DNA from: a virus
Lineage: Duplodnaviria; Caudoviricetes
Reading direction: 5' to 3' (one strand)
IMG/VR virus record: IMGVR_UViG_3300037493_003077
Coordinates: 1 to 52,190 of that record
DNA length: 52,190 nt
In this document: one piece after another, positions 1 to 52,190 of the stretch
Layout of the letters: every line of letters begins with the position of its first letter
Numbering within the stretch: position 1 is the first letter of the stretch
Notes under the pieces: model-generated
What the model was told of the DNA's origin: nothing
What the model saw: only the letters and a program-made list of their open reading frames with translations
Database searches by the model: none
Made by a program: the position numbers and the translations under genes

Positions 1-15
1 TAGGAACAAAAACAC

Positions 16-1419
16 ATGAGCGGATTCAACAGCAATTATTTCAATAGACATCTTATTAATGATATGAGAAATGCCCTAAACTCGGTCTTCATTGGAGAAG
101 GAGAAACTTCTGCAAGAAATCTTGAACTATTTAGAGAGCGACAAGCTAGCCAGAAAGCAGATCGTATAGCTAGAGGTAAGGCAAACAATGCTGCTAAGGC
201 TGAGCGCGAAACTGCGAAAAAAGCAGCAGGAGCACCAGCAGCAGGAGCACCAGCAGCAGGAACACCAGCAGCAGCAGCAGCAGCAGCAACAACCCCAGCA
301 GCAGCACCAGCAGCAGGAACACCAGCAGCAGCTGCGGGGCGTGGGGCCCGCGCAGGGGAGATAAACACAGATTCAACTAAGTGGGAACAGAAGAATGGAC
401 GGCCGCTGTCTATTAATCAAGATGGTTCTTTTAATATTTCACAAAAAACTCTAGACCAAGCACAAGCAAACAGAAACTCAGAGACTGCTGAAAGTCCCCC
501 TAGAAAAAGATATGTGAATCCGAATAGTCCCGAAGGAAGAGTTGAAGCATCAATTGCTGCTGGAAATGAACCTGATATGCAGCGAGATCGACCGCGAGAT
601 CAAGGTGGCAGAATCATAACCAATGACAGGGGAGTTCAAGATCCAGACGCTGTAGGATATGCTGCTGGTCAAAGAGCATTTGATGCAAGTATAGCATCAA
701 ATACTAGAGATGTAAGAAGGCAAGACACTAGTAGAGTTGAAGGGGAAGTAAGAGCAGCAGATATTGCGAAAAATGGTCCAATGCCGACTGATGCAGTAGG
801 TTCAAATACTCAAGCAATGCGCATTGCTAAAGAACAAGCGCGAATAGATGCGCAAGTTAGACCATCTGTACAACCAGCAGTACCAGCTTATAAGCCAATT
901 AATACATCGAAAATGACAAGTGGGGAACGAGATGCAGCTAACATGTTAAATGACTTAAACGCACCAGCAGCACAACGAACTGATACGCCAGCACAACCAA
1001 CAGCACAACCAACAGCACAACCAACAGTAAAACCAGTTGGTACGCCAGCAGCACCAGCAGGACGCGAGAGCATGATCACAGCAAACGCCCGCGCCGATTT
1101 TGCCAAGAAAATGTTGGAAATTTCTACAGGAAACACTCGTCCAGTAAGCTTGGGACGCGATGCTCGCGAAGATAATTCAGCAAAGAAGAGAATTTATAAA
1201 CAGGAACAAGATGCGCAAGCAGCAGCAGAAAAAGCAAGAGAAGATCAAAATGCATTTAGAAGATCACGCTTTGCGTTAGATGAAACAATGTGGAATGGAA
1301 CAATAGGTCCAAATGGTGGACAACGAGCAAAACCAGCAGGTTCACCGAAACCCACACTAAAAGTAGAAAGTGCAGTGAAACCTAAAACCCCTCCTCAGAC
1401 ATTCTTTCCAATGAGATAA
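16..1419 (+). CDS. Hypothetical Ala/Pro-rich, likely disordered protein (467 aa)
   Basis: Only long plus-strand ORF; AGGA upstream; AAGAP/AAGTP and TAQP repeats; ends shortly before a hairpin terminator. Confidence 0.75.
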   Translation: MSGFNSNYFNRHLINDMRNALNSVFIGEGETSARNLELFRERQASQKADRIARGKANNAAKAERETAKKAAGAPAAGAPAAGTPAAAAAAATTPAAAPAAGTPAAAAGRGARAGEINTDSTKWEQKNGRPLSINQDGSFNISQKTLDQAQANRNSETAESPPRKRYVNPNSPEGRVEASIAAGNEPDMQRDRPRDQGGRIITNDRGVQDPDAVGYAAGQRAFDASIASNTRDVRRQDTSRVEGEVRAADIAKNGPMPTDAVGSNTQAMRIAKEQARIDAQVRPSVQPAVPAYKPINTSKMTSGERDAANMLNDLNAPAAQRTDTPAQPTAQPTAQPTVKPVGTPAAPAGRESMITANARADFAKKMLEISTGNTRPVSLGRDAREDNSAKKRIYKQEQDAQAAAEKAREDQNAFRRSRFALDETMWNGTIGPNGGQRAKPAGSPKPTLKVESAVKPKTPPQTFFPMR

Positions 1420-1474
1420 AGAAACACAGCGACAAGATTGAATTCTGAAAGGTCTTCTGGATTGTTCAGTTGAT

Positions 1475-1500
1475 AAAAAACCCCCGAAAGGGGGTTTTTC
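1475..1500. terminator. Bidirectional rho-independent terminator
   Basis: AAAAAA-CCCCC-GAAA-GGGGG-TTTTT between convergent ORFs 16..1419(+) and 1502..4921(-). Confidence 0.9.
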
Positions 1501-1501
1501 T

Positions 1502-4500
1502 TTAGCGCAATATTGAATCTATTGTATTGTTCCAATAATTATCACCAGATGAAGCAAATGTTATTGAGGTTGGAATAGGATCAGATCCAATGTAAGGTGG
1601 AGCAAAGGTACAACCTTTTGGAGTCAAAGTCTTGGCAATATCCTTGAATATTGTAAGTTGCTTGCCAAATGTAGTTCCACGCATATTTGTGTTAAACCAA
1701 GATCTTGTATCTGATCCTAGGGTAGTGTCTGTCCAATATCCACCAGTATATGAAACTGTGTTAACTCCATTCACTTTGGATGCAGCAGCGGTAGTAAATC
1801 CCTTTGGATAGAATATAGGCATTACTACAGAATATGGATTTGCTGTTGCTTGCCACCATCTATATGTCCATTGTATAACATTACCTTGATTGAGCAAATA
1901 GAATCCTGCTATCATATATGGTTCAAATGATAAAGTGCTAAAGGCATTGAACTTTCTTCTTGCTTTCCATGTGTCGGTCCCATATGTAAGACCACCTCTA
2001 TAAAACCAATCCATTGCTATATCAGCACCAGCATAATAATAACACATCGCATAATATGGACTATACACATTACTATATTGATCATTGAAACTAGCCTGAC
2101 CAGATAAGAAAAGATCCAGTGTAGCACCAGCATGAGTTGCAATTGTAGTCATTCCCCACGGCAATCGTTCACCAGTAGTTAAATAACTTCCACCTAAACG
2201 ATGAGTCCAAGCATTTGTTGAATTTGCTATGGAATTATCAAATCCATTATCACCAAGAGAAGAAGCAATTGATGGATCAGAATACCATAAATAATTCTCA
2301 TCGCTTGTCCAGTAACTGTGAGATCCACAGAATCCTGTGCTTGCTGTTGTCCCGATAGCACCTAATGTGTATCCAAGTGGAAATGGAGTAGTAACATTTC
2401 CATATGCTACTCCTAGACCAGTTGACATAGCTTGTTTCATTCGTACCTGGGGTCTTGCTTCAACCAGACAAGGAATTCCTCTTTTTGCAAGTTCTGTCCT
2501 AAAATACCAATCTGCCAATTCGCACACATCGGATTTATAATCGAATAAACTTCTAAACAATTGTACAGTAGTTGGAGTTGCTGAGAGAGCATCGCTATCT
2601 ATTGCAAAAGAAAGAAATCCTTTAGTGTCTGTGCTTGCTTTACACGAAGCAATAAAATTCACCATCTGGTCTAATCGTGACAGCAGTGCAGAATCTCTTT
2701 CTGCATTTGTGCCAGCGGAATATGTCCACCAATCATGCATAAAATTACGATAAGATTGCCACCCATTGCATCCAGAACCATATATCATGACATCACAATA
2801 TTCGGTCAATCCTGCTCTTCCTGTTGCTCCAGGAATCATAGTTCCTTCAAGCAATTGATTTATAGCACCAGTGAATCCCTTTACTCTTGCTGGACACCAT
2901 TCATGTAGTGTTGAAGAATTATAAGAAGTCATTCCACATAAACCAGCTCTAGTGTATATTGAAGAAAATCCAGTAGTACCATATAATTGATCCAATGGAT
3001 GGAGTAACCATGTATGATTCGTAAAGGCCTCTCCGAATGGAAAATTAATATGGAGTGCTCGCATTCCAGCAAAATAACTTTCACTGAAAATTTCATATAT
3101 GATATTATGCCATGGAGAAGATGTTGCTGGATTTGCTGGGTTGAATTCAAATGGATATGCTCTAAAGGTATGTCCCTTTGCACCAAATGTAGAAGCAAGT
3201 GCGACTCCCTCTGGATCTCCTCTAAATGTAACTATAGTTCCATAATTCCATCCATCATATTCAAATGTATTGGCTCCTGCCAATCCTGACATTTGATAAA
3301 ATCTTCGCACGAAATCTGTAGATCTTCTGTCAAGCAATTGTTGACCCAATGATCTAGTAAATGTTGGTTTTGTATTTGTTAAAGTTTGGAACCATGCTCC
3401 ACCATCAGCATCTAGTGAAACCACAAACGAATTGGAATCTTGTATTTCTATTCCTGATTTTGGAGTTACTCTCCAAAGATAATTTCCAGAAGTAGATTGA
3501 GCACCACTAATCACATAATCAGCAAGAAAATCAATTCTCTCGTTATGAGTTTCGGAAGTAGATATACTTCCACCTAAAAGTGTATTCAATTCAGTTAGAA
3601 CACTGTTAAGTGCTGTGCATCCAGCATTGAGTTTTGTTGCGTCTTCTTCACCATCATTATAATAATTAAACATCTTCACACCAGTCAGTGCAAAATGTCT
3701 TATTGATTCATAATATAATCCAAGAGCAGTTGCGCTTTGTAACCATTTGGTATCAAATCCAGCAGCATTACCTATATAGTATGGACTTGCAATATACGGA
3801 GTGATCGCAGCACCAGCAGATCCTCTTTTTACTGCTCTCATTTTTTGAAGTAGAATAAGAAGGTGATTCCATGGATTTGAATCAAATTCTGTAGTTGCAG
3901 CATAATCTTTACGAACAATCCTTGTAGTATCGCTATTCAATACACCATATCCCGCAACTGCTCCAGTCCACCCAGCATATATTTCAGGAGCAGCATAATC
4001 TCCAACAATACCTGTTCTTACTATTGGATGTCCATTGATATCATATGCGTTTCCTGCTGTACCACCATCAAGAATTACCTGTGAACCATAATTGCTTATC
4101 TTTACAGATGGATAAATGCTTTTAAGTGGAGCAACCATAAATTGATTAAGAAATGCTGAATGTATTGCCTGAGTGGCACGATCCCAGAACAAATAATCTC
4201 TTGTATTCTGAGGATGATATGTTCCATTTACAAGAGTAGTAAATCCAAATGCGTATGAACCACCTTGAGTATAAAGATTATTGAAACTAGTGGATCCATA
4301 CCATGTTTGATTAAATTTAGCATCACTTGTTATTCCAAATATCTGATTGGTCCAGTTAACTGATGGTCCATATGGGAAAGCGAATGTTCCACCTTGTTCA
4401 CCATCTATTAGAATATAGTCTGGAATTGCTCCAGAATTACCAAGTCGTGTAAAAAATGCTGTAATATCTGAACTCACAGTAATCCCAGCATTTTCCGCCC

Positions 4501-4921
4501 AAGGAGATTGTCTTCCGCTAACATAACGGTCACCAGCCTCACCGTATATCGGTCCATTGTCATACCGCATTGTTCGGTATGATCTTTTACCACTTGGAAG
4601 TTCCTTCAACTTATTAATAATACCATCAATTCGGACATTAGGAGGTCCACCACAATATGTTCCATTAATAAATTGTGCTACTGTACTATGTTGGTATCCA
4701 CCATCAGCAATACAATCATTAATATGAATCATTGGTTTGACATATGTGTAAAAATTAACATTTCCAAGTGATTCCGCAGCATATTTTGTATCTATAGCTG
4801 TAGGATCAGTAGGATACCATGAAGCAGCCCAGAGATCTGTTAATGCATCTGGAACTACTATGGCATTGAAATATATCTTTTGTATTCCCGTTGCGCGACT
4901 AATATTTACAACATACGACAT
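1502..4921 (-). CDS. Large hypothetical protein (1139 aa), aromatic/Gly/Thr-rich; possible virion-associated carbohydrate-active protein
   Basis: Long ORF closely packed with the upstream gene; no firm family motif; W/Y/G-rich. Confidence 0.75.
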   Translation of the reverse strand: MSYVVNISRATGIQKIYFNAIVVPDALTDLWAASWYPTDPTAIDTKYAAESLGNVNFYTYVKPMIHINDCIADGGYQHSTVAQFINGTYCGGPPNVRIDGIINKLKELPSGKRSYRTMRYDNGPIYGEAGDRYVSGRQSPWAENAGITVSSDITAFFTRLGNSGAIPDYILIDGEQGGTFAFPYGPSVNWTNQIFGITSDAKFNQTWYGSTSFNNLYTQGGSYAFGFTTLVNGTYHPQNTRDYLFWDRATQAIHSAFLNQFMVAPLKSIYPSVKISNYGSQVILDGGTAGNAYDINGHPIVRTGIVGDYAAPEIYAGWTGAVAGYGVLNSDTTRIVRKDYAATTEFDSNPWNHLLILLQKMRAVKRGSAGAAITPYIASPYYIGNAAGFDTKWLQSATALGLYYESIRHFALTGVKMFNYYNDGEEDATKLNAGCTALNSVLTELNTLLGGSISTSETHNERIDFLADYVISGAQSTSGNYLWRVTPKSGIEIQDSNSFVVSLDADGGAWFQTLTNTKPTFTRSLGQQLLDRRSTDFVRRFYQMSGLAGANTFEYDGWNYGTIVTFRGDPEGVALASTFGAKGHTFRAYPFEFNPANPATSSPWHNIIYEIFSESYFAGMRALHINFPFGEAFTNHTWLLHPLDQLYGTTGFSSIYTRAGLCGMTSYNSSTLHEWCPARVKGFTGAINQLLEGTMIPGATGRAGLTEYCDVMIYGSGCNGWQSYRNFMHDWWTYSAGTNAERDSALLSRLDQMVNFIASCKASTDTKGFLSFAIDSDALSATPTTVQLFRSLFDYKSDVCELADWYFRTELAKRGIPCLVEARPQVRMKQAMSTGLGVAYGNVTTPFPLGYTLGAIGTTASTGFCGSHSYWTSDENYLWYSDPSIASSLGDNGFDNSIANSTNAWTHRLGGSYLTTGERLPWGMTTIATHAGATLDLFLSGQASFNDQYSNVYSPYYAMCYYYAGADIAMDWFYRGGLTYGTDTWKARRKFNAFSTLSFEPYMIAGFYLLNQGNVIQWTYRWWQATANPYSVVMPIFYPKGFTTAAASKVNGVNTVSYTGGYWTDTTLGSDTRSWFNTNMRGTTFGKQLTIFKDIAKTLTPKGCTFAPPYIGSDPIPTSITFASSGDNYWNNTIDSILR

Positions 4922-4924
4922 AAA

Positions 4925-5308
4925 TTACTTTCGTTTTTCTAATAATAAATTCAAATCTTTATTCTTCACACCACCATCATATGCCCATGCGTATCCACCA
5001 TTAATTAAAAGATCACTAAGGCATACATCGCCATCACCATAAAATTCACCAAGTAGTCTTCCATATTTGTCATCCTTGAAAGTCTTGATCTTTACTTGCT
5101 TCTGATTGATCATCCAAGTAGAAACATAATTCTTTGCTTCAACAGCAAGTTTCTTTTCAGTGACATTCTTGCTATTTGTTTCTGGAGTATCAACTCTATT
5201 TATTCTGACTCTTTCTTTACGGTAGACATCGAATCCAAGATCCAATACGATGTCTACCGTATCACCATCTACTATTTTTACAATTTCTTTTACAATATAT
5301 TCGTACAT
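4925..5308 (-). CDS. Thermonuclease (SNase-like) family nuclease
   Basis: VDGDT, RVRINRVDTPE, DKYGRLL and LINGGYA motifs. Confidence 0.9.
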   Translation of the reverse strand: MYEYIVKEIVKIVDGDTVDIVLDLGFDVYRKERVRINRVDTPETNSKNVTEKKLAVEAKNYVSTWMINQKQVKIKTFKDDKYGRLLGEFYGDGDVCLSDLLINGGYAWAYDGGVKNKDLNLLLEKRK

Positions 5309-5318
5309 TTATAGTTAT

Positions 5319-6071
5319 TCAACTCCAGTTATTTACTAGTAATGCTAGATCCTGTGAGTTTACGATTCCATCGTTATTGATGTCGTGTGGATTAGGTTTA
5401 AAGCTAGCAGCTCCCCAATCAGCAAGCAACTCACCCATATCCTGAGCATTTACCAATCCATCATTGTTGAAATCACCTTGCACGGCAACTCCAACGGTGG
5501 TATTGGTAAGAGATCCTGTGACAACATTTCCACCAACGCAGCAACCATATACGATACATTTCGCTGGGTATTGTGGATTCAGAGGTAGATTGTCATGCAG
5601 AATAACCTCTGATCTACCCAATCCAACTACCTTGAAGATAAATTTTGCCATCTGAGCAGGTTCGGTAGTTACAATCCATTCATATCCAAGAACTCCGTAG
5701 CAGTAAAACATTCCATTGCCATCTTGGGGTGGTACTACTTCGTTACATAAAGTATAGTCGTTTGCAGGAAAGGTAGAATACCCTTGCATGACTCCCACAT
5801 GGGAACCAACCAATGATACTCCGAGTAGTTGAAGTCTGGTAGGATCCCATCCAAAGGGAACATCGGCGACCACGAACCGCTGTGGATTGTTCTCAGCTGA
5901 TACCATGAGTTGTACCTCAATGATATCATCTATCGCCACAGACTGTTGTGGAGTCACTAGCGAGAGATTCAATTTAGCACTTGGATCGTTCTGCGCAAAA
6001 GACATGCTTGCTAGGCATACTGAGAAGACAAAGAAGAGAAAGAATGATTTGATGTACTGTTGTAGTTTCAT
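5319..6071 (-). CDS. Secreted protein: signal peptide, cohesin-like beta-sandwich, C-terminal dockerin-type EF-hand pair
   Basis: Hydrophobic N-terminus ending SFA|Q; WDPTRLQL and AKFIFKVVG cohesin-like strands; GDFNNDGLVNAQD and DINNDGIVNSQD duplicated Ca-binding loops. Confidence 0.75.
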   Translation of the reverse strand: MKLQQYIKSFFLFFVFSVCLASMSFAQNDPSAKLNLSLVTPQQSVAIDDIIEVQLMVSAENNPQRFVVADVPFGWDPTRLQLLGVSLVGSHVGVMQGYSTFPANDYTLCNEVVPPQDGNGMFYCYGVLGYEWIVTTEPAQMAKFIFKVVGLGRSEVILHDNLPLNPQYPAKCIVYGCCVGGNVVTGSLTNTTVGVAVQGDFNNDGLVNAQDMGELLADWGAASFKPNPHDINNDGIVNSQDLALLVNNWS

Positions 6072-6087
6072 TTGATTTCCTTTCCTC

Positions 6088-6095
6088 TATTTATA
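6088..6095 (-). promoter_or_regulatory. T4-type late promoter TATAAATA
   Basis: Exact TATAAATA on the minus strand, followed by GAGGAAAGGA and the ATG at 6071. Confidence 0.7.
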
Positions 6096-6128
6096 AAAAG
6101 AAACCCCCGTTCGCAAAGAACGGGGGTT
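6094..6128 (-). terminator. Rho-independent terminator
   Basis: 11-bp stem AACCCCCGTTC/GAACGGGGGTT, 5-nt loop, U-rich tail on the minus strand, downstream of the beta-barrel gene. Confidence 0.85.
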
Positions 6129-6154
6129 CGACTGGGGGTTTAAACCTTGAGGGT

Positions 6155-6967
6155 TTAGAATGCTAAATGTAATCCAATTCCAACGACAGAACTGATTGTG
6201 TCGTATGGAATATCCTCTGATACTGCAAATCCAATTTCTGCTGAGAGTGTTGCTCTCTCAGTAAGTTTCATATTTACAATTGGACCAAGAAGAAAGGCAT
6301 TATAAGAACCAGAATATTGTTGTTCTGCCTTAACGCCAAACTTAATCATATCTGCTACATCGTAGGTAGCTGTTGTGGTGAATTTAAGAACATCGTCCGT
6401 GACATAACCACCGAATACTGGATTAAATGTGTAGTCTCCTGTGAAGACATAATTAAATCCTTGGACCACTTCAAACTTATCTTTCTGAATGCCAATATCT
6501 GCTCCAGCATGTGCTGTTGCTGAACTTGAGGAATATTCCCCATCTACTGGAATGTAAAGACCAGCATTTACAGTTGCCCACACATCTGCTTTCAGATAAT
6601 CGCACTTACCTTTATAAGCATCATACTTTACAAAGAGATCAATGTCTGATAATCCAGTACCAGATCCTTCTGATACACCCTGATTGAGTTGCCATGCAAG
6701 TTGCTGACCCGTTGCTGGATTCTCATTGCTGATGACATCAAACCCAACACCTACTGTAAACTTATCGTATACTTTGGTGCTGAATGTGTCGTTGAGAACG
6801 AAAGTGCTGCCACTGTCAAGAGTGTAAAGACTTGCATTTGCAGTCCAATCAATCTTGAATTTATCGCCACTAATTCCTGGTTCTGCTTGAGGAACTTGTT
6901 GAGCAAAAGCAATTGCAGTCACGAATAATGAAACTAACGAAAATAATGTTTTAAAAATTCTATTCAT
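6155..6967 (-). CDS. Putative outer-membrane beta-barrel protein
   Basis: Signal peptide (AFA|Q), alternating amphipathic strands, C-terminal VVGIGLHLAF ending in Phe (BAM-signal-like). Confidence 0.75.
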   Translation of the reverse strand: MNRIFKTLFSLVSLFVTAIAFAQQVPQAEPGISGDKFKIDWTANASLYTLDSGSTFVLNDTFSTKVYDKFTVGVGFDVISNENPATGQQLAWQLNQGVSEGSGTGLSDIDLFVKYDAYKGKCDYLKADVWATVNAGLYIPVDGEYSSSSATAHAGADIGIQKDKFEVVQGFNYVFTGDYTFNPVFGGYVTDDVLKFTTTATYDVADMIKFGVKAEQQYSGSYNAFLLGPIVNMKLTERATLSAEIGFAVSEDIPYDTISSVVGIGLHLAF

Positions 6968-6976
6968 ATTTTTCCT

Positions 6977-8896
6977 TTAAGATACTAAATCTACTACCTC
7001 ACAACTATTTGCGCTACAAGCGAACTGTTGTGTTCCTGTCGTCTTGTCTTCTTTCTCGTACTTAGTAAGCATTCCCCAGTCTACATTCTTGGGCATCTTT
7101 TCAAGTGCCTCAAGATATTCTTCTTTAGTACAATCTTGATAAGGTGCTTGCCTATATGTATGGTCGGAGTGTGGAAGGAACGAAATGCCACTGATCTCAT
7201 CAAAATACTTGTATACGAACGCTCCAACATCCATCCATTCATTTTCCTTAACAGTGATTGTGATTGATGGTTTATGTTCACACCAATATCGTTGATATGC
7301 CAACCACAACTCTAGATGTGTAATCGCAGATACATCGTTGCGAGTGAGAGAACCTTCTGCCTTTTGTGGAAATGAGAATACCATTGTATGTTCTGGTTTC
7401 ATCACACAAGGTTCACATGGGAATCCCATCTCAATCATCATCTGACATAGTGGATCCTTACGATCCGCACGAACTGTACGAATATAATATTCAGCATGAC
7501 GAGGATGAATACCAGACGCAGCATCAGTTAATTGTGAAACCGTTCCTGATGGTTTTACGCAAGTGATTGCAGCAGCAGGATTTATACCAATCTTACCTGC
7601 CCATACTTTATTAGTATCAATAGCAACTTGTTTCAGACCAGTCAGTGTGAGTTCAAGATCAACTGTGTGTCGCATCATCACATTGTCCAGTATACCAGTA
7701 AGTGAAACTCCAAGCAATGCTTCTTCCTGACAATTCTTTTTCCATTCAGATGAAAGATATGGGAAGTTTGTCAATGACGCTTGCCATGTTCCTAGAATAG
7801 ATGCGAGTTTAACCTTACGCTTGAGTGTTTCAATTGTATCCTCTGGACGAACTACAACCTCAGTAAGGTTGCAAAATTCACGGTCGCGTAAAATAATCTC
7901 AGAGCAAGGATTTGTACCAAACTCATAAGAGGAATCTCTACGATCTCCCAATTTGGCAACCGTTCTACGACATGCATCACGATTAAATATGCCGCGTTCT
8001 CCACTTTTTGATTTATAAAGCGCAACCCATTCATCTAAAAATACTCCTATTTCTGGTTTCTCTTTATACGCGACCGAGTTGTTCGCAAGGGCTCTTTGGG
8101 GGTTTTCGTTCCACCAAGCACCAGACTTGGCATCTCGCATCCTTTCATCCGTGAGATTGGATAGGCTAATAAGAGCAGATCTACGGACTCCTCCGACCAC
8201 GACAATTTCCGCAACTTTGCAGACAAGATCGTGGCATTCGATAGATGTAAGTTTTCTCCCTGCTGCTCTCTTAAAAGTGTCAACCGTGAATTTGAAGAGA
8301 TCTTCAAGAGGTCTTGGTCCTGAAGCTCTCCCACCAAATGTCTTAAGTCTCGCCCCAGCAGCACGAACTTTTGATACATCCCATCTTGGAATTTGACCTC
8401 CAATGAGTAGGGAGACAAGTTCTTTGTAACTCTTAGCCCAACCAACTTTGCTATCTTCCACGATGATTGTGGTATCTGTATTAGAAAAGTTTTCAGCGAT
8501 TGTAGGAAGTTTCTCAACATATTGTCTCTCCACACTAAATCCTACACCCGTTCCACACATAAGGATGTAGAGAATTTCGTCAAATGCACGAACACGATTA
8601 ACTGCGATATACGAGCAATTATATCCTGCGGTGTTATCACGACGCAGTGCTTCCCCTGCGGTCATCAATGCTCTCATGCTTGGCATGATCTCAAGATTCA
8701 AAACAGCAGTTTCAAGTTCTGATCTGAGTTCTGGTGTAACGGTAAAATTATTGTTCTCTTTGAGTTGATTCTCAAAGAAATCAAAATAACGCTTGACTGT
8801 CTCACCCCAAGTCTCTCGTCGTTTCTCTTTTTCAACCCAACGAGCATATCTAGAAGTGTGTATAAATTTCTGATAATCAGATGGCAATTCTTTCAT
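6977..8896 (-). CDS. nrdJ: Class II (adenosylcobalamin-dependent) ribonucleotide reductase
   Basis: GYNCSY, TNPCSEI, TCVKPSGTVSQL, C-terminal CxxxxC; no beta-subunit gene adjacent; start moved to ATG 8896 (GGAGAAG RBS). Confidence 0.92.
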   Translation of the reverse strand: MKELPSDYQKFIHTSRYARWVEKEKRRETWGETVKRYFDFFENQLKENNNFTVTPELRSELETAVLNLEIMPSMRALMTAGEALRRDNTAGYNCSYIAVNRVRAFDEILYILMCGTGVGFSVERQYVEKLPTIAENFSNTDTTIIVEDSKVGWAKSYKELVSLLIGGQIPRWDVSKVRAAGARLKTFGGRASGPRPLEDLFKFTVDTFKRAAGRKLTSIECHDLVCKVAEIVVVGGVRRSALISLSNLTDERMRDAKSGAWWNENPQRALANNSVAYKEKPEIGVFLDEWVALYKSKSGERGIFNRDACRRTVAKLGDRRDSSYEFGTNPCSEIILRDREFCNLTEVVVRPEDTIETLKRKVKLASILGTWQASLTNFPYLSSEWKKNCQEEALLGVSLTGILDNVMMRHTVDLELTLTGLKQVAIDTNKVWAGKIGINPAAAITCVKPSGTVSQLTDAASGIHPRHAEYYIRTVRADRKDPLCQMMIEMGFPCEPCVMKPEHTMVFSFPQKAEGSLTRNDVSAITHLELWLAYQRYWCEHKPSITITVKENEWMDVGAFVYKYFDEISGISFLPHSDHTYRQAPYQDCTKEEYLEALEKMPKNVDWGMLTKYEKEDKTTGTQQFACSANSCEVVDLVS

Positions 8897-8922
8897 TAAC
8901 TTCTCCTGTTTAATTCGGTATC

Positions 8923-9636
8923 TTATGTATTCTTGGTCAAAACATGCCAAGACTCTGGGAACAATGGATCAATTATATTTCCAATTGCTCTTGCGTATTC
9001 TTGTACTTCCCACTGTGCGTGAGGATCCATTCTTTGAGTATATACTCTAGCGAATGCAGAAAGAGATCCAGTCCACCACCACTCAGTGTAGATTCCCTGT
9101 GGTAGAACAAATCGCGCTTGCTCTGGTGCAACTCCTGCTTCAAGAAGTTCATCGTAGATCTTGATGCATTCTTCTGCTGCTTTACGATACTTTGTGTCAA
9201 GTTCTTCTTTGAGTCTCACATCTGTGATGAACTCTTCGGATCCTTGCTTTGCACCATTCGTTGGTTTGCTTCTGAAGTATGGAAAATAAAGATCTGGTTG
9301 ATACGAAACATATCGTCGTGAAATTTCATTCTCTACAAATCCAACCTTATGTTTAAAAAGTTGTGTGCGAATTGAAATCGGTGCTTTGATTCGCAGTGTG
9401 ATCTGCGGATGGGCGAACGGAGTCCAATGATTGTGTTCTGCTAGATAGCGAATCAACTTGAAATCCTTATCTGACAATTTCCTATCCTTTATATGACCAG
9501 AAAAATGTTGATCACCATCCCATGAACTCTCTTTGTTAAAGGATACTCTCGCTGCATTTACAACAGTAAGATCAGATCCCATATGATCAACATATTCAAC
9601 AAATCCCGCATCAAGAACATTAACTTTCTGAATCAT
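8923..9636 (-). CDS. thyX: Flavin-dependent thymidylate synthase
   Basis: VNAARVSF, HWTPF, RTQLFKHKVGFVENEISRRY, APEQARFVLP, HAQWEV. Confidence 0.93.
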   Translation of the reverse strand: MIQKVNVLDAGFVEYVDHMGSDLTVVNAARVSFNKESSWDGDQHFSGHIKDRKLSDKDFKLIRYLAEHNHWTPFAHPQITLRIKAPISIRTQLFKHKVGFVENEISRRYVSYQPDLYFPYFRSKPTNGAKQGSEEFITDVRLKEELDTKYRKAAEECIKIYDELLEAGVAPEQARFVLPQGIYTEWWWTGSLSAFARVYTQRMDPHAQWEVQEYARAIGNIIDPLFPESWHVLTKNT

Positions 9637-10165
9637 TAGTATTAAACTCCTTTAGAAAATCGCTACCACTTCCTAACACTCGGACAATCTGTGTTTTTGC
9701 AAATTCAATAAACTTTGGATCATCCTTGACATATTGACAAATGTTTGAAAAGTTCGCCCAATCCTCTAGAGTAAATGAATCATAATCAAGTTCCTTTGCG
9801 TGTCGAACAAAGTTGCTCAGATAATTCTTCATTCCAAGAATATCTTCTTTGTTTGTATTCTTTTTCTTCATCCACATATTCGCTGCTTTGTCTTCATCTC
9901 CAACTTTATCAACCAATCGTTTAAAGTTCATTTCCTTCTTAAGAAGAATTGTCAAAAGTTCCTCTAAGAATTTTGCATTATCTTCATGCCAATAATCAAA
10001 TTCAATTCCATTTGAGGCAGTATATGTCTTTGCATAATCTACTGCGCGGTAGAACATCTCTTCATCGCTTTCGCGAATATATTCAGAAAACTTAAAATGG
10101 AACTCAACGAGTCCAACCAATAGTTTATAGTCTTTATCGGAAATTTTCATTGACATTTTCTCCAT
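9620..10165 (-). CDS. Hypothetical protein (start may be 10156 or 10150)
   Basis: ORF overlaps primase and thyX; no motif recognised. Confidence 0.7.
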   Translation of the reverse strand: MEKMSMKISDKDYKLLVGLVEFHFKFSEYIRESDEEMFYRAVDYAKTYTASNGIEFDYWHEDNAKFLEELLTILLKKEMNFKRLVDKVGDEDKAANMWMKKKNTNKEDILGMKNYLSNFVRHAKELDYDSFTLEDWANFSNICQYVKDDPKFIEFAKTQIVRVLGSGSDFLKEFNTNDSES

Positions 10166-11133
10166 GCATTAAATGCCAGCATCGCCGCTGCACCTTTGTG
10201 AATGTGAGTGTCTATGATATCATAAACATTGATTCCATTCAACACCATATCATTTATATCCTTTTCTTTTATAGTATCAGGAAAAACACATACTTTTTCT
10301 TTATTTTCAATAAGTTTATACAGAACCTCAACCACTACCTTATTTCTCGGTTCATTATCCACAACAAAGATCAGATCCTGGTTCTGAAACTTTTCCCTGA
10401 CCTCTAGAAAATTTCCTACACCCAAGCAAGCAATGGAGTTGGGAAGGAACAGACTGTCAATCGGACCCTCCACAACAAAGATTGGTTTGCTCTTGTCAAT
10501 TTTCTCAACCCCGTAAATCAGTCGTATCTTTTCATCAGTCTTCAGGGTGATATATTTTGGTTTGATATTTCCAAAAGATCTACCCTGCGCTCCGATGAAT
10601 TGGTTGTGTTCATCATAGATTGGAATTACGATTCTCTCATCATCAATCAATTCGTAAGATTCATTTACCGATTTTGCGAATTGAGAAAAATGCTTTGTAT
10701 ATCCAAATCGCTTCCATTCAGAATTTGGAATCTTTCGTGCCTTGAGAAACTTGATTGCCGCATGATCTACTGGAAGATCTGCAATTTCATCATATGATGG
10801 CCGTGAAGAAAATACAGGAGGTTTGAATTCTTCCGTTACCTCTTCAATTCTCTTATCCTTATCTGCAAACTTCTCAAGACAATATTGCTTGAACAAAGCA
10901 GGAGAAATCACTTCAAGAAACTTGTACACATTATATGAAACCCCACAGTTATGACATTTATAAAAATAACTATCCTTACTGCTGAAGAAATAACCTCTCG
11001 CTTTGTTCTTATTTGTCTTGGAATCACCACAAAAGACACAACGGCAGTTAGCAAGATTCACCTTCTTCCATTTAAACTTCACAAGGGAATTAGAAACCAA
11101 ATTGATATATTTACGATCAAGATAAGCAGACAT
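10147..11133 (-). CDS. T4-like DNA primase (gp61)
   Basis: CVFCGDS...YKCHNCG zinc finger; VVEGPIDSLF, DNEPRN and KDINDM Toprim motifs; start set at MSAYLD. Confidence 0.93.
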   Translation of the reverse strand: MSAYLDRKYINLVSNSLVKFKWKKVNLANCRCVFCGDSKTNKNKARGYFFSSKDSYFYKCHNCGVSYNVYKFLEVISPALFKQYCLEKFADKDKRIEEVTEEFKPPVFSSRPSYDEIADLPVDHAAIKFLKARKIPNSEWKRFGYTKHFSQFAKSVNESYELIDDERIVIPIYDEHNQFIGAQGRSFGNIKPKYITLKTDEKIRLIYGVEKIDKSKPIFVVEGPIDSLFLPNSIACLGVGNFLEVREKFQNQDLIFVVDNEPRNKVVVEVLYKLIENKEKVCVFPDTIKEKDINDMVLNGINVYDIIDTHIHKGAAAMLAFNAWRKCQ

Positions 11134-12497
11134 TAGAAATTCCAATCTTCAAACTTTTGACCCTTTTGCTTTGGTTGATTAGCAATAGGAATAGTAATGA
11201 GATTTGTGTGTTGCGGTGGAATATCGGAAAGTTTCATCTTAGCACGCTGAATGTTAAGCAAGAACTTACGATTGGTTGCTGTATCATTGTAACGATTCTT
11301 TAACTGCTTCACCATGATCTGATTCTGTTCCGCAAGTTCATCTGTAGAGATCAAGGCGAACATAAAGTCAGCAGTTGCGGGAAGACCAAATGATTCGGAA
11401 GTATCCTCAAGACTAACATCCGTGTTGGAATGCCCAGAGCGAGTAGTTTGCGTGGCACTGAAAATTGGCACATTATATTCAACCGCAAGACCACGAATCT
11501 CCTCTGCAATGGACTTGATGTAAGTGTAGGAGTTTACATTGTTTCCACTCTTTACTCTTGCTGAAGCACAGATGTTTAGATAATCAATGAAGATTACATC
11601 TGGTTTAAACTTACGCTTCAACCAAAGTTCATCCAACAAAAAACGAAAGTGATTTACATTTGCTGTAGCAGTTGGATATTCCTTGATGATAAGTTTACCT
11701 TGAACTCCAGCACTCAGATTCTGAATCTTCTTCTCATAGATCACCTTTGAAAGTTCGCGAAGATTATCCAGAGTAACATCAAGAAGATTTGCATCAATGC
11801 GTTCTGCAATTCTTTCCTCTGCCATCTCACAGGTGATGTATAGAACCTTACAATTCTTTTTGAGACAATTTGCAGCATGATGGCAAAGGAACAATGATTT
11901 GCCAACACCAGTTCCTGCCATGACAATGTTCAAAGTCTTTGCAGGAGTTCCACCATTTGTGATCTGATTGAATCCATCCAAATCAAATGGAATACGCTTC
12001 TCTATTGTGTGATAGAAATCATATCGTTTCTCATAGTCTTCAATGTAATCGTGACCGATATGAACATCAAATGATACTGACAATGCCTTGGATAGAATAT
12101 CAGGAATAGATCCCTGAGATTGCTGAGTCTTTCCATCTATAATCTGAATGGATTCCATGATTGCATTATATACCGCCTTATCCTTGCAGAAAGTTTCAGT
12201 TTCTGTCATCAACCATTCAGAGTCAACATTTTCCTTGGAATTGGAAATCTCTTCCACATAATTTGTGATGCGCTTCATCTCTTCTTGATTGATACTCTTG
12301 TTCTTATCAAGAATGATATAGATCGCTTCCTTTGTGGGAAGGTTATTATACTTTAGAATAAATTCATGAATAGTCTCAAAAACAAATCGTAGTCCACGAT
12401 CATGAAAATACTCCCTTTGTAGGAAGGGAGTAACTTTTCGTGCGTATGTCTCGTTCTTGAGAAGGTTGTGAAGAATTAATTTTTCAACATCAGTCAT
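11133..12497 (-). CDS. T4-like replicative helicase (gp41, DnaB-like)
   Basis: AGTGVGKS Walker A, IIKEYPT, FIDYLNIC, SATQTTRSG, SESFGLPATAD, KQLKNRYND. Confidence 0.95.
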   Translation of the reverse strand: MTDVEKLILHNLLKNETYARKVTPFLQREYFHDRGLRFVFETIHEFILKYNNLPTKEAIYIILDKNKSINQEEMKRITNYVEEISNSKENVDSEWLMTETETFCKDKAVYNAIMESIQIIDGKTQQSQGSIPDILSKALSVSFDVHIGHDYIEDYEKRYDFYHTIEKRIPFDLDGFNQITNGGTPAKTLNIVMAGTGVGKSLFLCHHAANCLKKNCKVLYITCEMAEERIAERIDANLLDVTLDNLRELSKVIYEKKIQNLSAGVQGKLIIKEYPTATANVNHFRFLLDELWLKRKFKPDVIFIDYLNICASARVKSGNNVNSYTYIKSIAEEIRGLAVEYNVPIFSATQTTRSGHSNTDVSLEDTSESFGLPATADFMFALISTDELAEQNQIMVKQLKNRYNDTATNRKFLLNIQRAKMKLSDIPPQHTNLITIPIANQPKQKGQKFEDWNF

Positions 12498-13533
12498 CGG
12501 TGTTCTCTATGGTTTTCTCTCCACCATAACTGAACTGAGTATACACTGCCTTCTCTACCAAAGCAAGAACATCTTTGGTGAAATACTTTTCTGGATTATC
12601 ATAAATCGTCTTCTCAAACGCTTTGGTTCCATCTGGAAGTTCAATGCGAGTTGAATTCTTTTTGAATATTCCAGCAGACACCGCAACATCCACAAGACCA
12701 TAATATGGGTCAAGTCCAGTTTCGTAATTCAACCGAATATCCACCATGCTATTTTCTTTGGTGAATCTGCCCTTATAAAGTTTACAATGAATGATATTTC
12801 CAACAACCTCACCATCAGAATTCTTATCCTTTCGCTTGGAAAGATAAAGAATAGTTGATGCCGCATACTTCAATCCCTGACCACCAGCAAGTTCTGCTGT
12901 TGGGAACATTCCCATTGATTGATATGTGTGGTTTGTCATCAGAAGAGGAATCTTCGCCACACCAAGTTTTACCGTCAAGACTCTAAATGTAGCCTTGATG
13001 ATTTGTGCGCGGGTCATATCCCTTGTATCTTTTCCATCAGCGGTATCAGTCATCTCTTTGGTCGTGGACAACATTCCCAACGAATCAAGAACGATGAAGG
13101 TTGGTTTCTGTTCGCCTTTGGGAAGGTCAATATATTTGTCTACAATCGTAATTACTTGATGACGAAATTCTTCCACCGTTGATACTGGAAATACCGCAAT
13201 TCGTTTTGGGTCAATTCCACGATTCTTGAACATCTCAGAAGTGACTGCTTGTTCTGAATCAAAATATAAAACAACAGCATTAGGATTATCCCGTAAAAAC
13301 TTAGAGACAATTCCCAAAGCGATATAAGTCTTTCCTGTGGATGTTTCTCCCGCAATCGCTGTAATTTTATTATTTGGCATTCCATTGTAAATGGATGCCG
13401 ATAGCAGTCCGTTCAGAATATAACATCCAGTATCCACGAATCCACTTACATCACTTCCCTCAAGACCATCGGAAACTAGTGATGCGTATTTGTTTCCAGA
13501 ATTCTTAACCATAGACGATAAAAAATCACTCAT
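12490..13533 (-). CDS. uvsX: RecA-like recombinase UvsX
   Basis: AGETSTGKT, YFDSEQA, DSLGMLST, DMTRAQ, GGQGLKYAAS; located between gp43 and gp41. Confidence 0.93.
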   Translation of the reverse strand: MSDFLSSMVKNSGNKYASLVSDGLEGSDVSGFVDTGCYILNGLLSASIYNGMPNNKITAIAGETSTGKTYIALGIVSKFLRDNPNAVVLYFDSEQAVTSEMFKNRGIDPKRIAVFPVSTVEEFRHQVITIVDKYIDLPKGEQKPTFIVLDSLGMLSTTKEMTDTADGKDTRDMTRAQIIKATFRVLTVKLGVAKIPLLMTNHTYQSMGMFPTAELAGGQGLKYAASTILYLSKRKDKNSDGEVVGNIIHCKLYKGRFTKENSMVDIRLNYETGLDPYYGLVDVAVSAGIFKKNSTRIELPDGTKAFEKTIYDNPEKYFTKDVLALVEKAVYTQFSYGGEKTIENTDD

Positions 13534-13543
13534 AATATTCCTT

Positions 13544-14695
13544 TCAACCAAATAGGTTTTCTAATGTATTTTTCTTTTCAGTTGACCACCCAATAGTATC
13601 TAGAATGGCGGTCAGAGGATCAATAAAAGATTTTTCAAATTGAGTTTTATAATCAATATATTTCTCAAGTTCAAATTCTTTTGGAAGAACATTTGGAAAA
13701 GAAATAACCTGATCTTCTCCAATGCAACCACCAACAGGATTTGGTTTCTTGAGCATTAGAAATTTAATCTTATCTCCTTCAATAATCTTCCTATATTTCT
13801 TACCAATCTTGAATTTAGCAAGATAATGATTATAAATCAAAGCACCCTTTACGGCAATAGGTGTTGATTTTTTATAAATTGCAGAACGATCAATATATTT
13901 TTCCAATCCGTTGACGCTACGAGGAAATGCGATATCCTCTGGAGGCAGTGCGTAAAATTCGTTACGACACTTCTCAACAAAGTCTATCATATCCTGCGAA
14001 GTGCCATTCATGGTAATATTGATAGCCTTCTTGAGATGCTTACGGACAAACTCTGGAGTTGACGAACGAGTCGTTTCAATTCCCATGATCTTGAGTTTAG
14101 GTTCTGCATAGCGTACACCTTCAGAATCCCAAACATTCAACATATACCGTTTCTTGGCAGTCCATATTCCCTTGTCGGCAATGACTTCCCGACCCATCTG
14201 CATCTTGTTCTCATATGCATTCATGGTGAGTGCGAGTTCAGCAAACTTCTTCTCAATGAATGGAATGATCGCTTGTTCCGCAGACTTATCTAAGAAATCA
14301 ACTACAGTCTTTGTCGGTGGTCGCGAAACTGGTTTTCCATCAAAAAGACCTGTATTTGGAAATACCTTCAAGACTAGATTATTGAGACACAGATAAACAG
14401 AATCTGTATCGGATGCAATCACATAATCCACATCGGTAGTGCCAATGATCTTGTTGAGATATTTGTTTAATTCCTGACCAATCCATTGAATTGACAATTG
14501 ACCCGATAAAGTAATCGCCTCTGCGAGTTCGGTAGAATAATATCTAAAATATTGGTTCCCTATCGCACCGTAAGCGGAGTTTAACTGAATCTTGCGAACC
14601 AACTGAAAGTTATGATACTTGGAAATATCATGTTCAGTTTGTTTCTTCAGTGCAAGCAGTTGGGCATTGGTGAACTTGGAGTAGTCTTTTGACAT
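13544..14695 (-). CDS. Family B DNA polymerase, C-terminal half (gp43B-like)
   Basis: RKIQLNSAYGA (motif B), ASDTDS (motif C), KKRY, KIMGIET; ends LENLFG (clamp-binding-like). Confidence 0.93.
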   Translation of the reverse strand: MSKDYSKFTNAQLLALKKQTEHDISKYHNFQLVRKIQLNSAYGAIGNQYFRYYSTELAEAITLSGQLSIQWIGQELNKYLNKIIGTTDVDYVIASDTDSVYLCLNNLVLKVFPNTGLFDGKPVSRPPTKTVVDFLDKSAEQAIIPFIEKKFAELALTMNAYENKMQMGREVIADKGIWTAKKRYMLNVWDSEGVRYAEPKLKIMGIETTRSSTPEFVRKHLKKAINITMNGTSQDMIDFVEKCRNEFYALPPEDIAFPRSVNGLEKYIDRSAIYKKSTPIAVKGALIYNHYLAKFKIGKKYRKIIEGDKIKFLMLKKPNPVGGCIGEDQVISFPNVLPKEFELEKYIDYKTQFEKSFIDPLTAILDTIGWSTEKKNTLENLFG

Positions 14696-14898
14696 AATGT
14701 AGAATCCTTTTCAATTCCAAAGGTGGCATTCGCCCAAACATTTAACTGATCACTTCTAAAATGCCGAATCATTCCACCTTCGGTCAAGACCACGGCGAAA
14801 ATATCGTTTTCCCATGTTCCGCCATCGCGAACATATAAAATATAACCATCACCCATAGGTGTGGTTACAGGAATTGGGTTTTTAAACTCATAGATCAT
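14647..14898 (-). CDS. Small hypothetical protein (MIYEFKNPIPVTTPMGDG...)
   Basis: ORF; ATG at 14898 lies 6 nt after a TATACT -10 box. Confidence 0.65.
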   Translation of the reverse strand: MIYEFKNPIPVTTPMGDGYILYVRDGGTWENDIFAVVLTEGGMIRHFRSDQLNVWANATFGIEKDSTLCQKTTPSSPMPNCLH

Positions 14899-14904
14899 TG
14901 ACAC

Positions 14905-14933
14905 AGTATACCACAAACTCAATCAAGAGTCAG
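14905..14933 (-). promoter_or_regulatory. Sigma70-like promoter
   Basis: CTGACT-N17-TATACT with TGG before the -10 box; ATG 6 nt downstream. Confidence 0.6.
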
Positions 14934-14974
14934 AAAAAAATTAATACATTCAGTCATTATTGTTCTCCCGAATG

Positions 14975-14982
14975 TATTTATA
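14975..14982 (-). promoter_or_regulatory. T4-type late promoter TATAAATA
   Basis: Exact match in an intergenic region. Confidence 0.5.
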
Positions 14983-14999
14983 AATTTTTTACTTTAATT

Positions 15000-15665
15000 T
15001 TATTTTGTTCCCAATTGCATTCGTATTAGTGCTAAAATTCTACTTTGAACGGATGCTGGATGTGTTGGGTCTGAAAAATGGTGTGTTTCACCTTTAATTT
15101 CAGGCCATTGACCACCAGCACGGGGGTTTGGGTCGGGCATTGTTCTCAATTCAGAACCAAGGCGTTGGCCCAAAGGCGTATCTCTCTTAATCACACCTTT
15201 GATGTTGTTTCTAAATCCAAGTAGGTTCAAATAAACATCTCTTCTAGGTCTTTCACCAAAAGACCCAGTTGGATCTCTTGGTCTATCTGGGTTTCTTCTG
15301 TCCCAATCTGCCTGTATTGATTCTTTACTGTCAATATGTCTTTGTTTTCCCAAAATATCAACAAGAAGATTCCTTATTGCTGTTTGTTTTTTTGCTGTTT
15401 GCTGTGGACTATCCCAGTGACCAGACAATGCTCCATGTTCGGCATATTCAATTGATTTTTTTAATTTTTCTGGATCTTCTTCGCCTTGACCAGATTCAGC
15501 AGCACCAAAACGAATTCTTAAATTTTCAAGATTTCTTGATTCTTTTCTTTTTTTGCGTTCTCTTTGCTGCGGAGTCACAAACTCTCTGGGTCTAGACCAT
15601 TCTAGAATATTTTTTTCTGTTTCTTCTTTTAAATTTAAAAATATGTGTTTAAATGTTTTCATCAT
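15000..15665 (-). CDS. Hypothetical charged protein; candidate capsid-internal protein
   Basis: N-terminus MKTFKHIFLNLKEE resembles the T4 capsid-targeting sequence; late promoter immediately upstream. Confidence 0.65.
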   Translation of the reverse strand: MMKTFKHIFLNLKEETEKNILEWSRPREFVTPQQRERKKRKESRNLENLRIRFGAAESGQGEEDPEKLKKSIEYAEHGALSGHWDSPQQTAKKQTAIRNLLVDILGKQRHIDSKESIQADWDRRNPDRPRDPTGSFGERPRRDVYLNLLGFRNNIKGVIKRDTPLGQRLGSELRTMPDPNPRAGGQWPEIKGETHHFSDPTHPASVQSRILALIRMQLGTK

Positions 15666-15666
15666 C

Positions 15667-15674
15667 TATTTATA
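15667..15674 (-). promoter_or_regulatory. T4-type late promoter TATAAATA
   Basis: TATAAATA-G-ATG-ATG. Confidence 0.6.
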
Positions 15675-15912
15675 ATTTTTGCTTCCACACGCCATCCACG
15701 ATAAATCCATATGATGAGGTTTCATCTTCTGGAAATTTAGCAACCGTATATGGTTTGGTTTTCTTGGTCGTGAGGAGATTATTCAAGTCATCACATTCGG
15801 TGACCGCACTAGTCTTCTTCTTAAATGCCAAAACGCCCTTACGGGGTACTCCCAAGGAGTCTTTCAGGTTGTCGTCAACAAAGTTGTTCAGTTTGGTCAT
15901 AATTCCATACAT
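15670..15912 (-). CDS. Hypothetical protein (80 aa)
   Basis: TAATG-coupled to the upstream gene. Confidence 0.6.
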   Translation of the reverse strand: MYGIMTKLNNFVDDNLKDSLGVPRKGVLAFKKKTSAVTECDDLNNLLTTKKTKPYTVAKFPEDETSSYGFIVDGVWKQKL

Positions 15913-15927
15913 TATCGTCGCCTCCGA
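15892..15927. repeat. 36-bp direct repeat, copy 1
   Basis: TTTGGTCATAATTCCATACATTATCGTCGCCTCCGA; 35/36 identical to 16567..16602. Confidence 0.95.
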
Positions 15928-16556
15928 ACTCCAATCATACCAGCAATCCCAATCAGCGCAATTGCCGATGGTGCGGGAACGAGTGCGTATTCAATGTTAT
16001 CAATGATAATCTGACTTGCGCCATTAGCACCAACATTAGTAGAATACACCTTGATCTCGGTGATATTGTTCAGAGGACCAGGATATACGGATTGCAGGTT
16101 AAGTTTCACCCGCTGTGCAGCAGCAATTTGAGCAGTGTAAGTGAATACTAATACGCCCTCTCCGTATCGGTAGCCTTCAATAATCACAGTCATTGGCGAC
16201 CAAGCGGAAGTCACCTCAAGACTAGACAGCCTCCACATTTCGTTTCTACTGATTCTGAAATTGTAGGAGGAAGTCGAACCGAACGGAGTCCAGATGGCAC
16301 GATCACCAATGATGCCCTCATCATATCCACCATATCCTGGTCCACCGACAAGATCGTAATACCACCACTTGTTTCCGCTAGCAGCATATGAACTGGTGAA
16401 GTTGAATCCTTCATAGTTGCTTAGAGGTTCGTAGTAAAATCCAAGTGGTGTCGAATAAATGTCCGTAAGTGTCGGCGCAGGAAGATTTTCAAAGGTGCAG
16501 AGTTCTGCGTGTGCCGAAGTTGCGAGTAGCGTTGTTGCGATTAGTGTCTTTAACAT
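15912..16556 (-). CDS. Exported protein with PEP-CTERM-like sorting signal
   Basis: Signal peptide ending AHA|E; C-terminal VPAPSAIALIGIAGMIGVRRRR; AAGGA RBS. Confidence 0.88.
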   Translation of the reverse strand: MLKTLIATTLLATSAHAELCTFENLPAPTLTDIYSTPLGFYYEPLSNYEGFNFTSSYAASGNKWWYYDLVGGPGYGGYDEGIIGDRAIWTPFGSTSSYNFRISRNEMWRLSSLEVTSAWSPMTVIIEGYRYGEGVLVFTYTAQIAAAQRVKLNLQSVYPGPLNNITEIKVYSTNVGANGASQIIIDNIEYALVPAPSAIALIGIAGMIGVRRRR

Positions 16557-16566
16557 TTTATTCCTT

Positions 16567-16602
16567 TTTGGTCATAATTCCATACATTATCGTCGTCTCC
16601 GA
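16567..16602. repeat. 36-bp direct repeat, copy 2
   Basis: TTTGGTCATAATTCCATACATTATCGTCGTCTCCGA; 5 nt from the tRNA-Leu 3' end. Confidence 0.95.
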
Positions 16603-16607
16603 TTTAA

Positions 16608-16680
16608 TAGGGATGGTGGGACTCGAACCCACACTGGAATCATTTTAAGTGATTTATCTCTGCCATTGGACTACATCCCC
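16608..16680 (-). tRNA. tRNA-Leu(UAA), short variable loop, no encoded CCA
   Basis: Acceptor GGGGATG/CATCCCT+A; anticodon arm AATCA-CTTAAAA-TGATT; T arm GTGGG-TTCGAGT-CCCAC. Confidence 0.9.
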
Positions 16681-16685
16681 AAAAA

Positions 16686-16756
16686 CTACCCCGCTTGGAT
16701 TTGAACCAAGAAAAGAAGCTCCAAAGGCTTCTGTGATACCATTTCACCACGGGGTA
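16686..16756 (-). tRNA. tRNA-Gln(UUG), no encoded CCA
   Basis: Acceptor TACCCCG/CGGGGTA+G (U1-A72); anticodon arm GAAGC-CTTTGGA-GCTTC; T arm CTTGG-TTCAAAT-CCAAG. Confidence 0.92.
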
Positions 16757-17296
16757 TTAAAACACATTACTTGCGAGTGCGTACATTGCGATACCACTCG
16801 CGGTTCCTACATTCAGACTCCTGACAGTTCCATATTGTTTGATATACAAGATGTGATCACAGATGTCGAGGATTTCTGTTGGTAGACCGACTTGTTCTTG
16901 ACCGAATGCTAGAACATAATGCGTATTTGTGTTCCATTCAAAAGTATCAATCGCCGTAGCACTTGGAACATTATCTATGCCGATGATCTTTACCGTACCA
17001 TAGGTCTGACGGAGAATCTTCATTCTTTCGTCTAGTTCGGTAAAGGTCTTGGCGTGAATGAAATTAGTATAATGATGTGTTCCTACAGTGCCACGGCGAT
17101 CATACTGCTTGGATCCATATAGGATCACCTGTTTCGCGAGGAACGCATTTGAGTTACGAATGACTGTAGCGATGTTGAAATCATTGTAAAGATTGCTGCA
17201 AAGAACGGTAAAATTATTCCGTTTTGCATCAAGATCTGCAATAATCGCTTCGTGCGTCCAGTAATGAAAGTAGTCAATGATGTTCCTCGTTTCCAT
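16757..17296 (-). CDS. SpoU/TrmH-family (SPOUT) RNA 2'-O-methyltransferase
   Basis: NIATVIRNSNAF, FGQEQVGL, IKQYGTVRSLNVGTASGIAMY. Confidence 0.9.
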   Translation of the reverse strand: METRNIIDYFHYWTHEAIIADLDAKRNNFTVLCSNLYNDFNIATVIRNSNAFLAKQVILYGSKQYDRRGTVGTHHYTNFIHAKTFTELDERMKILRQTYGTVKIIGIDNVPSATAIDTFEWNTNTHYVLAFGQEQVGLPTEILDICDHILYIKQYGTVRSLNVGTASGIAMYALASNVF

Positions 17297-17302
17297 GCGT
17301 CT

Positions 17303-17330
17303 ATTATACCAGAAAACTTTACTTTGTCAA
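17303..17330 (-). promoter_or_regulatory. Consensus sigma70-like promoter
   Basis: TTGACA-N16-TATAAT (TGGTATAAT), ATG 6 nt downstream. Confidence 0.8.
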
Positions 17331-18800
17331 TGCCCTACGATTGAGTTCCTTAGTGATTTCCTCTAAATGTTTTTGCGATTCAATCATTTTATTTTTGAAT
17401 GTTTTACGCTCTTGATACATCGTATCCATGAGTTCTGGTAAGAATCCACGAATATCCTTGCGGTAGGTTGTCCCATTGGCAGCAACGGATAGATTCTTCT
17501 CTTTGAATTGTTGTATTAATTTAGTGGCAACAGCATCACCTTTGAGAATAGCATCTGGTGAAATAAGACCACGCACTTCATCGGGTGTGATTGTCTCTGT
17601 GGAAATATTATAATGCATGATGAGATGCGGATAAAGTGAATTCAAGTCAAAAGATACTACCCATTCGTGCATACCGACAAGAGGTTCCTTGACATAAGCA
17701 CCAGCATATTGCTCATCCTTTCGTCCCCTCTTCTTGGGAGGAATGACGATGTTCTTCTTGCTCAAGTAATTATAGATGATTACATCCCATGTACGAACCT
17801 GAGAGAAAACATCCTGAAAATTAACTCCTGCTGAATACGCAAGTGCCACAGAGAGTTCTATAAGCTTTAATTTCTCTTCCAATTTCTGAACGAGTTCAAC
17901 ATCTCGGATATTATATTGAATGAACTTCTGGAAATCTTTCTTGTAGAACTCATTCATACTCTCATATTCGTCATATGCCAACTTACGCTGACCCAATTCA
18001 ACATACGCGATATGATCAAGACGATAAGATTCCTGATTGACATATGTAAATGTCTTGTAGACTTCAAAGTAGTCAAGCATGGAGACTCCGATGATATCAT
18101 ACATCAGATCTTCCTTACCATTGCGAGTGATATACTTTTCCTTTAGAATACCCCAAGGAGAAAGCATCTTTGCTGCTTTATGTCCAAGAACCTTCTTGAT
18201 TCTCTTGATGAGATAAGGAAAGTCAAAGAAACGAATGTTCCAACCACTCACAACATCGGGATAATTCTTGGCAAAGTATTCAAGAAATTCCCTGAGCAGT
18301 TTCTGTTCATCTTGATATTCAAATACCTTGATATCAGTATCGCCAGGATTGAATATACCAAGACAGAAAGTTGCATTTCCGTGTTTACTGGAAAATACAG
18401 TAATTGCGATGATCTCTTCTTCAGGATCTTCAATTGAAGGCCATCCCTTTTCAGAGGTGGTTTCAATGTCAATATACATGATGTCTATCTGTGAAAAATC
18501 ATAGGAAATATCAGTTCCATATTTCTTATTGATGAACTGATATTCGGTTTGAATATCACCATGAATCTCAAAATTCGGGACATCAGCATACTTCTCAGAG
18601 AATTCCTTGTATGACTGATAAGAATCAAATGTCATTTCATGAACATACTGACCATGAATCGTAAGAAAATCAGTTTTCTTTTTAGACGGCAGATAAACGC
18701 TTGGAACATATTCTTCACTCCTATAGACAGTTATGCCATTCTCTTTTTCTGTATAAAGAATGGACTTGAAATCATAAAATACATTTGTATAGAAATTCAT
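17319..18800 (-). CDS. Family B DNA polymerase, N-terminal half (gp43A-like: exonuclease plus motif A)
   Basis: YIDIET (ExoI), GWNIRFFD (ExoII), YNIRDVEL (ExoIII), SFDLNSLYPH (motif A); ends in the fingers helix. Confidence 0.93.
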   Translation of the reverse strand: MNFYTNVFYDFKSILYTEKENGITVYRSEEYVPSVYLPSKKKTDFLTIHGQYVHEMTFDSYQSYKEFSEKYADVPNFEIHGDIQTEYQFINKKYGTDISYDFSQIDIMYIDIETTSEKGWPSIEDPEEEIIAITVFSSKHGNATFCLGIFNPGDTDIKVFEYQDEQKLLREFLEYFAKNYPDVVSGWNIRFFDFPYLIKRIKKVLGHKAAKMLSPWGILKEKYITRNGKEDLMYDIIGVSMLDYFEVYKTFTYVNQESYRLDHIAYVELGQRKLAYDEYESMNEFYKKDFQKFIQYNIRDVELVQKLEEKLKLIELSVALAYSAGVNFQDVFSQVRTWDVIIYNYLSKKNIVIPPKKRGRKDEQYAGAYVKEPLVGMHEWVVSFDLNSLYPHLIMHYNISTETITPDEVRGLISPDAILKGDAVATKLIQQFKEKNLSVAANGTTYRKDIRGFLPELMDTMYQERKTFKNKMIESQKHLEEITKELNRRALTK

Positions 18801-19105
18801 TTTGAATGTAAATATGCTGCGAGAAGAACAGAATAATTAATAAGGTCTTCAAGAGTGTCGTATACGGTTTCATCCTCTACGCTTAATTCCCCTCTACTTG
18901 CGAATGATGCTAGTCTAGACATCTTGTCGGTCATGCGGACAAGAAAGGCCTGCTCTGTTGAACAAACACCAAGTGCTTCAGCACGACGGAAATTAGCAAA
19001 TGGGTCGTTTCCAACACCAGCATAATCAGCATTCTTTTTCTTCATCATAACAAGAGCGGATTCACACATGGTTTCATGCATTTTAAAAAGGTCATCACGA
19101 GTCAT
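18797..19105 (-). CDS. Small all-alpha protein, DUF1599 / nucleotide-modification-associated-like
   Basis: KKNADYA, DPFANF, RMTDKMSRL, DTLEDLINYS pattern. Confidence 0.7.
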   Translation of the reverse strand: MTRDDLFKMHETMCESALVMMKKKNADYAGVGNDPFANFRRAEALGVCSTEQAFLVRMTDKMSRLASFASRGELSVEDETVYDTLEDLINYSVLLAAYLHSK

Positions 19106-19106
19106 A

Positions 19107-20444
19107 TTATTCTCCAAATAGTCCTTCTAGTGTAGCAAATCCTGGGGATAAGTCAAATCCATTCTTGGAAAAACACCAAATATTTTCAATAAAAGTTGTG
19201 GTTAAATGTGCTTTAAGATCAGCAGAATCAACATTTTTTGGACGCTGCTTGATTCTCATTCCAATCTGACCATCAAATGTTCCACCAAGACTCTTGATAT
19301 AATCTACCATTTGATCGCATGTATTATATCGTTTACCATATACATGTGGATCCATGATATTAATCATCATCGCTCCATTGTCGGTAAGGGATTCATAACA
19401 CGCTTTCATTACTGGTGCGTAGAACTTATTCCACCAGTTGTCATATTCGCTGTAACGGAACCAAGATTGTTTCCAATCATCTCCACCCTCATCATATAGT
19501 TCAGTTGCAAAATATGGAGGAGATGTAAAAATACAATCATATTTATTAGCACGAACAACATCAAGGATATCTTCAGCAGGAGCATTGTATACAATCACTT
19601 CTTTACCAGAAGAACCAACGCAATGGAAAGCATCATAGAAATGACCATTCACTTCTTTCTGAAAATCAGTGATAATTGGATCTTTACCACTGATTAGTTT
19701 TTCATATGCAATACATTGATCCTTATATACACAAAATACACTTGGATTCGGATCTGTTCCCAGATACTGAGTCGCCTTTGATGTATAAAATCCTGCAAGG
19801 CGATCTCCCCATCCCATACTAAAATCAAGAACACGGAATTGATGAGCCTTTACCTTGAACTTAACAAAATCAAAGATTGTCTTTGCTACTTGTGGTTTAA
19901 ACTGAGTAGCAACATATGCTCCAAGACGAAAGGATCCACGAATCTTTCCATGATTGATTCCACGATCTTCCATTCTCCAGAATGTCCAATTCATTTTCTT
20001 GAGTAGATCGGGAGAATACCAGTATTCATTTGGAGAAACAAATCCATGAGATCCACAATCATAGCGATTGCGTTGATGATAGTAATTGCTAATGTCATTG
20101 AAATAATGACCAAATGAAATTACAAATTTACCATGAGTTGAATATGGATATTTGTAATCCTCATATTTTTCAACGACTTCTCCTGATTCACGCATAATAA
20201 ATTCCATATGCGGAGCAGCACGAAGTTCACGAAATTTCTTTTCAGAGTCTTCAATTGGAATTTGTCTAAAAGGAAATAACACAGAATACTTTGAAATATA
20301 TTCTGCCATTCCTTCTTTGATTTCTTCTTTCTTGAAGAGAGTATTCATCTCTTCCCAATCAGTCCCACCAATAATTGGTATACCGTCATCCCCAGCGAAC
20401 TTCTTTAGAAAGTTCACAACATCATCAAGTTTTGCTGTATTCAT
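19107..20444 (-). CDS. Amino (N4-C/N6-A) DNA methyltransferase
   Basis: VLDFSMGWGDRL SAM-binding motif followed by FTSPPYF catalytic motif. Confidence 0.82.
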   Translation of the reverse strand: MNTAKLDDVVNFLKKFAGDDGIPIIGGTDWEEMNTLFKKEEIKEGMAEYISKYSVLFPFRQIPIEDSEKKFRELRAAPHMEFIMRESGEVVEKYEDYKYPYSTHGKFVISFGHYFNDISNYYHQRNRYDCGSHGFVSPNEYWYSPDLLKKMNWTFWRMEDRGINHGKIRGSFRLGAYVATQFKPQVAKTIFDFVKFKVKAHQFRVLDFSMGWGDRLAGFYTSKATQYLGTDPNPSVFCVYKDQCIAYEKLISGKDPIITDFQKEVNGHFYDAFHCVGSSGKEVIVYNAPAEDILDVVRANKYDCIFTSPPYFATELYDEGGDDWKQSWFRYSEYDNWWNKFYAPVMKACYESLTDNGAMMINIMDPHVYGKRYNTCDQMVDYIKSLGGTFDGQIGMRIKQRPKNVDSADLKAHLTTTFIENIWCFSKNGFDLSPGFATLEGLFGE

Positions 20445-20959
20445 TGTATTCCTGTAGATCCAAACCCACCATCACGATTACCTCTCGCAAGTGGTCTTTC
20501 ATTTGTAAAATTAATCAAGGTCTTATAATTAAAGACCATTTCTCCCTGAGCGATTCTATCATTATCGTAGATTCTGATCTTTTTCTGTGCTGTATTATAC
20601 ACAGGAATAAAAACTTCATGTACATAATCAGAATCAATTATACCAACACAATTAATAAGATTCAACCCTTGTTTGGTAGAAATCCCAGATCTTGGATAAA
20701 TTCGTACAGAATGATTACATGGAATATCCATGATCAATCCAGTAGGAATCAATACTCTCCATTCACCAGGAATATCAATATAATTCTTACCAGAAGTATC
20801 CTGAGTTACAAGCATTTCCATAAGATTGTTTTCTTTGGTGTATGCTTTTACTGACCCCTGATAATGTAAAAATGCACTAAGATCAAAACATGCCGCATTC
20901 TCTGAACCATATTTTGGTTCAGGAACATCTTTGTGAAGTTTAAACAGTTTCAATTCCAT
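20441..20959 (-). CDS. dut: Trimeric dUTPase
   Basis: ACFDL, PRSG, GIIDSDY, DRIAQG, RDGGFGSTG. Confidence 0.95.
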   Translation of the reverse strand: MELKLFKLHKDVPEPKYGSENAACFDLSAFLHYQGSVKAYTKENNLMEMLVTQDTSGKNYIDIPGEWRVLIPTGLIMDIPCNHSVRIYPRSGISTKQGLNLINCVGIIDSDYVHEVFIPVYNTAQKKIRIYDNDRIAQGEMVFNYKTLINFTNERPLARGNRDGGFGSTGIQ

Positions 20960-20965
20960 AACTCA

Positions 20966-20993
20966 ATTATACCATAAATACAATTCAAGTCAA
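20966..20993 (-). promoter_or_regulatory. Sigma70-like promoter
   Basis: TTGACT-N16-TATAAT (TGGTATAAT), ATG 6 nt downstream. Confidence 0.72.
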
Positions 20994-20996
20994 GAG

Positions 20997-21551
20997 TCAA
21001 CTATTGATATTACAAATAACGACATATTCTCCAAGATCTACTTGAGTATGTATAGTATTTGCTACCAACCCAACGGAAGAAAGCAGTTCGTCTAGTTCTG
21101 CTCGGGTATATCCTGCAAACTGTAGTTTTGCCAATCCCATCAGTCCTTCTTCTTTCATCACAGTGAACACAAGCCATTTCTTGGCAATCTTTTTACAGTT
21201 TGTTAACAGATCAAATAGTAGTTGTTTGTTCTTTGCTTTGTCTTCACCGATATTGTAAGTCACAGTACCGTATAGGCAAACAAGATCAAATTTCTTCTTG
21301 GGAAGTTTGGTGTGAGTCTTACACGGGCATAGTGCAAGTGCGTTTTCACGAATGTCCATTGCTTCATACGCAACCTCTGGCTTGTTCTTCTCTAACCATT
21401 TAAGCAGATTACATGGACCTGATCCAACATCCAACACAGAAGAGAACTCTAATGGAGCCAAGATACCAAATCTTCGTTGATACTGTTGATCACCATATCC
21501 AGTAGATTCTGGAGTTGGATAGAAGTAATTTATGTCACGGGAGTTGCCCAT
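20997..21551 (-). CDS. Class I SAM-dependent methyltransferase
   Basis: SVLDVGSGP motif; start set at ATG 21551 (GGAGA RBS). Confidence 0.8.
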   Translation of the reverse strand: MGNSRDINYFYPTPESTGYGDQQYQRRFGILAPLEFSSVLDVGSGPCNLLKWLEKNKPEVAYEAMDIRENALALCPCKTHTKLPKKKFDLVCLYGTVTYNIGEDKAKNKQLLFDLLTNCKKIAKKWLVFTVMKEEGLMGLAKLQFAGYTRAELDELLSSVGLVANTIHTQVDLGEYVVICNINS

Positions 21552-21988
21552 ACAATCTCCCTTGGATTTTCTTGTGTGGTAATATCTCGCAATGCTTGAC
21601 GGTAGACCGCCCACTCGGCTTTCTTCGCAGGTAGGAGAGGAGAGTCGGGCATTTGAGTCCAGTCAGTAGCAGTTAGTTCATTGTTCCGCATTGATCGGAC
21701 AATTTCCCACGCATTGATATCGGAAATCGGATTGGCTGTTCGTGTCCCCGTAACGGTTTTGGTTATGTCATCAACAACATTGACTACATTGGAGAGCGTG
21801 TAAAACTGATTGGAATCAGGAGTGATTTCGGTGTAGGGATAGAACGCATATCCTGCATTTCCCGACCAAGACATATCCGACAACTCTGAATCGGAAAGAG
21901 CATTTGGATAGGAAAGGTTCTTCCATGCGGTTGGAAGTTCGTTGTGGATTTGCACGATTTCGAGGTTGTATAGTTCTGCGTATTTCAT
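21530..21988 (-). CDS. Tail-fibre assembly chaperone-like protein
   Basis: RSMRNNELTATDWTQMPDSPL...WAVYRQALRDIT...W C-terminal motif. Confidence 0.82.
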   Translation of the reverse strand: MKYAELYNLEIVQIHNELPTAWKNLSYPNALSDSELSDMSWSGNAGYAFYPYTEITPDSNQFYTLSNVVNVVDDITKTVTGTRTANPISDINAWEIVRSMRNNELTATDWTQMPDSPLLPAKKAEWAVYRQALRDITTQENPREIVWATPVT

Positions 21989-21993
21989 TTTGA

Positions 21994-22437
21994 TTATATG
22001 TTTGTGTGCGGCCATGTATCAAGAATGGCGTTCGAGTCGCTTGTGTTGGTTACGGTGAGAGTTGTCGATCCTTCACCTGGACGAATTCGAGTGGTAATTC
22101 TAAAAAACAACCATTCATTATTTGAAACGCTGAATGTGGAGGAAACTGTATTTGCTTCAGCAGTAGGCATTATTGTAGTAAAAGTTGCGGGCTGGGTGTT
22201 AGTTGAGTTTACACCATAAGCCAGATTTGCGATTGTTAAATCGGTACTGTTGGTTACTGTGAGGTTGATACTTGAGGAAATTGCAGTTATCTGTTGACCG
22301 ATTGTGTATATAAACCCTGATGTTTTGGCTAATGCTGAACTACTAGTATTATTCCAATTCACAGCGTTTGGCGTGACATCTGCCGCACTACCCTTCTTAG
22401 CATTTACACAGATTGATTTTGCGAGTCCTTGTAGCAT
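21994..22437 (-). CDS. Hypothetical beta-rich fibre-associated protein
   Basis: TAATG-coupled to the fibre gene; similar to 33578..34129. Confidence 0.65.
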   Translation of the reverse strand: MLQGLAKSICVNAKKGSAADVTPNAVNWNNTSSSALAKTSGFIYTIGQQITAISSSINLTVTNSTDLTIANLAYGVNSTNTQPATFTTIMPTAEANTVSSTFSVSNNEWLFFRITTRIRPGEGSTTLTVTNTSDSNAILDTWPHTNI

Positions 22438-23774
22438 TAGAAGTTCTGCCCTCCAACAAATCCTAACCAAGTACTACCACCGTCTCTACTCAAGAACGAG
22501 TACACATCAATTTTATTTAGGGTTGATGTGTAAGTCGGCGCAACACCTCCTGCCCATGAGGCAGCGGTATTTCCAATGTTCCAAGTCATTGTTCGTGCTG
22601 TGCCGTCTCCAACAAACAACAAAGAGAATCCAACAGCATTTGCATTTCCATTATCTGGAACATTTGTTACACTAAGTCCAGTACCTGCTAATGTATATTT
22701 TGTTCTGAATACTTGACCAGTACTAAGATCAATTGGTATTGGTGATCCTTTGCTTGCAAAATCTCCAAGATCAACATATCGCTCAAAGTAATCCAGCAAC
22801 TCCACACGGGAAAGAACATTATCTTGTAGATTGACATTGCCACTAAAGGTTGCACCACTTGCAGTCAGACCACCGCTGAATGTAGCAAGACCTGTGTGTG
22901 CTGATGTGCTATTGAATGTCACACCCGAGGATGCAAAAATGTTGCTTGCAGTCAATCCACCGCTGAATGTAGCAAGACCTGTGTGTGCTGATGTGCTATT
23001 GAATGTCACACCAGCAGAGGCGTATAGTGTAGTTGAGGTGATACCCGCAGAGAATGTTTGAAGTGCGGTGAAGGTGTTTGCAACCCCCGTTGTAATACCA
23101 CTCGATGGTGTTGCCCAACTCAATGTTGCTGGGGTTGCTCCATCAGTTGTTAGTACTTGATTAGCACTTCCATTTGATGCAGGGAATGTATATCCCCAAC
23201 CATATCCATAAAATTGTATAGTTGATCCTGTTAATTTTACTGAATTTGTTGAACTGACAGTAAAAGAATTTGATAATGCTTCATGATCTAAACTATCTGA
23301 AGTTAAGTATAAGTTTTCTGAATTATTGGCTACTAATACGGCAGATGTGGTAAGAAAAATACCCGTGTTTCCATTAGCGACATATAAATTTCTTATATTT
23401 AATGCACCAGTACTTGGAACATATGAAAATGGCGTTGTGACATTGTCCACATAAAGTGCAGTATTTCCTTCTCCTCCAGCAAATACTGGATAGAATGTAG
23501 AACTATTATTGATTGAGGTAACCGTTGCAGCAGCTGCATAGGTAATAGAAACCGCACCTGTGATTCCATTCACAGAAGATACACCAGTAACTGCTCCAGT
23601 TGCTCCATTGAATGAAGTTACAAGTGCATTTGGGTCAACGAGAGTAACAACACCACCAACGGCATTTCCAACAAATAATTTTCTATCGGTTACATTTACC
23701 GCTAGTTCACCAGCAGAAAGACCAGCAGGAACAGATGCGGCTGTAAAGGAATTCTTTAATAAAACTTTTGCCAT
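22437..23774 (-). CDS. Tail-fibre-like structural protein
   Basis: LSAGELAVNVTDRKLFVG anchor motif, VTSFNGATGAV repeats, C-terminal WAGGVAP...DGGSTWLG domain. Confidence 0.75.
   Translation of the reverse strand: MAKVLLKNSFTAASVPAGLSAGELAVNVTDRKLFVGNAVGGVVTLVDPNALVTSFNGATGAVTGVSSVNGITGAVSITYAAAATVTSINNSSTFYPVFAGGEGNTALYVDNVTTPFSYVPSTGALNIRNLYVANGNTGIFLTTSAVLVANNSENLYLTSDSLDHEALSNSFTVSSTNSVKLTGSTIQFYGYGWGYTFPASNGSANQVLTTDGATPATLSWATPSSGITTGVANTFTALQTFSAGITSTTLYASAGVTFNSTSAHTGLATFSGGLTASNIFASSGVTFNSTSAHTGLATFSGGLTASGATFSGNVNLQDNVLSRVELLDYFERYVDLGDFASKGSPIPIDLSTGQVFRTKYTLAGTGLSVTNVPDNGNANAVGFSLLFVGDGTARTMTWNIGNTAASWAGGVAPTYTSTLNKIDVYSFLSRDGGSTWLGFVGGQNF
22858..23012. repeat. Intragenic tandem duplication, 87-bp period
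   Basis: GVTFNSTSAHTGLATFSGGLTAS encoded twice with near-identical DNA. Confidence 0.85.
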
Positions 23775-23777
23775 GTG

Positions 23778-24302
23778 TTACACTGCTACTTTTTGTTTTT
23801 TAACTTTACTTTCATTAATAGTTTTCTGCAATTCAGAATTCTCAAATTCAAGAGCAGAATATTTAATGGTTAGTTCTTTACTTTCATTAAGTGTTTTCTG
23901 CAATTCAGAATTCTCAACTTCGATAGCAGAAAACCTATTCCGTAGAATATCATATTCTCCAATGGCATTATTCTTCATCGACTCTTCTCGTACAAGTTTA
24001 TCATTCAGATTGGACATATTCTGTTGCAGTTGATTTAACTGATTTACAGCATCGTTTCTGGCAGATGTATACTCGCCAATAGATTTATTGATATTCTCTA
24101 TATTGAGTTTGAGATTCTCTATTTGATTGACCAGACCTTCTACTTTTTCATTTTCTTGATTTGCAAAAGACTCAAAGTCCTTTACCTTGGTTTGCTCAAT
24201 CAATAACTTCGCCTCAAATACAAGGTTTAGACTCAATAAGTCTTTACACTTCTTCTCTAAGAATGGCAACACGACCTTATCATTATAATTCACTTCTTCC
24301 AT
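23778..24302 (-). CDS. Coiled-coil protein with a 24-aa-period internal repeat
   Basis: Heptad-rich; ENSELQKT(L/I)NESK twice; GGAGG RBS. Confidence 0.75.
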   Translation of the reverse strand: MEEVNYNDKVVLPFLEKKCKDLLSLNLVFEAKLLIEQTKVKDFESFANQENEKVEGLVNQIENLKLNIENINKSIGEYTSARNDAVNQLNQLQQNMSNLNDKLVREESMKNNAIGEYDILRNRFSAIEVENSELQKTLNESKELTIKYSALEFENSELQKTINESKVKKQKVAV

Positions 24303-24323
24303 TATATACCTCCATAGTATTTA

Positions 24324-26051
24324 TTAGTATGTTCCACCATCAACAATAGCAGTGCTGTTTGATCCGAATAGATTGTTCACCGTGACTTTTCTGTTTGTGC
24401 CGTTTGCGCCGTCATCCACAATTAAGAGGTCATCTCCTATGATGGTTGTGGTTACCGTTCCGCCATCTATATCCAATGCAGATAGAGAAACTTTATTCGC
24501 AGTAGATATGGTAGCAAGTTTAGTATCTACTATACCAGCAGATGCATTGATATCTGCATCAAGAATGGATCCTGCCACATATGCAGCAGTAATAGTTATA
24601 TCAGCAGAACCATTGAAGTTTGCCGTTCCTGATAAGTCTCCACCAAGTGTTATCGCACGAGTAGTCGTTAGTGTAGCAGCACTACCCGAGACATTTCCTG
24701 TCAAGGATGCGGTTATTGTTCCTGCTGAAAAATTACCAGATGCATCTCTAGCAACAATCTGAGATGCTGTATTTGCATAAGTCGCACCAGATGTTACGAT
24801 ATATTGTGTACCTTCTCCTGCTGCACCAGTAATGGTAAGACCTATACCAGCAACAGTAACATCGGCAGCATAATTTCCTGTGGTATCAGTTCCGAGTGCT
24901 ACTGAATTAGCCGCAATCGTTGTGGTGATGGTTACATCTGAAGTTGCATCAAAACTAACAGTACCTGTGACATCACCACTAAGAGCAATATTTCTTGCTG
25001 TTGCTAAACTAGTCGCTGCATATGCAGTGAATCCTGCGGCATTTGGATTTTGCCAAGTGTTCGCACCGAGAGCATTTCCTCTGAGAATATATCCTGTTGT
25101 GGGTTCCGCATTGACATCAACAATGGTTCCAGTGAAATCTCTAAATGTATGAGTTTGATTTCCTGCTGCACTGCCAACAATCGTATCTGCTGTAACCGTA
25201 CCATTTTGTAATAGTAAATTTGCAACATGAAGATTTCCATAGGAAACTCCTGTGACAACTTCACCAGTAACCGTTGAACTCTTCTGAAATGCGAATTCAG
25301 CAAGACTTGCATCCCAACCAAAGAATCCTGTACGACCAGCAGTATCATAATAATTAAATACAATACCACGATCTTTTCCCGAATCCGATGCGGAAATCGG
25401 TAGACCACCCGAGGTTCCAAGGGTAATCAGTGGATCGTCTATGGTCATCGTATTGCTATTGACTGTGGTGGTAGATCCGTTGATTGTGAGATCACCAGTA
25501 ACAGTCAAATTACCACCAACTGTACCATTTCCAGTGGTTGTGATTGTGGTGAAACTTGGAGTAGCACTTACCGCAATAGTAACTGCTCCTGTAGCACCAG
25601 AAACCGTTATTTGATTTCCAGCAACCGCAGATTGAACACCAGTATTCGTAAAGGTGACGGCTCCTGTAGCTCCCGATACGGAAATTCCTGTTCCCGCAAC
25701 CGCAGATACAACGCCTGTGTTCGTTAGGGTTATTCCACCAGCAGCAGCAGCAACGGAGACACCAGAACCACCATAAATATTAACCGCACCAGTAAGACCA
25801 TTCAATGAAGATACTGCGCCTCCTGCGATATTATTATCAATATAGGTTTTTACTGCATTTTGGGTTGGAATCTTGTTATCACTAGTACCTAAAGTAACGC
25901 CAGTGGTAATTTCTGCACCAACTCGCAATGATGTTCCATCATTCTTTGCGACATATAGTGAATTTAACCCATCAACGAACGCTGGTTCGCCGAATGTAAG
26001 ACCTGTGGGGAGAGTAGTTGTTGCGTTTCGCTTAATTCGAATTGTAGACAT
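24324..26051 (-). CDS. Tail-fibre-like structural protein
   Basis: MSTIRIKR..LTFGEPA, KIPTQNAVKTYID, GNLTVTGDLTING, RNIALSGDVTG, C-terminal DGGTY. Confidence 0.78.
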   Translation of the reverse strand: MSTIRIKRNATTTLPTGLTFGEPAFVDGLNSLYVAKNDGTSLRVGAEITTGVTLGTSDNKIPTQNAVKTYIDNNIAGGAVSSLNGLTGAVNIYGGSGVSVAAAAGGITLTNTGVVSAVAGTGISVSGATGAVTFTNTGVQSAVAGNQITVSGATGAVTIAVSATPSFTTITTTGNGTVGGNLTVTGDLTINGSTTTVNSNTMTIDDPLITLGTSGGLPISASDSGKDRGIVFNYYDTAGRTGFFGWDASLAEFAFQKSSTVTGEVVTGVSYGNLHVANLLLQNGTVTADTIVGSAAGNQTHTFRDFTGTIVDVNAEPTTGYILRGNALGANTWQNPNAAGFTAYAATSLATARNIALSGDVTGTVSFDATSDVTITTTIAANSVALGTDTTGNYAADVTVAGIGLTITGAAGEGTQYIVTSGATYANTASQIVARDASGNFSAGTITASLTGNVSGSAATLTTTRAITLGGDLSGTANFNGSADITITAAYVAGSILDADINASAGIVDTKLATISTANKVSLSALDIDGGTVTTTIIGDDLLIVDDGANGTNRKVTVNNLFGSNSTAIVDGGTY

Positions 26052-26052
26052 A

Positions 26053-26952
26053 TTAGTAAGTTCCTCCGTCTATGTATATGAAACCGAACATTTGAATATC
26101 TCCCCCAACAGTTAAATTTCCAGAAATTGTTACATTATTTGGAAGACCAATGATAATATTGGGGCATATACTTGTTACTTCTATCTCTCCAGTTGTTCCT
26201 GTGATTCCAAGTATTCCAGTACAACCATTGATTGAATTTACGATATTAGGTGCGTAAACATTTCCAGTAAATGTCATTCCAGAAACTGGAACATTTACAT
26301 TCATTACTGTAGAATTGATATTTAAAAGATCTGATCCAGTTGAACTGAATCCATTATAGATCGTAAAAAGTCCAGATGAATTATGAAGCAATGTATTGTA
26401 CTGAGAAGTACCATTGGAATATCCTAAACGAATTGCACCTATTCTTCCAGCCGATGAATTGACTGGACCTTTGGTTGAAAGAAACCCAATTCCATCAGTT
26501 GTATCTGTTGCGATTATTTGACCAGAAGAAATTCCAGCAGCAAATTCTTGTATAGCAGTGAATGTTGTAAGTCTAGTTCTATTTACTGCACTATCTTGTG
26601 TAGTTCCATCTGGAAATTGAACATAGAATCCACGATCTGATATAGGTGGATTATTTCCAACTGCTATAGAACCTGGAAATACTGTTATTGGTACTTCTAG
26701 AGATCTTTCGTAATTTGTTCCATCACTATAAAATCTTGGAATACCAAGTTCATTATATAACCAATATAATTCACATTGTTCAGTGGATAAAACTGAAATA
26801 GCAACAACTGCCACACTATAGGCATCTGGGAATACAGAACCACCAGACACAACAATATCAATAACTCTGTTGTCAGAAGAACGAACAATTGCAACTCTAT
26901 TATAGAATTGATCAATTGCTCCTGAATTTAATGATGGACTTGGTGCTGACAT
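26053..26952 (-). CDS. Putative structural/fibre protein
   Basis: FPDGTTQ, IIGLPNNVTISGNLTV, C-terminal IDGGTY; shares a module with 35834..38467. Confidence 0.68.
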   Translation of the reverse strand: MSAPSPSLNSGAIDQFYNRVAIVRSSDNRVIDIVVSGGSVFPDAYSVAVVAISVLSTEQCELYWLYNELGIPRFYSDGTNYERSLEVPITVFPGSIAVGNNPPISDRGFYVQFPDGTTQDSAVNRTRLTTFTAIQEFAAGISSGQIIATDTTDGIGFLSTKGPVNSSAGRIGAIRLGYSNGTSQYNTLLHNSSGLFTIYNGFSSTGSDLLNINSTVMNVNVPVSGMTFTGNVYAPNIVNSINGCTGILGITGTTGEIEVTSICPNIIIGLPNNVTISGNLTVGGDIQMFGFIYIDGGTY

Positions 26953-26956
26953 ATTT

Positions 26957-27964
26957 TTACATCTTTGCTATTATACAACAATAACCATTTCCACCATTCC
27001 CACCAGTACCACCAGGAACTCCAGTGGCTCTAGCTGCCCCTCCCCCTCCACCGCCTCCACCGCGAAACCCATTGCCTCCATTACCACCACCCAGGGTTGC
27101 TGTGGCACTAGTGCTTGCCCCACCACCCGCACCACCAATTCCACCACCCAACAATTTCATACTAGTTCCAATCATAAATCTACCGTTTTGTCCAGCACCT
27201 AATGTTGGTCCTGCATTTATTCGCCCACCTAACGCTGCTGTTATTCCAAAAGTAGCACCGACAAGTGGTAAATTTAAATGATATAGAATTGGTCTATCTG
27301 TTGCATATGCATTAGTTGCTATTTCAATAGACCCACCTGTAAAGGGACTGGGTGTTGTATTACAACTACCACCACCAGCACCATTATTATTTCTTGCATC
27401 CAATATTACAACAGGAAGCAATGCAGTAGAAAATCCACCGTTTTGCCCAGAAGAATTTGCTATTGCAACAAATCCAAAATTTGAAAATTTACCTGCACCA
27501 CCAGCAGCAACACCAGCAGCACTTGGCTGTGCTGCACTAGCTGCACCCACACCACCACCTTGCGCTTTGATGAACAATCCTGGAAACCCAGACATTGATA
27601 TACTAGAATTTCCACCAGGTCCACCATTTGTGGCAGCTCTAGTACCTGGAATTGCACTACTGCCACCAGCACCACCAGCACCAATCGTCACATTAAGTGT
27701 TGTTGAAGGAAGATCATCCACAATCAAACAGTCAACATATATGATGCTTCCACCCGATCCCGCACCACCACCAGACGCATTATTAGTATTATTTCCAGCA
27801 GCACCACCACCGCCACCACCAGCACCACCAATTAAAAGAATCTGCAATGATGCAGCAGTAGGCGGAATAGCGTAAGATGCATTTGCGTCAAATTCAGTAA
27901 CACTGATTATATTTGGTAATGCTATTCCAGTTGTAGAAGGAAATCCATATATCCCTTGATTCAT
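26957..27964 (-). CDS. Glycine-rich (polyglycine-II bundle type) phage structural protein
   Basis: IGGAGGGGGG, VTIGAGGAGG, GGNGGNGYCCII. Confidence 0.75.
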   Translation of the reverse strand: MNQGIYGFPSTTGIALPNIISVTEFDANASYAIPPTAASLQILLIGGAGGGGGGAAGNNTNNASGGGAGSGGSIIYVDCLIVDDLPSTTLNVTIGAGGAGGSSAIPGTRAATNGGPGGNSSISMSGFPGLFIKAQGGGVGAASAAQPSAAGVAAGGAGKFSNFGFVAIANSSGQNGGFSTALLPVVILDARNNNGAGGGSCNTTPSPFTGGSIEIATNAYATDRPILYHLNLPLVGATFGITAALGGRINAGPTLGAGQNGRFMIGTSMKLLGGGIGGAGGGASTSATATLGGGNGGNGFRGGGGGGGGAARATGVPGGTGGNGGNGYCCIIAKM

Positions 27965-28398
27965 AGAACTCCACTCTCAATAATTATATTATAGGTATCC
28001 GCTACATGAGTTGAAGCATATATTTGATATGCGTTTGCTCCGCTTACACCTGGAACTACCATTCCAACTAATTCTGGAATTTCTGTTCTATATGCTGAAG
28101 TAGTGGCAGAAACTGTTGTGCCATATACTGGTTTTTCTAATATAACTCTTCGAGTTGTTCCACTGTCTGGAGATAGAAAAAATCTTACAATTCCGCTAGA
28201 AGTTCCACTGACTCCATGAATTACTCCGCGAGTGATTCTTTTTCCAACACCAGATCCACCAGAGAATGTTGGTCCAGAACATACTAAAAATATATCAGTA
28301 CCAATAGTTCCACCACCAGTTCTTCCAGTATTTGCTGTAGGACCAATTTGTGTGATATCAATTATAGGTGATGCGACAAATTGTGCGGTTGTTGCCAT
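27961..28398 (-). CDS. Hypothetical structural protein
   Basis: AAGGA RBS, ATGA overlap with the next gene. Confidence 0.7.
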   Translation of the reverse strand: MATTAQFVASPIIDITQIGPTANTGRTGGGTIGTDIFLVCSGPTFSGGSGVGKRITRGVIHGVSGTSSGIVRFFLSPDSGTTRRVILEKPVYGTTVSATTSAYRTEIPELVGMVVPGVSGANAYQIYASTHVADTYNIIIESGVL

Positions 28399-28408
28399 TG
28401 TATTTTCC

Positions 28409-29440
28409 TTAAATTATTCCTAATGCGTATAAAATTAATGGGGGTGTAAAAATATCACCAGTTCTACCATCATATGTAGAAACTCCAGCTAGTCCACCCC
28501 CAGCTCCAGATGAGTTGATTGTTATTATATTTCCAACAGAATTTATTGTAACATTGGTTCCTTGTGCCAATGTAACACCACCCGTAAATCCATTTATGGT
28601 CTGAACATATGAACCACTAATTGTTCCAGGTGTTCCGTCATTTCCTGTAGCACCTGTTGCTCCAACAACATATCCAATGGAGAATGATGCTCCGCGAATA
28701 CCAAAATTATCTACTGGTGATATCCATAAGAATCCACCAGAAAGACCAATTGCGGTATAACCAGATCCTGTAGCACCAGTATTACCTGTTGTTCCATTAT
28801 TACCAGTATTTCCAGTATTACCAGTGTTTCCTCTGATACCTGGAGAACCATCAGAACCAGTATTACCTGTATTACCTGTATTTCCTCTGATACCTGGAGA
28901 ACCATCAGTACCAGTGTTACCAGTATTTCCAGTGTTACCTCTAATACCTGGAGAACCATCAGTACCAGTATTACCAGTGTTACCTGTATTTCCTTGTATA
29001 CCTGGAGAACCAGTGTTACCTGTGTTACCAGTATTTCCAGTGTTACCTCTAATACCTGGAGAACCATCAGTACCAGTATTACCAGTGTTACCTGTATTTC
29101 CCCGTATACCTGGAGAACCATCAGTACCCGTATTACCAGTATTTCCTGTTGTTCCTAAAACATATCCTATAGAGAACGATGCTCCACGAATACCAAATCC
29201 ATCTACTGGAGAAATCCATAAGAATCCACCAGATAATCCTATAGCAGTATAACCAGATCCTGTAGCACCTGTATTTCCTGTGTTACCCGTGTTACCAGTA
29301 TTTCCAGCTGGTCCTGTTGCTCCTGTAGTACCAAAATTATCACCAACAATCAACCAAGCAGAACCATTCCAATTCCATTGAGTTCCGTTGAAAGTGTATG
29401 TTGGATTGAGGGCTGGATTTGAAGGAAAATCTAGTGGCAT
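28409..29440 (-). CDS. Collagen-like fibre protein (343 aa)
   Basis: (GNT)n and [12 protein letters not shown] triplets; two GGFLWISP modules; MPLDFP N-terminal motif. Confidence 0.85.
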   Translation of the reverse strand: MPLDFPSNPALNPTYTFNGTQWNWNGSAWLIVGDNFGTTGATGPAGNTGNTGNTGNTGATGSGYTAIGLSGGFLWISPVDGFGIRGASFSIGYVLGTTGNTGNTGTDGSPGIRGNTGNTGNTGTDGSPGIRGNTGNTGNTGNTGSPGIQGNTGNTGNTGTDGSPGIRGNTGNTGNTGTDGSPGIRGNTGNTGNTGSDGSPGIRGNTGNTGNTGNNGTTGNTGATGSGYTAIGLSGGFLWISPVDNFGIRGASFSIGYVVGATGATGNDGTPGTISGSYVQTINGFTGGVTLAQGTNVTINSVGNIITINSSGAGGGLAGVSTYDGRTGDIFTPPLILYALGII

Positions 29441-29454
29441 GGTAGTTTAATTAT

Positions 29455-29793
29455 TTATTCCCAGAATATCCTCTGAACTATATCACACGCTTCTGCTCTT
29501 GTGGATTCTTGTCCATCCCAAACAACTGCGAGTATCTCTGCTTCTTTTTGATTTGATATTGTTCTTATTGCTTGTATTGAATCTTTAATCTGTTGTGTTT
29601 CTTCATCAGACAGCAATCCAAGTGCTGCGTTTCTTTGCTTATATTCTGGAACAGCAGTGGTAATAATTTCTTTCGCCTTTTTTCTTATATGCTGCAATTG
29701 ATAAATTACACAATTATTGAAATTTCGGTTATCAATAACTATTAGATTTCCTGTAACTGTATCATGAATATGTTCTTTAAATATTTTCATCAA
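29455..29793 (-). CDS. Hypothetical protein, possible fibre chaperone
   Basis: Overlaps the stop of the collagen gene; helical, ends ...IFWE. Confidence 0.6.
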   Translation of the reverse strand: MMKIFKEHIHDTVTGNLIVIDNRNFNNCVIYQLQHIRKKAKEIITTAVPEYKQRNAALGLLSDEETQQIKDSIQAIRTISNQKEAEILAVVWDGQESTRAEACDIVQRIFWE

Positions 29794-32700
29794 AGTATCC
29801 TAAATTGCATAGATGGACATACTATTGCAATCGCTCCACTAGCATCATCAACAAATCTTACATTTGTTGCAACAGCAGGTAATGTATAACCACTACCTTC
29901 AGATGCAGCTATTGTGTTGTTATAACCAGATAATAAATCTTTTGATCCAAAGAAAGAAACCGAAGAATTTCCCTTCAATCCTTGTGCGGTTAATGTTGGA
30001 GTGCTGTCAAATACAGATGCAATCCAATAATTTCCTGGATTTAAAGTTACAAATCCACTACCATTGGTTATAGATGTGTTTACTGTTCCAGAACTAACTG
30101 CTGTAGATGGTGTACTAAACATTCTATTATTAGGCATTCCATATAAATTAATGTCATAAATTCCCATATACACATTACCAGTGGCACTAGTAGACCAACT
30201 ACTTATTCTCAATCCCTGTATTGTACACCGAGTCTGTATTACTATTGGTGCAAAATAAATTCTTTGTGCGCGTACAGGTGCTGAAGATCCACTATTATAA
30301 TTAACAGGATGATACCATACATTAGCTCCATCTTGTGTATTTGCTGTAGTTCCATCTGGGTATGTAAACAAATTTGCACTAGAAGTCATTCCATAATAGA
30401 ACTCATACACATAAGCATTTCCAGTTTTACCATTTACTCCAGTAACACCACCAGCGAATGTAATATCACCAGTTGATCCATTGAACGAAGTTACGGAATT
30501 GTGAATTCCAACAAGTGTTGTAGACACATTTGGGAATGTTATTACTGATGCAAATGTTCCACCTTCAATTGTCACATCACCACCACTAAATCCAAGAGTT
30601 CTTTGTGTTATACCACCAGAAATCAAGAATCCATCATTTGCACTGGTCATTCCTAGAATAGTAGCAACTGTAGTTCCTGCGGATGCTGTAGTTAGAGTAA
30701 TTCCTATTCCAGCAAATAGAGTTGTTCCACTACCACCAGATGTAGAAACCGTTCCCCAATAAAGTCCAGCATCGCCTCTTGTCAGTAATGCTTGACCAGT
30801 AGTTCCATTTGATGCAGGGAATGTATATCCCCAACCAGATCCATAAAATTGTATAGTTGGAGCAGTTAATTTTAATTTAACATTTGATTGAACTGTAAAT
30901 GGTGATGTTCCATTATTACCAATATAGGTAGCAGAAACAGTTGATGAGTCTGAACTAGTATTAAATTCAAGATCGGTTGCGTTCAATGAGGATGAATTCA
31001 ATCCAGTTTCTATGATAAATATCTTTGCTGTTAATGCACCAAGACTTGGAACATATGTAAATGGTGTAGCGACATCATCAATATAAATGTAAGTATTTCC
31101 AGAACCTCCAGCAAATAATGGATAGAATGTTGATGATGAATTTGTTGATCGTATATCGGTTGGACCACATGCTCCAGTAGCACCAGGGTTTCCAGTATTA
31201 CCTGTATTGCCTGTGTTACCAGTATTTCCTGTATTTCCATTGTTTCCAGTATTGCCTGTGTTTCCAGTATTTCCAGTGTTTCCCATTGACCCAACAACAT
31301 ATCCTATAGAGAATGATGCTCCGCGAATACCAAAATTATCTACTGGTGATATCCAGAGGAATCCACCAGATAATCCTATAGCAGTATAACCAGATCCTGT
31401 AGCACCAGTGTTACCAGTGTTTCCATTGTTACCAGTATTTCCAGTATTACCAGTGTTTCCATTGTTACCTGTATTGCCTGTGTTGCCAGTGTTTCCAGTA
31501 TTTCCAGTATTTCCAGTATTACCTGTGTTTCCATTATTTCCTGTATTACCTGTGTTACCAGTGTTTCCTGTATTTCCTTGAACATATCCAATGGAGAATG
31601 ATGCTCCACGAATACCAAATCCATCTATTGGTGATATCCAAAGAAACCCACCAGACAGTCCAGCGGCAGTATAACCAGATCCTGTAGCACCTGTGTTACC
31701 AGTGTTACCAGTATTTCCCGTAGAACCTGTGTTTCCCGTAGAACCTGTGTTTCCCGTAGAACCTGCAACAGTTCCTACACTAGAAGATATTGTAAATGTA
31801 TTTCCTGTCTGAGTGATTGTTATAAACGATCCAGCAGAAATACCAACATTTCCAGTTTTTCCATTGAATAGAGCAACATAATCACCAGAGACTACTCCAC
31901 TCGGACCAGTTGCTCCTTGAGGACCAGGAATTCCTTTAAGGAATTGAACCCATTGAGAAGAATCTCCGTCATAAAAATAAGTGAGCAATGCTCCAGTATT
32001 GCTATCTAACCATTGATCTCCACCAGTTGGATTGGAAGGAGCAGTTGCACCAAAAGCAAAATTAACACCACCAGATGGACCTTGAGAACCAGCAGTACCA
32101 GTATTTCCTGTGTTACCTGTATTTCCTTGAATACCTGGAGAACCAGTATTTCCTGTGTTACCTTGAATACCTGGAGAACCAGTATTTCCTGTGTTACCTT
32201 GAATACCTGGAGAACCAGTATTTCCTGTGTTACCTTGAATACCTGGAGAACCAGTATTTCCTGTATTTCCTTGAATACCTGGAGAACCAGTATTTCCTGT
32301 GTTACCTGTATTTCCTTGAATACCTGGAGAACCAGTATTTCCTGTATTTCCTTGAATACCTGGAGAACCAGTATTTCCTGTGTTACCTGTATTTCCTTGA
32401 ATACCTGGAGAACCAGTATTACCAGTATTACCTGTATTTCCTTGAATACCTGGAGAACCAGTATTACCAGTATTACCTGTATTTCCTTGAATACCTGGAG
32501 AACCAGTATTTCCTGTGTTACCTTGAATACCTGGAGAACCATCAGAACCAGTGTTACCAGTATTTCCTGTGTTACCTTGAATACCTGAAGAACCAGTATT
32601 TCCTGTGTTACCAGTGTTACCTTGAATACCTGGAGAACCAGTATTTCCTGTGTTACCTCTTATACCTTGAACACCATCAGTACCTGTATTTCCAGTATTA

Positions 32701-33113
32701 CCAGTATTTCCTCGTATACCTTGAGCACCATCAGAACCAGTATTACCAGTGTTACCTCTTATGCCTTGAGCACCATCAGTACCTGTATTACCAGTATTAC
32801 CAGTTGATCCTAAAACATATCCTATAGAGAATGATGCTCCACGAACTCCAGTATTACTTACAGGAGAAACCCAAAGGAACCCACCAGAAAGACCAATTGC
32901 AGTATAACCAGAACCAGTAGCACCTGTAGAACCTGTATTTCCTCGTATACCTTGAGCACCAGCACCACCAGCAATTGCTGGACCCAATGGAGCAGCAACC
33001 AATACTGTGGATGGTAATGTGTTGTTGACTACTAAGTTATTAGCAGAACTCTCCGTAACAATTGTGTTCGGAGGAATTTGAGTTACTACCAGTATTGGTT
33101 TCTCTTCTGCCAT
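29790..33113 (-). CDS. Collagen-like fibre protein (1107 aa)
   Basis: Long Gly-X-Y tract ([12 protein letters not shown])n, three GGFLW modules, globular C-terminal domain. Confidence 0.87.
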   Translation of the reverse strand: MAEEKPILVVTQIPPNTIVTESSANNLVVNNTLPSTVLVAAPLGPAIAGGAGAQGIRGNTGSTGATGSGYTAIGLSGGFLWVSPVSNTGVRGASFSIGYVLGSTGNTGNTGTDGAQGIRGNTGNTGSDGAQGIRGNTGNTGNTGTDGVQGIRGNTGNTGSPGIQGNTGNTGNTGSSGIQGNTGNTGNTGSDGSPGIQGNTGNTGSPGIQGNTGNTGNTGSPGIQGNTGNTGNTGSPGIQGNTGNTGNTGSPGIQGNTGNTGSPGIQGNTGNTGNTGSPGIQGNTGNTGSPGIQGNTGNTGSPGIQGNTGNTGSPGIQGNTGNTGSPGIQGNTGNTGNTGTAGSQGPSGGVNFAFGATAPSNPTGGDQWLDSNTGALLTYFYDGDSSQWVQFLKGIPGPQGATGPSGVVSGDYVALFNGKTGNVGISAGSFITITQTGNTFTISSSVGTVAGSTGNTGSTGNTGSTGNTGNTGNTGATGSGYTAAGLSGGFLWISPIDGFGIRGASFSIGYVQGNTGNTGNTGNTGNNGNTGNTGNTGNTGNTGNTGNTGNNGNTGNTGNTGNNGNTGNTGATGSGYTAIGLSGGFLWISPVDNFGIRGASFSIGYVVGSMGNTGNTGNTGNTGNNGNTGNTGNTGNTGNTGNPGATGACGPTDIRSTNSSSTFYPLFAGGSGNTYIYIDDVATPFTYVPSLGALTAKIFIIETGLNSSSLNATDLEFNTSSDSSTVSATYIGNNGTSPFTVQSNVKLKLTAPTIQFYGSGWGYTFPASNGTTGQALLTRGDAGLYWGTVSTSGGSGTTLFAGIGITLTTASAGTTVATILGMTSANDGFLISGGITQRTLGFSGGDVTIEGGTFASVITFPNVSTTLVGIHNSVTSFNGSTGDITFAGGVTGVNGKTGNAYVYEFYYGMTSSANLFTYPDGTTANTQDGANVWYHPVNYNSGSSAPVRAQRIYFAPIVIQTRCTIQGLRISSWSTSATGNVYMGIYDINLYGMPNNRMFSTPSTAVSSGTVNTSITNGSGFVTLNPGNYWIASVFDSTPTLTAQGLKGNSSVSFFGSKDLLSGYNNTIAASEGSGYTLPAVATNVRFVDDASGAIAIVCPSMQFRIL
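32090..32800. repeat. Coding tandem array of 27/36-bp units
   Basis: Many near-perfect copies of CTTGAATACCTGGAGAACCAGTATT with a variable number of 9-bp GNT units. Confidence 0.9.
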
Positions 33114-33116
33114 CTT

Positions 33117-33548
33117 TTATGCTCTCGTAATTTCTCTTGAGACTTCAAATGAACCTTCCATAAGTCTCATCACTTCATTGAGCGAGTTCTTTAATTCAAG
33201 ATCATAAAAATGCTTTCCATTTGGAACATTAGTCATAGTATCAGCATCAACTCTTAGGAATATTCCACCAGTAAATGATGCTGCTCCAGAAATAGAAGTA
33301 TTGAAACTAATTCCACCAATACCAGCAATTCCACTACCAATAGCAAATTCTCCAGTAATACCACCACCAGTAACACCATTTTGAGTTAAGAATAAAATAA
33401 CATTTGGATCTTTTGAGGATCTTCGGACTTGCATTCTTCCTGTAAAATTTCCAATATCAATTCCAGTTCCACCAGAAAATTTATAATGCAAATGCAACTT
33501 AAATGTTGCACCCTGATCTGCTTGTATATCGTACCGTGATGCTGGCAT
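33117..33548 (-). CDS. Phage structural protein (DQGATF..YDLE type, possible fibre anchor)
   Basis: YDIQADQGATF, MQVRRS, YDLEL, RLMEGSFEVSREITR. Confidence 0.72.
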   Translation of the reverse strand: MPASRYDIQADQGATFKLHLHYKFSGGTGIDIGNFTGRMQVRRSSKDPNVILFLTQNGVTGGGITGEFAIGSGIAGIGGISFNTSISGAASFTGGIFLRVDADTMTNVPNGKHFYDLELKNSLNEVMRLMEGSFEVSREITRA

Positions 33549-33563
33549 ATAATTTCTCCGTTA

Positions 33564-33571
33564 TATTTATA
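33564..33571 (-). promoter_or_regulatory. T4-type late promoter TATAAATA
   Basis: Exact match, followed by GGAGA RBS and ATG 33548. Confidence 0.75.
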
Positions 33572-33577
33572 TAATAA

Positions 33578-34129
33578 TTATGTGTCTGCTGTACCTGTAA
33601 ATCCGTCTAATACCACACCTGCATTTGATTGATTACCAATTGTGAATTCATTGCTAATTGGATATCCTCCAAAAGGAGAACTCCACGCAAAATATACAAA
33701 AGCGACATAATCGTTATTATTGACGACAACTGTATCACAATCATCACTTGAGAATGCACCAGCGGCAGTAAATCCGTGTGTCATATCACACGGTAATCTA
33801 TATTGTGGATTGCCATCTATATCTTCATTAAAAGGATCAAATGTCAATCCAGCAGGAACTCCTAGACCTACAGCTTTAATATTATATAATGTAAGACCTT
33901 CTGGTAATGGGGTCGGTGATACACGATAAAACAAATAATTATTTGTGCCTCTAACCCAAGTAAAGCTTATTGTTATGGGTGAAGCAATACCAGTTATTCG
34001 TTGTTCAGATACAGTATGTTTTTGTTCAGTTGCATTATAAATAATATCTCCCCAATTAACTGATAGACTAGTGGATCCTTGAATTTTTATTGGTGTCAGA
34101 TAAGCAGGACGACAATTAGGAAGTATCAT
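33578..34129 (-). CDS. Hypothetical beta-rich fibre-associated protein
   Basis: ATGA-coupled to the collagen gene; similar to 21994..22437. Confidence 0.68.
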   Translation of the reverse strand: MILPNCRPAYLTPIKIQGSTSLSVNWGDIIYNATEQKHTVSEQRITGIASPITISFTWVRGTNNYLFYRVSPTPLPEGLTLYNIKAVGLGVPAGLTFDPFNEDIDGNPQYRLPCDMTHGFTAAGAFSSDDCDTVVVNNNDYVAFVYFAWSSPFGGYPISNEFTIGNQSNAGVVLDGFTGTADT

Positions 34130-35799
34130 CCAGTCAATCCTCCTGCCAGATTGAATGTATCGGTGGTATAAGAAATCAAACTTACAGCAGCATGTTGACC
34201 AGCAATATTTTTCTGATTCTGGAAACTATTGATTATCACACCACTAGCGGCACTTATTCCAACATTTCCAGTATTGAGACGAATAACTGTTGTTGTGTGA
34301 CCGATGGGCAATCCAGTAGGAACAGTAAGTGTGATTCCAGAAGTAGAATCCATGGTTATAATTTTGCCGCTATCTGATCCTAGCATAGTATAACTTGCTG
34401 TTTTGACATTGATTGCACCAGCTGTTATTCTATACCCAGAATCTGATGTGATACCAGAAGCAGAAATTCCACTATAAGAATTAAATGATCCAAATAAAGT
34501 CATTCCACCAGAGGCGGTGATGCCAGCATTGAATACTTGACGAACAGTAAAGGTATTTCCAAGATTGGTAAATGCCACATTTGTTATAGCACCTGTAGCA
34601 CCATTGATTGATGTAACACCTTGAATATTACCAGTTCTTCCATTGAATGTAATGACATAATCCCCAACTGGACCTGTAGCACCCGTGTTTCCCGTTGACC
34701 CAACAACATATCCTATAGAGAATGATGCTCCACGAATACCAAATCCATCTATAGGTGATATCCAAAGGAACCCACCAGACAGTCCAGCGGCGGTATATCC
34801 ATAACCAGTAGCACCTGTGTTACCAGTATTACCTGTATTTCCAGTATTGCCTGTATTTCCATTGTTACCTGTATTTCCTGTATTGCCTGTGTTACCCGTT
34901 GACCCAACAACATATCCTATAGAGAATGATGCTCCACGAATACCAAATCCATCTATAGGTGATATCCATAAGAATCCACCAGAAAGACCAGCGGCGGTAT
35001 ATCCATAACCAGTTGCTCCAGTAGCACCTGTGTTTCCTGTGTTACCATTATTGCCTGTATTGCCAGTGTTACCAGTCCCACCAGCACCACCAATAATAGC
35101 AATCGTATAGGTGTTTCCAGATTTGTTTAGAGTGATTCCAGAACCAGCAGAGATCCCAACAGCACCAGTACTTCCATTTATTGAAGCAACATACTGCAAA
35201 TTGCTATTCAGTAATGTTCCTGTGGTCGCTGGCAGAGTATGATCTAAATTTTCAGTCTGTGAAGCCTGTGGTTTAATGTTATTGTTATATGAAGTTTCAC
35301 TTCCATCAGATCCCTGTAGTCTGAGTGTAGCATTCGCTCCTGGCAGAACATTGGTTGCAATAGTCAGCAGTGCTGCTGCATTCTGAACTGTCGTGGCAGT
35401 TGATGCAAGAGTGGTGAGACTTCCACCAAAATAATTCTGTCCATTGTTCGAGGGATTGAATGATGCTATAGAAGATACAGTTATAGAAGCAGAGGTAATG
35501 CCAGCATTCATTACTTGTTTGACAGTAAATGTATTTCCAAGATTTGTAAATGCCACATTTATTATAGCACCTGTAGCACCATTGATTGATGTGACACCTT
35601 GAATGTTACCAGTTCTTCCATTGAATGTAATGACATAATCACCAACTGGACCAGTTGCTCCAGTATTACCAGTAGCACCAGTGTTACCCAAAAGTGGAGT
35701 AGAATAAACTGTCCACGAATCACCAGTCCACTTCCAAGAAGAAGTGCCAAAGGTATAAATGTAATTCAGTGCTGGGGATGGAGGGAAATCTAATGGCAT
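34126..35799 (-). CDS. Collagen-like fibre protein (557 aa)
   Basis: MPLDFP N-terminus, GNT tracts, two GGFLWISP modules, C-terminal TASYT..SDSGK..TLTVP..LAGGL domain. Confidence 0.85.
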   Translation of the reverse strand: MPLDFPPSPALNYIYTFGTSSWKWTGDSWTVYSTPLLGNTGATGNTGATGPVGDYVITFNGRTGNIQGVTSINGATGAIINVAFTNLGNTFTVKQVMNAGITSASITVSSIASFNPSNNGQNYFGGSLTTLASTATTVQNAAALLTIATNVLPGANATLRLQGSDGSETSYNNNIKPQASQTENLDHTLPATTGTLLNSNLQYVASINGSTGAVGISAGSGITLNKSGNTYTIAIIGGAGGTGNTGNTGNNGNTGNTGATGATGYGYTAAGLSGGFLWISPIDGFGIRGASFSIGYVVGSTGNTGNTGNTGNNGNTGNTGNTGNTGNTGATGYGYTAAGLSGGFLWISPIDGFGIRGASFSIGYVVGSTGNTGATGPVGDYVITFNGRTGNIQGVTSINGATGAITNVAFTNLGNTFTVRQVFNAGITASGGMTLFGSFNSYSGISASGITSDSGYRITAGAINVKTASYTMLGSDSGKIITMDSTSGITLTVPTGLPIGHTTTVIRLNTGNVGISAASGVIINSFQNQKNIAGQHAAVSLISYTTDTFNLAGGLTG

Positions 35800-35813
35800 C
35801 TATTATCCTTTAA

Positions 35814-35821
35814 TATTTATA
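35814..35821 (-). promoter_or_regulatory. T4-type late promoter TATAAATA
   Basis: Exact match, followed by AAGGA RBS and ATG 35799. Confidence 0.75.
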
Positions 35822-35833
35822 GTTCATAACGAA

Positions 35834-38467
35834 TTACCAAGAGGAAATTGCTGCGCGTTTCCAAGTGTTTGTTCCAATGCAGACATAGATGTAGTTCGTG
35901 TCGTAAACAATGTCTCCCGTTGTACCTGTCGCACTAGCGGAGGTGGGAGTTAACTCGTAAAGTCTTTGACTACCTTGAGATGCAGCATTTAATGGTTGAA
36001 CCCATTGTGGAGAATCACCATCGTAGATATATACAAATTCAATTCCTGTGTTGGAATTCATCCACCTATCGCCAGTAGTTATACCAGAATTCGGAGCAGC
36101 AGATTGATAATAGAATATTGGTCCTTGGCCTGTAGCACCTGTGTTTCCAGTATTTCCTTGAACATATCCAATGGAGAATGATGCTCCACGAATACCAAAT
36201 CCATCTATAGGGGATATCCATAAGAATCCACCAGACAGTCCAGCGGCGGTATATCCATAACCAGTAGCACCTGTGTTTCCAGTGTTACCTGTATTTCCAG
36301 TATTGCCTGTATTACCAGTGTTTCCATTGTTGCCTGTATTTCCAGTATTTCCAGTATTACCAGTGTTTCCTTGAACATATCCTATAGAGAATGATGCTCC
36401 GCGAATACCAAATCCATCCACTGGAGATATCCAAAGAAATCCACCAGAAATACCAGCGGCAGTATATCCATAACCAGTAGCACCAGTAGTTCCAGTGTTT
36501 CCATTGTTACCTGTATTACCAGTATTTCCTTGAACATATCCTACACTAAAGGAAGCACCTTTAGTACCAAGATTATTTGTCGAACTAATCCAAAGGAATC
36601 CACCAGATATACCAATTGCAGTATATCCAGATCCTGTAGCACCTGCATTACCAGTATTACCTGTGTTACCAGTATTTCCTGTGTTTCCTGTGTTTCCAGT
36701 ATTGCCAGTATTGCCAGTATTGCCTGTGTTACCAGTGTTACCCTGAACATATCCAATGGAGAATGATGCTCCACGAATACCAAATCCATCTATAGGTGAT
36801 ATCCAAAGGAACCCACCAGAAATACCAGCGGCAGTATATCCATAACCAGTTGCTCCAGTAGCACCTGTGTTTCCATTGTTACCAGTGTTTCCAGTGTTAC
36901 CAGCATTTCCTGCATTACCAGTATTTCCTGTGTTTCCTGTGTTTCCCGTATTGCCAGTATTACCAGTGTTTCCCGTATTTCCTTGAACATATCCAATGGA
37001 GAATGATGCTCCACGAATACCAAATCCATCTATAGGTGATATCCAAAGGAACCCACCAGAAATACCAGCAGCAGTATATCCATAACCAGTAGCACCTGTG
37101 TTACCAGTGTTTCCATTGTTACCAGTATTTCCAGTATTACCAGTGTTTCCATTGTTGCCTGTATTTCCAGTATTACCAGTGTTTCCCGTATTGCCTGTAT
37201 TACCAGTGTTTCCAGTATTACCCGTAACAGTTCCTACACTAGAAGATATTGTAAATGTATTTCCAGTTTGCGTGATTGTTATAAACTCTCCAGCAGAAAT
37301 ACCAACTATACCCGTTTTTCCTGTAAATGAATTTACAATATTTGGTGCGTAAATATTACCAGTAAATGTAGCACCAGAAATTGGAACATTCACATTCATG
37401 ACTGTTGAATTGATATTTAAAAGGTTAGATCCAGTATTACTGACTCCGTTATAGATGGTAAAAAGTCCATCAGATTGATAAAGAAATGTATTAAATGTTG
37501 TCGTGGAATAATTACCCAATCTGATAGCACCAATTCGTGATTGACCTGTAGTGGAAACCTTTAATGCTCCAGTACTTGAATGTTGAACATATAATGGATC
37601 AACATTTGCTGTATTGTTTTGTATATAAACTGTAGCATTACTGAAAGAAATTCCAGATGTAGCACTAATACCAGAATTAAATACTTGAATAACACTAAAG
37701 GTATTTCCAAGATTTGTAAATGCCACATTTGTTATAGCACCTGTAGCACCATTGATTGATGTTACACCTTGAATGTCACCCGTTCTTCCATTGAATGTAG
37801 CGACATAATCTCCAACTGGACCTGTAGCACCAGTATTTCCTTGAATGCCTGGAGAACCATCAGTACCCGTATTACCAGTATTTCCTGTGTTACCTGTATT
37901 TCCTTGAATACCTGGAGAACCAGTATTTCCTGTATTACCTGTATTTCCTTGAATACCTGGAGAACCAGTATTTCCAGTGTTACCTTGAATACCTGGAGAA
38001 CCAGTATTTCCAGTGTTACCAGTTACACCTGCTGCACCTGCTGCACCTGCTGCACCTGCTGGGCCCACTGTTCCAGCATTTAATGGTTGAACCCATTGTG
38101 GAGAGTCACCATCGTAGATATATACAAATTCAATTCCTGTGTCAGAATCCATCCACCTGTCGCCAGTAGTTATACCAGAAGTTGGACCAGCAGATTGATA
38201 ATAGAATATTGTTCCTTGACCAGCAGTACCAGTAGTGGCAATTGTTATAATTCCACCAGTACCACTTAGAGTGATACCAGACCCCGCTGAGAGCGTGACC
38301 CCACCAATGAATCCGTTTATGGATATTACATAAGGACCACTAATACCACCAGAACCCCCTGTGCTAGTTCCTAGATCTAGTCTATCCCACGCGATGCCAT
38401 TATATGACCACACACGACTATTAACGCCGTGTGTGGTTCCTGAAATTGGATTTATTGGAAATGCCAT
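35834..38467 (-). CDS. Collagen-like fibre protein (877 aa)
   Basis: Five GGFLWIS modules separated by GNT tracts; duplicated GDRWM..QWVQP domain; C-terminal [21 protein letters not shown]. Confidence 0.87.
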
Positions 38468-38482
38468 AGTTTACTATAGCAC

Positions 38483-38490
38483 TATTTATA
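38483..38490 (-). promoter_or_regulatory. T4-type late promoter TATAAATA
   Basis: Exact intergenic match 15 nt before ATG 38467. Confidence 0.75.
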
Positions 38491-38495
38491 CAAAA

Positions 38496-39710
38496 TTATT
38501 TGACTTTTTGTTTCTTTCGTTCCTTAAATTTTTGGGATTTAATTTCAGGAACTGGTTGTGTTTTTTGTATGTGTGCTTCGTATTGTTTTCGTTGTTGATC
38601 TATTTGTTCAAGAATTGTTTTATATTGATTATAATTTTGTTGAACTCTATCAATTTCACCCTTTGGTAGTCTATTTTCTTCCAATAGTTTCTTACATGCA
38701 AGAAATCCGAGTTCTGGTCTACCAGCAGCGAATGCTGTTGCTCCCAGTTCATCTAATGCCACAAAGTTATAAATGGCATCAGGAACAAATAGAATCTCAC
38801 CTTGAGGTAGTGGCATTTCTGCTGCCATTCGTGCAAATACAAATGCGGCAGCTGGTTGATTATACTTTTGACGAAGAACCTGAGAAATATGAACTAATGG
38901 TTCAGAACGAATTGGACGGTAATTATATGCATCAAGGAATGATGCTTGAATCTCAGGCCACGGTCTATCCATCATTGCGCGACATACAGCAACCCGATAA
39001 AGTGCGTAATAAACTTCCTCTGCCCATCCACCCATTTCAGCACGCTTCTTATACGCTGCCTCAGACTTTTCCCATTGCTGAGAATCAAAATACGATTGTG
39101 CAAGATAGAATTGATACCTAGTGTTGGTTGGTTCATCCACCATTGCAATTTCAAGCATATCGGCATCTCTCTTGTATTTTTCTACTGGAGTAATTCCAAC
39201 ATTTCTTGCACCAAGAGTTCGTGCATTCAGATTATACTTACCTTCAATCTTTGTAAGCATTGGTTGTTCTTTAGCACATGCTGGATATTCGTGAAGAACA
39301 CCTTTGTATTCCCACTTGGCATCCATTCGGAAAATTTGAGTTCTCCACCAAGAGAAATCTTCGCGACCCATGCGAATCACATATCCATCTGCGGTCATTT
39401 CTGGTGGAAATTTAAAATCACCTTCTATGCAGTCATCCGCATCAATCATCCAGATATAATCACACTTACCATCACAATGGCGAAGTGCCTGAGTTCTATT
39501 GTGACCAAAGTTCTTCCACTCATCTTGATGAATCTCACCAGGAATTCCTTTTTCTGCAAAGAAATTCTTAATGATATCCTGAGTCCCATCGGTGGATCCA
39601 GTATCGGAAACAATCCAGTAATCAATGTACTTGTAAATAGAATTCAAACACTCATGAATAATATGAGATTCATTCTTAACGATCATAGATAGTGCAATTT
39701 TTGGTTTCAT
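38496..39710 (-). CDS. GT2 glycosyltransferase with TPR-like helical C-terminus
   Basis: SMIVKNE, DTGSTDGT, NFGHNR, IDADD, YKGVLHEY; FYLAQSY..AY..R TPR-like repeats. Confidence 0.9.
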   Translation of the reverse strand: MKPKIALSMIVKNESHIIHECLNSIYKYIDYWIVSDTGSTDGTQDIIKNFFAEKGIPGEIHQDEWKNFGHNRTQALRHCDGKCDYIWMIDADDCIEGDFKFPPEMTADGYVIRMGREDFSWWRTQIFRMDAKWEYKGVLHEYPACAKEQPMLTKIEGKYNLNARTLGARNVGITPVEKYKRDADMLEIAMVDEPTNTRYQFYLAQSYFDSQQWEKSEAAYKKRAEMGGWAEEVYYALYRVAVCRAMMDRPWPEIQASFLDAYNYRPIRSEPLVHISQVLRQKYNQPAAAFVFARMAAEMPLPQGEILFVPDAIYNFVALDELGATAFAAGRPELGFLACKKLLEENRLPKGEIDRVQQNYNQYKTILEQIDQQRKQYEAHIQKTQPVPEIKSQKFKERKKQKVK

Positions 39711-39725
39711 AATTAATACAATTCT

Positions 39726-42299
39726 TTAGATATTATAATTGGAACTTTCCAACTCTTTGATATTTATAAAGACTACATCTTTGTTTATAAGATCTTGATT
39801 ATTTGCCTTGATATATTCAAAGAAATTCCATGCTAGAACAACAACTGCCTTTGGAATATTATTAAGAAAATAATCTTTACTTCGGATTGGAATATTTACG
39901 CATGGAATGAACTTTCCTTTTTTGAGCAGATTATCGTCTACCGTATAATCCAATTTATTTGAATTAATTCCATAATAATTTAAGGATGTAGTTGCTTTTG
40001 CTGGAGCTCCATATCCACAGATAACATCATATTTTTCCTTCAATTTGGAAAAATTTGACAGGACATTTTGTTTGACTTCTCGCACACGAATACCAAAATT
40101 GGTATAGGTGTGAAGGTTAGTAAGTCCAAAAATAAGTTCATCTTGTAAGAATTGATTGACACTGGCATCAATATTATTTCCGAGATTCTTCACATAAACT
40201 CGGATTGACCCACCATGTGTATTGATGTGTTCTATTTTCACTACAGACAAGTTTAGATTATTGAAGAAATTATTAATGGATGTAACACTCCAATAATTCG
40301 TATGCTCATGATAAATGTTATCAAAAGTCATATCCTTTATGGTGTCAAGTAAATACTGAACTTCAACGATAAAAGTTCCATCTGTTTCCAAAATCTCAAA
40401 TGCTCCATTTGCTATTTCGGCAAGATTATCCGAGTGAGCAAAAACATTTGATGCTGTTACCAACTTTGCCTTGCCATAATTTTTGACAATTTTCTTTGCA
40501 GTCTTCATGTCAAAGTAGTTGTTTATGGTCTTGATCTTATTCTTGTTAGCAAGTTTAGCAATATTCTTTGCTGGTTCAACACCAACAACATTGACACCTT
40601 TATCCATAAGTGGTTTCAAAGCAATACCATCATTGCTTCCAATATCAACAACTAAAGTGGTAGAGTCCAATCCAAGTTCATTGATATATTTGTCAGCAAC
40701 ATCTTCAAAGTGCTTTCTAAAAATAGCAGCAGTAGATGAAACATAAAGATAATTATCAAACATCTTCCCTGGCGGAACAACTACAGAAAGTTGACAATTA
40801 TGACACTTGGGGCAATAATTCATCTCAAGTGGATATGTTTCAGACTTAGCATCAACAGAATCTGTAAGATTATTTGCGAGTGGTGAAGCACCAAGAGAAA
40901 CAACGCGCTCAAGATGCTTGTTATTGCAACATCTACAGGTTGTCTTGTAAGTAGAGAGTAGTTTATCTCGCATCTCATCATCTACCAACTTATACGGAAT
41001 AGTATGAGTGACACCATAATTTTCATGCTCGCGCTCTCCACAAACCAAATTCAAGAAAACAGAGTCTTCCGTGAATACCATTGTGTGTGCTACATTTGGT
41101 TTGATGATTGCAATATCACCTTCATTGATGACTCGGGTTTCAATTTGAGCATTTGCAACTGAAAGATCCTTAATGACACTAATATATTGACCCTTAACCA
41201 ATAGACATTTTTGTTCTTGAATTGGGTGATAATGATTGGCACGAACAGTACCCTTCTTAGATTCAATATATCCAATAAGATTAATTGGTTCAGTTAGTTC
41301 GTAATTGTTGATTCTTCCACGGGAATCTACAAATTCCTTTCCACCACGATCAATGTATTCAAGAGCAGGATTAATATTCTTGACAGACCAATTCGTAATC
41401 ATTTCCTTCAAACACTCTTTAATATTATAACAGAATTGGAATCCTGTACTAAGAAGTTTAGTATTAGAAATGGTATAACCAAGATTTGGAATTTCATCTT
41501 GTGTTTCAATAAGTGTCAATTTTGGATTGATTTCCTTACACATTTCAGCAACTTGTTTGACTGTCATGTTTTCTTTGGCAAGATGAAAAATTTCTCGTTG
41601 AATATCATTCTTCTCTGCCATGAACTTCATGCAACGAGCAACATCAAACAGTGGAACAAGACTCTTAAGTTGCACCCCACCTGAGAACAATTTAATTGTT
41701 CCGTTCTGAGATGCAATCTTTGAGAATAGATTTGGCATAATCCCCATACGCATGGTATCAGTTGAATATCCATACACTGATCCAAGACGAAGAATAACAT
41801 AATTTAGATCTGATGCATATAGATCAATTTCAGATTGAACTTTTCCAACAGAATAGGTAAGAACAGCACACGGTGGTTCTGTTTCCAAAATATCAGTTTT
41901 AGTTTCAGCAAATCCTTCATAAACAACATGGGTTGATGGAAAAATAATCTTGCAATCTTTTCGGACATACTTGATTATATTGCGTGTGCCTTCAATTCCT
42001 GTAACACGAATTTCATTATCTTGTACTTCGTTTGATCCAGTCTTAGTGTATGCAACATCAGTAACTCCAGCGAGATGAATGACAATGTCTGCATCACCGA
42101 GTATTTCTGAAATTACTTTTTCGTCTAAAATAGATGCTTGAACGAAATTGATTCCCCAATCCCTGAGTTGTTTGACTCGCTCAGAAACAAATCGCGAATC
42201 AACGACTGTTATATTATTAAACCTTGCTTCTCCAGAATATAATTTGCAAAGTTCTGATCCAATATAACCAAGACCACCAGTAATCACTATTTTTTTCAT
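39726..42299 (-). CDS. Fusion: NAD-dependent epimerase/dehydratase, cupin, NDP-sugar C-methyltransferase
   Basis: ITGGLGYIG and YSVGK; RANHYH..AHTM cupin; CRCC..CPKC zinc site, DIGSNDG, IYHEH, GYGAPAK. Confidence 0.88.
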   Translation of the reverse strand: MKKIVITGGLGYIGSELCKLYSGEARFNNITVVDSRFVSERVKQLRDWGINFVQASILDEKVISEILGDADIVIHLAGVTDVAYTKTGSNEVQDNEIRVTGIEGTRNIIKYVRKDCKIIFPSTHVVYEGFAETKTDILETEPPCAVLTYSVGKVQSEIDLYASDLNYVILRLGSVYGYSTDTMRMGIMPNLFSKIASQNGTIKLFSGGVQLKSLVPLFDVARCMKFMAEKNDIQREIFHLAKENMTVKQVAEMCKEINPKLTLIETQDEIPNLGYTISNTKLLSTGFQFCYNIKECLKEMITNWSVKNINPALEYIDRGGKEFVDSRGRINNYELTEPINLIGYIESKKGTVRANHYHPIQEQKCLLVKGQYISVIKDLSVANAQIETRVINEGDIAIIKPNVAHTMVFTEDSVFLNLVCGEREHENYGVTHTIPYKLVDDEMRDKLLSTYKTTCRCCNNKHLERVVSLGASPLANNLTDSVDAKSETYPLEMNYCPKCHNCQLSVVVPPGKMFDNYLYVSSTAAIFRKHFEDVADKYINELGLDSTTLVVDIGSNDGIALKPLMDKGVNVVGVEPAKNIAKLANKNKIKTINNYFDMKTAKKIVKNYGKAKLVTASNVFAHSDNLAEIANGAFEILETDGTFIVEVQYLLDTIKDMTFDNIYHEHTNYWSVTSINNFFNNLNLSVVKIEHINTHGGSIRVYVKNLGNNIDASVNQFLQDELIFGLTNLHTYTNFGIRVREVKQNVLSNFSKLKEKYDVICGYGAPAKATTSLNYYGINSNKLDYTVDDNLLKKGKFIPCVNIPIRSKDYFLNNIPKAVVVLAWNFFEYIKANNQDLINKDVVFINIKELESSNYNI

Positions 42300-42344
42300 A
42301 ATATTTAATTCCAATTGTTAACCAATGTTACTAACATTGTATTA

Positions 42345-43073
42345 TTATATATTTGTCCAATCTACGCCAGTAGGCAGAAGTGTTGTATGTCCAGAATAAC
42401 TTGGAATTGGACTATATAATTCTCGTCCCGTTCCTATTATTTCATTAAACATATCAAAATCTCTACCTCTTTCAGTTCCGAAAGGTTCTGTCCATTTCCT
42501 TAATATTTCAAAATCCTCACGGAGAACCTTTGTAGTACATGCAAATGTGAAGCAGGTTGTCGGCACAGTTCTCCACCAACCAGATTGTAAATAATGAATT
42601 TTGCTTTTTATATTCATATTATCTTGAAGATCGCAATAATTTCTATATGTTCGTGTGTTTGTATCCCAATGAAATGGGTAATACTTATCAGGATGATCAT
42701 AAAGAGTAACATATTGATCTTTAGCAAAAGATGAGAAAATCTCAATCAATGCTTCCTTTGATCCTTTTCTATGTAGATAGTCGCTCTCCACAAAATAATT
42801 GATAACATCATCATCATTGTTATATGCTATTTGCCAAACTTTAAAGAATCCTATAGAATTACCATCATTGGTAATTTTATAATTAAATTTATGTTTATTA
42901 CAAATCTCAATAACTTCAGATACTGTAGCATCTGATGAATTATCAATAAAAACGGTACACTCATCAGAGATTGGATTGAAGTTTTTTATAAAATTTTCAA
43001 AACAAATCTTCCATGTATATCCCCACCCCATTCTCGCCTTATCACATAATCTATAATAGCATTTGATTTTCAT
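42345..43073 (-). CDS. Putative GT-A fold glycosyltransferase
   Basis: YFVESDYLH, VTLYDHPDKY, LYSPIPSYS. Confidence 0.65.
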   Translation of the reverse strand: MKIKCYYRLCDKARMGWGYTWKICFENFIKNFNPISDECTVFIDNSSDATVSEVIEICNKHKFNYKITNDGNSIGFFKVWQIAYNNDDDVINYFVESDYLHRKGSKEALIEIFSSFAKDQYVTLYDHPDKYYPFHWDTNTRTYRNYCDLQDNMNIKSKIHYLQSGWWRTVPTTCFTFACTTKVLREDFEILRKWTEPFGTERGRDFDMFNEIIGTGRELYSPIPSYSGHTTLLPTGVDWTNI

Positions 43074-43077
43074 TTAA

Positions 43078-43242
43078 TTACCATCCTATAAATTTATCTT
43101 TTGTTTCCAATTTAAATTTTACATTTAAATTCAAATTGTATTTTTTAATTAAGTTTTTATTGTTGAAAGTTTTTGAATAAGTCGGAATAGACATAAATGG
43201 TACATTATTGTCATATGCAATAAGAAAGTACAGTTTACGCAT
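43078..43242 (-). CDS. Small ORF of 54 aa, absent from the ORF track (MRKLYFLIAYDNN...DKFIGW)
   Basis: Translated by hand; ATG overlaps the upstream stop and the ORF fills the gap to the next gene. Confidence 0.45.
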   Translation of the reverse strand: MRKLYFLIAYDNNVPFMSIPTYSKTFNNKNLIKKYNLNLNVKFKLETKDKFIGW

Positions 43243-44242
43243 AAAATCTATCTCTCATATCCAAATCTGCTGTTGACATCACTGTGTTTAGTTTTGTTTG
43301 CTTCAATATCCATGCATATGTCTTTTCCATACCAGAGCGAAGTGATTGACTAGGAACCCAACCAATTTTACTCTTATAGAGTTTATTATCTGAGTTTCTT
43401 CCACGAACACCAACTGGACCAGAGATGTTATTAATAAGTAGATTCTTTCCTGCAATCTCTATTGCCATTCTAGCAAGATCATTGATTTTAATCATCTCTT
43501 CTGATCCAATATTAACGGGACCAATGAACTCAGAATTCATTAATCTACAGGTAGCTTCAACACATTCATCGATATACAAAAAGGAACGAGTCTGTTGACC
43601 ATCTCCCCATACTTCAATATATGAATCAGATGATTCTGCTACCTTTCTACACATGGCAGCAGGTGCTTTCTCCTTGCCACCTTTCCAAGTCCCCTCTGGT
43701 CCGAATATATTGTGATATCGAGCAATACGAACATCTAGACCGTGGTTTCGGTTGAAGGCGAGGTAGAGTCTTTCGCTAAAGAGTTTCTCCCATCCATATT
43801 CACTGTCTGGTGCAGCAGGGTACGCAGAGTCTTCAGAGCACTTTGGATTATCTGGATCTTCTTGGTTGTAGGCAGGGTACATACACGCAGAAGATGAGTA
43901 GAACACCTTACCAACCTTTGTGTTATGACAACGCTCTACTACATTAAGATTGATGAGAGCAGAGTTATGCATGATGTCTGCATCATGTTCACCCGTGAAG
44001 ATGTATCCCGCTCCACCCATGTCAGCCGCCATTTGATATACCTCATCAAATTGGAGGTCGAATGCGTTATCGCACACAACTTGGTTTCGTAGATCTCCAA
44101 TGATAAAATCATCTGCTGGAGACTTTGAGAATTCTGGGTATTTTAGATCTACAACACGAACCCAATGACCATCTTTCTTGAATTTCTTTACAAGATGAGA
44201 ACCAATAAATCCACCCCCACCAAGTACTAAAATCTTTTTCAT
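43235..44242 (-). CDS. GDP-mannose 3',5'-epimerase-like SDR
   Basis: GGGGFIG, AADMGGAGYI, SSACMYP, YGWEK, KEKAPAAMCRK, GVRGRNSDN. Confidence 0.88.
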   Translation of the reverse strand: MKKILVLGGGGFIGSHLVKKFKKDGHWVRVVDLKYPEFSKSPADDFIIGDLRNQVVCDNAFDLQFDEVYQMAADMGGAGYIFTGEHDADIMHNSALINLNVVERCHNTKVGKVFYSSSACMYPAYNQEDPDNPKCSEDSAYPAAPDSEYGWEKLFSERLYLAFNRNHGLDVRIARYHNIFGPEGTWKGGKEKAPAAMCRKVAESSDSYIEVWGDGQQTRSFLYIDECVEATCRLMNSEFIGPVNIGSEEMIKINDLARMAIEIAGKNLLINNISGPVGVRGRNSDNKLYKSKIGWVPSQSLRSGMEKTYAWILKQTKLNTVMSTADLDMRDRFYA

Positions 44243-45030
44243 CGTATATAATCCTTAAATTTTTCAATGTTCTGTTGTACATACACTGGTAGAGTATTTA
44301 TATGATCCACAACCAAGTTAATTCCTTCATTGGTTCTCCCAAGAACATCAGTTAAATTTTCTCTATACATTTTCAATGAATCAAGCGTGATGTAATCAAA
44401 TTCAGTATGAGCATAGTTATCTATTATGTTTTTCATGTTTTCCGCAGATCCAATGCACGAAAAATGCCATCCTCCATTTACTATGCTTGGATACTGACTA
44501 TTGGTTAAAGATGACTTAAACTGTTGAGTGCCAATTTTATCAATTGTGGATTTAGTTGCTATTCCAGCATGACTCCACCTAATCCCACATGCTCTAGTAT
44601 TTAAATACCAATAATAAAGATTTTGCGCAAATGTATAAGATCCTCCATCCCATTTTTCTTTTACTTCTTTAAGTTTTTGACATGAAATAATTTCATCCAC
44701 ATCTGCAATTATGATTAAATCATTTTCGGATGCATCTACAATTCCTTTTGTTATCATTCGTCTTTGTAATTGATCATTATCATGAGCCCAATGTTTGGTA
44801 GTATGCGGTTTATAGAATTGATCTGCGCCAATCACAACATGTATTATTTTATCAAGAAATGGTTTAAATCTATCTTTATTTTCTTTAAAGTATAAATTTT
44901 TTTCTTTGTACTGATGTGTTAATTCTGCTTCAACCAAAACAAAATAATCAACTTCAGAATTTAGTTCATTTAATCTAATTTCAAGAATATCTAATTCATT
45001 ATAAAATTGAAAACAATCATAAACTTTCAT
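44239..45030 (-). CDS. GT17-like glycosyltransferase
   Basis: YDCFQFYNELDILEIRLNEL, ADVDEI, GGWHFS. Confidence 0.82.
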   Translation of the reverse strand: MKVYDCFQFYNELDILEIRLNELNSEVDYFVLVEAELTHQYKEKNLYFKENKDRFKPFLDKIIHVVIGADQFYKPHTTKHWAHDNDQLQRRMITKGIVDASENDLIIIADVDEIISCQKLKEVKEKWDGGSYTFAQNLYYWYLNTRACGIRWSHAGIATKSTIDKIGTQQFKSSLTNSQYPSIVNGGWHFSCIGSAENMKNIIDNYAHTEFDYITLDSLKMYRENLTDVLGRTNEGINLVVDHINTLPVYVQQNIEKFKDYIR

Positions 45031-45715
45031 AATCGTTCCATCTTTCAATTATTTTCGAAACCATAGGGATAAATAATCCACTATGAAATCCAAATGTAGT
45101 TTCTAGTTCCTGTTCTGTTACTAGCATACTTCCAAGAGCAAATTTCTTTGCAAATTCTCCTGTTGGGAAAATACAACCCATCTGTTCAAAATAATTTCTA
45201 AGAGATACACATATAATAATATCTTCACCCATTCCAGAATTGGTCATCTTAGAAATAAATTCTTTATTTAGATTTGCTCCTGCCTGTAATAGTTTTTTAC
45301 TTCTCAAGCAAAATCCACCGCATCCCACTTCATGTTTAGGTTCAATTACCCACGGAAAGTGTCCTGGTTTCATATGTATCCATGGACACCCTATGTAATC
45401 GTAATTGAAAAATTCATCAGTCCAGTTTGTTGGTTTACAAATATAACCATCTGTTTGTACAATTAAACAATAATCAGTATTTACATAAGAATTCAAGTCA
45501 GTGATACAAAAAGTATTATATTCTGGATATGACATGTTTTCAATATTATGAATTATAATTTTATCATTAGATTTTATGTTTTTATCTGATGTAATTAAAA
45601 TTACAGACCCAAACTGTATTTTGCGAGTACATATATCAATAACATCAAGAATTTTTTCAGTATCTTTGCCAGTACCATCTATTGTTACCAAAGTTATTTT
45701 TGATAATTCAATCAT
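45017..45715 (-). CDS. DUF5672-like putative glycosyltransferase
   Basis: VQTDG, YDYIGCPW, VGCGGFCLRSKKL, EDI, FGFH. Confidence 0.78.
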   Translation of the reverse strand: MIELSKITLVTIDGTGKDTEKILDVIDICTRKIQFGSVILITSDKNIKSNDKIIIHNIENMSYPEYNTFCITDLNSYVNTDYCLIVQTDGYICKPTNWTDEFFNYDYIGCPWIHMKPGHFPWVIEPKHEVGCGGFCLRSKKLLQAGANLNKEFISKMTNSGMGEDIIICVSLRNYFEQMGCIFPTGEFAKKFALGSMLVTEQELETTFGFHSGLFIPMVSKIIERWNDYESL

Positions 45716-46323
45716 CCATTATCTCTTTTCAAAACAGTAAGACCATTACAGTTTGTAAAAATTTCATGAATTTTCCATTGCGGATTTTCAATAATAAATT
45801 TTTCAATAGCAGTCCATATTCCATCACCCTCAAGGATGGGGGATCCAGTAGCCTCTCCTGGCTCATTTGTGAATCGGTAATTCACTGTGTCATGAAATAT
45901 TAAATACTTTCTTGCTTTATTGCCATGCAATTTTAATTCTGTTGTAATTTGATTATGCGTGTGTAAAGTGTCAATAAAAAGTAAATCGGTTTCTTCTATT
46001 TCTATCTTGGTGGTATCTCCTAGAATAAATTGATAATCAATATTATTTAAAGAACAATAATCTATTATGCCATTCATTCTATCTCCGCATTGATGACTGT
46101 CCCAGTGCAATGATTCTTGTGTAAGATTGCGCGGATCAACTATATCAATTGATATAAATTTCTTAGGTTTAGCGACAGCAAATGCAAAAGTTGATACAAC
46201 CCAACGGACTCCCAGTTCTATCACATGGTCGCATTCACTTGCATACCGTTTTAGTGTTGGTAGATGTTCATTTATGTCTGATGGCGAATTGCATAACGCA
46301 CTATAACATTGTTCAACATTCAT
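45712..46323 (-). CDS. Methyltransf_24-like SAM methyltransferase
   Basis: SDINEHLP, ELGVR, DLLFIDTLH, IFHDT, NGLTVL. Confidence 0.8.
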   Translation of the reverse strand: MNVEQCYSALCNSPSDINEHLPTLKRYASECDHVIELGVRWVVSTFAFAVAKPKKFISIDIVDPRNLTQESLHWDSHQCGDRMNGIIDYCSLNNIDYQFILGDTTKIEIEETDLLFIDTLHTHNQITTELKLHGNKARKYLIFHDTVNYRFTNEPGEATGSPILEGDGIWTAIEKFIIENPQWKIHEIFTNCNGLTVLKRDNG

Positions 46324-46324
46324 A

Positions 46325-46990
46325 TTAAATTTCCTTTATTAAGAAGCACCCGCATGGGAGTTTGCCTAGATCTGCTTCAAACACATTTAATTTTTTATTT
46401 GTTATTGGTTCATATAAATGTGTATGCCCTTTTTCTTTAAAGAAATGCCGTATAGCGGCATGAGCCTCTTGCAAGCATGAATCATCAAATATAATATATC
46501 CACCAATAGAGACTTTATCATACAATCCATACAATACATCGAGTGTTGCACTAAATGCATCAACATCAATTCTTAATAATGAAATTTGTTTAATTCTGCA
46601 TGTTTCTAAGTTTAATGTGTCTTTAACAAATCCTTTTAAAAACTGAATTCTAGGTTCATCCAAAGCATCAAACATTTTAAAATTATGTCTTACTGTTTCT
46701 AAATCTATTGCATAGCTACCCGCACCGTGCCTCTCCCTTTCATAATAATATGTACTTGTTTGTCTATCTTCTATTCCCTCATATGAGTCGCATACCCATA
46801 TATTCTTATCATGAAAAATCTTGCTCAAAAATATGCTCATACCCCCAAGCCATACTCCACATTCAACAACATCACCATCTATTTTTTCTATATGTTCTTT
46901 GTGTTCTATAATCATATCAAATCTTTCCTCACTAACCATCGTAATTTGATTGTTGATTATCATATTTTTTAAAGTAACTATTTCTTTCAT
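46325..46990 (-). CDS. TylF/MycF/NovP-family sugar O-methyltransferase
   Basis: GDVVECGVWLGG, DSYEG, KGFVKDTL, LRIDVD, GGYIIFDD. Confidence 0.85.
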   Translation of the reverse strand: MKEIVTLKNMIINNQITMVSEERFDMIIEHKEHIEKIDGDVVECGVWLGGMSIFLSKIFHDKNIWVCDSYEGIEDRQTSTYYYERERHGAGSYAIDLETVRHNFKMFDALDEPRIQFLKGFVKDTLNLETCRIKQISLLRIDVDAFSATLDVLYGLYDKVSIGGYIIFDDSCLQEAHAAIRHFFKEKGHTHLYEPITNKKLNVFEADLGKLPCGCFLIKEI

Positions 46991-46991
46991 T

Positions 46992-47516
46992 TTATTCTCC
47001 AATAATTGCCCAACTATAATCAGAAAAAACTTTAATTTTTTCAATATTAAATAAACTATTTACTGCTTGACTTACTTCAAATAATGTTGGACTATCTGGT
47101 ATATAATCATGTCCAGACATTATTCCAGTTTTTTTTAATTTTGGAAGACTAACATTTATATCATGTACTACAGAATGAAAAGAATGATCTGCGTCAATAT
47201 AAATAAAATCATAATAATCATCAATTAAATTTGGAACTATTTGAGAAATACTTCCTTGTTTAAAATTAATGTTTTTATGAAAATTTAAAATATTTTTCAT
47301 TTTTTCTGTTAAAATTATATCAACAGTATCAACAACATCAGCATAGTATGCAAATAAAGATGTGCTAACTCCATCATTACAACCTAATTCTAGAACTTTA
47401 TGATTTTTGTTCATTTTAAAAAATAAACAAAGTTCATCTAATCCTTCTATATAATTAACTCCACCAGCATCTCCCATTCCATGCATTCTTTCTTGTTTTA
47501 AATTTGGTTTATTCAT
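46992..47516 (-). CDS. Methyltransf_24-like SAM methyltransferase
   Basis: LELGCNDGVST, DFIYIDADH, GIMSGHDY. Confidence 0.82.
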   Translation of the reverse strand: MNKPNLKQERMHGMGDAGGVNYIEGLDELCLFFKMNKNHKVLELGCNDGVSTSLFAYYADVVDTVDIILTEKMKNILNFHKNINFKQGSISQIVPNLIDDYYDFIYIDADHSFHSVVHDINVSLPKLKKTGIMSGHDYIPDSPTLFEVSQAVNSLFNIEKIKVFSDYSWAIIGE

Positions 47517-47518
47517 TT

Positions 47519-48514
47519 TTATTTTATTCTCCAATAATTGTATATACCAATGTCAAGTTCGTATTTAGTCCACAATTTTCTCTCTCGCATTGGTTGGGTC
47601 TTTGCCCATTCCCACATAGAGGTGAGTCCATCTTTTAAAGATGTGACTTGTTTGTATCCAAGAACATCTTTGATCTTATCATGAGTTACCCACGCATCCT
47701 TAACTTCGTGGCGTTGTTCAAGATGAACTTTGTCGCCACATCCTATCACATCTATTAATAGATTGCAAACATTATTTATAGTAATATGATCATCTCCCCC
47801 AATATTAAATATCTGTTTTGATGCTCTATCGTCTGTAGCACCCATCCAAAAATAAGGAACACAATCATCTACATAACTGAACGCTCTCGTTTGTTCCCCA
47901 TCACCATAAATGGTCATTGGTAGTTTATTTAGATGTAAATACATCCAAATTCCTAGAACATTTCTATACTTATCCCAGATGTTTTGCTTTACACCATATA
48001 CATTGTGGGGTCTAAATATACACCAATCAAGCCCATGTTGTTCTCCTGCAACATGAAGATCCATCTCACATGCATACTTTGCAATACCATATGGGTCTAT
48101 TGGTGCTTGCTGGTGTGATTCCTTGAACGGAACTTCACCATTACCATAAACTGCCATGGTTGATGTAAATACAAATCTTTTGATGTTGTATTTGATACTA
48201 AGATTAATTAACTTTGTAGTTGCAATGAGATTGTTTTCGTAGTTATACTGCCTAATGAAAGGACTCAACCCTTCAGCAGCATATGCGGCAAAATGAAAGA
48301 CATAATCAAATTTATGTTCCTTGAAAAGATATTCAAGTCTTTTGCTATTGCTTGTAAGATCGTAATTATAAAAAACAACTTTGGGATTTACATTTTGAAT
48401 GTATCCCCCTGAGAGATTATCAACACCATACACTGTTGCCTTATCGTTATCAATCAACCAATCAGCAAGACGAGAACCCAAAAGACCAGCAACACCAGTA
48501 ATTAAAACTTTCAT
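47519..48514 (-). CDS. NAD-dependent sugar-nucleotide epimerase/dehydratase
   Basis: ITGVAGLLG, HFAAYAAE, YGIAK, GDGEQTRAF. Confidence 0.9.
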   Translation of the reverse strand: MKVLITGVAGLLGSRLADWLIDNDKATVYGVDNLSGGYIQNVNPKVVFYNYDLTSNSKRLEYLFKEHKFDYVFHFAAYAAEGLSPFIRQYNYENNLIATTKLINLSIKYNIKRFVFTSTMAVYGNGEVPFKESHQQAPIDPYGIAKYACEMDLHVAGEQHGLDWCIFRPHNVYGVKQNIWDKYRNVLGIWMYLHLNKLPMTIYGDGEQTRAFSYVDDCVPYFWMGATDDRASKQIFNIGGDDHITINNVCNLLIDVIGCGDKVHLEQRHEVKDAWVTHDKIKDVLGYKQVTSLKDGLTSMWEWAKTQPMRERKLWTKYELDIGIYNYWRIK

Positions 48515-49212
48515 ATATTCTCCAATAATTTTACTTTGTTTGGATGAGTTTCGTCACAATGAAACCCAAAACTATCGTCCGATGATAACATAAGATCATC
48601 TACTAATGTACTTTCACATGAAAAGTTTGCTGCTGTTATTGTGTCAGGGAACTTACATCCAAAAGTCTCTAACTGTTTTCTCATGCAAATAGAAATTACT
48701 ACATCTTCTGGAATATTTTCATACTCTTTATTATACATGTTTTTAACTACATTGAGTAGTTTTTTTGATCTCATACTAAACCCACCATTTCCTACTGTAT
48801 ATTTACACATAGACTCTTTCAATCTTTGATGTGCTAAAGACCATCTTTGAGTATTAATGTATAGCATATTAGAAGACCAAGGTGCTCCAATATAATCATA
48901 ATTAAAAAACTTAAAAGACCAATGATTTTTATTGACAATAAATCCATCATTTTGGACGATGATTATATACTCTGTATCAATGTAATCTACAATATTATTA
49001 AGTGTGAAGTATTGACATTCATCCCAAGACATTTTATCAATTTTTATAGTCTTTCCGATGGTAATATCATGATTAGAACATGAGAATACTTTTATATCAC
49101 CAAAAGTTATATCCTTGCTAGAATATTTCAAAGCCTTTATCAGGCGTGTATCGTCGCCGACACCATCAATCCCAACTAATGTAACATTTGATAGGTTAAG
49201 AATATTTGGCAT
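48511..49212 (-). CDS. DUF5672-like putative glycosyltransferase (paralog of 45017..45715)
   Basis: VQNDG, YDYIGAPW, VGNGGFSMRSKKL, EDV, FGFH. Confidence 0.8.
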   Translation of the reverse strand: MPNILNLSNVTLVGIDGVGDDTRLIKALKYSSKDITFGDIKVFSCSNHDITIGKTIKIDKMSWDECQYFTLNNIVDYIDTEYIIIVQNDGFIVNKNHWSFKFFNYDYIGAPWSSNMLYINTQRWSLAHQRLKESMCKYTVGNGGFSMRSKKLLNVVKNMYNKEYENIPEDVVISICMRKQLETFGCKFPDTITAANFSCESTLVDDLMLSSDDSFGFHCDETHPNKVKLLENI

Positions 49213-49576
49213 ATGACTTCTCTTCCATAATATCTGAATTGCTCAATTTATTAATTTTATTCTTAATATCAAATCTCATATCGTTTACGACATAAACTGA
49301 ACGAGCGAGTTTGATGAACTCATCATCAAACTCTAATTTAGATTCTTTGGTTCTGATTTCGTCCTCTACAACCCACAATTTTTCATTTATTGATTTTAGA
49401 TTGGATATTTCATCAGAAAATATAGTGAAATAATTCTTTGCGAACAAACAATTGGATATTACTTCCAACTCTTTGTGAATATTTTCCAACTTGGAACTAT
49501 CACTTATTCTTTCGTGTTTTATACACAATATAGTGTATTTGTCAATAACTTCACCCACAGATACATCAATCATCAT
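49196..49576 (-). CDS. DUF6165-like protein
   Basis: VSVGEVIDKYTIL, INEKLWVVEDEIR, ARSVY..ND.R..IK, EEKSY. Confidence 0.72.
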   Translation of the reverse strand: MMIDVSVGEVIDKYTILCIKHERISDSSKLENIHKELEVISNCLFAKNYFTIFSDEISNLKSINEKLWVVEDEIRTKESKLEFDDEFIKLARSVYVVNDMRFDIKNKINKLSNSDIMEEKSYAKYS

Positions 49577-50313
49577 ACTATATAATTCCAATCTTTTTTA
49601 TAAATGTGATCTACATAGGAAAAATCTGGATTCTGCAATCTGCCATTCACCTTTCGTGAATACATGTTCAGTTTTCCTTTAGTATTTAGGTTTTCAACGA
49701 GATAGCAAAGTGAAGTTTCAACTGTATGGATCTCCAGAGCATTTTCTATAACCCAGCACAGATCAAATACATTGAATAACTTAATGTGTTCTGGTTTATG
49801 ATATACACATTTTATATTTGAATTTGTAATATTTACTTCCCTGTATACCATATCAGGTGGAGAAGCAAACATATTATTCACAAAAATAAATGGTTCGTTC
49901 TTTATACCAAGGATTTCCTTACAACGAATCTCTCGTTCTTGATTTCGTTCAAATTGCAAATAATCTTTCCAATTATTTTCATTGACATCAAATCCCATGA
50001 ATTGCATCAACAGATACTTGCCCTTCATCGGTAGCACACCAAATCTATGATGTGAAATATCAAATGGAATATATACAAATTCTTCTGTATTGATTGCAAT
50101 TGGTGTCTTATAACATTCCTTACGAGGAAAATTTTCATTTACATTTACAAAATTGATTCCCTTGATGTAATCTTTGATGTATAGGAATTCTGGAATCACA
50201 GGCCATATAACTTCATATCCTAAAGATATGAAATGTCTTGCTGCCTTCTGTAAGAAGAATATATCACCAATTCCTGCTGGTTGCCAAAATAAAACTTGTT
50301 TATTCACTTGCAT
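49573..50313 (-). CDS. Hypothetical glycosyltransferase-like protein
   Basis: GIGDI N-terminal motif, IHTVETS; cluster context. Confidence 0.55.
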   Translation of the reverse strand: MQVNKQVLFWQPAGIGDIFFLQKAARHFISLGYEVIWPVIPEFLYIKDYIKGINFVNVNENFPRKECYKTPIAINTEEFVYIPFDISHHRFGVLPMKGKYLLMQFMGFDVNENNWKDYLQFERNQEREIRCKEILGIKNEPFIFVNNMFASPPDMVYREVNITNSNIKCVYHKPEHIKLFNVFDLCWVIENALEIHTVETSLCYLVENLNTKGKLNMYSRKVNGRLQNPDFSYVDHIYKKDWNYIV

Positions 50314-50968
50314 TACCTACTAAGTTAAATTTCACGACCTCTTCTCGAAGACCCATTTCTCTCAGTGAATTTTCTTTGGATTTTCCATCAGCAATCCCCA
50401 TTGTTATCATTGGCGTGAATCCTTCTGGCAATGATGTTCCAGGCCATATGGCATATGGATGTCCAAGCATACCAATTCGCATCTTGGGTAAAAATTCAGG
50501 AAGAACTTCACTCATCAGAACTTCATGATCAAATAATTTCACACCCAAATTCATTTCATTGAATTCGCATCGTTCAACCCAGTAAGTCAAACACTGTATG
50601 GTATTTTCTGTATAATTTATATAAATTGGTGATGCTTTGGGTAAATTGGGATTCACATCTGGAGGATTGCCTTGATATGCAAATGCCATATCGCAGTTGT
50701 CTTTCAGTGTATCAAATATAGAAAGTTCAGCATGAATCAAAGAATCCACATCCATCCACACAAATGGTCGTTTCTTTTCTTCTAACACAGAAAGAATAAA
50801 TCTTGGTTTAGCAAGACAATTTAAACGGTATTCGCCACGCGAAGGTAATTCGCGAATATCATGTGGAATATTATTCTCATTGCAATTGATTCTCAGACGA
50901 CGCGCGTGATCGCTATAGTATGTACGATCATCTATATCACAATAAAAGGATACAATTTCAGTTTTCAT
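50300..50968 (-). CDS. Putative nucleotide-diphospho-sugar transferase (GT-A)
   Basis: KPRFIL..L, VWMDVDS DxD motif. Confidence 0.68.
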   Translation of the reverse strand: MKTEIVSFYCDIDDRTYYSDHARRLRINCNENNIPHDIRELPSRGEYRLNCLAKPRFILSVLEEKKRPFVWMDVDSLIHAELSIFDTLKDNCDMAFAYQGNPPDVNPNLPKASPIYINYTENTIQCLTYWVERCEFNEMNLGVKLFDHEVLMSEVLPEFLPKMRIGMLGHPYAIWPGTSLPEGFTPMITMGIADGKSKENSLREMGLREEVVKFNLVGNASE

Positions 50969-51797
50969 TGATTAGTTTAAATAATTGATCATCAGCAGAA
51001 ACAAGTTCTTTAACCCGATTAAAGTTGTCTCTTACTGCGTCAAGTTTACTTTCATATAGTTCTTTTGTCAATGTTTTTGGATCAAAATCTGGAGTTAATT
51101 CTATAATTCCATCTTTGTTGAAGATATCACCAATATCTGGTGCTCCCCAATATACTGGTATTGTTCCCGTAGCAAAACAATCAGTTATTTTCTCTGTATA
51201 ATATGTACTGTACTTATCATTTTCAACAGTAATAGAAAACATATAATCATTCAGTCCTTCAGACTTATCACCCCACGGAACACCTGGACTTAATCTACGA
51301 GATCCAAGAACTCCACCATACAGATCAAGGTTATTTTTATATTGTTCTGCTAATTGATGACGAATAGCATGTCCAAATGCAAATTTCTTGGGAGAAGCAA
51401 TCATAGATGCTAATTTTGTTTTTGGAAAAATATCTTGGTTCTTTATCCATGGAAGATTACTTCCTGCTGGACAGTATCTTACCTTTGGATGTTTTCCCAA
51501 CCAACTCTTCTCAGAAGTAAAAAGAAGATCATATGAATCACAAATATTTAAAAATTGCTCTTCCCAAACTTCTCTTGGAAAGTTCATTGCATGAAAAATA
51601 GCACGGGATTCACAAACCCATGCTATTTTCATTGTTCCAGGTTTCTTCTGATAAGACATTCCGATGGCAATTCCACCATCTATAAAAACTTTTACAGGAA
51701 AGTCTTCAGCGATCCAACTGAATGATTGTGGCAATAAATTAGAATTTGATGAATATTCTATTTGAAATGGAGCACCAATTGCTTGCATTTTTTTCAT
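50958..51797 (-). CDS. GT10 (fucosyltransferase-like) glycosyltransferase
   Basis: YMFSITVEN...YYTEKITDCFATGTIPVYWG. Confidence 0.82.
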   Translation of the reverse strand: MKKMQAIGAPFQIEYSSNSNLLPQSFSWIAEDFPVKVFIDGGIAIGMSYQKKPGTMKIAWVCESRAIFHAMNFPREVWEEQFLNICDSYDLLFTSEKSWLGKHPKVRYCPAGSNLPWIKNQDIFPKTKLASMIASPKKFAFGHAIRHQLAEQYKNNLDLYGGVLGSRRLSPGVPWGDKSEGLNDYMFSITVENDKYSTYYTEKITDCFATGTIPVYWGAPDIGDIFNKDGIIELTPDFDPKTLTKELYESKLDAVRDNFNRVKELVSADDQLFKLINEN

Positions 51798-51824
51798 AAT
51801 ATAAAATCTCCACACTTATATATG

Positions 51825-52190
51825 TCACTTACCAATATGGTATTTGGGAATCAAAGTCCATTCTTTCTTTTCTTTATGTGGAATGATCTTCAATCTAGCA
51901 AGAGAAAGTTGTGGTTGCTCATACTGTTTTGGATCTATCACATCCACCAATTCCCATTCTACCAGCAATTTAACTATTGTATTTCTTCGCCCAAGATCGT
52001 CTTCTGATATATCAGAGTCAAGACCATCAAGAACAAACATTTCTTTAAAATGTATGATAGCATATCTACCTCGCTTGTGTAGTATATGACACGATTGATA
52101 TAATTTCTTTTCAGTTTTAGAAGACACACCGATTCTAGTGAGAGTTTCTTTAACTTTAAGGAAATCTTCTTCACTTTTCAATGTTATCTC
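51825..52190 (-). CDS. regA: Translational repressor RegA (5' end beyond the window)
   Basis: DFLKVKETLTRIGV, LYQSCHILHKRGRY, RRNTI..LL..W, KYHIG; frame stays open to the window edge. Confidence 0.93.
   Translation of the reverse strand, partial: EITLKSEEDFLKVKETLTRIGVSSKTEKKLYQSCHILHKRGRYAIIHFKEMFVLDGLDSDISEDDLGRRNTIVKLLVEWELVDVIDPKQYEQPQLSLARLKIIPHKEKKEWTLIPKYHIGK

Follow-up and report, generated by a model that had tools for sequence, protein, structure and literature searches.

Organization of the locus

The 52,190-nucleotide stretch analysed here (the window) comes from an uncultured freshwater phage, T4-like, and carries a putative three-part 'glyco-fibre' module sited between regA and the dUTPase/gp43 genes. 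Every gene of the region is on the minus strand. Fifteen co-oriented, tightly packed genes extend from 51815 to 38496 on that strand, flanked by regA and four collagen-like fibre genes; a preliminary description of this DNA had counted about 14 glycan-related genes, and 12 of the 15 ORFs (GT2 included) have Pfam matches above cut-off. Searches of Pfam, PHROG and NCBIfam assigned no significant family to 50300-50968, 49573-50313 or 42345-43073. Neighbouring genes of the island overlap or are separated by at most 30 nt, with the sole exception of 161 nt at 43073/43235, and 28 nt lie between the GT2 stop and the ATG of the first collagen gene, as the preliminary description had it.

51825..52181, minus: regA (T4 translational repressor), upstream edge of the variable slot; Pfam Translat_reg, 132 bits
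50958..51815, minus: GT10-family (fucosyltransferase-like) glycosyltransferase; Pfam Glyco_transf_10, 29.8 bits (cut-off 23.9)
50300..50968, minus: unnamed 222-aa protein, hydrophobic strand followed by D-V-D
49573..50313, minus: unnamed 246-aa protein; homologues in the islands of relatives
49196..49591, minus: DUF6165 protein; Pfam, 39.2 bits
48511..49212, minus: DUF5672 protein, copy 1; Pfam, 82 bits
47519..48514, minus: NDP-sugar epimerase/dehydratase (SDR); Pfam Epimerase, 157 bits; phrog_540
46992..47534, minus: class I methyltransferase (Methyltransf_24); Pfam, 51.1 bits
46325..47044, minus: TylF/macrocin-type sugar O-methyltransferase; Pfam TylF, 136 bits
45712..46323, minus: CmcI/rhamnosyl O-methyltransferase-like protein; Pfam RMNT_CmcI, 23.8 bits (cut-off 23.2)
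45017..45715, minus: DUF5672 protein, copy 2; Pfam, 71.6 bits
44239..45048, minus: GT17-family glycosyltransferase; Pfam Glyco_transf_17, 77 bits
43235..44242, minus: SDR resembling GDP-fucose synthase or GDP-mannose 3,5-epimerase; Pfam Epimerase, 148.7 bits; NCBIfam GDPFucSynFcl, 113 bits, below cut-off
42345..43073, minus: unnamed 242-aa protein, weakly GT2-like (Glycos_transf_2 E 0.011, below cut-off)
39726..42314, minus: 862-aa fusion of an SDR, a cupin-like region and an NDP-hexose C-methyltransferase
38496..39710, minus: GT2 (GT-A) glycosyltransferase with TPR-like domain (GT2-TPR), the conserved anchor of the module; Pfam GT2, 54.4 bits

The 862-aa protein had been described as an SDR/cupin/C-methyltransferase fusion; its SDR and methyltransferase parts are above the Pfam cut-offs (Epimerase 90.6 bits, Methyltransf_13 55.6 bits, Methyltransf_14 135.5 bits), but the cupin part is weak (Cupin_2 E 1e-3, Polysacc_synt_C E 8e-4). 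The motif of the 222-aa protein, a homologue of which travels with GT10 in relatives, suggests that it is possibly a GT-A glycosyltransferase; from their context, the DUF5672 and DUF6165 proteins and the three unnamed ORFs may likewise act on glycans.

The GT2-TPR enzyme

A profile of 41 phage homologues of GT2-TPR, searched against PDB sequences, retrieved GmaR (E 1.7e-15), SunS (1e-11) and ThuS (2e-10), all of which act on proteins or peptides, whereas wall-teichoic-acid and polysaccharide enzymes reached E 4e-4 at best. D90-A-D92-D93 is invariant in all 41 sequences. The structure model (pLDDT 92.5, pTM 0.83) comprises a GT-A domain plus a TPR-like domain, and its best Foldseek matches are SunS (2e-16 over 395 columns) and ThuS, the two together spanning 395-402 columns and E 2e-16 to 4e-15; TarS, TarP and RmlT follow at about 1e-6. 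The proposed TPR-like region is clear in the predicted fold, the C-terminal half of which matches consensus TPR proteins, but falls below threshold in sequence searches (TPR_2 E 0.0039; designed TPRs E 0.0015). The prediction that GT2-TPR is a protein glycosyltransferase of the SunS/ThuS/GmaR/SgtA type is well supported by profile and model.

An analogy with SgtA and BclA3 of Clostridioides difficile, drawn in the preliminary description, agrees with published biochemistry: as described in the available part of the source, SgtA consists of a GT-A domain and four TPRs, is encoded directly upstream of bclA3, and in vitro puts beta-O-GlcNAc on Thr residues of peptides with collagen repeats (PMC7157674). 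The phage gene too precedes a collagen gene, and SgtA-BclA3 is, by analogy, the characterised parallel of the phage pair.

Collagen-like fibres and their neighbours

35834..38467, minus: collagen-like fibre protein, 877 aa; 90 triplets, Thr at 66 Y positions; PHROG tail-fibre families
34126..35799, minus: collagen-like fibre protein, 557 aa; 24 triplets, 20 Thr; PHROG match
33578..34129, minus: 183-aa protein; weak Ig-domain match, below cut-off
33117..33548, minus: 143-aa Ig-like protein, putative fibre-docking; phrog_1084
29790..33113, minus: collagen-like fibre protein, 1107 aa; 126 triplets, 80 Thr; PHROG match
29455..29793, minus: 112-aa protein, kept after the 1107-aa fibre gene in close relatives
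28409..29440, minus: collagen-like fibre protein, 343 aa; 51 triplets, 32 Thr
21530..28398, minus: rest of the fibre module (Gly-rich protein, fibre-like proteins), outside the coordinates of the finding; Gly_rich_2 and PHROG tail families
21530-22015, minus: tail-fibre assembly chaperone; Phage_tail_APC, 60 bits

All four collagen genes pass the Pfam Collagen cut-off of 27.2 bits (130, 27.7, 188.4 and 78.9 bits, in the order above). Thr had been said to fill most Y positions of their tracts, and it occupies 198 of 291; Asn is the dominant X residue, and the fibres are thus made up of Gly-Asn-Thr triplets. The 877-aa protein contains a 35-aa interrupting module five times. The collagen genes match PHROG tail-fibre families, and the fibres are presumably present in the virion. 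The 143-aa Ig-like protein is a probable fibre-docking protein: its model (pLDDT 88.3) resembles 140-residue chains of the T5 and DT57C tail tip (Foldseek 7qg9_L, 1e-6; 8hqz_Q, 2e-6), and the Atlas lead is LtfC (0.94).

Conservation in phage relatives

Eighty loci of IMG/VR relatives formed 47 clusters at 90% identity, and across them GT2-TPR holds one genomic slot. The adjacency of GT2-TPR and collagen proposed earlier holds for part of this set: among the 31 informative clusters (at least 3 kb downstream of GT2), a collagen gene follows GT2 within 10 kb in 20 but not in the other 11, and three clusters (14 loci) show the order regA-GT2-dUTPase with neither island nor fibre. A Thr-rich tract occurs anywhere in the examined DNA in 17 of the 47 clusters and in 12 of the 23 loci of at least 15 kb.

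Wherever a relative has an island, its genes are co-oriented and tightly packed, and its edge coincides exactly with the GT2 start. In four relatives the islands consist of sugar-related genes throughout but differ in their enzyme sets, and one relative (L011) is 98.8% identical to the window in DNA across GT2 and has no similarity upstream from 9 nt before the GT2 ATG. The upstream sugar island is a swappable cassette, replaced wholesale.

Farther afield, gp35 of Tunturiibacter phage Tunturi_5 is 36.6% identical to the window's GT2 and is encoded about 4 kb away from the tail-fibre protein gp29, whose sequence contains 95 collagen triplets (58 Thr); in the huge phage LR756502, a 1947-aa ORF with 58 triplets (31 Thr) lies 6 kb from the GT2 homologue. 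No collagen was found within 12 kb of the homologues in LR756501 and LR745206.

Bacterial homologues beside Thr-rich collagen

Seventy-eight bacterial loci, drawn from the best 80 of 593 confirmed matches, were divided into 57 with full-length homologues (match of at least 280 residues) and 21 that match the N-terminal catalytic domain only, and were scored for collagen ORFs in which at least 40% of Y positions are Thr. Among these best 80 of 593, such an ORF lies within 1 kb of 23 of the full-length homologues, within 2 kb of 26 and within 8 kb of 29, and is absent within 8 kb of the other 28; none of the 21 catalytic-domain-only homologues has one within 8 kb (Fisher p = 9.3e-6). The pairs are found in Streptomyces, Bacillus marasmi, Desulfosporosinus, Chloroflexia, Clostridia, and Alpha- and Gammaproteobacteria. 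Collagen genes are scarce in such bacteria; for example, an 8.9-Mb Streptomyces genome has them in 6 places, the top-scoring of which adjoins GT2. The B. marasmi enzyme (33% identity to the window's GT2 over 380 aa, E 6e-63) is encoded after two Thr-rich collagen genes. The clade sister to the phage enzymes (SH-aLRT 98), made up of Mycobacteriaceae and one betaproteobacterial MAG, was scored without Thr-rich collagen, and one annotated locus of that clade has a PGRS-type Gly-rich protein and methyltransferases in place of collagen. The bacterial adjacency, a pattern read from sequence, is the strongest new evidence for the suggested link between the enzyme and Thr-rich collagen; together with the GmaR, SunS and ThuS matches it supports the earlier proposal of a protein glycosyltransferase functionally tied to Thr-rich collagen-like proteins.

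Late-promoter motifs

44295-44302, minus: TATAAATA, 52 nt 5' of the SDR gene 43235..44242
39761..39768, minus: TATAAATA, T4-late-promoter-like, exact, on the coding strand, 50 nt 5' of the GT2 ATG, within the end of the fusion gene
38483..38490, minus: TATAAATA, about 15 nt 5' of the first (877-aa) collagen gene
35814..35821, minus: TATAAATA, about 14 nt 5' of the second (557-aa) collagen gene
33564..33571, minus: TATAAATA, about 15 nt 5' of the docking-protein gene

The window contains 11 copies of the motif (expected, 5.3), of which 9 are on the coding strand. The preliminary description was right about the exact copy ahead of GT2, from which it had suggested late expression alongside the fibres. 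In favour of this suggestion, exact copies stand 14-17 nt ahead of three fibre-module genes (877-aa and 557-aa collagens, docking protein), and 13 of the 47 relative clusters have one in the 120 nt ahead of the GT2 start, mostly about 15 nt away; however, no exact copy is found near the GT2 start in the other 34, and the copy at the window's GT2 lies inside the preceding gene, farther from the ATG than those at the fibre genes. Late expression of GT2 is plausible on this pattern.

Predicted glycosylation of the fibres and alternative explanations

Sugar genes, a protein-glycosylating enzyme and Thr-rich collagen fibres stand in series, and therefore the fibres are probably sugar-coated. We lean towards the reading, predicted from sequence and model, that GT2-TPR and the island O-glycosylate the phage's own Thr-rich collagen fibres; the interpretation in the preliminary description, a phage-encoded glycosylation system for the fibres, is partly supported. 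The process would take place in the host cytoplasm late in infection: soluble enzymes of the island (three SDR domains, the cupin-like region, the C-methyltransferase) would remodel nucleotide sugars; GT2-TPR would attach the first sugar to hydroxyl side chains of the fibre proteins; GT10, GT17 and perhaps other island transferases would extend it, with the O-methyltransferases methylating and capping the sugars; and the fibres would exit the cell bearing a methylated deoxy-sugar glycan. We infer that the likeliest acceptor is the Y-position Thr of Gly-X-Thr and that the glycan would confer a biological benefit, for which the preliminary description had put forward stability, shielding or host-surface mimicry as candidates. 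The island and GT2-TPR, tied to each other by position only, presumably serve one glycan. Since the island is swapped as a cassette, close relatives would carry different glycans.

It is unlikely, though worth serious consideration, that the island, with or without GT2, instead modifies an envelope glycan of the host (lipopolysaccharide, capsule or another) during infection, blocking superinfection or keeping progeny from sticking to debris. Marine T4-like phage blocks have been read in this way, the available part of a pelagimyophage study assigning to glycosyltransferases within the hypervariable tail-fibre region a role in modifying the O-chain (PMC7029224). The SDR at 43235..44242 has about 70% DNA identity with cyanophage homologues, polysaccharide loci typically hold GT10, GT17, GT25, SDR and DegT-type enzymes, and hypervariability is compatible with a host-surface target. 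However, none of the 15 island proteins is a membrane protein (Kyte-Doolittle hydropathy of at least 1.6 over a 19-residue window is absent from all), flippase, polymerase, ligase, transporter or polyprenyl-phosphate transferase, and Pfam detected no family of these kinds in four relatives' islands either. Soluble transferases also act on lipid-linked intermediates, so this absence is not decisive. In every relative that has one, the island abuts a glycosyltransferase most closely related to protein-modifying enzymes, and GT2 bears late-promoter motifs, with virion genes next.

A different virion or host protein, such as the Ig-like docking protein, is a quite unlikely target of GT2-TPR; adjacency to collagen would then merely reflect a shared hyperplastic region. 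The docking-protein gene, ahead of the collagen fibre gene in relatives, starts within 40 nt after GT2 in 19 of the 47 clusters; in four of these (L062, L063, L065, L076) dUTPase follows it with no fibre gene between. The docking-protein family has nearly invariant Thr residues (T60, T65) in Gly-rich loops, and the collagen adjoining GT2 in many relatives is charged and Thr-poor (Thr at 0-11% of Y positions). The three clusters with no fibre near GT2 also fit such a target, but of four searched records with the order regA-GT2-dUTPase, two carry collagen genes in another part of the contig, Thr-rich tracts included; Pfam Collagen had no match in the other two, one of them a 77-kb record, 42% complete. 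Moreover, in the bacterial pairs the enzyme is accompanied by a Thr-rich collagen alone, and a docking-protein homologue is absent.

It is very unlikely that two unrelated systems adjoin, GT2-TPR adding one sugar from a host nucleotide sugar to the fibres and the island making a different product, such as a glycan of the host surface or a small metabolite bearing sugar. TylF- and CmcI-type O-methyltransferases use sugars already joined to an acceptor, and all islands stop exactly at the GT2 start, both of which argue against separate systems; however, some relatives have GT2-TPR without an island, the bacterial pairs lie among unrelated housekeeping genes with no extra sugar genes adjoining, and, in the available part of the SgtA study, work in vitro did not identify an extending enzyme (PMC7157674). 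Glycosylation of phage DNA, as in the glucosylation of T4 hydroxymethylcytosine, is extremely improbable: T4-like phages are the classic case and the window encodes nucleotide-metabolism genes (ThyX, dUTPase, DNA methylase), but no hydroxymethylase was found within the window, 15 genes with O- and C-methyltransferases go well beyond known DNA sugar systems, and the relatives of GT2-TPR act on peptides.

Properties of the GT2-TPR enzyme

The 404-aa enzyme encoded beside the first collagen-like fibre gene, here called GT2-TPR, belongs to the GT2 glycosyltransferases, inverting enzymes of the GT-A fold (Pfam Glycos_transf_2, 54.4 bits against a cut-off of 23.3); its neighbours are a C-methyltransferase fusion and the collagen-like fibre genes. 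The principal features of the locus are:

51825-52181, regA, upstream edge of a run of 15 co-oriented minus-strand ORFs (the island) that ends at 38496
39726-42314, minus strand, 862-aa fusion protein of the island
38496-39710, minus strand, GT2-TPR enzyme
28409-38467, minus strand, region of the four collagen-like fibre genes (877, 557, 1107 and 343 aa)
33117-33548, minus strand, 143-aa Ig-like protein

The first PDB sequence matches of GT2-TPR are GmaR, SunS and ThuS, and D36 and D90-A-D92-D93 are invariant in 41 of 41 phage homologues. A structure model built on these homologues is confident (pLDDT 92.5, pTM 0.83) and consists of an N-terminal GT-A domain (residues 1 to ~165) followed by ten helices. 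The preliminary description had pointed to SunS for a comparison of predicted structures, and SunS/ThuS (PDB 7msn, 7msp, 7msk) indeed give the best full-length match, GT-A with a helical TPR-like domain behind it: in Foldseek the model aligns along its whole length with 7msn and 7msk (395-402 columns, E 2e-16 to 4e-15). Next, at 1e-6, are teichoic-acid transferases, and consensus TPR proteins match the helical half. From the sequence matches, the model, the Foldseek results and the invariant D90-A-D92-D93, we therefore conclude that the enzyme is a soluble GT-A plus TPR-like protein, and all of its closest relatives of known function modify peptides or proteins. Its last ~40 residues (38496-38610) form a Lys-rich tail of low model confidence (pLDDT about 58) that is poorly conserved among relatives.

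SunS and ThuS are cytoplasmic peptide S-glycosyltransferases that glycosylate Cys of small bacteriocin precursors. By the equivalog model NCBIfam TIGR04195 (46.8 bits against a cut-off of 350) the enzyme is a relative of SunS but no SunS equivalog, and, unlike the SunS/ThuS systems, the window locus has no glycocin precursor gene with a Cys acceptor alongside the enzyme. The best sequence match in the PDB set is Listeria GmaR (PDB 22ao, 1.7e-15, residues 2-98), a match confined to the first ~100 residues of a 204-residue chain. GmaR is a GT2 enzyme with TPRs, a flagellin O-GlcNAc transferase that O-glycosylates a filament protein in the cytoplasm and doubles as an anti-repressor.

Collagen-like fibres and a putative docking protein

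Only 28 nt separate the GT2-TPR stop codon from the first of the four collagen-like genes, all of which pass Pfam Collagen (130, 27.7, 188.4 and 78.9 bits; cut-off 27.2) and match PHROG tail-fibre families. With collagen tracts defined as Gly-X-Y runs of at least six triplets, the four proteins contain 90, 24, 126 and 51 triplets, and the earlier claim that Thr fills most Y positions is borne out at 198 of 291 (66/90, 20/24, 80/126 and 32/51); the main X residue is Asn. The tracts are broken 12 times over the four proteins (5, 2, 3 and 2 copies; 28409-38467) by a conserved module of ~35 residues that matched no Pfam family and perhaps serves as a registration or knot domain where one triple-helical segment meets the next. 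A tblastn search of 50,697 phage records for cultured relatives of the 557-aa fibre gave two weak partial matches only.

The 143-aa protein is modelled with an Ig-like fold (pLDDT 88.3) that best matches, by Foldseek, 140-residue tail-tip chains of T5 and DT57C (7qg9_L, E 1e-6, TM 0.59; 8hqz_Q, 2e-6), which we take to be the fibre-bearing collar protein. The protein-atlas lead, LtfC, agrees with this match to an LtfC/p132-like tail-tip Ig protein of T5, and we regard the protein as a putative fibre-docking protein.

Enzyme homologues and collagen genes in bacteria

A scan of one genome per prokaryote species gave 593 confirmed relatives of GT2-TPR, the best 80 of which were kept as 78 loci and scanned for collagen ORFs up to 8 kb on each side, with Thr-rich defined as Thr in at least 40% of Y positions. 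Among these best 80 of 593, the full-length homologues (at least 280 residues aligned, n=57) have a Thr-rich collagen ORF no farther away than 1 kb in 23 of 57 cases, 2 kb in 26 and 8 kb in 29, versus none of the 21 loci that match the N-terminal catalytic domain only (Fisher p = 9.3e-6), an absence to be set beside the likeness to SunS and ThuS. This neighbourhood test carries most weight.

GT2-collagen pairs were found in Streptomyces, Bacillus marasmi, Desulfosporosinus, Chloroflexia, several Clostridia, and Alpha- and Gammaproteobacteria, as compact two- or three-gene units amid unrelated housekeeping genes. Collagen genes are scarce in these genomes. In the 8.9-Mb Streptomyces genome they occur at six places, the top-scoring one beside the GT2 gene; that these are spurious frames produced by high GC content was rejected because Pfam Collagen is passed above its cut-off and only those 6 places match. 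B. marasmi has three collagen ORFs, two of them beside its enzyme homologue, which is 33% identical to the window enzyme over 380 residues (E 6e-63); the window enzyme also matches, at 24% identity over 349 residues (E 2e-19), a clostridial GT2-TPR whose gene immediately precedes a collagen gene. In a Mycolicibacterium genome the single collagen ORF, 1.6 kb from the homologue, encodes a protein of the PGRS type and no true Thr-rich collagen.

A tree was made by a quick IQ-TREE search from 89 rows, comprising 24 of 41 phage, 57 bacterial and 8 of 21 N-terminal-only sequences. In it the phage enzymes group as a single clade (SH-aLRT 100) that has a mycobacterial clade as its sister (98), with bacterial clades associated with collagen on both deeper sides. 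A locus of the sister clade in Mycolicibacterium parafortuitum (L085, 6870-14473) encodes a longer homologue, of 565 aa, between two methyltransferases and 1 kb from a PGRS-repeat Gly-rich protein, possibly a different Gly-rich substrate.

The enzyme slot in related phages

At least 130 relatives of the enzyme are present in IMG/VR; 80 loci (49-100% identity) were kept, forming 47 clusters at 90% identity, and the survey covers the 10-kb flanks of these fragments. The slot is constant: of the 47 clusters, 10 show regA upstream of the enzyme and 16 show dUTPase downstream, and in 19 a homologue of the docking protein follows the enzyme within 40 nt, usually preceding a collagen gene. The check proposed in the preliminary description, conservation of the enzyme-collagen adjacency in related phages, has a mixed outcome: among the 31 clusters with at least 3 kb downstream, 20 have a collagen gene within 10 kb and the other 11 have none. 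Thr-rich tracts occur in 17 of 47 clusters and in 12 of the 23 loci that span 15 kb or more, and in the relatives the collagen directly after the docking protein is often of a charged, Thr-poor kind. Two relatives (L026, 4351-6924; L064, 13947-15854) encode BclA-like Gly-Pro-Thr collagens with Thr in 89-93% of Y positions, one of the genes lying upstream of regA, outside the usual slot.

Three clusters (14 loci) have the order regA-GT2-dUTPase with neither island nor fibre. When four such records were searched with Pfam Collagen, two had collagen genes ~22 kb away, including Gly-Ala-Thr tracts, and the other two, one of 77 kb, had none. Outside this lineage, a tail-fibre gene lies ~4 kb from the homologue in Tunturi_5 (36.6% identity), and 58 of the 95 triplets of this fibre contain Thr. 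In the huge phage LR756502 the distance between the homologue and a Thr-rich collagen ORF is 6 kb; LR756501 and LR745206 have no such ORF within 12 kb of their homologues.

A sugar-gene island that behaves as a cassette

The packed, co-oriented glycan cluster originally described as running into the collagen genes was confirmed: 12 of its 15 ORFs pass Pfam cut-offs (GT10; DUF6165; two DUF5672; two SDR epimerase/dehydratases; Methyltransf_24; a TylF O-methyltransferase; a CmcI/rhamnosyl O-methyltransferase-like protein; GT17; the SDR/C-methyltransferase fusion; and GT2), one has a sub-threshold GT2 match (E 0.011) and two have none. The cupin part of the 862-aa fusion is weak (E 1e-3). Junctions within the island are overlaps or gaps of at most 30 nt, with a single exception of 161 nt. 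A literature search on DUF5672 gave nothing relevant, only one unrelated paper.

The island behaves as a cassette. One relative (L011) is 98.8% identical to the window in DNA from the enzyme gene into the beginning of the first fibre gene and shares no DNA with it upstream, the break lying 9 nt ahead of the enzyme ATG; another (L003) is 94.6% identical over the same stretch, shares some island genes at 70-92% and is without the fusion gene. The islands of four other relatives are all sugar-related and differ in content, their enzymes including GT47-like, GT92, GT34-like and GT25 transferases, UDP-galactopyranose mutase, NeuB, DegT aminotransferases, GDP-mannose dehydratase, cytidylyltransferases and FkbM methyltransferases.

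The 642-kb uncultured huge phage LR756502.1 shares 34% of 38450-46400, from the fusion gene to SDR, at 68% DNA identity, which points to movement of sugar genes across phage lineages that are very different. Its own GT2-TPR homologue is ~100 kb from the shared stretch.

Late-promoter-like motifs

In a T4-type late gene, TATAAATA stands at about -10, a short distance ahead of the start codon. The window contains 11 copies of TATAAATA versus 5.3 expected (11 were reached in 2 of 100 shuffles), 9 of them on the coding strand. Copies lie 15-17 nt ahead of the genes for the 877-aa and 557-aa collagen-like proteins and the docking protein, 50 nt ahead of the enzyme ATG and 52 nt ahead of the second SDR gene. 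Among the relatives, an exact TATAAATA occurs within 120 nt of the enzyme start in 13 of 47 clusters, mostly ~15 nt off, and NATAAATA in 20 of 47; no motif is found near the enzyme start in the regA-GT2-dUTPase group. Over 33000-52190, sigma-70 promoter-like sites (70 versus 94.6 expected) and terminator-like sites (9 versus 7.9) are uninformative.

Proposed glycosylation of the fibres and alternative explanations

The most economical account of the locus, and one towards which we lean slightly, is a fibre-glycosylation module: the conserved GT2-TPR would start O-glycosylation of the collagen-like fibres in the host cytoplasm late in infection, probably on Thr of Gly-X-Thr, and the variable island would supply modified sugars, further transferases and methyltransferases. 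The evidence is much stronger for the first part, a protein glycosyltransferase tied to Thr-rich collagens, than for the second, that the island feeds the same glycan.

A published precedent is in Clostridioides difficile, for which the cited text describes SgtA as a GT-A domain with four TPRs, encoded immediately upstream of bclA3, whose product is an exosporium collagen-like glycoprotein and SgtA substrate; the glycan begins with a beta-O-GlcNAc that SgtA adds, in vitro, to Thr (and Ser) of collagen-repeat peptides, and is lengthened by other enzymes (PMC7157674). The window enzyme likewise combines GT-A and TPR-like domains and its gene adjoins a Thr-bearing collagen-like gene, as its clostridial homologues, only 23-26% identical to the window enzyme, adjoin Thr-rich collagen genes. 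Unlike SgtA-BclA3, the window module concerns phage tail fibres rather than spores, its repeats are Gly-Asn-Thr whereas those of BclA3 contain Pro, and a 12-kb hypervariable sugar island is attached to the enzyme.

Mycobacteriophage-encoded glycosyltransferases reportedly decorate the phages' own virion proteins, as Freeman et al. are said to have described in Cell Host Microbe in 2023. As summarised in PMC12619734, the glycans are on the C-termini of capsid and tail-tube subunits, and virion glycosylation of mycobacteriophages is cited also in PMC12801897. The window resembles these phages in encoding a glycosyltransferase with the phage's own virion proteins as candidate acceptors, and differs in that the candidates are collagen-like fibres, the enzyme is of another family and the sugar island is large and swappable. 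Going by these cited texts, phage virion glycosylation (mycobacteriophages) and GT-A/TPR collagen O-glycosylation (C. difficile spores) are each already known; in the open-access papers searched we found no report of phages glycosylating collagen-like fibres, nor of a general pairing of the GT2-TPR family with Thr-rich collagens.

To our knowledge, host 'LPS' genes has been the label given for two decades to the sugar and glycosyltransferase blocks of T4-like phages from marine and fresh waters, and the label has not been put to a test. The locus gives a concrete alternative to it, in which the enzyme is named, the proposed peptide substrate is defined (Gly-Asn-Thr repeats) and a product can be expected. 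That such islands instead remodel the host surface is nevertheless a reading in print, which we consider unlikely here: the pelagimyophage and cyanomyophage 'host recognition cluster' is hypervariable and mixes tail-fibre genes with many glycosyltransferase and sugar genes, as does the window in another aquatic T4-like phage, and the passages of PMC7029224 that treat it interpret the enzymes as host O-chain modifiers and single out no protein glycosyltransferase. By tblastn the GT2-TPR enzyme matched only 13 phage records, with no cultured cyanophage or pelagiphage among them. By Pfam, the islands of the window and of the four relatives contain none of the components of an O-antigen, capsule or lipopolysaccharide locus (polyprenyl-phosphate transferase, flippase/ABC transporter, polymerase/ligase) and no flippase, polymerase or transporter families, and none of the 15 window island proteins has a transmembrane-like segment (hydrophobic window of at least 1.6).

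Less probable again is a different protein target of the enzyme: some related phages keep the enzyme with no fibre gene nearby; the bacterial neighbourhoods, in which full-length homologues repeatedly adjoin Thr-rich collagens, argue for the fibres. We think it very improbable that enzyme and island are two independent systems side by side, an arrangement with which the regA-GT2-dUTPase order is compatible and to which the tight packing of the window's island against the enzyme lends little. Glycosylation of phage DNA was considered and set aside.

If the fibre-glycosylation account is right, some of the lake phages of highest abundance would commonly bear glycosylated tail fibres, glycan swapping would be a new axis of phage host range and host-defence evasion, and the SgtA-BclA3 pair would be generalised from one spore former to a widespread enzyme-substrate module. 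A bolder proposal, which we advance with considerable doubt, is that a large aquatic T4-like lineage carries a 'virion glycan code'. With a fixed initiating enzyme beside the fibre genes and a sugar cassette swapped between near-identical phages, the fibres would therefore carry methylated, eukaryote-like glycans that differ from strain to strain. Such glycans would add to the protein a second layer of specificity, for host range or against defences, as a viral mirror of O-antigen diversity. Many 'LPS' or 'cell-wall' auxiliary genes of cyanophages and pelagiphages would then be virion-building genes, and the GT2-TPR/Thr-collagen pair would be one ancient module common to spores, bacterial surface fibres and phages.

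Other features of the record

The source of the window is a T4-like myophage, with genes for RegA, UvsX, gp41 helicase, gp61 primase, ThyX, ribonucleotide reductase, dUTPase and gp43 in two pieces, and the IMG/VR record, whose 52,190 bases the window covers in full, is estimated to be 29% complete. The replicative helicase is 56-61% identical to those of cyanophages/cyanomyophages, Pelagibacter phage HTVC008M and Methylophilales phage Melnitz. Near-identical DNA appears, according to the run listing, in freshwater, lake and sediment metagenome runs from at least 13 studies; in a run search, three metatranscriptome runs matched 5-11% of sampled words, shares that are not evidence of expression.

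The T4-type gp43 DNA polymerase (13544-18800) is split into an N-terminal ORF (17319-18800) and a C-terminal ORF (13544-14695), and the gap of ~2.6 kb holds a SpoU-type RNA methylase (16757-17296), two or three unnamed ORFs and copies of TATAAATA at 14975 and 15667. A 250-aa protein encoded at 5319-6071 has a C-terminal dockerin type I domain (27.8 bits), unusual for a T4-like phage, and TATAAATA lies ahead of its gene at 6088-6095. The minus strand carries every long ORF except one, a 467-aa ORF at 16-1419, which, like the 1139-aa minus-strand ORF at 1502-4921, has no Pfam or PHROG match; the first 2 kb of the window show a strong AT skew (0.25).
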